From positions 434,001 through 498,000 of the forward strand of contig OY253672.1 in assembly GCA_958009085.1 (NCBI GenBank): 64,000 bases of DNA. Direction: 5' to 3'. The notes below the pieces were generated by a model. It was not told the DNA's origin and made no database searches. It worked only from the letters and a program-made list of their open reading frames with translations. Within the stretch, counting starts at the first letter, position 1. Every line of letters starts with the position of its first letter. This document shows positions 1-64,000 of the stretch, piece after piece. Source of the DNA: Protoeuglena noctilucae (Eukaryota). The position numbers and the translations under genes were made by a program.

Positions 1-1517
1 CCTCGTCGATGGCTCCAAATCCCGGTCCACGTAATCCGCGATGCTCGTGGCGGGCAGCGCTGGTCCCGGGGGTCCCCGGGGCTGCGCGCGCCTTTGCTCC
101 GGGAGTGGGCGGGCCCCGGGGCTGTGCGCCCCGGCGATGGGCGGCAGCGTCACGCCAGCCGGCGACGCCGGGCTCCCCACGTCCACGAGCCGCTGCGCCT
201 CGGCCCTGCGCTGCTGCCGGAGGGACTTCTCCTGCTCCAGTTTCTCCCATTGCGCTCTCAAGTGGTCCGCACGCGCGCGCAGCTCCGCCAGATTGCCGGC
301 CGGCTTCTGCGGGGGGCGACGGGGCATGCCAGTCAGCAATTACCGCGCGCCATATGCAGCGTCACGTGCTCTGCCATGCAGCCACCCAGGCAGACCAGCG
401 GCGGGGACACAGGCAGGACTCTGCTTATGGCTGAATATGGACAAACGGTGTTGCTGGTGGCTATGGCCACGCTCCACGTCACCTTGGCGGCGTCCGTCTC
501 GACCGGCAGCGGCCCGCGCTCCACCATGGTCCCCAGCTGCTTGTCCAGGGCCTGCAAGCGCTCCTGGATCGTCTGCGTCATTTGGACTTGACGCGGGGAC
601 GCAGTGGCGAGCGCCTCCGGGGCAGCGGAGGGACCCGTAGGGGCGCCAGCGGACGCGCCGGGAGGTCCGGGCGCCGGCATCGGGGGCCCTCGGCCGGCCA
701 ACACTGCAACCCCCGAGGGTACCCGTCCGGGCTGGACAGGCGGGCCTCGCCCCGGCATGACGGGGGGGCCGCGGCCTGGCATGGACTGCCCCGGGGGAGC
801 GCGGCCTGGCTGCGGGGCGCCGCGCCCCGGCATGGGAGCCAACTGAGCCGGAGGGCCGGCCTGCTGCGTGGGCGCAGGGCCGCCAGGCCCTGGCTGCACC
901 GGCATGCCGGGCGGGCCACCCGGGCCAGCCGGCGGACCCCAGGGACACATGGGTGGGCCGCCCGTGGGCCCCGCCGCTTGCGCCGGGCCCTGCTGCGGCG
1001 CCCACGCGACCCCCGGCTGCCACCCAGGTGGTGGGCCCCGCCCAGGCATCGGTGCCCCGCGCCCCGGCTGCCAGCCGGGCGGAGGGCCACGGCCCGGCGC
1101 TGGGCCTCCGGGACCGAGCCCTGGGCCTCCGGGACCGAGCCCTGGGCCTCCGGGACCGAGCCCTGGGCCTCCGGGACCGAGCCCTGCAGGAGGCGCGGAC
1201 GCGGGCCCAGCGACGGGTGCGCCAGCCTGCATGTCCCCACGCCCGCTCCCCTGGGGAGGGCCCTTGTCACCGGCCCCGGAGCTGCTTGGACCTTCTGGCG
1301 CTGCAGGTGGGTGGAGGATGAAGTACAACTTTACAAGGGCCCCTCATGGGCACGCGGGCTCTGCTGGCGGTTGTGGCAAGGGCCCCGACGCTGGCGCACC
1401 TTCCGAGTTCAGCGCACCCAGCGCCTTTGCCACCCCGCGGGCCTTGCGGTGCTTGTCCGTTTCGGAGTCGACTCTCTCAGCATCGACACCTTCCTCCTTA
1501 GAGCTCCCGGCGCCCAT
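1..1517 (-). CDS. Pro/Gly-rich hypothetical protein with an N-myristoylation-like start and a C-terminal coiled coil; 3' end runs off the window
   Basis: ATG at 1517 gives MGAGSSKEEGVDAERVD. A GT..CTGCAG intron leads into the PGRGPP/GPGGPGL-rich ORF 333-1328. A later exon reads NLAELRARADHLRAQWEKLEQEK. Confidence 0.6.
1100..1184. repeat. 21-bp coding tandem repeat x4 (ctgggcctccgggaccgagcc), encoding GPGGPGL on the minus strand
   Basis: Four perfect copies are visible. Confidence 0.95.
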
Positions 1518-2114
1518 CTGGGCGCGTCATGCGCAGGGCCCGTCCTACGCGGGGCACCTGCCGCGTCCCCTAGCCTGCGATGCGGCAGGCTAGGTGTTCA
1601 GACAGAGCGCTCGCGATGGGGTGCAACATACTGCAACGCAACGAGGCGTGGGGCAACCGCAATGCGCGCACATGTGTGCATGCACATTCGCGCCCTACGG
1701 CGGGCCGCAGCCGAACATCTCCCAGCTGCGCGCTCACCTTTGCGGAGCGATACCGGCAAAGCGCTGTAGCTCAAAGGCCGTGCCTGGTTGGAGTCGTGAC
1801 CCGATGCTTAGCCGCTGGCGCCAAAACACCAACCGGGGGATTTCCCTGCGCAAGTTTGGAAAGAATAGCTTGGTTGAAATGGGACAGCTTCTCCTTGGTC
1901 GCGCTCTGACGCACAGATGTGCCACTGGCACGGCAACGAGGGTTTTTGGTTGAACAGTCGAATGATCGTAGCTTTCCACACACATTTCGTGCGGCGACAC
2001 AAGAACTGGCCGCTCTTGGCAGGAGCTGGCCGCGGATTGGCTGGGCATGGCGCGCTCTTGATTTCCTGGCTCTCCGAGAGGGGGGGCGCGGGTTGCTTCG
2101 TAAGACTCCTGAAG

Positions 2115-5100
2115 ATGCATGCAAACGAGCGGGGCCTTTTGGGGAGGCTCGTCAGGGCCCTTGTGGCGGTGAGTGAGCCCAGCCTAACGCTGCCGTGTTC
2201 AACTCGCATTCACGCTGTGTCGCACGGCATGCACATTGGGAGGCATAGAATTCGCACGTGGATGTATGATGCATGGACGGAAGCGGGCGCTCGTTTGGAG
2301 CTCGCGGACGACTTGAAGGGATCTCCGCTCCGCACGCAGGTGGTGTCCGGGCCGGCGTGGCTGTTCGTGGTCGTGGTCCCCACGGCGTTGGGTCTCCTCT
2401 GCCTGGACTGCTTCTGGTGGCTCGGCTTAAAGAATACCACCCCGTACGTCGTCACGCTCGCGTGCGTCGTGCTCCTCAACGCCGCCGTCCAGCGCCTGTG
2501 CCACATTCGCGCCGATGTCCCGCTGGACCTGAGCCTGGCCAAGGACAGGCCATTCTGGTGAGATGCGCGCGCCTTTGGACGGATCAGCTCTTTCATTCGA
2601 GCCTCATGGCGCGACAGCCTCCTTGCGGCCCCTCGCAGGCTCCCGGAGGCGTTGGATGCCATCGCGGTCGGGGCCTTTGTCGCGGCCGATGTCGTGCTGA
2701 AAATCGAGGGCGGTGAGGGCCCGCCGCGCTCGTCGCGGGACGTCGTGAGGTGGACGATGACAATGCTTTCGGAGCAATACACGATGTCGCTGGCTCTTTT
2801 GATGGCGACGACCGTCCACTTAGGCGTGGGCATGTACCGGTACTCGTGCTGGGCCCCGAGGCTGCGCGGCGAGGCGCAGAGCGCCACCGACCGCAACGCG
2901 CGCTACTTCGTCCTGGTCAGCGCCGTCCTGGCCACGATCGGCTTCGCGGCGATGATGCAGGCGGTGGTGAGGGTTCTTGAGATGCCGAGCGAGATGGTCC
3001 CGCGCCATCGTGAGACGTCCGCGAACGAATACGTTCACATTTGCCATGCAGGTCCAGATTCGGACGCAGGAGGTGCCCTGGAACTCGCTGCGCGAGGTCG
3101 CATTGTCCATGGAGCTGCTGTCGAGTGTCACGGACGAGCAGCAGGTGAAGCAGAGGCCCATTCACAAGCTGGAGAGGACTCTTTTTCCCCGCCTGCCTCT
3201 CACGTTCTGCTTTGCTGATTGCTCACCTCTCCGATCCTCCGCCCGCAGTTCCGCGCCGCCGCGGCCTCCGTCCTCCACGGCCCGCACGCGAACGTGGGCA
3301 TGTCGTGCGTCACGGCCGTCCAGCTCCGCCTGGGCGCGTGGGTGGTGCAGGGCAGCGCCTTGGGATCGCACCGGATCGTCGTCACCAGCCCGGACGGCTC
3401 CCTCACTGCCACCCTCGACACCACGCGCTGCTACTTCGCGCACGCCATCTCCCTCGGGGTTTTCAAACTGGTGCGTCTCTGCGCCGCCTGCTGGCTCATA
3501 CGCAGGCCAGTCCTTGCTGGCGGGCCCGCACTTGACCCGCACTTCATGACAATCGCTGAGCCTCTCTCCCCTGCGCAGGCCGTCGTGCTCATCTACCTCG
3601 CCTGGCTGCTCAGCATCACCTGGTGCACGCAGCGCATGTTCATTCGCCCCCTGCGCAAGCTCCTGGACGGGTGAGATGCACCTCGCCTGTCGCCCTTGCT
3701 ACCCAGTGACCCGCTACGTACCCTTACATGTCGCCACTTGCACCCACGACTTCGCCTAACGTTGATTGGATTGCATCCTGGTTCCCCGCCCTGCCTGACA
3801 CTGTACCCGGCACCCCTCGCCTCAGGATCATCGTGCTGGGGAGCCAGCTGGACCCGGACGGCATGCTGCGGCAGGAGGTCCTACCGGGGGCAGCGTTCCA
3901 ACACGACGACAACCTGTGGGTTGAGGCGAGCAGCGTCAGAAACAGTGGCTGACTCTGTTGAGGGTGGTGCGCAAGGGTCTAGTGAGGCTATCAACACAAC
4001 CTCTCATTCGATGTCCCTCAGGAAGCCGTGGCACGCACCGTCAAGAGCATCAAGCTGCTGCTGAAGGCGGCGTCGCGTGGCCAGGCGCTGGTGAAGCAGG
4101 TCATGCGGGGGGCGGCTGCCGAGGGCACCCAGGGAGGGCGGCAGGAAGTGGAGAGGCTGGCCATGTTCGGGGCCGAACAGGACCCCGCGGCCTCGCGGAG
4201 GTTCCGCACCACCGACTCCCGCCGGATTCGGTCGTTCAAAGCGCGGTCGTTCCAGTTGCGGGCGCGCGCGCTGCCCGGGTCCTCGCAGAGCGGCCGGGGC
4301 GCGTCGCCGGGCATCTCCATGGTCAAGGGCCGCAGCGGCACGAGGGGCGTGGACCCCTCCGGCCACTGCGCCTGGGACGCGGGCGCGGGGACGCTGCAGC
4401 CCTTTTTGGAGCTCACGGCGGATCGAACCTGGGCCGTGGACACGCTCGCGATGACGACGGAGCGGTCGCTCGACCTCGTGGTGGAGATGTTCCGCTTTCT
4501 GCGCCTGCTGCTGCCCGAGGGCGAGGACGGCGGCCATGTCCGCACCAAGACCCTCATGGAGCAGTCGATGGCAATTGGCGCGGGGTCCGATGACGGCGCG
4601 GGCGTGCCGATGGTGCGGGAGAGGACCCTGCGGCGTTTCCTGGAGGAGCTCGAGGCGCGGTACAACGACAACCCGTACCACAGGTGAGGGCTTGGGTGGC
4701 AGCAACGGTGGTGTCGAGGGTGGCAGTGGTGGTGGCAGTGGGGGTGGTGTTGAGGGTTAGCAGATTTGCAATTGGTGAGGCAGGGGCCTTTCAAAACCCC
4801 CCTCCCTCCCCATCTCTCCCTGCAGGTGGGCGCACGCGGTGGACGTGGCGTTCTCGACCCTCGTCCTCCTCACGCGCGCCCGGAGCTTCCGCCTGCGCTA
4901 CTTGAGCCGCCTGGACGTCTTCAGCCTCATGGTGGCGAGCCTGGCGCACGACGTGGGCCACAAGGGACTGTCAAACGCCTTCCTGGTGCGCACGCGCGAC
5001 GTCCTGGCCATGACCTACAACGACGTCGGTGTCCAGGAGAAGCTCCACGCCTCCACGCTCTTCGTGCTGTGCTCTACGGTCGAGGACGCGAACGTGTTCG

Positions 5101-7820
5101 AGTCGCTGAGCCCCGCGCAGTTCCACCGGGCGAGGAGGATCATTGTGGACGCCGTGCTGGACACGGACATGGCCGCCCACTTCAACAGGTGACTGTTAGT
5201 GTTATATGGATGCGTGACTTTTTGATTAGTGTCATGTGTACTCATCGTCGACGCCGTGCTGGACACGGACATGGCATGCCACTTCAACAGGTGATGGGCA
5301 CTGGCACTTCTTTAGGTGATCAGTGGTTTTTGACCAGTCGAACATAGACAGACGCACGTCACTGTTAATTCCGTCGCTCACCCTCTCTCACCCTCGCTCA
5401 CTCACCCCTCACCCCGCCCCTCCCCCACGCAGGGTGGCGGAGCTGGAGATCGTCGCGCGCGACGCCTCCTCGAACCCCAGCGCCCGCCGCGAGGGAGAGC
5501 CCCCCGCGCCCGACATGCTTGCCGTGGTCACGGGGGAGTCGCCAGCAGCGGCGGAGGCGGCGAAAAGCGACGCGACGGGGGGGCCACGGTGACTGGCGCA
5601 ATGCGGCGCAGTTTCTACTGATAACACCGTTGACATGATTGACGCGTGCTAACCCGTGCCAAGGTGACGATGTGCCCCAGCACGCCCACTCACCCACGCC
5701 TGCCCCGTGCTTCCGTCTTGCAGGCTGAGCCCTCCCGAGGTTCGCGGCATTTTGATCGCCTTACTGCATGCCGCTGACCTGGGAAACAGCTTCAAGCCCG
5801 TCCACTTGCACGCCAAGTGGTCGCTGCGAGTGATGGAGGAGTTCTTTGGAGAGGGGCGGCAGTTGCAGGTGAGGGTGGGTGGGGTGGGCGATAAGACATG
5901 GGGCAGCGTGGCATTGAAAGGTAGCGTTGTGTGCAGGCAAGCGTGGGGCACGGGTAGGGCATGGGGCATCTCATCCCCGCACCCACCATAGCTCCGCACA
6001 CGCACCCCGCCCCTGATGCACCCCCACCCGCAGTCGCTCCGCGTGCCCATTCCACCCCTCATGGACCCCCAGCGCTGCTACCTCCCCGGCTCCCAGCTGG
6101 AGTTCTTGGACATCATCGCCCGGCCCCTCCTTGTGACCCTGTCTCGCGTCCTGCCAGAGACGGCCTTCACCCTCGACGCCCTCGGGAACAACTTCCAGTT
6201 CTGGACGGGAGTGACTCTGCTCGACAAGAGGGCCGCGGGGGCCCCGGAGCAGTCGGGCAGGTCCTGGCGCGCGCCCCACCGCCACCACCCCAGGAGCCAG
6301 GTGCTGGCGTCGGCGCGCTTCAGCGTCAACCCGCTGTCCCCGCGGGGGCTGGACAGGGTCTCGCCGCCGGCCCCGGGTGGCGCTGCGGGGGCGACAGGTG
6401 GCGCGACGGGTGTGGCCCCGGCCAGCCCCGGCGGCGGCACAAAGGCGGTCCATCGCGACGGGGCCGCTGCGCCGTCCCCCGCGGACCTCGTCAGCGCCCT
6501 CTCGATGCGACTGGGCCTCGGGCCCTTCACCGCGCGTGCGGGGGGGGCGGACGGGGCCGGGGGTGCCCCGTCGCCTGCCTCCGCCCCCCGCCGGCGGTCG
6601 GTGACCCACATCCGGCCGCAGGAGACGAGCGGGAACAGCGCGGTCGAGGGAGCGGGGAGCGGGCCAGCCGCGGCGCCCGGCACGCCTGGCGACGACCGGC
6701 GACCGTGGGGCGACAGCGACGGGGCCGCCGGGGCGCGGGGTTCGGTCCTGGGCCGCAGGCAGCGGCTGGGGACCCTCGCCGACGCCTCCAGCATGCCGGA
6801 GGGCCCGAGGGGTGGCGCGGGCAGGTGAGGGGGCGTGCGCGGGCGGCCCGCATGCCTGCGACACCCACAGTTGCGGTTCGTGCCAAGTCATGGCTCCCGC
6901 AGACGACACTTTTGGGTATATGGTCACCAGGCGTTCCAGCTCAGTACCAGTCGCCAACGTTCACGTCCCGTGCCTCTGTCGTGCTCCCAGGCTCCGGGCG
7001 GGTGACACCCCTCAGTCTCAGCTGTCCTCCCGCAACTCCGTCCCCAGCACCAGCCGCCGCAACCGCCACTCGCACTTGGGCGCGCTGTTCGGCGCCCATT
7101 TCCGATCGTCGAGGAACGAGGCGGGTGACGGGTGGGGCACGCTCGACACGGCGGAGTGGGCCATGCACGTGCTCACCTGCTGCATGCTGGGGGCGGCGCC
7201 CTTTGACGGCGGCGACGACGCGGTTCTCACGGTGAGGGTTGGATTGAGTAGGCATGCGCATGGCGGAGTGACTGGTGAAGACGGTGAGGGCGGGCGTGGA
7301 TGGGCGTGCGTATGGCGGGGTGACTGGTGAAGACGGTCGTTTCCTTACCTCACCTTTCTCTCCCCTTCCCGCCCCTGCTACCGCAGCTCCAGACCGACCC
7401 CGGCAAGAGCCAGGCCATCTGCGCTGACGCCCTTCAGCTCGTGGCCGCCATCCTCAGCACCGGCGTCCGGGTCGTGCCCCAGGTGACGTTTGCTGGCACT
7501 TCACTGGCTGTTCACTGGCTGTTCACTGGCGTCCGCTTGCGATGCTGTCGCTGTCAGCGCCCCACCTCCCCATCCGTCGCGTGAGTGGTTGTGGGCTAAC
7601 TGCACAGCACGATCGATGACATCACGAGATACATCAAGGCATGCCGTCCCTGCACCCACCGCTAGGCCATTCTCGGGCAAAGCACGTTGCCGCCTTCTCC
7701 CCTGACAGGCATGTCCCGTCAGGCACAGCACGTTCGCGTACCTCCCCGCAGGTCCTGGCCACCGAGAGCCAACTGACCCGACTGCGGCAATTCTTGGACA
7801 GCCTCGGACCGAGCCCGTGA
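2115..7820 (+). CDS. Multi-transmembrane class I cyclic nucleotide phosphodiesterase
   Basis: Spliced exons give YNDNPYH|RWAHAVDV, HDVGHKGLSNAF (PDEase_I signature), LDTDMAAHF, HAADLGN, WSLRVMEEFF and SQLEFLD. The N-terminal exons are hydrophobic. Start and last exon (..LDSLGPSP*) are inferred. Confidence 0.88.
7499..7530. repeat. 11-bp intronic tandem repeat (ttcactggctg) x~3
   Basis: Seen directly. Confidence 0.8.
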
Positions 7821-7873
7821 GAGGCCGAGCGCAGCCTGTCAACAGCGGGGGCGGCTCCGGACCAACAGCGTCC

Positions 7874-8078
7874 CAGCAACAATTTTCACACAAGCGCTTT
7901 GGTTGAGACCAAGCGCGGGCAGCCCTTGCTGCAAGAGCAGCCAAGAGCGGCCTGGCAACAGTTCCCGTACAAGCGCTCCGCCCCGTGTGACCAAGCGAGG
8001 GCGGCCTCAACTGCACGAGCGGCCCCGCAACAGTTTTCGCACAAGTGCTCCGGTTCCGGCCCGTGCGACCATACAAGC
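7874..8078. repeat. Degenerate ~72-79 bp tandem repeat x3 downstream of the PDE
   Basis: gcaacaattttcacacaagcgct (~7876), gcaacagttcccgtacaagcgct (~7955), gcaacagttttcgcacaagtgct (~8027), each followed by gacca..aagcg. Confidence 0.7.
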
Positions 8079-9067
8079 GGTTCGACTCGGGGACAAGTGT
8101 CGACCCCAGCGCTGCGCAACGCGACCTTTTGACTGCAGTCGGGATGCGCGGACCCCCTCGCATCCCGGCGTAGACGCACCCCGTGGTCCTCACCCGTGCA
8201 CTCCTGTGGTACCCTGCCCTCCGTCGGTGTTGCCTACCTACAGGTGGGTAACCCTGACCGTAGCCCTTCATCCAATCGACTCCGGTTCCACTCTTGTCGC
8301 ATGCTGCGATCGATGTCGCGTCCACTGCGGCTCCCAGCGCCGCGCAGGCCGGCCCAGTGCCGCCCTTGCGCAACACCAAATGCGCAACCCTAGCGGCCAG
8401 TCCCGGACTCCAGCTCGCAGGGCCGGCGCGGCCCTTTTGAGTCCCCCGCCAGTCTGCGCCGCCCTAGTCCCGCCATCGTCTCTCAGCCTTGCCTCGTCGC
8501 AATGCGTTAGACGGACCCTGTGACCCTCACGCCAGCCCCGGCGTGCTCAGCCACCTTGCCGATTTGCGTGCGTGGACAGTGGCTGCACGATTCCCCGACA
8601 ATAAGGATCCGTTCCACGTGTCACCTTCCCAGTTTTGGTTTCTCACTGACTGCGCTTCCGCGATCGCTTTGCGATGCCCGGTGCCTGACACTTGGCCCCT
8701 TGCGTGGTCCTTGGCATGCATGCGCGCACTTGTTACATGTGCTCGTGATCAAGAGTTCCAATATGCTCTTGAATGAAGCCCTTTGCCTGCTCTTGCGCAA
8801 ATTGACAGCTTGACATTGGAATTGAGACGGACAGCGCCCGCCACGCCGCCACGGCATGCATGCCACGCACCCTGCTGCTGCAGTGAGCCAGCCTCTCAGG
8901 GGCTACGATGAGTTACTCAAGAGCCCACTCCTAGCCTAGCTCCTCAGTGCCACAGGCGCTGACACCCAGCTTCGCTTCGCTCGACTGCTCCCCTGAGCTC
9001 AGCTGCTCCCCTCCACACAGCTCACTGCTTTCTAAGCTCAACTGCCCTCAGCTTATCTCTTCTCCGC

Positions 9068-12000
9068 TCAGCTGCTCTCTTCCACTGCGTTTTTCTCGGC
9101 GCCGTCGCCCCCACTGTGCTCCTCAGACCCCATCCCTTCACCCACAGTCCCGTCTCCGCCACACGCACCCTCACCCCCGTCAGCTGCGCCCTCACTTTCA
9201 TCAGCCCCACCGTCACCCCCGTCGCCCCCACCCTCACTCCCATCAGCTGCGCCGTCATCCCCATCTCCCGTCCCACCTCCCTCATGCCCTCCCGACACAT
9301 CCCCTGCCTCTTTCACATCCTCATCACCACCCGCCCCATCATCCACACCCTCACCACCCTCCTCATCCCCTCCTGCAGCCCCATCACCGCCCGCCTCATC
9401 CGCACCCTCGCCACCCCTCTCATCCACCCCCGCACCCTCCCCAACCCTATCACCCTCACCCTCCCCGCCCCCTCCCACTCGCCCACCCCCTCTGACCCCC
9501 TCCAGCGCCCCCACAGACACCGACGCTGCCGCCAAGGGGTGGCTCTCCCTCAGTCGCGCATACAGGTCCCCCGCACGCTGCAGGGCGCCGCTCAGGGCCA
9601 TCGCGCCCTCCCGGCACGCCACGCTCGGCACCCAATCCACCGCCCGGCTGTTCAGGGCCCAGCTGCCGGCCCCCGGCCCGGAGTCGCTGTTGGTGTCGCT
9701 ATCGCCACCTTGCTCCACTGCGCTGGGCCGCTCGGCGCCCGGGGGCACGTGGGGTGCGGGTCCGACGGGGCTCTGCCGGGACCAGGCGGGCCCGGATCCG
9801 AGCAACTGCACGGCCTCTTGCCTGGGGTGGGGGTGGGATGCGTGGGTGGGGTGGGTGGAGTGGGTGGCAGGGGATGAGAGCGTGCGTGGGTTGGGATATC
9901 TTACCAGCACCCCTGCTCACCCCATCTTACTAGCGCTTCAAATCACTCCATTTTATCACCACATCCCCTCACCTGACACGCGCCGCCTCGTTGAGCCCCC
10001 TGGCCATAGCCTGGCAGAGGGCCTCGTACTGGGAGCGCAGTTTGTGTTGCGCCGACAGCACGTCCTGGAGCACCTCCTTGGCCTCGTGGACCTGGGGGAA
10101 CGTGAGGTGCTGTGGTGACGGGTGATAGATAATGGATGCATGGTATGCATGCATGTGACCATGGTACGGGAGACATGAGCGATGCAAACGCGGAAAGGCG
10201 AATGTCACCCTCACTGCCATCACCGCCACTTGTTGACATCAGCATCACCTTGCTCATCTGCTCCACTTGCTCCGCCGCCCCCCGCAGCTGCCCCGCGAAC
10301 CACGACGCGTGCCCCAGCTGAGACTCCACCTCGTCGCACAGCCGGCCCACTTAGCGGGCACCCGACCGCATCAGAGCCTGCGGATGAGGCAGATTATTAT
10401 GTGTTGATTACTCACTGGTAGTACTACTGGGATTACTATCAGACTCTGGTATCACATGAACATGACATGGGGCGACGTACGAGGCCAGCAGCGCATCAGC
10501 ACACACACTCTCTCTCCACCCCACCTCCCAATCACACCCACGCACCTCCGTTGACGACAGTTCGTCAGTTAACAACCCACACACGCTCCACCACCACCAC
10601 CACCACCCACACACCCACGCACCTCTGTCGACGACAGCACCCCCGCCCACACGCGCCCCCTCCTCCTCTCCTGGGCCCTCTGGAACGCGGACATGGCCTC
10701 CGACACAAACGCCGCGCAGTGTTCGATGGCTTTACGCTCGGCATTGTGGTCCTCCGCCTGGGCAGCCAGGGTTTCGTGCTGCGGGGAGGGTGAGGGCGGG
10801 GAAGGGCAGGGGTGGGGAAGGGGAGGGGTGAGGGTGGGTGGGGAGGGGTGGTTGGGGAGGGAGGGGAAGGGGAGGGGTGAGGGTGGGTGGGGAGGGCGCG
10901 GGAAGAAGGGGAGGGGTGAGTGCAGTAGGGTGGCGGCTGTGCACCTTTGCCATTACACTCATTCCCTTCGCAGCACGTTCCCTCACCTGCGCAATTATAC
11001 TCCCCAGCACGTTCTCTCCTCACCTGTGCGATCAAGCTCCTAAGCACGTTCTCGTTGGCGGCCACGAACGCGTCCCTCTCCTGCACCGCGGCACTCAATG
11101 CGCGCTGCCGGTCGCCGAGCCGCGTCTCCACGGCTTCAAGGGCGTCCAGGAGACGGCGACGCTCGGCCTGAAGGTCCGAGACCTCCTGTGATGTATGGAA
11201 GATGAACAGGCGGTGTAAAGGTGAGCAATGACAGTGGAAGGGTGAGCGCTGCAGGTCCGACACCTCCTGAGAAGCGGGAGGGATGCACAGGGGTACAGTG
11301 AGAGGGTGCGATGGATCACAGCGAAGGGGTCAGGGATGACAGGGAAAGGGTGAGCGACGACAATCGATGAATCAGCAACAGTTCAAGGGTGAGCGGTGCC
11401 AATGAAAGCACTTAACATGTCCGCCACCGCTGCCCCGCCCACCCCACCCGCCCCCACCCCCTCGCCTGCCGCAGCTGCGCCGCCCTCCCCTCCGTCTCCT
11501 CCACCCGCTGCCTGCGGAATCTCTCCCCCTCGGCTTTCTGCTGCAGCACGCTCGCGATGCGCGCACGCACGCCCTCGTCGGAGCTCTGCACCTCGGAACC
11601 CAGCCCCGCCAGCGCCGCCAGAGCCGCTTTGAAATCCAACGCCGCCCTCATACCCTCTCCATCCACGCCCAGCCCCAACCCCACGACACCCACCCCCGCA
11701 CCGCCGTCGCTGCCCCCGCCGTCGCCCACCGTGGCCTGTGCTTGCGCTGCGGACTTTGGCTGCGTGCGGCTCGCTGCCAGTGCCGCCACCAGGTCTTCCG
11801 CCGCGTCTGCTGCCTCCTCTGCTTTGGCGTGGAGGTCCGCCAGCGCCGGCAGGTCCAGGGCAGGCGGATGCTGGGAGGCAGGAGAGGGGAGCAGGGGTCG
11901 CAGGGGTTGGCAGAGGGAGTTTGGTTGGTACATAGCATCCGCTGCTCATTGGCAAGTCACAGTGACCACACTGCGACCACACCGCTCGCTTGCATTACCT

Positions 12001-13569
12001 GCACTTGCCTCTCACACCTCCCCCGCACACCCACGCTCCCACTTCCATGCACCCCCCGCACGCGTATGCTCTCACCTCGCCTTCCGCCGCGCCGTGCTCC
12101 TTCAGCGCCCGCAACACCTCGTGGGACCGCTGTGCGCACACGGCATGGGACCGGTCCAGGAGCGCGTCCTCTTCCAGCGAAAGCACCGCGCGCAGGCACA
12201 GGTCGGTGAGCTCTCCCGGGGCCACGGCCACTTTGCGGCGGTGGTCGAGGGCCAGGACGCCCGCGGCCTGGGGAGATGGAAGGGGGGGTTGGGGGATTAT
12301 GAGATGAGATGTGGAGGGATGGGTTGACTAGGGCGGTGAGAGTGACAGTGTGAGGAACTGCTGCCTTGGAATCAACCACAGCACCCCTAAACCCACTCAC
12401 TGCACCCTCACTCACTCCCTGCATCTCACAGCACCGTCACCCCCACACTGCCCCTCACAACACCCCTCACTCACTTACACCGGCCCTCTCCCCACTCGTC
12501 ACATCTAGCCCCTCACCACGATGAGCCCCGCCAGCTTGGCCCCCATGGCCCCGCGCGGGTCCTCGCCCTCCCCCGAGCTCCCCTCGGGGCTGCCCACGGT
12601 CAGCCGCAGCGTTGCGGCCAGAATGGCCGACAGAGACCGCTGGTCCTCGGGGTCAGTGCTCGGGGTGGTGAGGAGGGACGAGACGAGGGAAGCGAGGGCG
12701 GGGGAAAGCAAGAACACCTCACGGAAATCTAGAGAGAGGCCGCTGCGGGTCTGGAAGCGAGCCTGGGCCGCCTCGGCAGCAGAGACCGTGAAACCCTCCA
12801 CCGCGTCACGCGGCCGCTCGCGCGACAGGCTCAGCTGGCTCCAGCCGTCGCCCTCCGCGCCGTCCGCGTCTGCCTCCGCCTCGCGCTCCGCGGCGTCACG
12901 CTCGGCGCGGAGCTCCGTGAGCGTAGCGGCCCAGATGCGCAGCGCGCGGGTGCGCTCCGCGCCCTGCGCGGTCGTTGCCACCCTGCCGAGGCGCTCCGCC
13001 GCCTCTTCCGCGGTCGGAATGCGGCGCGCGCCCGGCGCGACGGCCAGGAGCTGCTCGGCCAGGTAGCCTGCGCTGCGCGTGTTCTGCGGTTTCCCGACCA
13101 GGGCCCCCGCGACGCGCCGGACGATGCCGACGAGGAAGCCACCGCTTCCGGAAGAGGGTTTCGATGCGGATGCGACGGGCTTGCTGCGTTCCGACGAAGC
13201 CGCGTCGTCCAACGAGCCTCGGGGAGGTAAGGGCTGTTGAGTTCCCCCGCCTGCGGGCGCTGCATCCCCTGGAGGACCCTGCGCAGCCTCCGCAGACTCG
13301 GAAGCCACGCCGACTGCGGTCGCTAGGTCCTCTGCCGACTCTGCGACGACGGCGTGTGCTGTATTCGTCCAAACTAAAAATCCCCCCTGGGGACGCGACC
13401 CATGCGGCCCCTGGGACGTGCTCGGCAACTCACGTGGACGTAACAGGTCCAGAGACGACCCCTGGGGCGTCGCGCTAGGGGTCTCATCGCTTGGTCGGGG
13501 AGCGGCCTGAGCGCCTGCCCTGGGCGTCTCGGGTGGGGAGTGGCTCTCGCTCATCGTGTTGTGCAGCAT
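9068..13569 (-). CDS. Long coiled-coil protein resembling the plant At2g37370/At5g13560 family; about 8 exons, with an apparent in-frame TAA at 10351-10353
   Basis: GAERTRALRIWAATL and LDFREVFLLSPAL resemble recalled plant motifs (GxERVQLLRRWL, FRDVFLxSxAL). Heptad-rich exons and an acidic tail follow. Confidence 0.6.
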
Positions 13570-13640
13570 GTACAGTGCACTGCACCATTCGATTCACTGG
13601 CCATCGGAGTGGTAGAAGGGACCTCCCAAGCTCGAAAAGA

Positions 13641-14633
13641 GATGGATGGCAGTGGCACGTTGTTCCTGCGCATCGTCCCGCGTCATCAGAGGCTCCCTGC
13701 TGAAGAACGGGGCCACCAGCAGCTCAATGACGACGTACTCTGAAGGACCATGAGCTCGGGCTGGGTGCACGTGGGTCGCACGCACAGAGGTGTGGTCGCT
13801 CATTTTCAGCAGCAAAATAGCCCTTCCCTGCGATTGGTGTGCATGCAGAGAGCGCCTCTTCTCTGAGTAGAACCTGTGGACCGCGCCTGTGCCTGCTGTG
13901 CAGGTGTTGTCGACCCGGCGCCTCCTCCGGCCAGCTGGGTCCAACCAGGGCCAGGCGACACAGCGGAGGAGCCACTCCGGGAAGATCCAGACGGCGCGGA
14001 GGTCCTCGAGGGCACAGCGTCTCTCTTTCGCGCCGACTCGGGGCACTTCGCGGGCCAGTTCCGGGCCGAAACGAGCGGGGACGCGTACGACGTCACAGGC
14101 GTGCCCCTCCACTTCGGGAACGAGAACGCCGGGGACCCGGACTGGGCGCTGTACCTGGTGACGCTGTCCCGCCGGGGCGCAGGGGCGCCGGAGAGCTGCC
14201 TGGCCGAGTGCACGGGGGGCGATGCGATGGTTCTTCGGCCCCACACGGACGAGAGCGCTGTGGAGGAGCCGGACTCGCTCGCTACCATCGCCAGGGCACG
14301 CTCGGTGAGAAGGCAATGGCTGGCTGGGGTCAAGCGCAAGTCGCACATGTCTGCTTGACAGTTGCCCGTCCCTCTGGCGCCCTGCAGCAGTGCGCGCTGG
14401 ATTTGGCTGTGGAGTTCACCTGCGAGACGATCATCACCGGCGCAAATGCGGAGGCATGGGTGGCACGGGCGCTGCCGAGGGTGGAGGACCCCGGGAGCGT
14501 GCTGGTGAACGTGGGGCGCGTGAAGGTGCACAGGGGAGGGGTGCGCTGCGAGCGCGTCGAGGGAGAGTGGGACAGCGGGGGCAGTGAGGACGGGGTTGAG
14601 CAGCACGAGGACGATTTCGATGGCTGGTTTTAA
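13641..14633 (+). CDS. Hypothetical protein (2-3 exons, start uncertain)
   Basis: ORF 13876-14358 splices (cg|gtgaga..cag) to ..LDLAVEFTCETII..EDDFDGWF*. Codon usage looks coding. Confidence 0.5.
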
Positions 14634-15065
14634 CCTGGCTGGCTAGGGTAGGGTTTTGGACGGACCGCACGTGGTGCGGAACGGGCTTGCATTCAAGGAA
14701 CGGACAAGCGGCTGTCCCTGCGGCGCGGCCGCGACTGCCTAAGACGTCGAGCATGCGCGTACACTGTCAACCAACCGGCCTGGCCGGTGCAACCTGGACA
14801 ACTGTGACACTTGCTAGTGCTGCAGGGGGCTGATGCAAAGCTGCGCAGTGCAGGAGGCGCGCATCATGTCAGAATCGAGATCCATGTTCCAGCGACACAC
14901 ATCAGTCAGGACAGGCAAGGGTCGTGGGAGGAATGCCACGATACCGGCGCGTCGAGAGCGGCTCGCGTCGATACCAGCGGCCGTCTGCATCTGCGGCGGC
15001 GCGTGCGGGCAAGCGGCCAGGGGTCGTTGGAAAAGCCCCAGCGCTGAAAACCCTCGTAGCGCCCC

Positions 15066-18000
15066 TCAGCGCTTCTGGTGGTTGATGAAGCGGAGGGCGA
15101 GCCAGGCGAGGACGGCAAAGACACCAAAGAAGATGACCAGGTAACCGACGTTGTGGCTCGACTTGCAGTCGGCCATCTGGTAGTACTCCAGCACCGTCAT
15201 GTTCGCCAGGAAGATCTCCTTGTTGTCCTTGAACTCGTTGGTCATCAGGGCCGTCCAGCCGTATCGGATGAAGTCGATCTTGGAGTACCATATCCACCCG
15301 CGGGGCATGTCGGGGAAGCGGATGAGGAAGCCACCGAAGAAGAGCAGCGTGACGACGTAGGCGGGGAGAGCGGCGTTGGCCACGTCCATGTTGGGAGACG
15401 CGGAGGCGACGGCGTAGGCCAGGATGATGCCAATGGACAGCGAGACCAGGTAGGTGAAGTAGAAGACGGCGAATGAGCCACCCTGGGTGCACGGAGCGCG
15501 GGGAGGGAGCGGGTAAGTTTGGATGCTTTGCCTGGCGGCCACTCGGCCCAAAAGCAGTGGCTGGAGTGGGGATGCAGGGCCAGGACGGGCGCCGGGGCAT
15601 GGTGCGGGTGCCACAGGCCACCGTTGGCAGTGCAAGCTCACCAACTCGAGGGGGAAGTAGACCAGGCACGACACGCCCATGGAGGTGGGGATAGCGACAC
15701 ACAGCTCTTCGACGACCTTCCAGAAGAGGTAGGTCACGGGGGTGTAGAGGCCGTCGTTGCGCTCGCGGATGTAGAGGGCGCGTTCGAGGGTGATGGCGGG
15801 GACGTAGGAGGAGGCACCGAAGCCAGGCATCGTGCACCACCTGCGGGCAGTCGGGAAGGGGCACGGTTGGACGTGCAAGGCCGAGAGTGCCGGGCGGTGC
15901 AGTGTAAGCGGCGGCTCGCGTGGTAACGGGCGCATTGGTCGTCTGTGTTCCGCGGCGCTCACATGAAGAGGACGGCCGCGGTGTTGGCAATGCCGTTCGT
16001 GCCGTGCGTCTTGTGCCCCGTGCCGTAGTAGAGCGTGGCAATCAGGAAGGCCACGATGACTTTGTCCATGACCCTGCGGGCCGTGGCAGCACCGGGTCCT
16101 GCCCTCGGCTTGCAGGTCTGGAGCGAGGAGGCATGCTCAATACTGCGCATGCACTCAGCACAGCCGTGGCGCACGCACCTGGGGCCCAGGAACTCCCCGT
16201 CCTTGAGGTTGCGTGCCGTTCGGAATTTGAAGAAGGTCTGCAGGGCCTTGAAGAAGCCCACCTCCGTCGACGACTGCACCTTGCGTGCCACCTCCATCTC
16301 CTGCTTCATGCCGTCCGAGTCCTGGTCCTGAGAGACGGGGCATCCGTGGAGCGATGGGCAAGAGACGGCACGGTTGTCCCCATCCTGCTACTTGACACCG
16401 TAATACCATGCGACCTGACGTCATGCACGATTGGCCCCTATAGCATCTATAGCATCTCCCACAACAGATGCATCACGACGCTGTCCGTCTGCGACGCGAT
16501 GTCATCGTGCTGTGATCGCCCCGCTCCCTCACCGTGCTCTGCAGCTGGCGCAGGAGGTCATCGCGGGCCTTGATCTGCGTCCGGTAGAGCTCGCTGTCGG
16601 TGCACGAGTCGGCCAGGCGGGTGATCTTGTCCATGTCCCTGCGAGGGGCAGCGATTTGATCCCACCTAACATCATCTCACGTCGCCCACGCCTGTGTCTC
16701 CTCTCAGTCACACCCATCCCACGCAGCTGGCTGCCCTCGCCGCCCGCCACCGCACAGCTGCCCGTCGCTGCACCCACTACACCCCCGCCCCGCCCAGCCA
16801 GGAGCAATCGTGACCCAAGCGCAAGCCCCCCTCCCGGCCAGCACACGTCGACACGCCCCAATGCCCAGCGGCCTGCTCACTCGTTGGCTGACGTCGTCAT
16901 GCCCACCAGCCACTCGGCGGGGTTGTCACCCGTCTCGAACCGCTTGCTGCCCAGGGCCTTGCCCACGCCCGTGAAGTAGTCCATAGCCGGCTTGCCCAGC
17001 GGGCCGAAGTAGATGGGGCGACCCCTGCAGGCCAGACACGAGAGTTGAGGTCGGTGGGGGCACGCGAGACGCACACAGGGTCGTACTGCGCTTGCTTTTG
17101 CATCCCTGGCTTGTCAGACGTGGCCCCGCTGCTGATGATGACGACCCTGCTGCCCTTGGTCTCATCAAACGAAAAGACCAAGAGGCGTTGCGTGTGTGCC
17201 CATATGTGCGCCCTTATGCATGCAAAGGTGCCAGCTCACCTCATGAGCATGAGCAGGGAGTCGAAGAGCTTGAAGGTGTTAGCCGTCGGGCTGTGGATGG
17301 TGGCGCACACGGTGATGCCCGACTGCGCCACGTTCTTCACCACGCTCATCACCTCGTAGGAGGTGTACGAGTCCAGGCCCGACGTCGGCTACACATGGGG
17401 ACGCGGGAGAGGTTACAAACTGGTGACTCCTTGCATTCGACACACCATCTTCATTCGGAAGAGTCGCCCTTGTTTGGTCACTCCGGTCGTCACCTCGTCA
17501 AGGAAGAGCACGCGCGGCTCGGCGACCAGGGCGATGCCGATGTTGACGCGCTTGGCCTGGCCCCCCGAGATGCCCCGCGCGAAGACGCTGCCGATGCGCA
17601 CGTCGCGGCACTGCTGCAGGCCCAGCTTGCGAATCACGCGCTCCACCCGGTGCTTCTTCTCCTCCAGCGGCACGCCTGGGAAGCAAGGCACATGGCACGT
17701 TTATGACAGCACACACAGCGCCAGCCACAGGAGGGACAGCGTCAGCTACAGGAGGGTGGAGGGGCGGCTGGCGACAGATGGATGCGAGACATGGCACGCG
17801 CACTCACTGGTGGGCAGCTTGAGCTCGGCCGTGTACAGGAGCATCTCGTAGGGCGTCAGGATCGGCAGCAGCGTGTCGAACTGCTCTGCGGGCAGCCGGG
17901 GAGCCCCACGAGGGTCGCTTCATGCACTGCCATTCACGCAGCGCCACAGCCTCACCCGCAGCCAGGTCTCTCACTGGGACCCTCCCACTGCCGCGTCGCA

Positions 18001-18563
18001 GCACTGCTCACCGACGTAGCCCGTGTACCGCCGCAGGAACGCCTTGGACGGCTTCTCGCCCCCGTAGAGGATGTCGCCGGTGATGGTGCCCACCGTCTTG
18101 CGCCCGGCCAGCAGGTCGAGCAGCGTGGTCTTGCCGCAGCCCGAAGGGCCCATCAAGCAGGTCATCTGGCCGGGAGCCAGGTACCCGTTGACGTTCGTGA
18201 GCAGCCGCACCGTCTCCTTCTGCGGGGCGCGCGGACGGGGCGGGAATGAAACGGACGAAGGTGCAGCTGAGGAATCCAGGCCGCGAAGCCGGCGGTGCGG
18301 TTCTCGCCTTGTTCTTGTGCGACGGGACTTCATAACACACATCGTTGAACGAGACCAACATGCCGCGCCACTTGGTTGTGGACGACGGCTCCTGAGTGCA
18401 GTCACGTAAGGCAAGCGATATCGAGGCCCTGGCTGCAGCCGGCGCGGCAGCCTCGCACGCCTACGAGTGGCGCATTGTGCATGTACGCACCACGGTCATC
18501 TTCTCCACATCGTTGGCCCCGTCGGTGCCCACCGCGGAGGGCGTCTTGCCGAAGCTGAACATC
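15066..18563 (-). CDS. ABCG (White/WBC-type) half-size ABC transporter
   Basis: Walker [10 protein letters not shown], signature [12 protein letters not shown], Walker B LFLDE|PTSGLD, H-loop TIHSP and a C-terminal ABC2 membrane domain ([16 protein letters not shown]). Confidence 0.95.
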
Positions 18564-19266
18564 TGCGAGGCGGCGCGGACTCGGCAGGGGTCGGTGAGCG
18601 CGCGCGAGGGCGCAATCGTCAAAATGAGCGTCGAATACAGGGCGTGGGATGTAACAGGGCCGGATATATCGGTCGAAGGGACCGAAGGGTTTTGGAGTCG
18701 GCATCGGGTCCATGCGGCGCCGGGAGCGCTGAAAGAGCGCATCATCAAGGCTTAATGCGGAAGAAACAAACCGGAGAGCGTCTCGGGCGGCGAAAGGAGC
18801 ATCGATATCGCGAGGCGAGGCGAAAATGGCGCCTCAGGTGAGCCAGCCGGGGCAGCACGGATCCTCGTGGGCACGCGCGCAGCAGGGGCCTGGCACATGG
18901 AACATCGCATTTTTAACTGCCCAGGAAAGCCTCATGGCCCAAAGGACAGCCCGCTTGGCCTCAGGAGAGCTCGCCCAGCGCCGCCGCCTCACCTGGGCTT
19001 GATTCGGCTATTCCGCGTGTCACGGATAGCCGATGAAAAACCAGTTCTGGCATGGGATCCCAGGAGCGTTGGGGAAATGGCCCGGCCGAAGCGTGGCCCT
19101 GGCACGGCAAGCACTGGCACCGCCAGTTGTGCTGCAGCGCCGCTGTGCTCTTTTACCTCCGTGGGCCGTCCGGTTGGTTAGTCGCGAAGCCGTAAAGTTG
19201 CTGGACCTCAGGTAGATCCCAGCTCGGCCGCAGCTAGAAGCCAGACTCTCCTGTGCGTAATGCCAG

Positions 19267-20584
19267 ATGGACCGCTTCAGCACCGCGGTCGTGAAGTTCC
19301 TGGAAGGGCACCCGGCGATCCAAGATGTCGCAATTGACCGAGGCGCGGCGTGCACTCAGGAGGAGATGGCGGACTGGTGCGTACGCTGGCAAAAGCAACG
19401 AGACGCTCCTGGCGAGCACTGCATCCGCGCCATCACATTCGTGGAATCATCCGCAACGCGCAGGCCCATGCGGAACACCCCCTTCCGCCTGCCTGCGGAC
19501 CTGCAAGCCTTCTACGAGGTTTGCAACGGCTTGAAGATCACATGGAGCGGGTCCAGCGCCGCGGCGAGCCGACAGAAGGGGCCGTCCGCGCGTATCGCTG
19601 CCTCTCCAACGGCCCTGGGCGCCAAGGTGGGCCTGGGCAATGCTTGCGTCCTGCGCCGCGAGGCGCCATGCTAGGTAGCTCGTAATCGCGTCCGCAAACT
19701 CGCGCAGGGCATCGGCCGCCTGGTGGTCAACAGCCTCTCCGACCTGCGCCGCATCCCGCTTACCGAGCCTCCCGTCGACATTCCGGCCGCGGCTCCCAAC
19801 ACCTGCCTCATCTGCGCGGCAAGCGCCCCGGCTGACGTCCTCGATTTCCACGGCATCCGCCTCGCGGACCTGGGTGCGTGCTTTGCTGATGGCCTGGGTA
19901 GCGCAAGAGCTGCGTTGAGAGACCGTCGTCTGCAGCGCTGCTGGATGGGCCCTGTCCTGCAGTGCACCCGCACCTATGTCCGCGCCCCACCTAGCCCCTC
20001 CTCCCGCATCCCGCAGCTCCGGGTCTCGCCGGCCACGTCGTCCCCACGGATCGCTTCGCCGCCGCGTTCGATTTGGATGCGGGGTGCCCCTGCGGGCGTG
20101 TCGCCCTCGTCTTCCCCGCCCGTCGCGGGGCAGCAGACGCTTGCGGGTCGTTACCCGCGCCGTCCGTTTGGTTCCGGGACTTGACGGGTGTGTGGCACTA
20201 CGTCGCCGCTTGCTTCGAGGACTACTTCCGACTACTGTGGTGAGAGGGGTCACGGGGGCCACAGGCATGCACGCCGCACACGTTGTCAGGATGCTGCCCA
20301 CTGCACCCACATCCACGGCTGCGGTCACTCCGGCTGCCCTTCCCTGCCTGCCCCGCAGTATGCACTTAGGCCTGCAGAACTGGCCGCTGGCCTTCACGCC
20401 GTACGGTCTGGACCCACCCACGCGCCAGTGGCTGCGCTTCCTGAGCCCAGAGCGATTGGCCATTGATTCCGACGCGCTGGATTTCGCCAGGGCGCGTCTC
20501 GAGGGGGGCAGTCAGGGCAGGGAGGGCAAGGAGGGCGCGGGGCGGGCCCCGAGTGAGCCGGCCGCTGTTGAAAGCCGCTGCTAG
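19267..20584 (+). CDS. TPGS2: Tubulin polyglutamylase complex subunit 2 (SMI1/KNR4-like fold)
   Basis: LPADLQAFYEVCNGLKITW and FEDYFRLL|MHLGLQNWPLAFTPYGLDPPTRQWL match the recalled TPGS2 pattern YYRLLITHLGLPQWQYAFTSYG. Confidence 0.85.
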
Positions 20585-20838
20585 GCCTGACCTCCACCTG
20601 CGGCTGGTGTCTCATGCCAGCGGTCGTTGTTGGCCACAGCTGTGTATTGATGTCTCTTATAGCTCTTCTACTACCTCGCCCTTCACATGGATTCACGGGC
20701 GGCCTAGAAAACAGCAACGCACCCTCTAAGTAAACGAGACGATCGGAGTTGCTGAGCTGACGTGTGAACCCGAAGCTACGCTGAGCTAAGCAAGCCTGTA
20801 ATCCCAGCGATGCTCGCGTTGGGAATGGCACAACAAGA

Positions 20839-23800
20839 TCACCTCCGGGAGCCGGCCCCGGCCCGCAAAGGCACCCGGGCTCGGGCACCCCCCACCGCAG
20901 ACCCCATCGCTTGCTGCACTGGGGGAGCGCTACGAGCGGCCGCCACGCCGCCGAAGCGCCGGAGGACGCCGCGGCTGGTGGCCGTGGCTGGGATGGGCCG
21001 GCGGGCCACACCCCCGGACGTCACTCCCAGGTCGCCGGGCATGGGGTGACTAACCCCGTTCACGCGCCCGTCGGCCCGGATCGCAGCATCGGCCCGGATC
21101 GGCCTCTGGAAGATTCCACCCGGCGCCTCCTCCGTGACAGGGCCTGCGTGGTCAGCCCCGAACGACCCCAGCGATCGATGCCGCTCCAGAGGTCCCCCAT
21201 GCAAAGGGCCCCCATGCAGGGTCTGCGTCGCCTGCCCCGTGCTTGCGGCGTCCCCAGGCCTGGCCGCGATGGCAGGGGCCCGCCCCACCGGCCTCGTGGC
21301 GCCATGGTGCGATGGGATGGCGCTGAGGAGGCTCCCGTGAGGCCACACGGCGGGAGGTACGTCCACTAGCCCACCCACGGTCACTTTGGGAGGACTCATG
21401 CGCGCCACCGTCGCCACTGCGGGGGCGGCGGGACAAAGGCCAGGGTGAGATGGGGTGCAGCGGGGGGCGTGGGTGCGTCCCTGATGACCTGGGCTGCTGT
21501 CAGAGACTGGCCAGGGATGCAGGCGCAACGCAGTGGGTATCGCGACTCACCTCGTAAAACAGAGTTCTTGGCGGCAACATCCGCGGACCCGGGGCTCCGC
21601 GTCGCGCCGGCGCTGCCGTGCGAGTGGAGGGCCGGAGGGAGAGACCCTCCGGTCGCGGTGTCGGTGCTGACTAAGGGGGTGCGAGGGGCGGCGTCCGCGT
21701 CCTGGAGACGGCCGCAGGGGGCATGGTGTCGGTGGCAGTGGGGCCAGATGTGCGCAGCATGCCGTAAAGCGATTGGGGCAGGAGTGGGGAACGTGTGCGG
21801 TTGGACAGGGCACGAGTGATTTGCGTGAATGGTGACAGCAAAGGAAAATGGAATTTTACCTGGAAGACGAGGATCTCTGCGACGGGTCGCAGGCCCGTGG
21901 GGCGCGGGGCGTGGGTGGTGGGCCCCGAGGCGGTGCTCCCTGCACTGCCCATCACCTTGGCCAGCATCGGGTCTGCATGGGGAGCGAGGGAGATGGCAGG
22001 GTGAGATGGCAGGTGAGGCATGGCGGTAAGGTGAGATGGCAGGATAAGGCCACGATGAGGGCAGCATAAGCCAGGGATCGCATGAAGCGGCCGTGGGGTG
22101 CGGACAGCAAGTGTGACAGCGCCATGTGTCTGATGGGCATGCGACGGCAGCAGCATACGAGAGACAGGACAGACAAATAAAGCAGTAAACTCATCATCGA
22201 CGCCGCCCTCGCCTGCGGAGCGCCCCGCGGGCGTCGGTGCCGCCCAGGCGTGTCTCTCCGCCGCCACCGTGGCGCTGTCGGGCTGCCCCGGGGTCTGGGA
22301 CGGCGTCGACGACTCGGACCCCGAGCTCTCGTGCAGCACAGCAGCCAGCTGCTCCGCGTGCCAGGCCAGCTGCAGGCGCCGTGGTGGGGGCGTGAGCGCA
22401 GGCTGGGCTACGCTAGGTGAAGTGGAGCCACGCAGGCAACGAGCGCAGTGGGAGCTGCGAGGCTGCTGCTTGGAAAAGCCATTAGAAGCTGTCAGATCAC
22501 GCAGCAGGGCCTGACGGAGGGTCACGTGTCGTCTCACCATGGCGCGCTGTTCGGACGTCTGCACCAGGAGGCACTTGCCAGTGGCGTGCTTCGACAGCAA
22601 GTCCCCCAGGTGCGGCCGTGGGCGCGTCAGGACGCCGCTGCTGCGGTCCGGCACGCGCGGGGCGGACGGAGCGCTGGCACGTGCCGCGGGTGGGGCCCGG
22701 GCCATGCGCCGTGCGGGTTTGACGACCGTCCCGGTCCCCGTCACCCCAGGGACCCCCGTGACGCCCCCGCCCCACCGCAGCCCCTCCCCCGCATCTGCCG
22801 CGTCCCCCGCCGTGTCCCGGCTGCTCCCCGGCGACAGCAGCATCGCCGCCGCCACCGCCGCCGCCGCCGACCTCCCCGCCTCAAACACCCCGCGCCGGGC
22901 CGCCATGGGGGTTGGAAAGGCCCGGCGAGCGGGAGACGACCCTGGACCGTCCCCAGCGCCTCTCTCCGACGCCTCCTCCGCGGAACTGCTCCAGCCAGAC
23001 TCGAACTCGGAACCACTGCTGGACCGCCCCGTCGCGCTCCCCTCGCCCTCCCCATCCAGCCCCGCGTACCCCGCCCCGTCCGAGGCACTCGCCCCGTCGC
23101 CTTCCTCCTCCTCGTAAAAGCCCTCCCCGTCCTCGTCCTCCCCCGACGTCCCCTCGGACACCCGCGGGCTGCCATGCCCACCCAATGCACGGCCCAGCAC
23201 CGCCGGCGCCCCATCCGCGCTGCCACCGCCGCTGCTCGCTTCGCGGAGGGAGTACTCCCCATCGTCGTCATCGCTCGCTTCCGCTTCCTCCCCCGCAAGT
23301 GCCGCCCGCCCCTCCAGGGCCCCCACCGCGCCTCGGCCATGCGTGCTGCCCTCGTGCGCCACCAGCGGCGACGTCGACGTCGACGCCTCCCGGCGGTCGG
23401 CCCGCCGTGCGCCAGCAACACCGGGCGCGCCGTACAGGTCGTCCAGGAGCCGCCGCGCGACCCCACCCCGACGCTGGGCCTCCGAGTAAGGGCCCGCGTG
23501 GGCGCGGGCGTGCGAGGCAGCCCGGTCCTGCGAGCGGGCCACCGCGACCGCCGCGGCCCGCGCCGCCGCCTCGATCACCTGCCGCTGGCTCGGGCCGGAC
23601 GTGCTCGCGATGGCCGCGGCCGCTGCCGCCGCCGCCGCCGCCGCGGGCGAGTGGTCGTTGGGGCCGCGGGACCGGAAGACGATCCGTGGCTGCGCGAGGA
23701 CGACCTCCCCGTGGATGCGGGTGTAGGCGGAGTTCGCGCTTGCTGCCGGGGAGTCCCTTGGGCCGTGGCCATGGCTGTGGCTGTGCCGGTCGTGGTGGAA

Positions 23801-25178
23801 CGCGACGGGGTGCGAATCCAAGGCGCGGTGGGCGCGGGGGTGGCCGGGCCCGGTGGGTGCGGACCGGGGGTCATGGTGCGGCGCGGGTGTGAGGCGGTGG
23901 GCGCTGATGGCCGGGAGGGTGTGCGGGGACTGGGCAGGCGAAGGGCCGGGGCGACCGACGCGCCAGCGGGCGACGGGGGGGCTCGGGGTTCGCAGCTCCG
24001 CGCGGCTGCGGCCGGATAGCTGGGGCTGCGGGGGCGGCGCGGGTTGGTCTGTCGGCGCACGCGCACACCTTGGCCTGGCACGTCACATGCAGCATGCAGC
24101 TGCGCACACTGATGTGATCTGACCCTCACCAGGGTCGACCCGCTGCTCGGTGCAACGCCTGCCCTCTCCATTCCCGCGCCTCCGTCCTGCCCCAGCGGTG
24201 TCCGCACGTCGCGGGCGTGCTGTGCCCAGTCCGCAGGCGAGACGCCGTACTGCGGCCAAGGGCGGGATTGTACATTGTGATGAGACAGACTGCGCCGACT
24301 GTCTCTAACACGGATTGGTCGAGATGGGTCATGCCGGCCTGGGGTGACTTTCAGTCTCACCGGGACAATGGCGGTCGCGAGGACGCCGTCGGCATCGGCA
24401 GTCGAGGGGCCCAAGGCCGAAGCGCTGCCGCCCGAGGCTCCGTGCTGCACTCCGCGTGTCGAGTAGAGCGTGTTTGAGGACCGCGGCCCAGGGTCCGTCC
24501 TGCATGGAACGCAGGGCCGGGTCAGCGAATGCCTTGCGCCCAACCTCGCGCACACGCGCTGCGGCCAGCGACTCACCGCTGCGAGATACCGCCACCCTCT
24601 GCAGGAAGGCTCGATCTGGACAACGACGCGGACGGCGCCGGCGTCGACCCCTGCACGCGCGGCTGGGCTCACGCATTGCCACGGCAGGGTGGTCCGCAGG
24701 CAGGGCACGGCACGCACTGCGCGCGCGCACCTCGCCCCTCGGCCCACCGCGTGCGGTCCGTGCGAACTCCACCCATCCCGTGTCGCGGGAGCCCTCGCCG
24801 CGGCTCAGCTGGGCCCTCCCTCCGTCACTGCCTTCGCCCTCGCCCACGTCCGAGATGGAGCGACTCGCCGCGGCCTTTGAGCAGGGACGCGTACGGATAA
24901 TTATAACACACAATCGACGCTCCACTCCGCAAGAGACGGTGGACTCCAGCGCGCGTGGGAGGAAGAAAACCCAATGGAGGATTCGTCGGAGCTGACCGGC
25001 GAGCCGAGGGCGCGTTCGGGCCCTCCTTCGTCCCTCAGGTTGCGATTGCGCATGAAGCTCTGATAAGCGCGTCTCTATCGGGGCCGGGAGCCCCGTCCAG
25101 ACCGCGTCTGGGTGTCCCATGGACAGACATGACCCCGCCCCGACACCGCACGGGGGCCTCGCGGCGTCCGTCGGCATG
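20839..25178 (-). CDS. Large low-complexity (Ala/Ser/acidic) hypothetical protein; ends uncertain
   Basis: A 716-aa ORF (21671-23821) plus flanking exon-like ORFs with GT/AG boundaries. No recognisable domain. Confidence 0.5.
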
Positions 25179-25623
25179 ACCGGCACGCGCAGGTCCCCAT
25201 AAACGGCCGAGAGGCAGCTCGCAAGGCTGTGCAGCAGCGCTCCCGAGGGTGCACAGGCCAAGAGCTGCGTGCACGGCCAAGCAAACTCGCCTGCTCCTCG
25301 ACCTCGATGGTATAGTGACATGTGACATTGACTCGTAGCATTTTCTCTAGAGCTGGGCCGGCAGCGGCCTCGGAGGCCAATCAAGTCATGCGTGACGACA
25401 ATATCGATACAATGTCAGTCCGTCGAAGCCGTTGAATCTGCCGCACCAGCCCAGCCTTGCTTCACTGTGAACGCGACACTTTTTCTCTGACAGCTCGCTC
25501 GCAGTATTCAGAGCACAACGACCCCCCCCGCACACACGTTTCCTTGGCTCAATCAGGCACGCTGAGCACGCGCGACGGACGCTTCAACGGCCCAGCGACA
25601 TCACACCGGTACAGACGGTCAGC

Positions 25624-26474
25624 ATGGCAGCCGCCGGCACTTGCGACCCGTGCCTTCGTGGGCATTTGGCCCATGGGCGGAATCAATCGCTGGCGGGACC
25701 AAGAGCGCCGGCGTCGCGGCCCTCCAGGCGGCTGTGCGTGGCACGGGTCGGGGCGATGGTGAGCCGAGCCACCACGAGCCGCACAGCGCATATATCGCGC
25801 CCAGCGACTGGCGCTGAACTAATCGCTCTCCGTCCGATTCCACAGGACGCCAGTCCCTCGGCCCCGGAGGCGGCGTGGAGCACAACGCCGGTTCGACGGG
25901 GTGTCCTGAGCCTCCCGCCCCTGCCCAAGTCGGGGAACGCAAGCCAGGACCTCGCAGTTCTCATGGTGAGTTCCTCTCAGCCGCTCGTTCGCGACCATGC
26001 TCTCCGGCTGCGGCGCGACGGGCGCGACGAACGACGCGGACGCCCTCGCAGGCCGCCGTCGCCGACCAGCTCAAGGCCGCGGACACGGTCGTACTCCACG
26101 TGGAGCCGCTCGTGTCGTGGACCTCCTACATGGTGATCGTGACCGTCACGTCGAGGCCGCAGCTGCTGGCCGTCCAGGCAAGCGGCACCCAGGCTTCTAG
26201 TTACATGACTGCACAGAGCTCCCAGCTCTGCTGGCGTCACATTAGACGGCTCCCATGCGACCCATCGCGTATCCATCGCCCGCAGTACCGGTGCCGGGAG
26301 GTGGCGCGGGAGGTGGCGGGGCGGGAGGCGCAGGAGGGCAAGCCCGGGAAGAGCGAGTGGGAGCTCATTGACTTTGGGGACGTGGTGGTGTCCGTCATGA
26401 CCCCCGAACAGCGCGAGTACTACGACCTTGAGTCCTTCTACGGCCAGGCGGAGGAAATCGATTTGCCCTTCTGA
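25624..26474 (+). CDS. rsfS: Plastid Iojap/ribosome silencing factor RsfS
   Basis: AAVADQLKAADTVVLHV..SEWELIDFGDVVVSVMTPEQREYYDLESFY, with a transit-peptide-like first exon. Confidence 0.92.
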
Positions 26475-26502
26475 GAGAGAGATCGTGCATGGAGCGCATG
26501 CC

Positions 26503-27659
26503 CTAGCCGCGCAAACCAAACGCCCCAGCGTCGTCAGTGCCGCTTGGACCCCTTAGCCTTGCCCCTGCCTTTGCCCCCGGACCCTTTCTTGCGACCCCGC
26601 GACTCGTCAGACCCCTCCGGGACACTCCTCTACGAGGGTGATACGAAGGAGGTGGCGGTGGGGTTGAAAAGCCCGTTACCGTCACACAGGCGCACGGCGC
26701 ACGCGCTCGCTCCTGCTGGCCGCCAGTGCTCACCCGGAGTGCCCCCGCCACGACGGCCCACAGCGTCGGCAAGAGCGGGCTCGCCAGGATGACCCCCGCG
26801 ATGGACGCCGACGTGACAACCGTCGCGTGGTCCCTCAGACGGGGCTGCGATCGCATGAACGTCCCCACGAGCCGCGTCGTCTCCCATGCGAGCGAGGTGG
26901 CCGCCTTCACAAGGTGCCGCCACGCCGCCCACGCCGCGCTGACCACGGCCTTCACGACGCTGTCGACTGAGCCATTGACGGCCGGGCTGAGGAGGGCGCT
27001 GCGGATCCCGGATGCCTGGGCGGCCGCCGAGGCGTACAGGGCGCTGGCCCACGCTGCGTTGCGGGGAGGGGTTGCGTTGCTGTGAGGGAAGGCATATCGT
27101 ATTTGGTTCACGGCTGTGCTCGAGACAATGCAAGGCGCGTACCTGAGGTATCGGAAACCGCCTTGGAGCTCCACACGGCCCGCCATCCCCGGTACACGGC
27201 GAGGAAGCCCCTCCTCCACCCGCTCCACGTGACGATCCCCAGCAAAACCTCCAGGAAGCCCACCGCGAGCTGCAGGAGCGCCCGCGAGACGAGCTCCACC
27301 GCAGCAGACGCGACGCTCGAGAAAGTCGGCGAAACCTTGGCCCCCTTTAGTGCCTCATTCTCCGCCCGCAGCCGGGCCATCTCGGCCTCCAGGTCCGCAT
27401 TCCTGGGCCCCGCTGCCGCAGATCCCGCTGCCGCTGATCCCTGGAATCGCAGAGGAGAGTGTCACATGCGCATACAGGGGAAGACATCGCAAAGAGACGG
27501 GTTGCGGTCCAGGAAAGGCGAAGCACGTCGCCCCGGCGATCCGTGAAAGCGTATGGGGCCAAGCCAACTCGCCTGCGCTGCAGTGGTCAGAAGGAGGATA
27601 CACGCGAGGACAGCAAGGGCTAGCAAAAGAAAGGCGCGGAGCTTCTGGCTGGACAACAT
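26503..27659 (-). CDS. Hypothetical membrane protein with a signal peptide
   Basis: MLSSQKLRAFLLLALAVLACILLLTTAAQ, then a short coiled coil and hydrophobic exons. Confidence 0.55.
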
Positions 27660-28165
27660 CGTGGCGGCTCGAGTTCACACTGGTGGGGCGATCGCACGGC
27701 CATCTACAACTGCGGCCGTGAGCGCCTCATGCCGTCCGTTCGCCCGAGCGCGATGGGACGATTCCTTCTGATTTCTTCCTGGCGGACATCTGGCGCGAAA
27801 TTCTGAAGCTAAGGCGGGGCGTTGCTGCGAAGAAGACAACTCGACTTGACGCTAGATCATCGTCGCAGGGCGTGGGTGGTTACTGTGCATGCGATAACTG
27901 TGCGCCCTTTCAATCCTTCGTGTTTGGCGCCCGGGACGCTCATTCTTTCGCCACCAAGGAACCAACAGCCCGTGTCGACGCTCTTCACTGCTTAAGAGTC
28001 TGCCGTTTGGTGTAGAGCACGGCCGGCGGGGGCCATCGGGCCAGCCATGGTGACGAATAGCCAGGTGCACGGGCACCCGAGCGATAACCGTGGCAGATGC
28101 GCCCGATTAGCCATCCGACTCCAAGTCGGATGTCCGCAACGCTCTTCTGTGGACCATCGCTGAAC

Positions 28166-30976
28166 ATGTCGATCGAATGCCCGCCCCCGCAGGCGCTGAC
28201 CGTCGCGCAGGCCCGGGATGAGCTCCGCCGTGCCGTGGCGGACCTCTCTCAGCGATGCCTGCACTTCGGCAGCAAGTGGGCGGCGGAGCAGCTCGTGGGT
28301 CTCGAGCGCGCAGGTGAGCTGGCAGCGATCCTGCGCACCTGGGCGGGCTCGCGAGGTTGACGCAGCGAACACAGCGACACTGACCCGCCAAGCCCACGGA
28401 CGCTGTCCTGTCGCCGCCCCAGGTCCCCCGGACACCGGCGCCGCCTCCTCGTCGGGCCGCGTTCCGGCAGAAGAGGACTCTTGGCTTCTGCTGGGCCGCA
28501 GCCTCATTGACTGCCAGGAGTACGCGAGGGCAGCGGACGTGCTGCGGCGAGGGCGCGCCACCCCGGTCTCCCGCTTCCTGCAGCGGTACGCCGAGTACCT
28601 CCGCCTGCACCGCGCCGCCGCCGGCGCGCCCGGCCCCCGCGGCGCGCCGGGTGCCGCCAAGCCACGCAGTCAGCACCGGCAGGGGTTGGAGCGGTTGCTG
28701 GCGGGAGTGCTCGCTGACTTGGGCTTTGCCACGGCCGAGGCCGCCGCCGCGGGGGACGCTGCGGGGCACTGGGGCCTCGGTGCTGCGACTGGGGGGCTGC
28801 CCAGTGACCATGGCGACCCATTCCTCGCTTACTTGGCGGGCATGGTGCTGGCGGACTTGGGCCACGAGGCCCTGGCGCGGGGAGCTCTGAGTGAGTGCGG
28901 CAGTGGATGAAACGAGGCTGGCTCGCGAGGGCCGTGGCTAGTGTCAGCGCGCGTCATTCGTGTCCCGCCCCTGCAGCCGCGTCGGTCCGTGCGTACCCCT
29001 GCATGTACCCCGCTTGGAAAGCCCTCGTGCCGCTGTGCCGGGAACAGCCGCACGTCATGCGCGCGGGGGCGCCGCCCGGGTCGCAGCACCCGCCGGGGCT
29101 CCCGCGACACTGGGCCACCGACATGTTTCTGGCGACGGCCGCCAACGACGCCCAGCGGTCCGCGGAGGCCCTCGCGGCGGTGCGGGCCCTGCGCGCCTCT
29201 CCCGTCGCGGCCAGCACCACCGTCTCGCTCCTGGCAGCGACCGCCGAGTACAACCAGCGCTCGTACGACGCGGCTCTCCAGGCGTTTGAAACGCTGATGG
29301 ACGAGGAGCCGGCGATGCTGGACGGCGTGGACGTGTACAGCAACATCCTGTACGTCCACGAGGGCGTGGAGCAACTGAGCCTCCTGGCGCGCCGAGCGAT
29401 GAGCATTGATCGGTACCGGTGAGGGCGGGTGGTATCATGGGAGTGGATGAGAGGGGATGAGATCGGAGCAGATAAGGTGAGGTGGCATAAGAGCAGTTGA
29501 GATGAGCCGAGCTGGGGTGTTGCGGTGTTTGCGAGGGTGCCCCACCGGCACGCCTATCCTTCCGGGCACCCCTGTATATCTGGACCTCTCTAATCCTACA
29601 CCCATGTTGCATCGCAGTCCCGAGTCCAACTGCGTGGTTGGCAACTTCTTCTCGCTGCGTGGGGACCACACCAAGGCCGTCATGTACTTTGACCGCGCCG
29701 TCAAGCTTGACAAGAACTACCTCAGGTGATGGTGGATAAGAAGAGATCAAATAAGCATTGACTGGGTGGCCACCCGAGCCCTCAACACCCAGCACAAGCG
29801 CATGCGCACTAATGAGCGTTGCGACGGCCTTGGCTCACGTGTTTTACGCAACCACCAGGATCTCTGATTAACATCTATTTTCCTTTTGTCTCCGCAGCGC
29901 ATGGACGCTCATCGGCCACGAGTTTGTCGAGCTGAAGAACTCCGCGGCTGCCATCCAGGCATACCGGCGTGCCGTGGACATCAACCCGGTCGACTTCCGC
30001 GCATGGTACGGCCTCGGTCAAACCTACGAGTTCCTCTTACAGCCCCACTTCGCGTTGTACTACTACAAGCAGGCCGTCAAGATCAGGTGCGCGCTGGGCT
30101 GGGCTGGTGCTCTCCGAATATGCGCCACGTCGTAACCTCCGTGGCTCGCCCATGCATGTTGCATGCTTACAAAAAGCAAATGACTGGAATAAGCTTGCAA
30201 GTCCGTTACTCAATACGATCTCTTTCGCGATGTGACCCCCACCCAGGCCTCAGGACGGCCGCATGTGGACGGCGGTGGGGACGTGTTACCAGCAGGCCAG
30301 CATCGCGCAGACGGGGCAGGCCATCCAGGCGTACCAGCGGGCGGTGGAGCTGGGGGACCCGGACGGTGTGGCCTTGGACCGACTCGCGAGGCTGTATGAG
30401 GAGACGGGGCAGATGGGTGAGGGGGCGATGAGGCTGAGGACATGGCTTCAGGGCATGGCTGGCTGGGCACTGCTGTGACGTCAATACATCTACTTGCATT
30501 CATGCATTCACATGTTGTCTTTCCTCTTGCTAGTCAACTACCGACCCCTGCCCTGCGCCTCTCGTTTGCAGAGTTGGCGGCGCGCCACCACCGGGCCGTG
30601 CTGGAGCGCGCGGGTCCCACGGGGGCCCCCCACTCGGCCTTCTTTCTGGCAGAGGAGGCCACCGCCCGGGGAGACGTGGCGGAGGTGGAGCGGCTCATGG
30701 CGCCCTTCCTGGACACGGGGGGGCGGGACCGGGAACGGGCCAAGGCGGTGCTCAGGTGAGACCCGAGGGTGCCATGACTCACAGACCACTCTCACATCTC
30801 ACAGTGTTCGCTTGGTTTTCTGTTCACGCTTAGAGATACTGCGACTCGCCAACGAACCCTGTCCCCGCAGAGCGGCACGGGCGGCCCAGTCGGCAGGGGC
30901 ATTGCCGCAGGCTCCCGTGCCTGGGGTCCTCGAGGACAGCGGCAGCGACATTTCCCTGGACGCCGGCAGCGACTGA
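28166..30976 (+). CDS. CDC23: Anaphase-promoting complex subunit 8 (CDC23)
   Basis: [28 protein letters not shown] block [48 protein letters not shown]. Confidence 0.95.
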
Positions 30977-31182
30977 CGTTGACAGCGAGTGCTGAGAAGC
31001 GCTGTAAGAAGAGCTGAGAGGTGCTGAGAAGCTCGTTAGGAGGGCTGCAGCGGGTGCTGTGGAGTGCTAAGAAGGGCTGACCAGCTATTGAGGGTTGCCA
31101 CGAGTGCTGAATCGCTATCTAAGAGAGGGAGAAAGTGCGTGCTCGCCCGTGCACATGGGGCCGATGCCACTCAGGCACCTCA

Positions 31183-32135
31183 TCACTTGGGCCTCGCCTT
31201 GGCCTCCCTCTTGAGCCTGGATAGCTCCCGCGCCTCCTCGATTTCCTGTGCAAGAAAAAGCAAGGCGTGGGGCGCGTGGGACAGGCCAGAGAAAGCACGA
31301 AAGCACAGAGAGCGTCCACCCCACTCCCCATGCGCCATCCAACCAATAGCCACGCACCAGCACACCGTCTCTCAGCCGCCCCTCCAGCTCCTCGATTCGC
31401 GTCAACAGCCCCGCCCTCGCGTCTCCTTCCCCGTCCCCACCACCCGCATCACCCTCCCTGGGACCCGCCCCCTCATCGCGGCCACCCTGCGCCCCGCCCT
31501 CCATTCCCTCTCCCTCAGCAGGCCCCTCGGTGCTCGTCCCAGCCGCATCGCCCCCATCCCCGCCAATCTCAAACAGAAAGCGTGCTTCTAGCGCACACTT
31601 GTCCACCGAGTAGCGCCCCTGCTCGTGGTCACGCATCAGCCGCACGCGCACCGGGACGGCGTTGCCGGGCAGCAGGCCCTGCTCTCGCAGTTTCTTGAAC
31701 ACGTACAGCCGGCGGTTGTTGAGGGTGAAATACCAGCGCCCCTCGTTCCCCACGTCATCGGGATGTACCATCACTGCGCTGGGGAGCGCGGGAAATGCAG
31801 GAAGACGGGCCAGGCAGTGAGGGCGGCAACTCTCGCAGCGCACTCCGTCTCGCTGCCTGTCTCACCGGTGATGGTGGGGATGTCGGCCAATGTCGTCGTG
31901 CCATCCCGGATGGCAGCCACCGTGTCCTCGACGCGCCTCCCGCATCCGCTGAACACGGGCTTGATGCGGGAGTACGCAAAGCGGATCCGCCGGGGATCTG
32001 AGCAGGAAGTCGATAGTTTGTTTTCGCTACACAGGGCCTGGCTGCGGCCTGCAGAGCTGTCATGCGAGCACCAGAGATCGATAAAGGGCACGCACCGACA
32101 TTCTCTGCCCAGAACTTGACACCGTTTTTCCCCAT
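31183..32135 (-). CDS. Conserved hypothetical protein with a ParB/sulfiredoxin-like motif
   Basis: Spliced model DPRRIRFAYSRIKPVFSGCGR..IPTITV..WYFTLNNRRLYVFKKL, with an acidic/coiled tail. Confidence 0.6.
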
Positions 32136-32393
32136 CGCAGTCCCCTGTTCCCCCCCGACCAGGTCTGCAAAGGCAGAGGCTCCGGGAGCGCACCTAGCTG
32201 TCGCGTTCCAGCGGCTCGGTCTGGCGCAAGTACGCGGAGTCTTCGACAAGGACTCCGGCGCAGCACCTGTCCCCTGGTGTGTGCGGTTTCCCCGCCCGGC
32301 ACAGCGGCGCCTGGCCGTACGAGTCACGGCAGATTTTCTCCCGGCTCTAGCGAGATAAAACATCTTCCTGGCTCCTCTTTGCATCGCGCAACC

Positions 32394-33009
32394 ATGACTC
32401 GCGGCAACCAGCGTGACATCGACCGCGCCAGGGCCCAGGTGAGCCGCGTACGCGACGGCGCGACGCGAGAGCACGGAGTTCGTTTGCCACGTCACCCATG
32501 CCTCGCCTTAGCGGCACTCGCTGCGTCTCGGTTACCATCTCCTGGGTTCTGTGTCCGCGGACTTAGGCGAGCACCGCTTTCTGCTCGGGGAAGCGGCTCG
32601 ACGAGTCCTTTTTCCCTCTCGAGCCTGCAGAAGCGCTCTGAGCGGTTAGGGGGGAAGCCCTCCGCGAAGGAGAAGGACGGTCTGTCCAAGCAGGTGACGT
32701 GAACACGAGTCGCGGATTGCGCCGGGGCCTCGCTGCGCGGCTCCGCGCGCTGCGCTGGCCCCTCGGCACCGGAGACCTCTTCCAGGCCTGCGCGCGCCGC
32801 GGGGGAGTCCGGTGCCGCGTCGCCCGCCAGACATGGAGCAGAGGGGGGTATGGAAACGCACTGCATACCCAACGCACGTCGGAAAGCCCGCGAACAGCGC
32901 CTTGCCTCGCCCACGACCGCAGGCCCGCATTGAGCGCGACAAGGCGGCGCTCGAAGCCAAAGTCCAAGCTAAGCAAGCAAAGGAAGCGGAGAATAAAGCA
33001 GCAAAGTGA
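32394..33009 (+). CDS. SERF: Small EDRK-rich factor (SERF/4F5 family)
   Basis: Three exons: MTRGNQRDIDRARAQ|KRSERLGGK..GLSKQ|ARIERDKAALEAK..K*. Confidence 0.92.
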
Positions 33010-33092
33010 CGATGCGCGCTATGGATGAAAGCGCGGGAGAGCGAACACTGAGTGGTAGGCCCTGTGGTTAGGCCCTGAGACATTGGATTCTC

Positions 33093-35364
33093 TTAAATGC
33101 CTTTCAAAACGTTTAGTGACAATCCTGGCCCACTCGCTAGCCCCGTGATGACCCCGCCCCCCGCCTGCACCCGCTCCAGCAGCCGCACTGTGGGCACCGG
33201 AAAGGGCGGGGAGTGTATGCGAGGCTTCAGGGCAGGGACCCGGGTGGGTATCCATGCCGGTCCAAGGGTGGCGACCTCACCTGATTCAGGGCTGACGCGC
33301 TCCCCCGGCACCAGGGCGGGTATGCCCGGGGGGTAGGGGCACACCACAGATGCCGACACGCGCCCTTCGGCAGCGTCGATAGAAACACACTCTGTGGGCC
33401 AGCCCCTCGCCTCTCTGCAGCCGACATGAGCAAGACAAAGTTGACACATGGCTTGTTTGCGATTCCCGCCGCACGCGTCGGCAGCGGTGGGCGATGGCTC
33501 GCCTGGGTGACAGGACCACAGCATCGTTGGGGTCGCTCAACCCCTCTACATGCCCCGTCATGGGCCCGCTGCCGCCATCGATCACATCTTCTGCCTGCAT
33601 CGAACAAGCACTCGCGATGGGTCGACGGTTGCTTCCCCGGGTGACGGTGGAAATCATGCACACGGCACTTGACCCGCCTCACCTCGAGCAAGGTTGCGTA
33701 GGCGTCCACCAAGCGCCGGCCGTCCCCACGGTCCGTCCCCGGTCCCAGCGCAAACACCACCGACCGCACAGCGGTCATCTCGGGCACCAACCCAAACCTG
33801 TCGTCCAGCAGAGTTGCCACCGTAGCACCTGCATGTGTCCGGAGCACTGGGGCGCCTCCCGCCAACACCAAGACACCCCGCCCGCGCACAGTGCGCGGCA
33901 ACGGAACGCACCGGACGCGTGGAAGGTCCCCGGCGGGGTGACGGTCAGGCGAAGGTGGTCCCACCCCACGCAATGCGACCCCGGGCCTGCCGATGCCACG
34001 TCCAGCACCTCTGCCCCTAAGTCCCGCAGGCCCGCCCTGGCCTCGGCTGCCGCCTGAGTGACGCAAAACGAGTTAAAAGTGAGAGGTCTGTGGTAGGGTT
34101 CGATTCCTGGAGAGTTCTTGGTAGGGCCGTCATGGCACCTCACCTGCAAGGCGGCTGCGAAGAGGTCAGGCCCGGCCTCTGCCAGCTGGCACCTCGCAGC
34201 GTCGAGGGACGCCATGAGTAGATAGGAGGGGCTGCTGCTCTGGAGCGCTGAGAGGGCCGAGGACACGCGGCTCGCATCCACGCCTCGCTCACGCGCGCCC
34301 CGGCCCGTGTGCAGCATGGCTGACTGGGTCAGCGAGCCGAGGGTCTTGTGCGTCGACTGGGCCACCAGGTCCGCGCCCTGCTCGAGCGCGGTTTGGCCAC
34401 CCCCACTGCAGAGGGCGCGAGGAGCCGCGTTGCGCCAAGGGCCAAAGTCTCAGGCACATACACTGTTTTCCAGTCGCACCCACGCACCTGGACTTGGGTA
34501 GGAAGCCCAGGTGAGCTCCGTGGGCCTCGTCGACGATGAGCGGGACGTCCCTGTCGTGGCAGACCCTGGCAATGCCCGCCACGTCGCTGCACCCGCCAAA
34601 GTACGTCGGGGACGTGATGAGCACTGCACCGACCCTGGGAAAGGACAGGGCAAGCGGTATTGGTTGTACAGGCTTGCGAATGCTGATTAAGATGTGTTAG
34701 AGAAAGGGTGGCAGGTTCTAAGATGCCACTGGCTTTGTCCACACCTCTGTCCCGCTCGGGTACACACGTCGATGGCCTGGGCTACGGCAGACGGGGCCAC
34801 GCCATGCGCGACGCCAAGGCGCGTGTCCGTCGCCGGCAGGACCCAGTGGGGCCTCGCACCCGCCCACGCCATGCCGGTCACAGCGGACATGTGGCAGTTC
34901 CTCGCCAGTACCAGCGTGTCGCCATCACGGCACGTCGCAGCCACGGCGGCCTGCACCCCCGCCGTGCACCCGTTTACCAGAAACCATGTCCTCTCCGCAC
35001 CGAAGAGACCTGCCGCGAGCTCCTGGGCCCTCTCGATGGGCCCCGCAGCCGCATGCAGGTTGCCCAGGCCCTCAATCTCCGTCAAGTCGTACTGGAACAC
35101 TGCAATGATCGACGCAAGACAAGACACTTCATACGGTGGGGAGCCTGGTTTGTTAGCTGCTAGGCTCCTGGCGGTGTCCAGGTCACCAGCTTTCGGAGCA
35201 CCCCGCTCGCCTTGCGGCCCGAAGGAGGAGAGCAGGAGGTTGTGGACGCCGCGCCCGCCCTTGTGACCCGGCACGTGGAAGGACGTGTGGGATGCTCGGA
35301 CTCGGCTCCGAAGGGCGTCCAGCAGCGGCGCGTGCGCTTGGGTGAGCGCAGGAGGTGCCACCAT
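33093..35364 (-). CDS. PLP-dependent Orn/Lys/Arg decarboxylase, prokaryotic fold-type-I family (wingless SpeA/YaaO-like)
   Basis: FHVPGHKGG, LVNGCTAG, RNCHMS, TSPTYFG, VDEAHG, QSTHK (PLP lysine), SSSPSYLLMASLD and PYPPGIP. Confidence 0.92.
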
Positions 35365-35660
35365 TGAAGACGCCGGTCGTGACTCGCTGCGATTGCATGC
35401 AGCGGCAAAAACGGAGATGCCGCACATGCAAACGTGAACAGACGGCCGAGACAGTCACAGAAAAGGCGCTGGCCTTCGCTGCCAGCAAACGCGGACCTGA
35501 CTGCGGGCCCGAACAGACGCGCTTGTGGCGCGGACGCCCCCGCTGCTGGAGCAGGAGTTCGTGAGTTGATCCGCGTCCCTGCGATCGTCAGTCCATCCCT
35601 TGCCGTCCACCTCCAGCACGGATCATTTCTTGGCACAAATCCATCGACAGCTGATTGACC

Positions 35661-36602
35661 ATGACGTCCCTGCCCGTTTGCGCTGTGTCGCGATGCGTCT
35701 TGACGCAAAGGAAGGCCCCGGGGTCGACAAGGGCCTCTGCCTTTGGGGGAGTGCGGCTGGCGAGGGCTGTTCAGAACGGGTGCAAGGTGCAGGCGTTCTT
35801 CAGGCGAGGGCCTCTGCCGGCGCCGCGGCGCCAGCCCAGAATCTGCGCATCCTAGTCAGCGTCTCACAGGCGCGGCGCTTTGGCGTGTGCGCTTCTCTCG
35901 CGGCCCTGCGTGCCACCTGATGGGACGGCTCCCGGTCGTTCCGATGCGCGGCCCTGCGGGCAGCTCCAAGCCGCGCAAGGCGGCCTCGTAGACGTCTCAG
36001 TCGCGAAGACATTGCGCACCTGTCCAACGACCCTTACGTGCCGCTCCCGGCAGGCTCGGGGGCACGAACGCCAAGGAGGGCGGTATCTACGGCTCCCAGG
36101 GCCGCGCGGACTACGAGGACATTGATCTGGAGCACTACTTCAACTACGTGGGGGCGCTCGCGACCGAGGGGACCTACGACCGCATGTACGCCCTGAAGGA
36201 CTCGGGTCTGGACCCCATCGATGCCATCCTTGTGAGGGGCTGGCTTGGCTGAGGCAGCCTCAGCCGCGGTGCGCCCGGGCCCGCGCGCGGTTGAGAAAGC
36301 TGCTTCGTCTCCCGCAGATCCTGGCATCGGAGGAGAACGACACTCCCAAGATCGAGGAGATCTGCGAGGCGGGGGCCGACACGTGAGCACGCGAGCACTG
36401 CCGCGTGTGCTGTTGCCAAGAGAGCCCCGCCTCAGCCCGCCCTCGCGACGGTCACGGCGCCGCGTCCGCGTCCTCGCATCGCAGGTCCGTGAAGGACCTG
36501 AACGGCAAGCTGCCGGTGCAGCTGGCGACAAAGCCCGAGACGGTCGAGACGCTCAAGCGCTACATGGCCAAGCAGGGCGTGGCGGTTCCCCAGGACGCTT
36601 AA
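35661..36602 (+). CDS. LTD: LHCP translocation defect protein (LTD/GDC1), plastid ankyrin protein
   Basis: GIYGSQGRADY..EHYFNYVGALATEGTYDRM..ENDTPKIEEI..AGAD..VKDLNG, with a transit-like N-terminus. Confidence 0.92.
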
Positions 36603-36673
36603 AGTGTTTTCATGTCTTGCGCTCAAGCGTTACATGGCCAAGCAGGCGGTGCCGCAGGATGCTTAAAGCGCCA

Positions 36674-37873
36674 TCATGTCTTGCGCTTCTTGCTGTTCTT
36701 GGCCATGAGGGCCTGGCAGTCGGGGCAGTACCAGTCCCCCACGGGCTCCTCGACGAGCCCCACGCATTCGAAGTGAAACCACTCGTACTTGCAGTCCTTG
36801 CCGTCGCACCCCACCATGGGGCCGAAGCTGGGACGCTGACAGATGCAGAAAAGGGGCTCGTTTGGATCGAAGGCTGCGGGGGAGGGGCGGTTAGGAACTG
36901 CATTGGTTGGGCAGCACTGACCCCGCTTATTGGGAACGCTGTTGGTACGAGCGAGGGGGTCAAGAGGTAGCAACCTGGCGAGGGTGCCGACACTAGACTG
37001 ACTCACCCTGGGCCTCCGCTGGTGCACTGGGAACAGGGACATCCGCTTGTGGCTCGGGTGGGGGAACTGGTGTTGGGGCGGGCATGGCAGGGGGAGGGGA
37101 CGGCACGGGAAGGTCAATGGGTGGGAGGGGCGGCATGGGCCGTGGTGCCACCTCGGGCATCGGCGGCATTCCCAATGCCTGCCGGTCCGCCTCGATCTGC
37201 GGAGCGCGGCGGGCACGCGGGACCTGCCTGTGGGCTGCGAGAGCAGAGGGGCTGAGGGGTCGCACGAGGCGCGAGTCATGTCCACTCACCAGCGTCGTCA
37301 GCTCCTCCAAGTCGCGGTCGAGCCGAACGATGTGCTTGTCGATGAGCTCGTAAGCCCCGATCGCGGCCCGCTGCTTGGCCTCCGACAGGCTCGTCAGCTC
37401 GTCCCACAGCGGGGAGTCCCCAGACCCCTCGTAGCCGTCCTCCTCACGCGCACGCTGTTCCAGTTGGCTCTGCGACACCCAAAAAACTTGCACCGCCCCG
37501 TGTGCCGGGTGTAGGCCGGGCAACGCGCTCGCGGGGCCCCGCGGTGGCAGGCCTAGCGCGGCATTCCAAGCTGCGCGGCGGGCAAGCAGAGATTCCCGCG
37601 ATCGAGCATCCCAACGGCAGACACAAGAATACAACGCTCTGTCAGTTCCAACTCACCTCCATCACGGCCCGCAGCTCAACGAATTTCCGGACACTCTCCA
37701 CGTCCAGCGCCCTGATCTCCCCGAGCTGCGGGAGACCGATACGCGGGAAGTTTCTCGCACAACGCGTTTCATTAACTGTCGAAGACGGCGCTCGCGACGG
37801 CTGCGCGGCACACCTTCTTCTCCAGCTGCTTCCCCACGTTGTCGAGATGGTGAATGTGGTCATACATTGCCAT
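36674..37873 (-). CDS. ING: ING-family PHD finger protein
   Basis: YELIDKHIVRLDRDL and DPNEPLFCICQRPSFGPMVGCDGKDCKYEWFHFECVGL..WYCPDC. Confidence 0.93.
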
Positions 37874-38152
37874 GGCTGCTGACTAGACGCCCAGGGGCGG
37901 GGCGGGGTCCCCGGCGTGAGATGCCACCGAGGGCCCCTTAGCGCGTACCCACGCTCTACTGAGCCTCCTTCCTCAGCACGACACGTGCGCACGAGGCGTG
38001 GGTTGCAGCGGGTCTGTCAACACGCACGACGGTGGATATCCCTGACGCTTCAACAAGCAAAGATCGCAAATCACGCAATCGACAGCCCCATCAGCACTCA
38101 ACACCTGCTAAGCTAAACGTCCTGACTGGCGGCGCCAGACACCACTGACGCG

Positions 38153-40360
38153 TCAGCGACGGGAGACTGGCGCAGGACCGCCCCCCAACCGCATTCGCGG
38201 CAGGCGAGGCCCCACGGCGGGCCCAGCAGCCCGCCCGCCCTCTGCAGACCCTGCCGGTGCGACCCCAGTGCGCATGACGGGCCCCGCCTTGTTCACATCT
38301 GCAGTCGGGGTAGCCACCTTGTGTGGCCCCGCAAAGGGGTTCCCCGCAGCGATAGCGCCAGCAGTGGCCGTCTCCGCCATTCCAGGCTCCCTCGACTCCG
38401 CCTGCTGGGCCGGGGCCGACGACACTGGGGCCGGCACCGACGCCGGCACCGCCGCCCTCGCCGCGGGTTCCCTGCCCAGCGCCCGCAGCGCCTCCTTCGC
38501 GGCGCGCGCAGCCCAGGCCAGCGCAGCCCGGACCCGTGCCATCAGGTCGGCGGGCGGGCCGTCCGCGAACCCCGGGGGCGCGGGGAAGCCGAACGAGGCG
38601 CGGCTGGCCTCGACCAGGCACGCGCGCACCCGGCGGGCCGCGGAGAGCAGCGCCCTGGCCTTCTCCTCCGTCAACGGTGCGGCGTCGTGCCCAGGGGCCC
38701 CCGCCTCCACCTCCGCCTCCACCTCCGCCAACGCCGCCGCTTCCCCGGCCCCGCGTCGCCCTAGGGACAGCGCAGCCATGGCCTCGTCCAGTTTGGCCTG
38801 GGCCGCCTCGGCCGCCCTCCTCCGCTGCTCCGCCACCTGCGGCGGCAGCTCCCGCAGCCGGCGGGGCACCCTCAGCGTGCCCGACGGCGTGGACGGCGTG
38901 GAGGGGACCGCGAACGCCGAGGGCGGCGACCCCAGCGCCAGCCACTCCTCCTCGTTCCACTCGTCCATGTCCACGTCCCCTGCCCACCCGAGGTCCACCG
39001 ACGGCGTCCATGAGTGCCCGGTGGACGTCGATCGGAGCGTCTCGGCCCACTCCATGTGCCCCATGAGCTCCTCGAGGAGCGGATTGCTCGCCCCCGACGA
39101 CTCGCCGGTCTCCGGACCCGCCCAGGCGCCCACGGGCACGCTGAGGGCCATTGCCGCACCCTCCAGCCCGTCGCCCACGCCGCGGCCCGACGCGCTGTCC
39201 GACGGCGTAACCCCCGCGGCTCGCTCTGCCCCTCCGCGCACGCTCGTGTCGCCGCTGTCGGTCCGGGCGGAGCCGGCGATGGCTCGGACGGAGCCGTCGC
39301 CGCTCAGGTCGGGTCGGCCGGTGGTTGCCACCGAAGGGGCGGGCGCCTCTGTGGGTGGCTGGTCCGGGGGCAAGACGAGGAAGAGATGGGGTGGCGGTAG
39401 GGGACGGGGCGGTGCAGCCAGGGGGCTGGGTGCGAGATTGAGGGGGGCATGGTGACCCGCGGGCAGGGGCTCCATGACGCCCGCAGGTGCGATGCCCGTG
39501 ACAGCTGCGGGTGCGATGCCTCTCCCAAAGTCCGGGGCTGAGGCCGTCGGGGGGTTGAGGGCCAGAAGTGGGACGCCATTGGGCCTCTTCTTGACGCCGT
39601 GGAGGGTAATGGTTTTGAGACCTGCGGAGCACAGGAGGTGCAGGTGAGCGCATGGGCCAACTTCGTCACCATGCACCGTTAGCTGTGCTTAACAAAGGCC
39701 GCCGCTTCTCACCCAGGGTCAGCAGATCGGACTCGGGGTCCAGGGGCCTGCCGTAGCGCAGGCCGAAGATGTATGGGCGGAGAAGGTCGCTTTCCGTGCT
39801 CTTCTGTCGCGAGAGAGCGACGATCGCGAACGAGATGCGCTGGAAGCCCAGCGGGAGAGCCTGAGCGCTCTCATATGCCGGAAAGGAGCTGTCATATGCC
39901 GAAAAGGAGCTCCAGTCGACCTCCCACTCGTCGGGCGGAACCTCGCTGCAGTGCGCGGTCAGCACACCGCCCGGATCGGGGAACAGGGCCAGATAGCCGT
40001 CTTTGTGGTTTCCCCACACATTCTGTCCCCCGACCTCCAGCCTGTGGATGGGACGGGAGCTCCATCAAGCGCATGGGGGTCGCTAGAGACGGGCGCAAGT
40101 CACATGCGGCCTTTTCCCCTCACCCGTGGCGCGCAAAGACGATCACGGGCGCCACCACGGTCCCGTGGTCGAGCTCCAAGAAAAATAACGGCGAGAGAGC
40201 GGCCCCCTCGCGGCGCAGCGCCTGCGGACCCTCGCAGCGGGTGAAAGTCAGGCGCGCACGGAGCGCGGAGGCTTTGCGCAAGCGCGCCGTCACCGCTGTC
40301 ACATACCTGAGCGAGGTATCTGATGTGCTCCGGGTTGAGGGCGTCCAGCGCCGCTGCCAT
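38153..40360 (-). CDS. Hypothetical protein (multi-exon)
   Basis: A 507-aa ORF (38153-39676), an upstream exon ORF (39666-40019) and a MAAALDALNPEHIRYLAQ|GT first exon. Confidence 0.55.
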
Positions 40361-40675
40361 CGCGGGCAAGAGGCACGCACGGGGAGCTAGAGTCCCCTCA
40401 GCGGAGCCGCTGATCGTTAGGGGTGGTCCGTTCTCGCGCTGGGTCGACAGGGGGACCTTTCTTAGGCTGGTCCAGGCTCGCGGGTTCAAACATCTGACGT
40501 ATCGTGCTCCATGTGCTGCACGGAAGCAACGTGAGTTGAAAGAATCACTCATCAAAGGAATGGGAGGAACGGATCTCATGGCGGGGTACATGGCTCTGAA
40601 TTGCAATGCAGGCCAAGAAATGGTCACACGTGTGCCGGAATAGCCGAGCTGGACGCTCCAGAAGGCAGACAGAGC

Positions 40676-41759
40676 TTAATGTTGCTCCTCGATATCAATG
40701 TCGAGAATGTCACCCAATTCCTCCATGTCGCTGTCCCAGAGCTGCGCCAGAATGCCTTCGTCCGGGGGCACCCAGCCACCCCCCTCCGCCGGGACACCCC
40801 CTGCCCCGCCGGCCTGGGGCTCTCCCGGCGGGGGCAGCTCCAGGGCGATGTCGGGGAACGTGATGCTGCGCAGCCGCGCGTGGTTGCCCTCTGGGGTCAC
40901 GGCGTCAGGCCTCCTGTGAGCTCAGCTCGCTGGCGGGGCGGCGCGCTCACTGAACCGAAGCCAAAGCACACGTCTCAAGTGTCACCTCCGATGAAGATCT
41001 TGGTCACGTCCGCCTCCTCCACGCCCCGAGCGTAGCGCGTCGTGAACGCGCGGCGTAGGACCTCGGGGTCGTCCCGGTTGTCCCGGTGCGGCTTCGAGAA
41101 GGACACGAGAACGAAGCCCACGCCATCGCTCGCGTCGCCGGTCCCATCGGCGACCCGCGTCTGCGTCCAGTCGACGGCGTCGTCCGAAATTCGAGGAGCC
41201 ACGAAATCCGGCGTCTCTCCCGCGAGGGCGGGGCAGACGGCGACTTTGCACGCGCGGTAGGCCACGCGCCGGCCCGAGCGAGCCCACAGAATCCTGCGGG
41301 AGCGCGCGGAGCACACTCATGAGTGCGAAACACATCCGCGAGTAGCACACTGTGCGAAGCACAATCACGCGCGCGAAGCACAATCGCGGCTTGCGTGCCC
41401 GGCGTGGCCGCCACTGGCCAAAGAAGCGCGCGCACTCACAGCGACTGATGGACGACGGTGAAGGGCCCCGGGATGTCGTGGTAGTCGTGCTGGTAGTACA
41501 GCTCTCCCCGCAGCTCCCCGCCATGCTCGCGCAGCAGCTGCGGAGCCAATTGGTTGTTGACGGGACGTTTTATTGGGCATTGAGACAGCGTCGCGATGCC
41601 CCTCGCGACGCGAAAGCGAGTAATCGCCGCTCCGCGATGGCTCGCATCTAGGTCACGCTGGGCCATGCGGCGCCGCGCCGCGATGACCGATTGCGCCGCG
41701 CCACGAACCTTGCAGACAGCATTGATATGGGTAGGACTGCCGCAGAACAGGTCGGCCAT
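40676..41759 (-). CDS. Hypothetical protein
   Basis: Exons MADLFCGSPTHINAVCK, ILWARSGRRVAY..KIFIG and ..ELGDILDIDIEEQH*, separated by GT-AG introns. Confidence 0.5.
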
Positions 41760-41986
41760 TCCCTCTCTCCGCCTCGCGCCACGCACTCCACGACGATGCT
41801 CGGCTGCTAGAGAGCTCGAACGATGGGCTTTCCCTCGCGCTTGCGCTTGCTAGGGTCCACTTTTAACCAAAGACAGGCGCAGGACCCCCGCGGCCGTAAA
41901 TGCGCGTGGCTATGCTGACCTGACAACGGGTCGCAGCGCTTGACAGACCAGGCCCACGACCGCAATTCCTCCGAGAGACGGTGGAA

Positions 41987-43810
41987 TCACGCGACGCCGA
42001 GGATCTCCTTCGGGCCCCAAATAGCCAAAAAGGTCCTTCCGTAGCGGCGGTCCCGGAATTTGACGAGAGGGCCCAGCGTGTCGGGCACGTTCTTCACTTC
42101 GCGGAGCGGGTACTCCACGACGACGAAGGACCCCGCGTGCAGCAGCGGCGACCGGTCCAGCATCTCAAAGAGCTGCGGGACACGGCAGAGTCATGCTACT
42201 AGAGACCCAGAGTCACCGTCTCGCATGCATGGCAGCACTTGGGTGGCTGGATAAAGCCCCCATCCATGCGTCTCTCGCGTCACCTCAGGGTACGAGACCT
42301 TCTCGTATGGGGGGCACGCGCTGATGAAGTCGAACGGGCCGCCCGCGAAGCTCGGGGCGCGCTCCGCCCGCTGCAGGAACTCCTCCGCGCGCCCGTTGTG
42401 GACCACGCAGGCGCCGCCCGACGCGCACGCGTCGATGTTGGGCTGGAGGACCTTCCCTATCACGAAGGGGTCGAGCTCGACGAAGTGGCAGAGCCCGGCG
42501 CCTCGAGAGACGGCCTGCATGCTTGAGGCGGAGCGGTCATCGCCCCAACCGACGCCAAGCAGCGGCAGGGTCTGCAGCGCATGCGCCTGGGTGGCCGCGA
42601 CGCCGCACCTCGAGGCCCACGGACCCAGTCCCCGCGAACAAGTCGAGCCACCTCGTCCGCGCCTCAAACGTGCCGTCGCCGCCCACTTGGCTCAGCAGCA
42701 TGCTGCGGCGGTGCAGCAGCGAGGGTGCGTCTCGCAGCCGCGCTCTCCCCTCGTCTTGCAACCATGGCACCCCTTCTCACCTGAACGTCGCCGCCCGCAC
42801 TTTCTCCATCATGGGCCGCGTGCGTTGGTCCGACGGCGACCACAGCCACGTCCCGGACGCGTCGCCACCGATGATGCGAAGCTTCTTGTGCACCTTGTAC
42901 TGCGAGCGAGGGTGATCCCCCAAGCGTGAGTTCATCCACGGCTCATGTCACCAAGGGCAAGGCACGAAGACGCCGCGTTTCATGTGATGTCCCAAACGCC
43001 CCGCCGCCCTCACCGGGGACCCCTTCTGGCGCCGCTGGACGCGGTCCGCCTCCGCATCCACCCTCGCACGGACCTGCTGCCGCTCCAGTCCCTTCAGCAC
43101 CCCCCGGGGCGCCTGCGCGAGGCTGGCAGCCGCCCTCGTCAACTCCGCGTCCACCTCCGCCCGGTCCAACAGCTCCTCCGACAACAGCGCTCCCAGGGCA
43201 TCCGCGACGTCGCTCTGAGGCGCCACAAGAGAGGGAGCGGCGTCGAGAGGGTGGGCAGCAGTGGGACTGGACGGCAGTCCAGCGCGCATGACCCAAGCGC
43301 GGAGAGGGAAGTCTGTTAACACGGCAAGCGGGGTTCGCTCTCAGCAGTCTCTCGCGCAGGCGCACCTCCAGAGGGCGGTCCTCCATGCCGAAACTGCTGG
43401 AGAGGCCGTCTTCCTCCCCGTCCCATGCAGCCCGGTCCCCTCCCTTACGTCTGGCTCCGCCGGGAGACGTGCGAACCGCCTCCGAGTCGGTCCCATCGGT
43501 TTCCACGTCCATCACGCCCCACCCATCGCCGAAGCCCTGCGGGTTCGCGGCGCAGGGCTCTCGGGCACGTCTTCAAACCTGCCAAGGTGACGTCCAGCGC
43601 GCACGAAGCAAGAAGCACGGCGCGGCGGCTCGCCTCGAGAAGATCGCTCATTGAAGCGTCCGAAGTGAGCCTCGACACCGACGTCGCGTCCGCCGCCCGC
43701 CGGCCATGGTCATGCTCCGCGCCGCTTCCCGACGGCGGCTCTTCTGGGCCCCGCGCGAAGCCCTCGCGCTCGCGCTGCGGCACCAATCCATTGTTATTCT
43801 TCCCCTGCAT
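41987..43810 (-). CDS. rsmD: RsmD-like rRNA m2G methyltransferase (plant plastid type) with a long N-terminal extension; start uncertain
   Basis: LRIIGG..TRPMMEKVRAA, WLDLFAGTGSVGLEA, HFVELD, ISACPPY, VVEYP and RRYGRT. Confidence 0.9.
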
Positions 43811-44226
43811 GAATTCGACGCTAAGTTTGTCGCGACGTCTCGCGCATAGGCGAGCAGGGCCCTGTCAAAGTTTACCCGCAGCCGGGTGGCGGGTCTTCCG
43901 ACGCCCACCTTGGCGCGGGCGGCTTGGCCCCGCGGCGGAACCCGGAACCGAAGGAAAGTGCGCGGCGGGCGAAAGACCGGGCACGCCATTGCTCCCTGGT
44001 GCTAACGAAGAGGGCCTGGGTAGCCTGGCTATCTGCGCTCGGCGCAAGGGCACGTCCCAGCTTGCCAAAGTTCACACGACGCGGCTGTGCTTGAGACGGC
44101 CTTTCTTGCCGCTGCTAGTGAGGAATCTGCCAGGGAGCGAGAACCCTACTGGTAATGTGCTACTTTGCCACACTGTCCTGCGCGATTCTAGCCCCAACAC
44201 GCTCGGCAGCTGCTGACGATTGATCA

Positions 44227-45590
44227 TCAGAACCTGTGCTTGAGGAAGTAGCGCCGGTACGTCGTCGAGAAGTCGGGCTGCCCACCCGCGTCACCGGTCT
44301 GCGCCAGCTGCCGAGTCCTGCCGGGCCGGGACGTCCCGCTGATGAACCCGGACCCATCCCGCGGCCTGCGGGCATCCACGAGCACGCGAGGTTGGCTCAA
44401 CAACCCAGCCAGCCCGTCGACGCCGTGACAGGCGCGAAGTGCGTGCATCTGCGAGGCACCTGTTGATGGACAGCGAGGGTGAGGCGTCGTTGAAGGTCGC
44501 GTGGCTGCCCCAGCACCCGACGACCGCGTTGCGCCGCTTGAGGGTCGAGGACGGGTCCGCGTCGGCGATGTAGGGACCCGCGAGCAACGAGTCCGGCCCC
44601 TGCGGGTGCAGCGCGGGGGCACGGACCTCGCGCGGAGAGCAAAGCACACTCGCGATGCTTACTTTTCGTCTCTGTGAGCTCACAGATACCCAGGCGAAGC
44701 CACCTCAAGGGCATGGATGGCATGGCAAGGCACCGACCTTCCCGAGGGACGTGGTGGGCCGGCTCGGGGCGGCGTGGAGGGAGTTGTTGAGCCCACTGGA
44801 GAAGACGGGGGTGCCGGACCGCGAGTTGGGGTAGTAGCTGCGCATGTAGGTGCTGGAGAAGGTGCGGTCGTGGGGGTCGCGGTTCGGCACGGGGCTCATC
44901 GGGGGCGTGGCGTCCAGGTCGAGCTTCCCCGTAGCGAAGGGAGAGCCCTGCGGATCGAAGCACGGGAGCATCGCGTGTCAGACCTGCCCGGCGTCCAATG
45001 CACGGCCGGCAAGGGCAGTCGGGGACGCACCGAGTAGACGGAGCGGACGCCGCGGCGAGGCGACGGGGGTGGCGAAGGAGAGCCGTGTGTGAGAACGCGG
45101 TTGTACTCCTGGATGCTGCGACGCATCATGTCGAGCTGCTCGGACGTCTGCGCCGGCGGGAATGGGTGACGGGATGGGTGCGGCACAGGGATGTGACGGC
45201 CGGGCAAGGGTGCGAGGAACGCCGCCGCCGATGGCACTCAGGCATGCAATGCGGAGATCGCATCGCTGACCCTTGGGTGGCCGGAAAGCTGACGTTGACC
45301 ACGGAGATGCCAGGGTGGTCCTCTGGGTCCCAAGCTCCCGGTCTGGGGCCTCACCTCGGACAGGAACTGCGTCTCTGGCTGTTTGTCGTGATGTTTGCGG
45401 AACGGCGGCACACGTTGGACGCTCTCTGGGGGCGCAGGAAGGCAAAGGAGTGTGGAGGCGCAATGGAACCTTGTGGCGCACGCGGGAGAGGCGCCGGGAG
45501 GGCCCCGCGCGCTCACCCCCGAGTGCCCATGGCCGGAAGTTGCCATCCTGCTTCCTGGTCGTCCACGGCTTCAGGGCGAGGTCCGCCATG
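44227..45590 (-). CDS. Hypothetical basic protein, candidate axonemal microtubule inner protein
   Basis: Multi-exon gene MADLALKPW..LKHRF* containing FSSTYMRSYY and FSTTYRRYF. Confidence 0.55.
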
Positions 45591-46483
45591 GCTCGCGGCG
45601 CTTGTGATCGATGTTGCAGAGGTCGCAGGCGATCGACGGCGGCTGCCCCTCCTATTGCATGACAAGAATGACATTCCCACGCGCCCAAGGCTCGGCAATG
45701 GCCCTGGATTGTCTGACGCCAGAATCCCGCGACCAGCGATGCGGCCATTTCCCCGCAGAGACTGCCGGTGTTGCTCAGTCTTGTCCCACATTTCCCACCA
45801 CCACCGAGTCCCTGGCTTGTGGCGGGGAGCCTGGCCTCGGGAGGGTTGGCCCGAGCATGCAGCGATGGAGGGCGCAACGATAGGAGAGCCGCGCCGAAGG
45901 GGACGGGTGCTCCTGCTCAACGCCGAGCTCAGGACCACGCAGGGAGCCCCGGCACTGGCCAGGCTGGGAGCGGAGCTGGAATGCGCCGGCTTCGAGGGTG
46001 TGTGGCCCTGCGAACGCAGTCGCTCGGCGCCGGTTAGAGTAGCCCTTTGTCATCTTATGACATGGATAGTCCTGGAGGGAGGGTGCCCACCGCGTCAGGG
46101 CGCGGTCGCCGGCCTGGCGCGACCGATTTCCCCTGGCGAGACCGAGTTCCCCCGCCAAGCCCGCAGTGCTCGCGAGCCCGGACCTGCAGGGCGCGCTGCA
46201 GCTCCTCAAATCCCACGCGCATGCGGAGGAGCGGTTTCGACTGGTCATTGCGTCCCAGGCGCAGCCCAGCACCGTCCGGGCCCTGAGGTGAGCCCGGTGC
46301 GCGTCGATATGGCACTTCTCGCGACCTTTATTCGCGCGTCTCATGATATCGAAATCGTCCTTTGTGCGTTGGGTAGAGCGTTGGACCTTCCCGCGTCCTC
46401 GCAGAGCTGCCTGCGCCTCGTACCCCGTCCCCGTCGTCGTTACGAGCCCGAGCCCCGAGCTGTGCCTCGCCGCTGGCGCGCTC

Positions 46484-49400
46484 ATGGCGTCGGAGGACAT
46501 ATTCGCCATGGACGACTTGCAGCCGCTCCTCGGAACCGAGGCAAATTGCGCACACGGGGCTAGCACGCTTGTTGGCTCCCGTCTCTCGGGGCCTTTTCAC
46601 GCCCGCCCCTCCCTCTCCGATCACAGGCACCGCATCCCTTCGGCGCGGTCGATCCCGCGCATCCATCCCGCTGCGGTCCCGTGACCAGCCTGCTGCGGCG
46701 CTTCATGCGCGTGCAGATCGACAGTGACGACCACGATGTCGCCTCCCGGTGGCCCCGCGCGGAGCCGCGCCCGCTCCTCGACTGGCTCTCCTCACCTGCG
46801 GCCCTCACCTCCGCCCACACGGACGCCGGGGACCCGGTGCGCGGCCGCGGGGACGCAACACGTGGCCTTTCCTGCCATGGTTGCGCACTGCTTGCCGACA
46901 CATCGCGCCTCCCGCCCCCGCAGGCGCCCCGTTCCGGTCTCGACTCCGCCCCGCTGCAGCGCGTGCTTCAGATCTTCTGCCAGGTCCTGGCGATGGTGGA
47001 CGGCGCCCACGCGCAGGGTCACCGCCTCAGCTCCGTGCGCCCCAGCCTCCTTTTGGTCGACGGCCTGGGCCACGTCAGCCTCGCCGCGGCAGCGAGCGGC
47101 GCTGGGCCGGCCGGAGTCGAGGGCGTCTCCTCAGCCACCGGCCTCGGCACCGCAAACGGGACCACGAACCGCGATGGCCCGACCGCCCACGCACGTGGCA
47201 AGGAGGCCTATACGGCACCCGCGCACGCGCGCGCGCCGTCGCTGGAGTCTCGCGAGGCTTCGAGCGGGATCCTGTCGGTCCCGGAGGCGGGAGACGCGGT
47301 AATGGCTGAGGCCTCCGCCATCGTTCCCCAGGGTCCCGGTCTGCAGGGGGTCGTGGTCAATGCCCAGGGCCCCGGCATCGCCATGCGGCCCCCGGCCCTC
47401 CGCGGCGCCAACTCCCGCGACCGAGGGGACGCGCTCTACGCGAGCCCAGAGGAGTCGGCGAGCGGTGCCCCACCGACGCTCGCTTCCGACGTCTTTAGCT
47501 TGGGTATGCTCCTGCTCGACCTGCTGTGGCACGCCGGGCACGCCGGCGGACGCGGCGCTGCCCGCCCGGGCGCCCCGCCCCGCCTGGGCCGCCTGGCGTT
47601 TCTGGCGGAGGCGAGGGACCGGGCGGTGGACCCTTGGGTGCTGGAGGAGCATCCCCGGGAGGCCTCCCTGGCCCTCACCATGCTGCACCCCGTCCCCGAG
47701 AGGCGCCCGGCCACGGCCGACCTCCTCCGCTCCCCCGTTTTGCTGGAGGTGAGTGCTTGGGGTCTGCGGCACACGCCACGCCACGTCGCCTCGCCACCAA
47801 GCATGCGGGCAGTCAACATGACCACCAGTGCATTGCCATTGGCACCTCTTCATTATACCGTGCTGCTGCTCTTACGGCGTTGCTCCCTGACTCGTCCTCA
47901 CGGCGTCGTTTAATCCCTGTACCCCTTCCCTTGATGCAGTCACTGGCATCGCTGTTGGACGGCGTGGCGGGGAAGGGCCTCGGAGACCTGGCCTGCGAGT
48001 TCGAGTCGTTCGCTACCTTCCTCTCCGAGCTCCGGCAGAGGCGCATCGCGGCGCGGCACAGCTGCCGGGCCAGGGTCGGGGCCCTGCGTGCCGACATCCG
48101 CCGCGTGAAAGCCGCCATCGCAGCGCTCAGCGGGGGCGCCCTGCGCACCCCCTCGCGCCCGCGCCTGGTCTCCATGCCCCCCGCGCCGGGCCGCGACGCC
48201 CTCCCCGCCCTCGCGGACGACTGCGAGGGGGCAGAGGGCACCGGGTCAGATGCGATGGGCATCGAGGGAGTCAGCCCGGCTGCATACGAGCCACGGACGT
48301 CGTTTGGGGCGGCGGAGGCGGTGGCAGGGGCGGACGACGACGACGGGCGGTCGGAGAGCAGCCACACGGCCAAGCGACGGCGGTGGGCGGGGCAGCAGGG
48401 GCAGCAGGGGTCGCAGGGGCGGGTGCGGCCGTTGGCGAGGGGCCTGTCGAGCACGGCATTCGCGGAGTGGGCGGATGGGACCGGGGACGAGGGCCCTGCG
48501 CCTTTGCCGGTGGAGGACGAGGTCCGGGCGACGGTGGCGCGGCGGTGGGAGGTGCTAAGGCACGTGGCGGCTCAGCTGGAGGGGACGGTGCTGCCCCGGG
48601 TGCGCGGTGCGGAGGGGGTGGCGGTGGGCGCGAGGGCTAGCGAGGGGAGCGGGGCGGGGCCAGCGCAGGGTTCGGGGGTTGTTTGCAGGAATCACGGGCC
48701 GCGGCAGTCGTGGGCGGCGGGGGAGTGGATGCCTGGGGCGGGTGATGCGGGTGCGGGTGTGGGTGCAGGTGACGCCGACCGTCTGCTGGCGGTGGGGTCG
48801 GATCTGCTGCGCTTCACGGCCACGTCGGGGCTGCGGGTGCGCGCGACCGTCAACCACGGCGACGTGATGGCCATGCACTCGATGGTGTGCTCCATCGCGT
48901 GCGACCGAGGTGAGGGGCGGGGCATGCGCATTACATGTCGTTGACATGTGGTTGTGGTCGTTGGTATACACTGCATATGAGGAACGCGATGCGTGCACTC
49001 GCCCCCTCTGTATAAGATCACGCGCCCCATACATCGCACCCCACCTGCCCACCCACCCACTCACTCACCCACCCGCAGATCACGAGTTCTTCGCCACGGC
49101 TGGCACGAGCCGCCGCGTCAAGATCTTCGACCTTTCCACGGTCCTGGACCCCGGCACCTTCATCCACTACCCCACCGCCGAGCTCGTCTCTCGGTCCAAG
49201 CTCAGCTCCGTCGCTTGGAACGCCTACATCAAGGGGCAGATCGCGAGCGCCAACTACGAGGGCGCCGTGCAGCTCCACAGCGCGGCCACGCAGAGAGAAA
49301 TTGCGATGTTTGAGGAGCATGGCCGGCGCGTGTGGAGCCTGGACTTTTGCGTCCCGGACCCCACGCTGCTCGCTTCCGGATCCGACGACGCCACGGTCAA

Positions 49401-50411
49401 GATATGGTCGATTCGCGAGCCCGCATCCGTCGCCACCCTCAGCCTGGGATCGAACGTGTGCGCCGTGCGTTTCGCCCCAACCAGCGCCCACCTGCTGGCG
49501 GCGGGCACAGCGGGGACAGCGGCCTTTCTGTACGACCTGCGCCACGCGGCGAGGCCTTTGGCGGTGCTGGAGGGGCACCAGCGTGCCGTGTCGTACGTCA
49601 GCTTCACGGGGGCGGGGGAGGTGGTGACAGCGTCGGTCGACAGCACGCTCAAGTGAGGGAGCGGGGGGGGGGGGGGGAGTGGGGTGTTGTTAGTGGGGGG
49701 GTTGGTGGTAGTGGGAGAGGGGGGGTGGAGAGGGTGGTTGATAGGGAGACATGGGTGGTGCCACTGACGTATCATCAGTGTGACCGTGGTCGAGAAATGC
49801 AACCACTTGCTTGACATGTGTATGTCCTACGTGCTCTGCTCGCAGGCTGTGGGACATCTCGGGCCCAGTCCGCGCGTCGGGGGACGGGGCGGAGCACGAA
49901 ACGGCGTCGACGCAGCGGGTGGCGGCACAAAGCACGTACCGGGGCCACGCCAACCGGGGCAACTTCGTCGGCCTGGCCACCACGTCCAATGGACTGCTGT
50001 TCACGGGGTCCGAGGACAACTGCGTGTACAGTGAGTGGCGGTGTTCCACACTGGAGAGGAGATGGGATGTGACGTGTCGTGGGGTTGATGTGCCAGCCAG
50101 TCGCTGTCGATGCTTGCGAGTGGAATCTCTATGATAGCCTTAGCAGCCATACAAAGGCACTGCCATTGATAGCCGACAATGACTGCAAACAGCGTCACTT
50201 CATCTCACGTGCCCCACCCCTCTCATCAATCGCAGCGTACCACAAGGCCATGCCGGTGCCCATCAGCAGGCACGAGATCGCATCTGTGGGTCACGAGGCC
50301 GACGGGCAGCCGGCCAAGGCGTTCGTGTCGGCACTGGCGTGGAGTGAGAGGCGGGAGCTGCTCTTCGCGGCCAACTCGGTGGGGGCAGTGCAGGTCCTGC
50401 AGACGGTGTGA
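46484..50411 (+). CDS. SPA: SPA-family protein (kinase-like, coiled coil and COP1-type WD40)
   Basis: SVRPS, LYASPEE, ASDVFSLG and MLHPVPERRP. WD40 region: DRDHEFFATAG, IHYPTAELVSRSKLSSVAWNAYIKGQIAS, EHGRRVWSLDF and LASGSDD. Confidence 0.9.
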
Positions 50412-50824
50412 GCTAACAACGTTTTGCGCAGATAGTGGACCTGGCATTGCGGATGGTAGCCGCAATGGTACGGCCCCGGGCTTTTGGCGTGCGCTTGCCC
50501 CGCCCCACTCGCCACCACCATTGTGTCGCTCTTTGCCACCCTTTGACTGAGTCTTGTCTTTCCTCGCCGCGAGTTTGAGAGATCACATGCTACTGCCCTG
50601 AGGAGCTCAGCATGGGAGCTTCATCAACACCCCGCATTGTGCTGGGAGAGCGCTGCCATGATGTGCGAGACTGGCGAGCGCTACAAGAGTACATATATTG
50701 GCAACACGACCAACATCGTTGTGTATTGAAAAGAGAGACGACCGTGCCGCAGTCATGTTAACAACAGAAACGATCACGACAGATAGACACACCCGCTCAT
50801 TACACCACCATGACAATCCACGAC

Positions 50825-52663
50825 CTATGCGGGTCCAGCCGAAAGGCTTGCGCGTTCCCGCTCTCTGCTCTCGTCTTGTGCCCTCCATGCACTGGCCAGG
50901 AAGCTCCCCATGAGCGAGTGCACGCATGCGGAGATGGCGCATGGCACGGCGGCCAGGGGGCCGATGTGCACGGTGGATAGCACGGCGCCCAGCGTCGAGT
51001 TCTGCAAAGGCAATGCAAGATTGGGGCACTTGTGTGTACAAAGCACTTGTTAGCAAGCAAGCCATGCGAGTGTGATGTGCGTGGCAGACAGCACTGCGTT
51101 CTGTTAGGACAGCCGATGGGTACACGGCACTTAGCTAGAGCAATTGAAGGCACCACCAGACCCTCAGTCACTAGACTGGTGACTAGTCTGACTCTGGACT
51201 AGTCACTCGCCTGCATGCCGACCTCGATGGCATTGGTGCCCATACATGGACCCTTCCCCACTCGCCTGCATGCCGACCTCGATGGAGTTGGTGCGGCACG
51301 TGCGCTCGTCCTGCCCCAGCACCCTCGACAGGAGGTAACCCAGCAGGAACCCACCCCCGTGCAGCAGCAGCAGGGCAGCCATCAGAGCAGGGCCGGCGGA
51401 GAGAGCGCCGGCTGCGTTGTTGGCAATCACGCTGCGGGTGCGGTGGGGAGAGGTGGAGGCATGTCGTGGCAAATTGAGTGCTGCTTTGTGCAGGCGACTG
51501 GGTGCGACGGTGTTAGAGAAAGTAAGGATCGATGGCAGCTGCGTGGCCTGGATATGATGGGAGCATTGACGAGAGTGATAACAGAGTAACCGACAACCCT
51601 CACCTGGAGGTGATGAGGGCGATGACGAGGGTGGCGAGGGGCGGCGCGACGGTGGAGATGGATGCGATGATCTTTGGCGCGGTGGTGTTGAGGAGCAGTC
51701 CCAGCGCGGTCGGCAGGAGCACCACGGCCACGATGTCTTTCAACAGCGCCCAGGCGTCGATGGGGACGAGCGTGCCTGCCAGTGCCTGCGTCAGAAACGG
51801 CGTGACGACCGCGGCCGATACGGTGCTGGTGAGGGTCATGGCCACGCTCAGCGCCACGTCGGCGCCAGCGATGAACGTCACCACGTTGCTGCGACAACGG
51901 AGGGGGTGCAGGGGGTGCGATGGAGTCAGATGAGGTAGCATCAGCCAGCAGTGTTGAGTCGTAGACAGCACACAGTTGCATCGACGTTGCATCAAACACA
52001 GTCGCATCACCCGCAGCTGCCTCACCTGGCCGTGCCCCCAGGGCAGCACGCGACCACGACCAGCCCCGCCGCGACTTGAGGGTGCAGGCGGAACGCCCGG
52101 GAGAGGGCGAACCCCAGCAGCGGCATGATGGTGTACCTGCATGGATCATTGAGTGAGCGAGGGCGGGATCTGAGATCTCCACAGGTAACGCGAAGCCATG
52201 CTGGTTGTCCCTGACATGCCCGTGCCACTCACTGGAGCACGGCCCCCAGCGCCACCTTCCCCGGCCGCTCGGCCACCTCGCGGAAATCCGAGACCTTCAG
52301 CGTCAGGCCCATCGCGAGCATCGTCGCGCCGAGCGAGTAGACGACGCAGGGGCCGCGGAACCACGACAGCGCGGCGGGCTGCCACAATGCAAAGGCGACG
52401 CCGGCGAACGTCCACAGCGGGAAGAGGTTTGCGACCCTGCCGCACACGTCCTCCAGGGTAGATGGAGCTGGTGATTTGGACGACGGACAGCGCGGCATCT
52501 CGCGAGGCCGTGGGGCTTCCCGCGAGCTTCGCAGGAGAGGGGCATCCCGGGCTGGTCGTGCATGCGGCACGGCCGCAGCCAGGGGCCGCGGGAACCGGCT
52601 GCGCGAGGCATATGGCCTCGCACAAGAAGGTATGCTCGCAATCGCCGGCGCTAGACCCGGCAT
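50825..52663 (-). CDS. Bile acid:sodium symporter family (plastid BASS1/2-like)
   Basis: MLAMGLTL, QYTIMPLLG, CCPGGTASNVVTFIA, SVAMT and SIEVGMQNS, with a transit-like N-terminus. Confidence 0.93.
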
Positions 52664-53258
52664 CGCGGCAGAAGCTCGCGAGCAGTGCGCAACGGCAAGA
52701 GTCGAAGTGTATTCCCGCGACGCTTTCGACGATCAGCGACCCAGCACGCTGCTGCCAGCTCGGTAGGTGTGGATTTGTGAGGCATTGTGCTCAACGGGAC
52801 CGATTGGCTGCTGAGTGGGTCAAAGCTTCTGACAGAGCAATGACAAACGACGACGAGGGCCTCTGACCCTCCGACCGGCTCGCAGTCTCAAAAGATTTCT
52901 CATAAGACAGCGTACATTCGTGCAGCTGGGACCTCACCGTGCCCCAAAAAGGAGAAGTTGCTCACAGGCGGGGGAAAAGGCCATTCCTGGCGCGCTATCG
53001 GCGGCAACTGGCCCGAAGGTGTGCATGGTTGCTCTGAATGATATCAGCGAGCGTGATCCCGAGACCGATTGGTGCGCTGCGGCTCCTCGAGCTCTCCCCG
53101 CTTGGAACCCTTTTCCCCACATTCGTACCCGTGGCCGGCCCCCGCGCGCCCACGTCGTGCCCGTGGGCCCGCTTTCTCGCATCGACGAACTCCCCCTCTG
53201 CCCACGTCTGCCGTCGCGAGTGCCATTCCCGCCAAAAAGCGCTGCTGAGTCTGCGCAG

Positions 53259-56118
53259 ATGTCGGGGGGCACGACCACCGTCCCCAGTGAGATGGCCCCC
53301 CTCTTGGAGGTGTTCCGCTCATACAACAGTTTCGGTCGGAAGGGAGACGCGGACCACATGGACGGAAGGTGCGCAGGCTGAGAGCTGGGCCCTGCGTAGA
53401 GAGCACGAGACGCTGCGGCGCCGCGTGCGGGCCGTCTGATACCCCCCTCGCTCTCCTCTCTCAGGACATTTGCGAAGCTCTGCAAGGAAAACAACCTTCT
53501 GGTCCCTCCGCTCCTCCCGACAGGTGGAAACCCCGCCATGTGCTTGTGGGAAAACGCTGCGCCAGCCACGCTCCGCATCAAGAGAGCCCTTGGCTTCCCC
53601 GCCGCGCAGACGCCGACCTCCTCTTCTCCTCCGTCATCCCTACGCCTGCCACCAAGCAGATCAACTTCAACTTGTTTGTGAAGGCCATTGACAAGCTCGC
53701 CGACCGTGCCCAGGGCAAGCTCGGTACGACCAAGAACGTCATTGAGGCCATCGTCAAGAACGGCGGGCCCAAGTCATCCGGTGAGTAGCCTGGCATGCAC
53801 GTGGGGGCACTGCGAACGCTGCGTCAACGGCGCATGTCACGATTGCTGAGAGGTGCACGAGGCTCGCCCCATGCTGCCGTGCTATGCAGGGACCAACCCG
53901 GAGGCGACGCGTTTCCACGACGACAAGTCCGCTTACACGGTGAGTTTGAATATGACGCACCTGGCTGCAACACGTCATGGCTGAGACACTCCACCTTCGC
54001 CTGCCCACCACCCACCATGTACCCACACCGTTACTTGGCCATCTCCCGCGGCGCAGGGCGTGCACAAGAACCGACCCGGAAACATCGACGCCCCCGACAA
54101 GCCCCTGCCCTCGAGCACGCCCTCCCAGCCGTCCATCGTTCAGACGCAGGCGCTCCTGCAGCGCCGCGCGTCGTTGCGCGCCAACCTCGACAAGGACAAG
54201 GAGGTGAGGGAGAGAGACCGGCACACACACGGACACATGCATTGCCATCCTCGACAAGGACAAGGAGGTGAGGACAAGGAGGGCGACACCGGCACACGCA
54301 CCGACATGCGCATTGGCACCAGCGGCCCCCGCACCCCACACCTGCACCGACACTCGCACCAGCACCCGCACCCTAACTCCTGCACTTACAGTAGTACTAC
54401 AGTCGCCTCTGAACCCACTCTACCATCCCCTGCCACAGGTGGATTTGGAGGAGCTGTTCACGACGTACTGCAACATCGGCAAGCGCCGGGACCAGACGTA
54501 CAAGATCATGGACAGCCGGGGCTTCCAGCACCTGTTGCGGGACGTGGGGGTCATCGGCAAGGGCTTCACGCAGGTCGACGCGGACCTGGTCTTCAGCAGC
54601 GTCCTTGTCCCGGGGGACAAGACCTGCACGTTCTCGCAGTTCACCTCGGCCCTGGAGCGCGTGGCGCAGCGGACCAAGGACTACGCCGACGTCGACGACC
54701 TCTCCGCCAGAATTGTGGCGCAGTACAAGGAGAACGGGGGGCCCATCCTCACGGGCACGCAGGCCGAGGTGCGTGCGGGGGCTTGCGGGGAACACAAGCG
54801 CTGAGCGCCGCTGCCGACGTGTGCGGGTAGTGGTTATGTCAGCGGGTCTCAACCACTCATTCGGTCGGGTGTGCCCATGGATTCGTGCATATTGGACCCA
54901 ACATGCGCTGGCATCTTGCTCTACGCAGTACACGCGGTGGCACGACGACAAGTCGACGTTCACGGGCGTGCACGCGGACAAGCACGGCGTGCCGCTGGAG
55001 AAGCGGCTGTCCGGGAGCATCAAGGAGACGAGCGTGTCGGCCGCCCCGGCCCCCGCGCCCGTCAAGAAGGCGTCTTCAAAGCTCATGGGCAAGACCTCCT
55101 CGTTCGTGGCCAGGTCGCAGGCGGCGATCAAGCCCGTGCCCCCCGAATTCCTGCCCCTCAAGGCGAGCCCAGGCGTGCATGCAAGAGCGGTGGGGGTACC
55201 ACAGCACCTCGCACGGACGCACGCGCCTGAGCTCTGGCCTGCTGTGTGCGCTTGGTCCTGCAGGCCGTGTTCGAGGCCTACAACTCTTTTGGCGGCAAGA
55301 AGGACATGGCCAACATGGACGGCCGCACCTTCGCCAAGTTCTGCAAGGTGAGCGGCATGCCGCCCGTGGCTGGCAAAGCCATGACTCTGAGGTGTAGATG
55401 AGAGGTGCAGATGAGGTGTAAATGACATAAGCATACGCGCTGAAAGGACTTCGTGAGGACTGCGTGGCTCGCAGGACCAGAAGCTGCTGGTGAAGCCCAT
55501 GCTCCCGACCGACTGCGACCTGGTCTTCGCGGAGGTGCTGACGGTGCCAGGGCAGAAGAAGATCGAGGTGAGTGCTTTGACCAAGTTACATAGTCATTGC
55601 TGCGTCCAGCTGCGGCCTGAGATCCGCGCACCGCTTGCTCGCACAAGCACAGTTCCGGGAGTTCATCTTTGCACTGGAGAAGGTCAACGGGCGGGCCAAG
55701 GGCAAGCTGGGGTCCATGGAGGACATGGTGACGAACATCCTGGTAAGAGAGGCGGGGGCTAGGGGCTCTCGCCGCGTCGTGCCTTTGCGCGGGGAAGGCA
55801 GCACTCGCCCGCGCTCCCACGCAGACCACGTTCAAGGAGACGGGAGGGCCTTCGTCCACTGGCACGGTGGCGCAGCCGAACAAGTTCCACGATGATAAGG
55901 ACCTGTACACGGGTGAGCGATCGGGAGCGGTCGAGTCGGCCACGAACGCGAGCGTCGACGGGGAAGCGACCGCATCAGTGCCTCAGCGCCTCCTCTCCAC
56001 CTGCGCGCAGGCGTGCACAAGAACGGGGGCCCCACGACCGTGGATACGGGCACGTCCGACTTGAAGTTCATCACCAACCGCGCCCCGGCGGACGTGCGCG
56101 GCGTCAACCAGGCGTGAT
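53259..56118 (+). CDS. Three-domain TPPP/p25-alpha protein
   Basis: Three units, each with MD[GS]RxF..DxDLxF..HDDKxx[YF]TGVH, joined by in-frame GT/GC-AG splices. Ends ADVRGVNQA*. Confidence 0.85.
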
Positions 56119-56567
56119 AACTAGCCTCTGAGGGGCACGGCTGAATTCGCCGGCCCGCACATTCGTGATTGTACTTAAAAGTTCCTCCCACGCTTGCATG
56201 TCGCCGGTCACTCGGAGCAGGGACTGGCAGACGCAATTGCTGCAGCACACGCGTGGCACCCGACCGTTGAACGAGCTGAGCTCGGCCAGCGCGACCACAG
56301 TCATTCGACAGCACGAGTACGTACCGATCGTGGACGCGTCCGCTTCCCTCGCGCACCCAGCAGGCAGGTGAGTCGTTTTGCTCCGCTGCGCCTATCCAGG
56401 CAACGTGGCGGCCCAGACGCCTGCGATTGCGTCGCATCTTACGTATCGAGAGGCTGCCGCGGAGCAAAGAAGGGTCGCGCGCGATGGGAGACGCTGCATC
56501 GGCCCGTTTAACCTCCGCAGTTCCGAACCGCTCTCCCGCGCCCCGCGCCCACCCCGAATCGTACGCC

Positions 56568-57683
56568 ATGCCGCTGCCGCAACCGGCGAAGGTAAGCAAG
56601 CCGCTCGTGGCCCCGACGCGGTGCATGCGTGCTCCCCGGTGCCGCTCCAGCTGGCACCTGCCAAGGGTCGCCCCGCGGCGCTCCCGCGAACCCCTTCGGC
56701 CTTTCTCGGTGTTGTTTGCGCAAGCGGCATATCAAAGGCGCATAACACCTTCCCACCGCCCCAGGCGCCCTCAAGGCGGGTCCCGGCCGAGTACCAGCCC
56801 CTGCGTGCGATGTTCGAGCAGTACAATTCGTTCGGAGGCAAGAAGGACGCGGCCAACATGGACGGCCGCACCTTCGCCAAGTTCTGCAAGGTGAGGAGCT
56901 GTTGTATCGCGCAAGCAGCCGCAGGTTCGGCCGTCCACGAGCGGCAGTGCCCAGGCAGGCATGTGTGACCTGGCACGCAGGACCACAAGCTGCTGGTGAA
57001 GCCCATGCTCCCCACGGACTGTGACCTGGTGTTCGCGGAGGTGGTCTCGACGCCCGGACAGAAGAAGATCGAGGTGGGCTTGCGTGCAGTCGCCCCGCGC
57101 ATGTGACACCCCTTCCCTTGTGGTTGAATGACACCACCGACTGTTGCCTCGCCGTGCGTCTCTTGCAGTTCGGCGACTTCATTACCGCCCTGGAGCGCGT
57201 CAACACCCGCGCCAAGGGCAACTTGGGCACCATGCAAGAGATGGTGGCCAAGATCCTGGTAAGTGTGCGCCTGTGGTTTAATCTCAAGCAAAATACCCCG
57301 CTCTCTGTGTGGACTTACACGCGTTGCTTCCTGCTATTGTCTATTAAGTGTCTAGTTGGAACCCTAACAACCTGCCAACGCAGGCCGCGGAGGGCGGGCC
57401 TTCCAACACGGGCACCGTCGCCGAGGCGAACAAGTTCCACGACGACAAGGACCTCTACACGGGTGCGTGACATGCGTGGACGACCAGAGAGATTGACTGC
57501 TTGTGACTACTTGACGACTTCTGTTGTGAACAAAAGTGCTGGGTGTGGCCTCACCAGCCGCCTCTCCCGTGCGCAGGCGTCCACAAGAACGGCGGCCCCA
57601 CGACCGTCGACACGGGCACGTCCGACCTGAAGTTCATCACCAACCGCGCCCCGGCAAACGTGCGCGGCATCAACATGGCCTGA
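56568..57683 (+). CDS. Single-domain TPPP/p25-alpha protein, tandem paralog of domain 3 of the upstream gene
   Basis: MPLPQPAK|..YNSFGGKKDAANMDGRTFAKFCK..FHDDKDLYTGVHKNGGPTTVD..ANVRGINMA*. Confidence 0.88.
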
Positions 57684-57791
57684 GCGGCGGTGCCAATGCA
57701 GCTGCTCGCAAGCCCTAGTCACGCTTAGCATGTGCAATTTTCGATGGACGCCGGTGCCTTGATAGACGCGACTGCGATAGCCCTAAAAGAC

Positions 57792-59126
57792 CTAGTACTC
57801 GACGCCGTCCCTGTGCATGTGGACGCTCTGGTTGACGCTCTTGATCATAGGCTCGCGATCCTCATTGATCCGCACGACGCAAATGCCGCCGTTGTTCACA
57901 TCCAGAGCACGGAAGCCCTTCGTGCTGAGACCCATGGCCTGGTCGCGCACAGAAGCAAAGTTCGCGTTAGGTTTCGCCGTGAGCGAGAATCAGCGCGCGA
58001 AGCGTCGTGCATATCCTCCGTCACAAACGTGCAGCACGCAGTCAGGCATGCAGTCACTGTCGTTGCCCCCGGCCTGCTCACCGTGCACAGCATCGCCCGC
58101 AGGATGCTCTTGTGCGTCACGACGAGGTGCTGCTGCCCCGGGGCGCTGACCAGCGTCGCCCACGCCCGGGTCGATTGCTCAAACACCTCCGCGATCGGCC
58201 ACCTGAAGCGAACGAGCAAACGACGATCGTCGCATGTTGATGCTATCGCCCGATCGCAGACCCGGCCCTTGATATACCCCGCACCGCACCTGCCGTCGAG
58301 GCAGAGCGCCTCCGGTTGGGTGCGCCAGGTCTTGTAGAGCTCCGGGTACTGCTCCGCTGCGTCCGCGTTGAACATGCCCTGCAGCAGACCCAGATTGGCC
58401 TCCTGCAGGTCCGGGAGCTCGATCAGCGGCCCCGGACGGCCCTCCCACACGATCTCCGCAAATCGCTTGGCACGGACGATGGGCGACGTGAAGCAGCTGT
58501 CGAAGGGATGGTTGGCCAGCGCGGCGCGGCAGCGTGCAGCCTGCTCCTCGCCAACCTTCGTCAGCTGCGCGCATCGAATGAGGGGAATGGTGGCGACGGC
58601 GGTGGGCGTCTTACACCTGATGCATACAGACTGGCCCACTGCACGCTGCGGGCTCGCCGGAGCGGCGCGAGGGCTCACGTGAGACAGGTTCGAGTTGCCT
58701 TGGATGCGGGACTCGGCGTTCCATTCGGACAGCCCGTGGCGGACGAGGTAAATGGTCTTGGGCCCCGGGAGCCGCTCCCCGTCCCCCAAAGCGAGGCCCG
58801 ACCCGCTGCTGGGGAGCCCGTCGGTCCCTCCTGTGTAGAACGGTGTCCTATACGCAAGATGCTCGCCGGAACCGGCGGTTCCCTTGCCAGCTCGGGCGCA
58901 CAGAGTCGAAATTCGCTGCAGGGGAGAATCGGGATGGTTGTTAGGCCCACGTCCGCGGTGGAGAGCCTTCGCAGGGAATCTGGGTGCGCTTCCCAGGCAT
59001 TATACAGTAACCTCTTACGGCCAGTCGGCGTGCCGTGCCGTGCCAGTCGCCCGTCACCCGGGGATGCGGGAAGCAAACCAGGCAGCCCGTGGGCGCGCCG
59101 TGGGCGACGACCGCGACGCGCTGCAT
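57792..59126 (-). CDS. Histidine phosphatase/phosphoglycerate mutase family (CA1P-phosphatase-like)
   Basis: LVRHGLSEWNAESRIQG, SPIVRA, LQEANLG and LVVTHKSILRA. Start is inferred. Confidence 0.88.
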
Positions 59127-59689
59127 TGCCCCCCGATCGAGACGTGATGATGATGGCAAGGTGCGATGGGCTAGGGTGTGACGTGGCGCCTCCGTTGGTC
59201 CGTGCATGCGCAACGCAAGGGCGAGCATCTAACACCTAGTAGCAGCGCATCCAAGGCCCCTCGACTTTGTCCCGGTTACCGATGGCAGCCTTGATGTCGA
59301 TTTTGAGCAATCGACGCCGCTGACAGGGTCCCTGGCCTTTCGTCGGCCTGCCGGCTCTGACGTGCTAGGGCAGACCGAATTGAGACGCGCTGGTTGATGT
59401 CCTGCCCGCGCAAGCGCAGTGCGGGCAAGTGACGGATCTCACCCGTCACATCGGCGGCCCAGGATGAGCAGTCTCGCCAGCCAGGCGCGGGCAGCCGGGC
59501 CAGGCGCCGCGCAGAGCCCGCGCCAAGCGCTCGCCCACCCGCTTGCGAATCGACGTGATTATGCCTTTGCGAAGACGCCGTCGAGGCGGCCCTCGTGCTC
59601 TGCCGTGACTCGGGACGCGGGAAACGCAGCGACAGGTGCGAATGGGGCGATATTCGAGGGTGCGGCGAAGAGACGAAGCCGATTTGTTC

Positions 59690-62600
59690 ATGTCGAAGGA
59701 GTGGAGGGCCGTCTCGGGCCCTAACCACGCTGTCCTTGCTGTCCCTGTCGCTTCAGCTGCCCCGGTCCCCCGCCGCCTGGCTGGAGCGCCTGTCCGCATT
59801 TCAGTATATGCAAGGTAGAATTGGTGGCATTAGCATTCTGGATTCGTCCAGTGATGGCTCAGTTTTGGCTCGAGCGTCGCGCGGGGGCCTTTGGTATCCA
59901 TGCGCTGGCCGGGGGCGTCGTCCGCGCCGGCGCAGGGCAGGGAGGCCCCGCCGCACTTGCTGCTAGCCAGATACTGCACGTCCGCGAGCAACAGACGCTG
60001 TCGCACCTTCATCCGCGCCGCAGCCGTGGAGGTACGCTACGGCGAGCGTCTTCGCAGTCAGGACGCCTACCATGCCATGCACCGCATGTCTCTGGAGGAG
60101 CCGGACGACTTCTGGGTGAGTTTGCTGTTCTCTCGCGTCCGGGGCGTCGGCGCGGCGGGGAGACGCATGCAGCGACAGCGCGGGCCTCATCCGTGGATTG
60201 CGCAGGCGGGCATTGCCGAGGCCTTCCACTGGAAGCGCAAGTGGGCGGGTCCCGTGTGCGAGTACAACTACGACACCAGCAAGGGCCCTATTTTCATCAA
60301 ATGGTTCCAGGGGGCGCAGACGAACGTCTGCTACAACGCGCTGGACAGGTCGGGCCCCACCGCCGCGCGCATCCTGCCCGCGCCGCTCGCCGCGCCCCGT
60401 ATTCGCGAGCCAGAGGCCCGCTGCGGCACGCAGACACGTCGAGGCGGGCAAGGGCGACCAGGTGGCCTTCTATTTCGAGGGCAACGAGCCGGGGCAGTCG
60501 CACACCAGTGAGGCAGCCAAGCCTCATTACCTGCCCGCCTGGCCGCCTCCAACTGCGCCGGTGACCGCAGCTTGTGGTCCCTCTTCCGCAGTGACCTTCC
60601 AGGAGCTCCGCGACTCGGTCTGCCAGATCGCGAACTACCTCAAGGCGCGCGGCGTGCGGCGGGGGGACAAGGTCGCCATGTACATGCCCATGGTCTGCGA
60701 GCTCCCCGCCGCAATGCTGGCTTGCGCGCGCATCGGCGCCGTCCACGCAGGCGAGGGCCGCACCCGGACAGACGCCCCGACAGGCGCCTCACGGGCTGTC
60801 CCGGCCCATGTCCCTGCGTGTGCTGTAGCTCTTACATCCCACGTAAGGACCATTCTTGAACCCCCCCTTACACTACGCAGTGGTGTTCGGCGGCTTCTCC
60901 GCCGAGGCCCTGGCGTCCCGCCTGGTGGACTCGGGTGCCCGGGTGCTGCTGACGTGCTCCGGGGTGATGCGCGGCAAGAAGCCCGTGATGCTCAAGGCCA
61001 TCGCAGACGAAGCCATGGAGATCGCGGCGAAGAAGGCGTGGAATATGCATGACTGATGTCATGTGATGTGCGACACATGAAGCGAACGCTTTGCCAGCAT
61101 GGCACGTGTTTGCTTGCAAGAGGGGTAGATGTCCGGCATCTCACCCACGCAGGGCCACACGGTCGAGCACTGTCTGACCTACGAGCACCCGGTGGTGGGC
61201 CGTGAGGGCGTGGCAATGGCGGCGGGGCGCGACGAGTGGTGGGCGGAGGCCACGGGGGGTATGCCCCGTGACTGCGAGGTGGAGTGGATGGAGGCAGAGG
61301 ACCCGCTCTTCCTGCTCTACACGTCGGGGTCGACGGGGTGAGGCGCCTGGGCAGGGGATGGCTTGCATAGTACCAGCGAGCAGTTGGGGCGACGACAAAT
61401 GCCCTGCGCTGGCGCTGACGGGGGTATGTTGGGGCTGAGTGCGAAGCGGACTGTGGTAACGATTCAATCCACGAGGGCATCTCGCCCGCAGGAAGCCCAA
61501 GGGCGTGACGCACACGACGGCGGGGTACATGGTGGGGGCCGCGACGACGTTCAAGTACGTGTTTGACTACCGAGAGGGCGACATATACTGGTGAGTATAT
61601 TCGCATGGAATGTCTCTTGCAGAGTTGTGGCAACGTCGAGCCGTGGGGAGCGCGAGTTGGCATCTCTCTCCTGCATCATTCGATTGTGCCAGTTTCAGTC
61701 TTGTTTCTGTCGCAGGTGCACGGCGGACTGCGGGTGGATCACGGGCCACAGCTATTTGACGTACGGGCCGCTCATCAATGGGGCACCGCAGGTGAGAGAT
61801 GGCAGGACTGGCCTGGGATTTCACAGAAGAGGGTAGACGAGTAGGGAGCACAGGCGCAGTAAAATAACAGCATTGATGACGGATACATGGGCAGGCAACA
61901 AGTCACACATTGCCTATATCAATCATGTGTGACCGGACCTGACATTGCACCCGCTGCTGCGTCCCACGCAGGTGATCTTCGAGGGCGTGCCGACGTACCC
62001 GGACGCCTCGCGGTGTTGGGAGATCGTGGACCGCCTGGGCGTGACCCTCTTTTACACGGCGCCCACGGCCATCCGAACACTGGAGGGGCTGGGCAGCAAG
62101 TGGCTCGAGGGGTCCAGGTGTGATGCAGAGGCCAGGACACGATGTTTTCAGTCTATTGTGCGAGTGCTCGGCGCGCGGGCTGCTGCAGCGAGCGTGGCAA
62201 GGCACGCGGTCTGCGAGTAACAAAACATCTGCTTTTTGTCACGCAGCCGCAAGTCCCTGCGGGTGCTCGGCTCCGTCGGGGAGCCCATCAACCCGGAGGC
62301 GTGGCGGTGGTACCACGACGTGGTGGGGAACGGCCAGTGCGACATCGTCGACACCTACTGGCAGACCGAGACGGGGTCGCACGTCATCACGCCACTCCCC
62401 GGCGCGTGGCAGCAGAAGCCGGGATGCGCCACGCTGGTGAGAACGTGCTTAAAAAGGGACTTGAAGTGCCCGTGCGCCGCAGGGCGTCGTTCGCTGCCGC
62501 AGCACGCCGGCCGAGCGCAGGGTGGCTGACATCAAGCCCGGACCCCTCTGCGCCCCGTTCCGCAGCCCTTCTTCGGCGTAGAGCCCGCGGTGATCGACCC

Positions 62601-63596
62601 GCAGACGGGCCGCGAGATCGAGGGGCCCGGGGAGGGCTTCCTGTGTTTCAAGCGCCCGCACCCAAGCATGATGCGCACGCTGGCGGGCGACCACGAGCGA
62701 TTCGAGGCGACCTACTTCAGCCAGTGCAAGGTGAATGCGCGGAACGCCATCTTTGCGTTAATCGCAGCCAGCTCCTGCCCGGGCGCAACATGACGCACAC
62801 CATGATCCCCAGGGTTACTACTTCACGGGCGACGGTTGCCGCCGTGACGAGGACGGCTTCTACTGGATCACCGGCCGCGTCGACGACGTGATCAACGTCT
62901 CCGGGCACCGCATCGGGACGGCGGAGGTCGAGGCGGCGCTGAACGAGCACCCCTTGGTGGCCGAGTCGGCGGTCGTGCCGATGGAGCACCCGGTGAGGCG
63001 GCGATTTTGTGCAAGCGAAACATATCATGACGCGATCATCGACTCGCGCGGGGGCTGCCATGCGCTGTCGCACCGGACTTGAGCGCTGGGTTATCTTTGC
63101 TAAGTGTGGTCGGTGTAACCCTAAGCGTAACCCACGATGCGCACCTTGGTGTCTCTCGTGCAGGTCAAGGGCCAGGGCATCTACGCGTACGTGACGCTGA
63201 TGGCCGGGAACGAGTACCCCGGTCCCGAGACGGTGAAGAAGGAGCTGGTGGCGCTGGTGCGGAAGGTGATTGGGCCGATCGCCACGCCCGACGTCGTCCA
63301 TTGGGCGCCCGGGCTGCCCAAGACGCGGTCGGGGAAGATCATGCGGCGCGTGCTGCGGAAGATCGCGAGCAAGGAGGAGGACCAGCTGGTGAGCGACGGC
63401 TTTGCACCGGGGCGCGGAGTGATGTGGCGGGAGAGCGGGGAGCATTGCGGTGTGATACGACCGCTCGGCAGGACTGCCGAGCCGCGCCGGTGTGCGATGC
63501 GACTTGCGTCTTATTTTGCTCTCATCGCAGGGGGATACGTCGACCTTGGCGGACCCGTCGGTCGTCCAGCAGCTCATCGAGCTGCGCGGTAAGTGA
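59690..63596 (+). CDS. ACS: Acetyl-CoA synthetase (AMP-forming) with an organellar-type N-terminal extension
   Basis: [62 protein letters not shown] and [12 protein letters not shown]. Confidence 0.97.
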
Positions 63597-64000
63597 TGCG
63601 GGCCTTCAGCGCGCGTATGATCCTTGGGATGAACGAGAGACGTTGCCGTCGATATCTAATGCATGTGTTATGCAGGTCCGAATGCGTGTGTGCCCTCTTT
63701 GTCGATGCGTTTTCCTCAAAGCCCGCGGGCGTGCCGCAGCGCGTGCCAGACCTTTTGTCTCTCGCCGTAACGGCTTGCGCGGTCCGTGGCTTGGCAATGA
63801 AAGAGCGTTTCTGCCGAGACGGCGGGACAGGCTGCGCGGGGCAGGGATGGGGAGCCGGAAGATCGTCACCGACGCGGCGGCAAAGCTGCTGAGGCTGCCC
63901 TCAGCGGAGCTGTTCGCCAAGGTGGGGCGGGGATTACTCTCTTGTGTTAACTAAAGTCAAGCCACTCGGCCGTGCCCGGTATCGTCGGCGTTTAGCCGAA

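Follow-up and report, generated by a model that had tools for sequence, protein, structure and literature searches.

Introns of Protoeuglena noctilucae, a marine unicellular eukaryote, carry echoes of the exons beside them: up to 55 nt of exon edge, with its splice site, is duplicated head to tail, and the differences between exon and echo resemble those between two coding alleles. The origin that we favour, with slightly more doubt than confidence, is a break near the exon edge whose repair would have copied a diverged allele of the gene and ended in end-joining.

Results

Frequency and location of echoes

The window is a stretch of 64,000 nt (assembly GCA_958009085.1, contig OY253672.1, positions 434,001 to 498,000 of the forward strand); with it, about 1.03 Mb of the 26.3-Mb genome were read. 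In the 864 kb scanned for echoes, 1,849 predicted introns yielded 16 donor and 9 acceptor echoes at an exon-side score of at least 12. Comparing each exon end with a different intron of similar length gave expectations of 0.3 and 0.0, respectively, and shifting the anchor 40 nt into the exon gave 0/1,606 and 1/1,690; exon-end echoes are commoner than chance. The first-pass annotation of the window had described such copies as recurrent, and genome-wide recurrence is borne out: in the 1,847 introns of the blocks that were not chosen for echoes, to which the rate estimate is confined, curation retained 37 echoes, about 2 carriers per 100 sampled introns. The echoes are concentrated in long, G-skewed introns; a G-rich intron start is accompanied by a donor echo in 22 of 240 introns, against 6 of 1,607 others, a 25-fold enrichment.

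The same annotation had suggested a process centred on splice junctions, which it proposed to refute if short duplications were equally frequent away from them. Such duplications are in part as frequent: 20 high-complexity and 43 low-complexity duplications lie entirely within introns, compared to about 30 that join exon and intron, and stop-codon ends are echoed in about 6 of 397 genes (judged from 10 listed stop matches). A splicing-specific process is not supported, because stop ends echo at a similar rate, intron-internal duplications are common, and the RNA takes the first donor in the PDE gene. The proposed expansion of introns is supported, as is repeated action at one junction, a third copy being present at 17 of 60 curated echoes. 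Echoes also mislead gene prediction, with at least six false micro-exons or split exons in the gene models used here.

Echoes in the window

All six echo pairs of the first-pass annotation were located at the coordinates it had assigned to them; their exon parts measure 15-49 nt, a wider range than the 20-45 nt it had given. In the PDE gene (PF00233, forward strand), the exon end with the used donor GT at 5189 (5140-5192; intron 5189-5432) recurs after 102 nt at 5242-5294, with the echo donor at 5291 and 44/49 identities on the exon side. Exon and echo differ in three synonymous codons and one Ala/Cys exchange, in which Cys is the state of a paralog on C14; the likeness of the spacer (5193-5241) to the sequence behind the echo is unclear (p=0.11).

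The coiled-coil gene (reverse strand, without a Pfam match) carries three echoes. The exon end at 10610-10637, with its donor at 10622 (intron 10318-10622), is echoed 77 nt away at 10533-10560 (donor 10545; exon side 13/15, both differences synonymous). A second exon end at 11018-11053, with its donor at 11023 (intron 10779-11023), is echoed 37 nt away at 10981-11016 (donor 10986; exon side 23/30); of six differing codons four are synonymous, the others being Leu/Ile and Arg/Gly. The third is an acceptor echo: the acceptor at 11186 with its exon start (11168-11188) recurs after 81 nt at 11249-11269, with AG at 11267, 16/18 identities on the exon side and both differences synonymous. The intron is read here as 11186-11465; the gene model had split it by a 3-nt exon. 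No long piece of run X7 spans 11186-11266 among the pieces listed, which we do not count as evidence.

In the BASS gene (PF01758, reverse strand), the exon end with a GC donor at 51265 (51259-51294; intron 51002-51265) is echoed 55 nt away at 51204-51239, with a GC donor at 51210 and 27/29 identities on the exon side. One of the changes is synonymous and the other is Ser>Ala, at a residue that is Ser in all six proteins read; among these is the database protein P0001, which is the BASS gene itself and reads through junction 51265. In the TPPP/p25-alpha gene (forward strand), the exon end with the donor at 54204 (54180-54209; intron 54204-54438) recurs after 64 nt at 54244-54273, with 23/24 identities on the exon side; the echo, which has 54268 as its donor and includes another short re-copy, extends to 54281, and the intron parts of this event are still homologous (p=0.005).

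Two further events lie in the window, both on the forward strand. A plain tandem duplication at 7229-7332 comprises 3 nt of exon, the donor and 49 nt of intron start (47/57 alike), with the first donor, 7232, in use. Sequence comparison also reveals a stop-codon echo between two convergent genes at 36550-36683, whose coding substitutions are synonymous in 4/4 and which contains an in-frame 6-nt gap; its joint has 4 nt of microhomology, a feature that at other echoes is inseparable from the echo alignment.

The echoes are unlikely to be assembly stutter, as the first-pass annotation had argued. Three of them are crossed, with 0 differences, by contigs that other libraries yielded: the PDE echo (X4 and X5) and the second coiled-coil echo and the acceptor echo (both X4, X5 and X8). 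Contigs of run X4 cover 4720-10843 and 10867-12600 and those of X5 cover 4500-5884 and 10834-11436, all with 0 differences from the assembly; a contig of X8 covers 10932-11350. The sequence of the echo at 10533 is present in all three runs, its junction to the exon in X4 alone. We therefore give hardly any weight to an artefact of merged haplotypes, even though such a merge would yield the same synonymous bias as that described below and the echo-rich blocks C2 and C8 hold N gaps; no second haplotype occurs among the pieces listed. The same holds for target-site duplications of mobile elements: the spacers form no family, their matches elsewhere are low-complexity tracts, and the exon part, at 9-55 nt across the curated echoes, has none of the fixed length expected of introners or transposons.

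Exon and echo differ like coding alleles

The curated set comprises 60 echoes with 499 codons, picked by eye on predicted, unvalidated gene models. Exons and echoes differ by 72.3 synonymous and 52.7 non-synonymous changes (pS 0.19, pN 0.047, ratio 0.25); bootstrapping over events gave a ratio of 0.18-0.38 for the first 43 echoes, and the later block of 17 gave 0.20. The first-pass annotation had overlooked that the differences fall mostly at synonymous sites. A model in which only the echo decays is rejected under each of five spectra (p <= 8e-7), and decay of the echo combined with synonymous drift of the exon reaches p=8e-5 under the measured spectrum, which has transitions and transversions at 23/23 and, at positions 1-2, no AT bias (14/383 vs 16/369). 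Pairs of echoes also lean towards synonymous differences (14.5/30, p=0.02). Of the 32 events in which at least two codons differ, only 7 are entirely synonymous, and several echoes show plain decay (the Ser>Ala change in BASS; Glu>Gly in a DEAH motif; C14 block 95014).

Other sources of this bias were set aside. Decay of CpG should strike positions 1 and 3 alike, by argument; synonymous third-position changes are C/G in 12/48. Error-prone synthesis at birth followed by a selection filter would need excessive error rates, those of repair polymerases being far below what is required. The TPPP paralog pair proved too diverged to calibrate intron rates.

Identity ends just past the splice consensus. 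Donor echoes are 0.90-0.93 identical to the exon over its coding part and 0.85 at +3 to +6, falling to 0.45 at +7 to +10, against a background of 0.31. The spacers are homologous yet far diverged (15/40 at p<=0.02), with a median gapped identity of 0.63 against 0.53 in the control, and do not form a near-identical array of whole units (VNTR). Spacer likeness is uncorrelated with exon-side likeness (rho 0.01), and among echoes of at least 20 nt the spacer is at least 85% alike in 1/26. Gaps inside the echo occur in 2/60, and no echo exceeds 55 nt (0/60), where simulation leads to an expectation of 20-25%.

These properties bear on what is, in our view, a less likely but substantial explanation: that echoes are ordinary short tandem duplications, produced by staggered nicks, slippage or sister-templated repair, of which the ones at exon edges persist and can still be recognised, while the intron part, which is simple sequence, is eroded much faster than the exon-derived part and the exon drifts synonymously. 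Clear cases of plain duplication exist, at 7229 and in the 3/40 spacers that are at least 85% alike; intron-internal and stop-end duplications are of a similar order; the G-rich intron starts enriched among donor echoes may be slippage-prone; and a simulation of plain duplication reproduces the drop in identity if spacers evolve 6-10 times faster. However, this is a large rate difference to require between adjacent stretches of intronic DNA, and the two halves of a duplication would not be expected to age independently. Plain duplication further predicts a synonymous fraction of 0.39-0.47 (0.41) where 0.58 is observed, and 20-25% of echoes above 55 nt where there are none, although the test against it drops to p=0.03-0.18 if the spectrum is transition-rich and AT-biased.

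Uncoupled ageing would follow from concerted evolution, in which the echoes of old tandem duplications pair out of register with an exon edge, on another allele or on the sister chromatid, so that their exon-like part is renewed while the spacers escape and diverge. The third copies mentioned above are consistent with it, as is one array (event 54) in which both echoes share the left joint and have diverged spacers. We nevertheless regard it as improbable: no residual likeness is left beyond the far edge of echoes (0.26-0.34 vs 0.25-0.29), the 55-nt ceiling remains unexplained, and conversion from the echo's own exon would presumably not enrich synonymous differences, so that diverged alleles would be required here too.

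Splice sites of the echoes

Echoes largely keep their splice sites, with GT/GC in 39/42 donors and AG in 15/18 acceptors, and echo donors score close to the first donors. The first-pass annotation had described the offsets as out of frame or crossing a stop; use of the echo donor would indeed cause a frameshift or stop in 30/32, but the acceptor at 11267, if used, is in frame and open, adding 27 residues without a stop. A further reading is that selection keeps echoes because, as decoys or alternative splice sites, they would adjust expression through NMD. This is very improbable, as the retention of splice sites equals that predicted from about 5% decay, conserved residues decay in echoes, and stop-codon echoes have no splice role. 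The first donors 5189 (X7 contig 16) and 7232 fit the lengths of RNA contigs, and no use of echo sites was seen among the assembled contigs, which were judged by length and drop rare forms. Silent downstream pseudo-donors are in any case expected from first-site scanning, to go by a study of human F7 (PMC1557585). Mutually exclusive exons were also set aside, since none of the PDE, BASS and TPPP echoes, on inspection, has its own usable acceptor. Micro-exon models at other echoes resemble gene-finder errors, judging from sequence.

Discussion

Repair from a diverged allele would proceed as follows. The broken end would invade the other allele within the exon, where the alleles remain alike, and its extension would run past the splice site into the diverged intron of that allele. 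With a break no more than about 55 nt from the junction, the remaining homology would be too short for annealing to the second end, and the two ends would be joined by end-joining instead. The new outer copy would take over as exon edge, and the former one, until then coding, would be left behind in the intron to decay; selection would let through only those events after which exon edge and splice site are both complete. The coding-type signature recurs at a stop codon inside the window, in the event at 36550. The genome encodes candidate repair components (two PolA-family loci, Ku, and two TP6A_N loci, all family-level matches).

This route requires an allelic synonymous divergence near 0.1-0.2. 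High diversity is not seen in the listed pieces of X5 and X8; the long ones are identical to the assembly, and no second allele was found. Runs filed under the species name that share almost none of the sequence words are not counted as evidence. A search of G000, covering the PDE, coiled-coil and BASS echoes, found no closer paralog as a source, and neither a metagenome scan nor protein searches with window exons found a strain-level relative: the PDE exon matched 2 metagenome loci only, at 35-41% identity, and no protein at 1e-20, too strict a threshold; the BASS search returned the gene itself and a next best match at 74%, and the coiled-coil exon only the window's own protein. A two-allele simulation overshoots the observed synonymous fraction of 0.58 (0.67-0.75), requires introns to evolve at 4-6 times the rate of synonymous sites, and by itself yields no length ceiling.

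Four systems come close. A 37-bp minisatellite in intron 7 of human F7 also has a unit that spans the exon-intron border, and its downstream pseudo-donors are intact but silent, the first donor being used (PMC1557585), much as echo donors are mostly intact while 5189 and 7232 are used. F7, however, is a single locus with many identical pseudo-sites, whereas echoes number 2-3 copies per junction, occur at about 2% of introns, include acceptors and stops, and have coding-type divergence and diverged spacers. Extension of a D-loop followed by polymerase-theta end-joining generates tandem duplications (PMC7368036), and the route proposed for echoes matches that sequence of events: invade, extend, fail to anneal, end-join, leave a head-to-tail copy. 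The duplications described there are templated by the sister chromatid, measure 1 kb to 1 Mb and arise in BRCA1 mutants, whereas echo units measure 37-220 nt and would have a diverged allele as template. In the hypervariable Schizophyllum commune, crossovers between 14%-diverged parents fall in exons (PMC4209137), so that recombination of diverged alleles is confined to conserved exons, as in our proposal; the abstract reports crossovers, not exon-edge duplications, and hypervariability is described for that fungus but only inferred for the host of the echoes. Segmental tandem duplication, finally, can lead to intron gain (PMC3265369) and likewise involves local duplication of splice signals; that route creates a new intron, whereas echoes lengthen an existing one, and at PDE the RNA removes 5189-5432 in one piece, with no new intron seen.

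Short tandem duplications and silent pseudo-donors are thus already known; what specialists would not expect are intronic copies with allele-like coding divergence, whose identity ends with the splice consensus and whose length does not pass about 55 nt. We found no description of coding-biased exon-end echoes in the open-licence literature. It is possible, though we would not lean on it, that the echoes record, like fossils, past recombination between alleles that had strongly diverged, in which failed annealing under about 55 nt of homology strands old exon edges and ratchets introns longer in particular domains. If so, one haploid genome would preserve dozens to hundreds of lost alleles as snapshots, and the shortest homology that permits annealing could be measured directly on the echoes. 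If the two-allele origin is correct, outcrossing between diverged strains would drive a route of intron growth, and sex and diversity would be readable from a single assembly.

Structure and distribution of the echoes

The splice-junction echoes, diverged head-to-tail copies of an exon edge and its splice site in the adjacent intron, are real, recurrent and regional. The window (G000:C5:434001-498000) belongs to an assembly of 26.3 Mb in 27 contigs with about 66% GC and spliceosomal introns; marine metagenomes are among the runs containing it, and a protein search with its BASS protein returns green-algal homologues (Picochlorum, 58%). These homologues and the introns point tentatively to a green-algal source. 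All six echoes reported by the first-pass annotation are found: those of the PDE donor at 5189 (echo donor 5291), the BASS donor at 51265(-) (51210) and the TPPP/p25-alpha donor at 54204 (54268), and those of the coiled-coil gene (-) at 10533-10560, 10981-11016 (donor) and 11249-11269 (acceptor). A gene finder trained on the window and eight 100-kb blocks, for which it predicts 1,854 introns (median 114 nt), directly reproduces five of these junctions; the sixth intron is split by a 3-nt exon. Gene models outside the window are predictions, and the RNA comparison is confined to the window. Across this genome sample, about 19% of predicted donors have GC instead of GT, a high share.

At an exon-side score of at least 12, 16 donor and 9 acceptor echoes occur among 1,849 introns, against 0.3 and 0.0 when exon ends are compared with other introns; moving the anchor by 40 nt leaves 0/1,606 donor and 1/1,690 acceptor matches. 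Every tandem copy must look junction-anchored, and anchoring is thus no proof of targeting. That the echoes are an assembly artefact or a mobile element is hardly credible: the earlier conclusion against assembly stutter holds, as contigs of the sequencing runs X4 and X5 (a 2016 metagenome run) span the PDE, 10981 and 11249 echoes without mismatch, and X8 contigs span the latter two with zero differences. X5 and X8 may be one and the same clone, so that these contigs exclude assembly error and do not address fixation.

The wider scan gave 57 matches in 2,051 introns. Inspection by eye left 43 of these; the 14 discarded were matches due to chance or low complexity, double counts, protein repeats, and a mis-modelled but probably real echo array. 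A later block gave 19 in 163 introns, with 2 discarded. Two added blocks were picked next to echo-rich regions; unselected blocks give 37 echoes in 1,847 introns. Nearly all lie within contigs C2, C8 and C14 and the window, with zero in the scanned blocks of C1, C3 and C11, and their domains (roughly 490-530 kb on C2, 230-390 kb on C8 and 240 and 290 kb on C14, and 4.6-12.5 kb in the window) have long introns of lower GC with G-rich starts and C-rich ends. Donor echoes occur in 22/240 introns with a G-rich start and in 6/1,607 of the rest (p=2e-15); for acceptor echoes the figures are 6/168 with a C-rich end and 3/1,679 of the rest. A third copy is present in 17 of the 60 curated echoes. Seven echoes fall in one gene (C8:381285-387058, -), which by its motifs we take to be beta'-COP, and three in another (C8:320946-326510, +), presumably a PRP16-like DEAH helicase. 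Both C2 and C8 have their N gaps inside blocks that contain long, G-skewed-intron domains. Near 499,370 (-) on C2, an acceptor with its exon start is present next to an assembly gap in at least four copies, which by reading differ at synonymous sites; they were excluded from the counts, the gene model having failed there.

Donor identity reaches 0.90-0.93 on the exon side, which was the one selected on; it is 0.85 at +3..+6 and falls to 0.45 at +7..+10, with a background of 0.31. Spacers between junction and echo are still homologous in 15/40 cases (p<=0.02), and all four GC first donors are followed by a GC echo; one junction segment thus exists twice. The likeness of the echo half and that of the spacer half are uncorrelated, the far echo edge is sharp, a gap occurs within 2/60 echoes, and none of the 60 exceeds 55 nt.

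Splice-site use

On contig 16 of the RNA run X7, position 5185 falls at 2246 and 6030 at 2547; this interval has exactly the length expected from donor 5189 with exons of 156 nt and 145 nt. The contig likewise agrees with donor 7232, the first donor of the plain tandem duplication 7229-7332. P0001, the database protein of the BASS gene itself, reads through the first BASS donor. That the echoes act as decoy splice sites is very unlikely. The offsets had been described as out of frame or crossing a stop; this fails at acceptor echo 11267, which is in frame and open.

Duplications away from splice junctions

The duplication process is probably not specific to splice junctions. Among high-complexity repeats at most 250 nt apart (a filter removed 43 low-complexity intron-internal ones), about 30 are exon-intron, 20 intron-internal (at least 4 of them part of junction events) and 2 intergenic. 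Stop-codon ends carry echoes in about 6/397 genes; start-codon ends give two matches in 396, both by-products of stop echoes. Of the junction-centred process proposed earlier, the recurrence of exon-intron duplications stands, but intron-internal and stop-end duplications occur too. Duplications persist where a complete coding edge remains outside. One stop-codon echo, at 36550-36683, covers the 3' termini of a pair of convergent genes with stops 7 nt apart; its second copy reads as an alternative C-terminus, with four synonymous changes only and an in-frame 6-nt gap.

Other repeats in the window are a weak stop-codon echo behind the coiled-coil gene (9068, -; 16/18, d=69), three diverged copies of a 32-36-nt element in intergenic sequence behind the PDE gene (7867-8060; d=72, 151), a 21-nt tandem repeat in proline-rich coding sequence that is perfect over its 4.1 copies (1100-1186), and two tandem TPPP/p25-alpha genes (53259-57683) with identical intron positions and unalignable introns.

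Divergence and origin

Exons and their echoes, compared at 499 codons, are separated by 72.3 synonymous steps and 52.7 non-synonymous ones (pS 0.19, pN 0.047, ratio 0.25; 0.27 in the first set, 0.20 in the later block), with exchanges such as AGC/TCC (Ser) and CTA/TTG (Leu). Decay of the echo only is rejected under all five mutation spectra tried; echo decay combined with synonymous exon drift gives p=8e-5 at the spectrum measured in the data and 0.008-0.18 at AT-biased spectra. Concerted evolution of old duplications is an improbable origin for such pairs. Wholly synonymous are only 7 of the 32 events with multiple changes; some echoes show ordinary decay, such as Ser>Ala in the BASS echo, and the Cys of the PDE echo and the Ala of its exon are each the state of a different C14 paralog, so that the site cannot be polarised.

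Plain tandem duplication with fast-evolving flanks is a doubtful, though weightier, alternative: simulated under the same detection filter as the data, it requires spacers to evolve at 6-10 times the rate of the echo, and its synonymous fraction of 0.39-0.47 is below the observed 0.58. A simulated two-allele origin yields 0.67-0.75 and requires introns to evolve at 4-6 times the rate of synonymous sites. With the data falling between these models, a mixture of both origins is likely. Both models place 20-27% of echoes above 55 nt; the ceiling needs a further cause, be it a threshold for annealing or selection that removes long copies.

From the observed structure, divergence pattern, edges, ceiling and clustering we tentatively infer break repair from a diverged allele, followed by end-joining, as a possible route, somewhat short of an even chance. 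A break near an exon edge would be repaired on the diverged allele, and synthesis would continue into that allele's intron; with homology under about 55 nt, the ends would be end-joined instead of annealed, and the old exon edge, stranded in the intron, would decay. G-rich intron starts may cause the breaks or merely mark the domains. For tandem duplications in C. elegans brc-1 mutants, PMC7368036 favours a model of extension and subsequent joining by polymerase theta, and recombination confined to exons between 14%-diverged parents is described for Schizophyllum in PMC4209137. Against allele repair count the high diversity required, the plain-decay echoes and the few wholly synonymous events; a second allele of the echo genes was not found in the listed pieces of X4, X5 and X8 contigs, in a metagenome scan with the PDE exon, or in PDE, BASS and coiled-coil protein searches.

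Relation to known systems

The echoes are not introners, nor are they intron gain by duplication (PMC3265369). The junction repeat of F7 IVS7, with silent downstream donors, works similarly (PMC1557585), but the echoes are not a VNTR. The open-licence literature, with supplements excluded and subscription papers mostly outside it, yielded no description of coding-biased exon-end echoes. The broad class is already known. What is new is that the copies diverge as alleles do and stay below a ceiling in length, and the cause of both is one that we infer.
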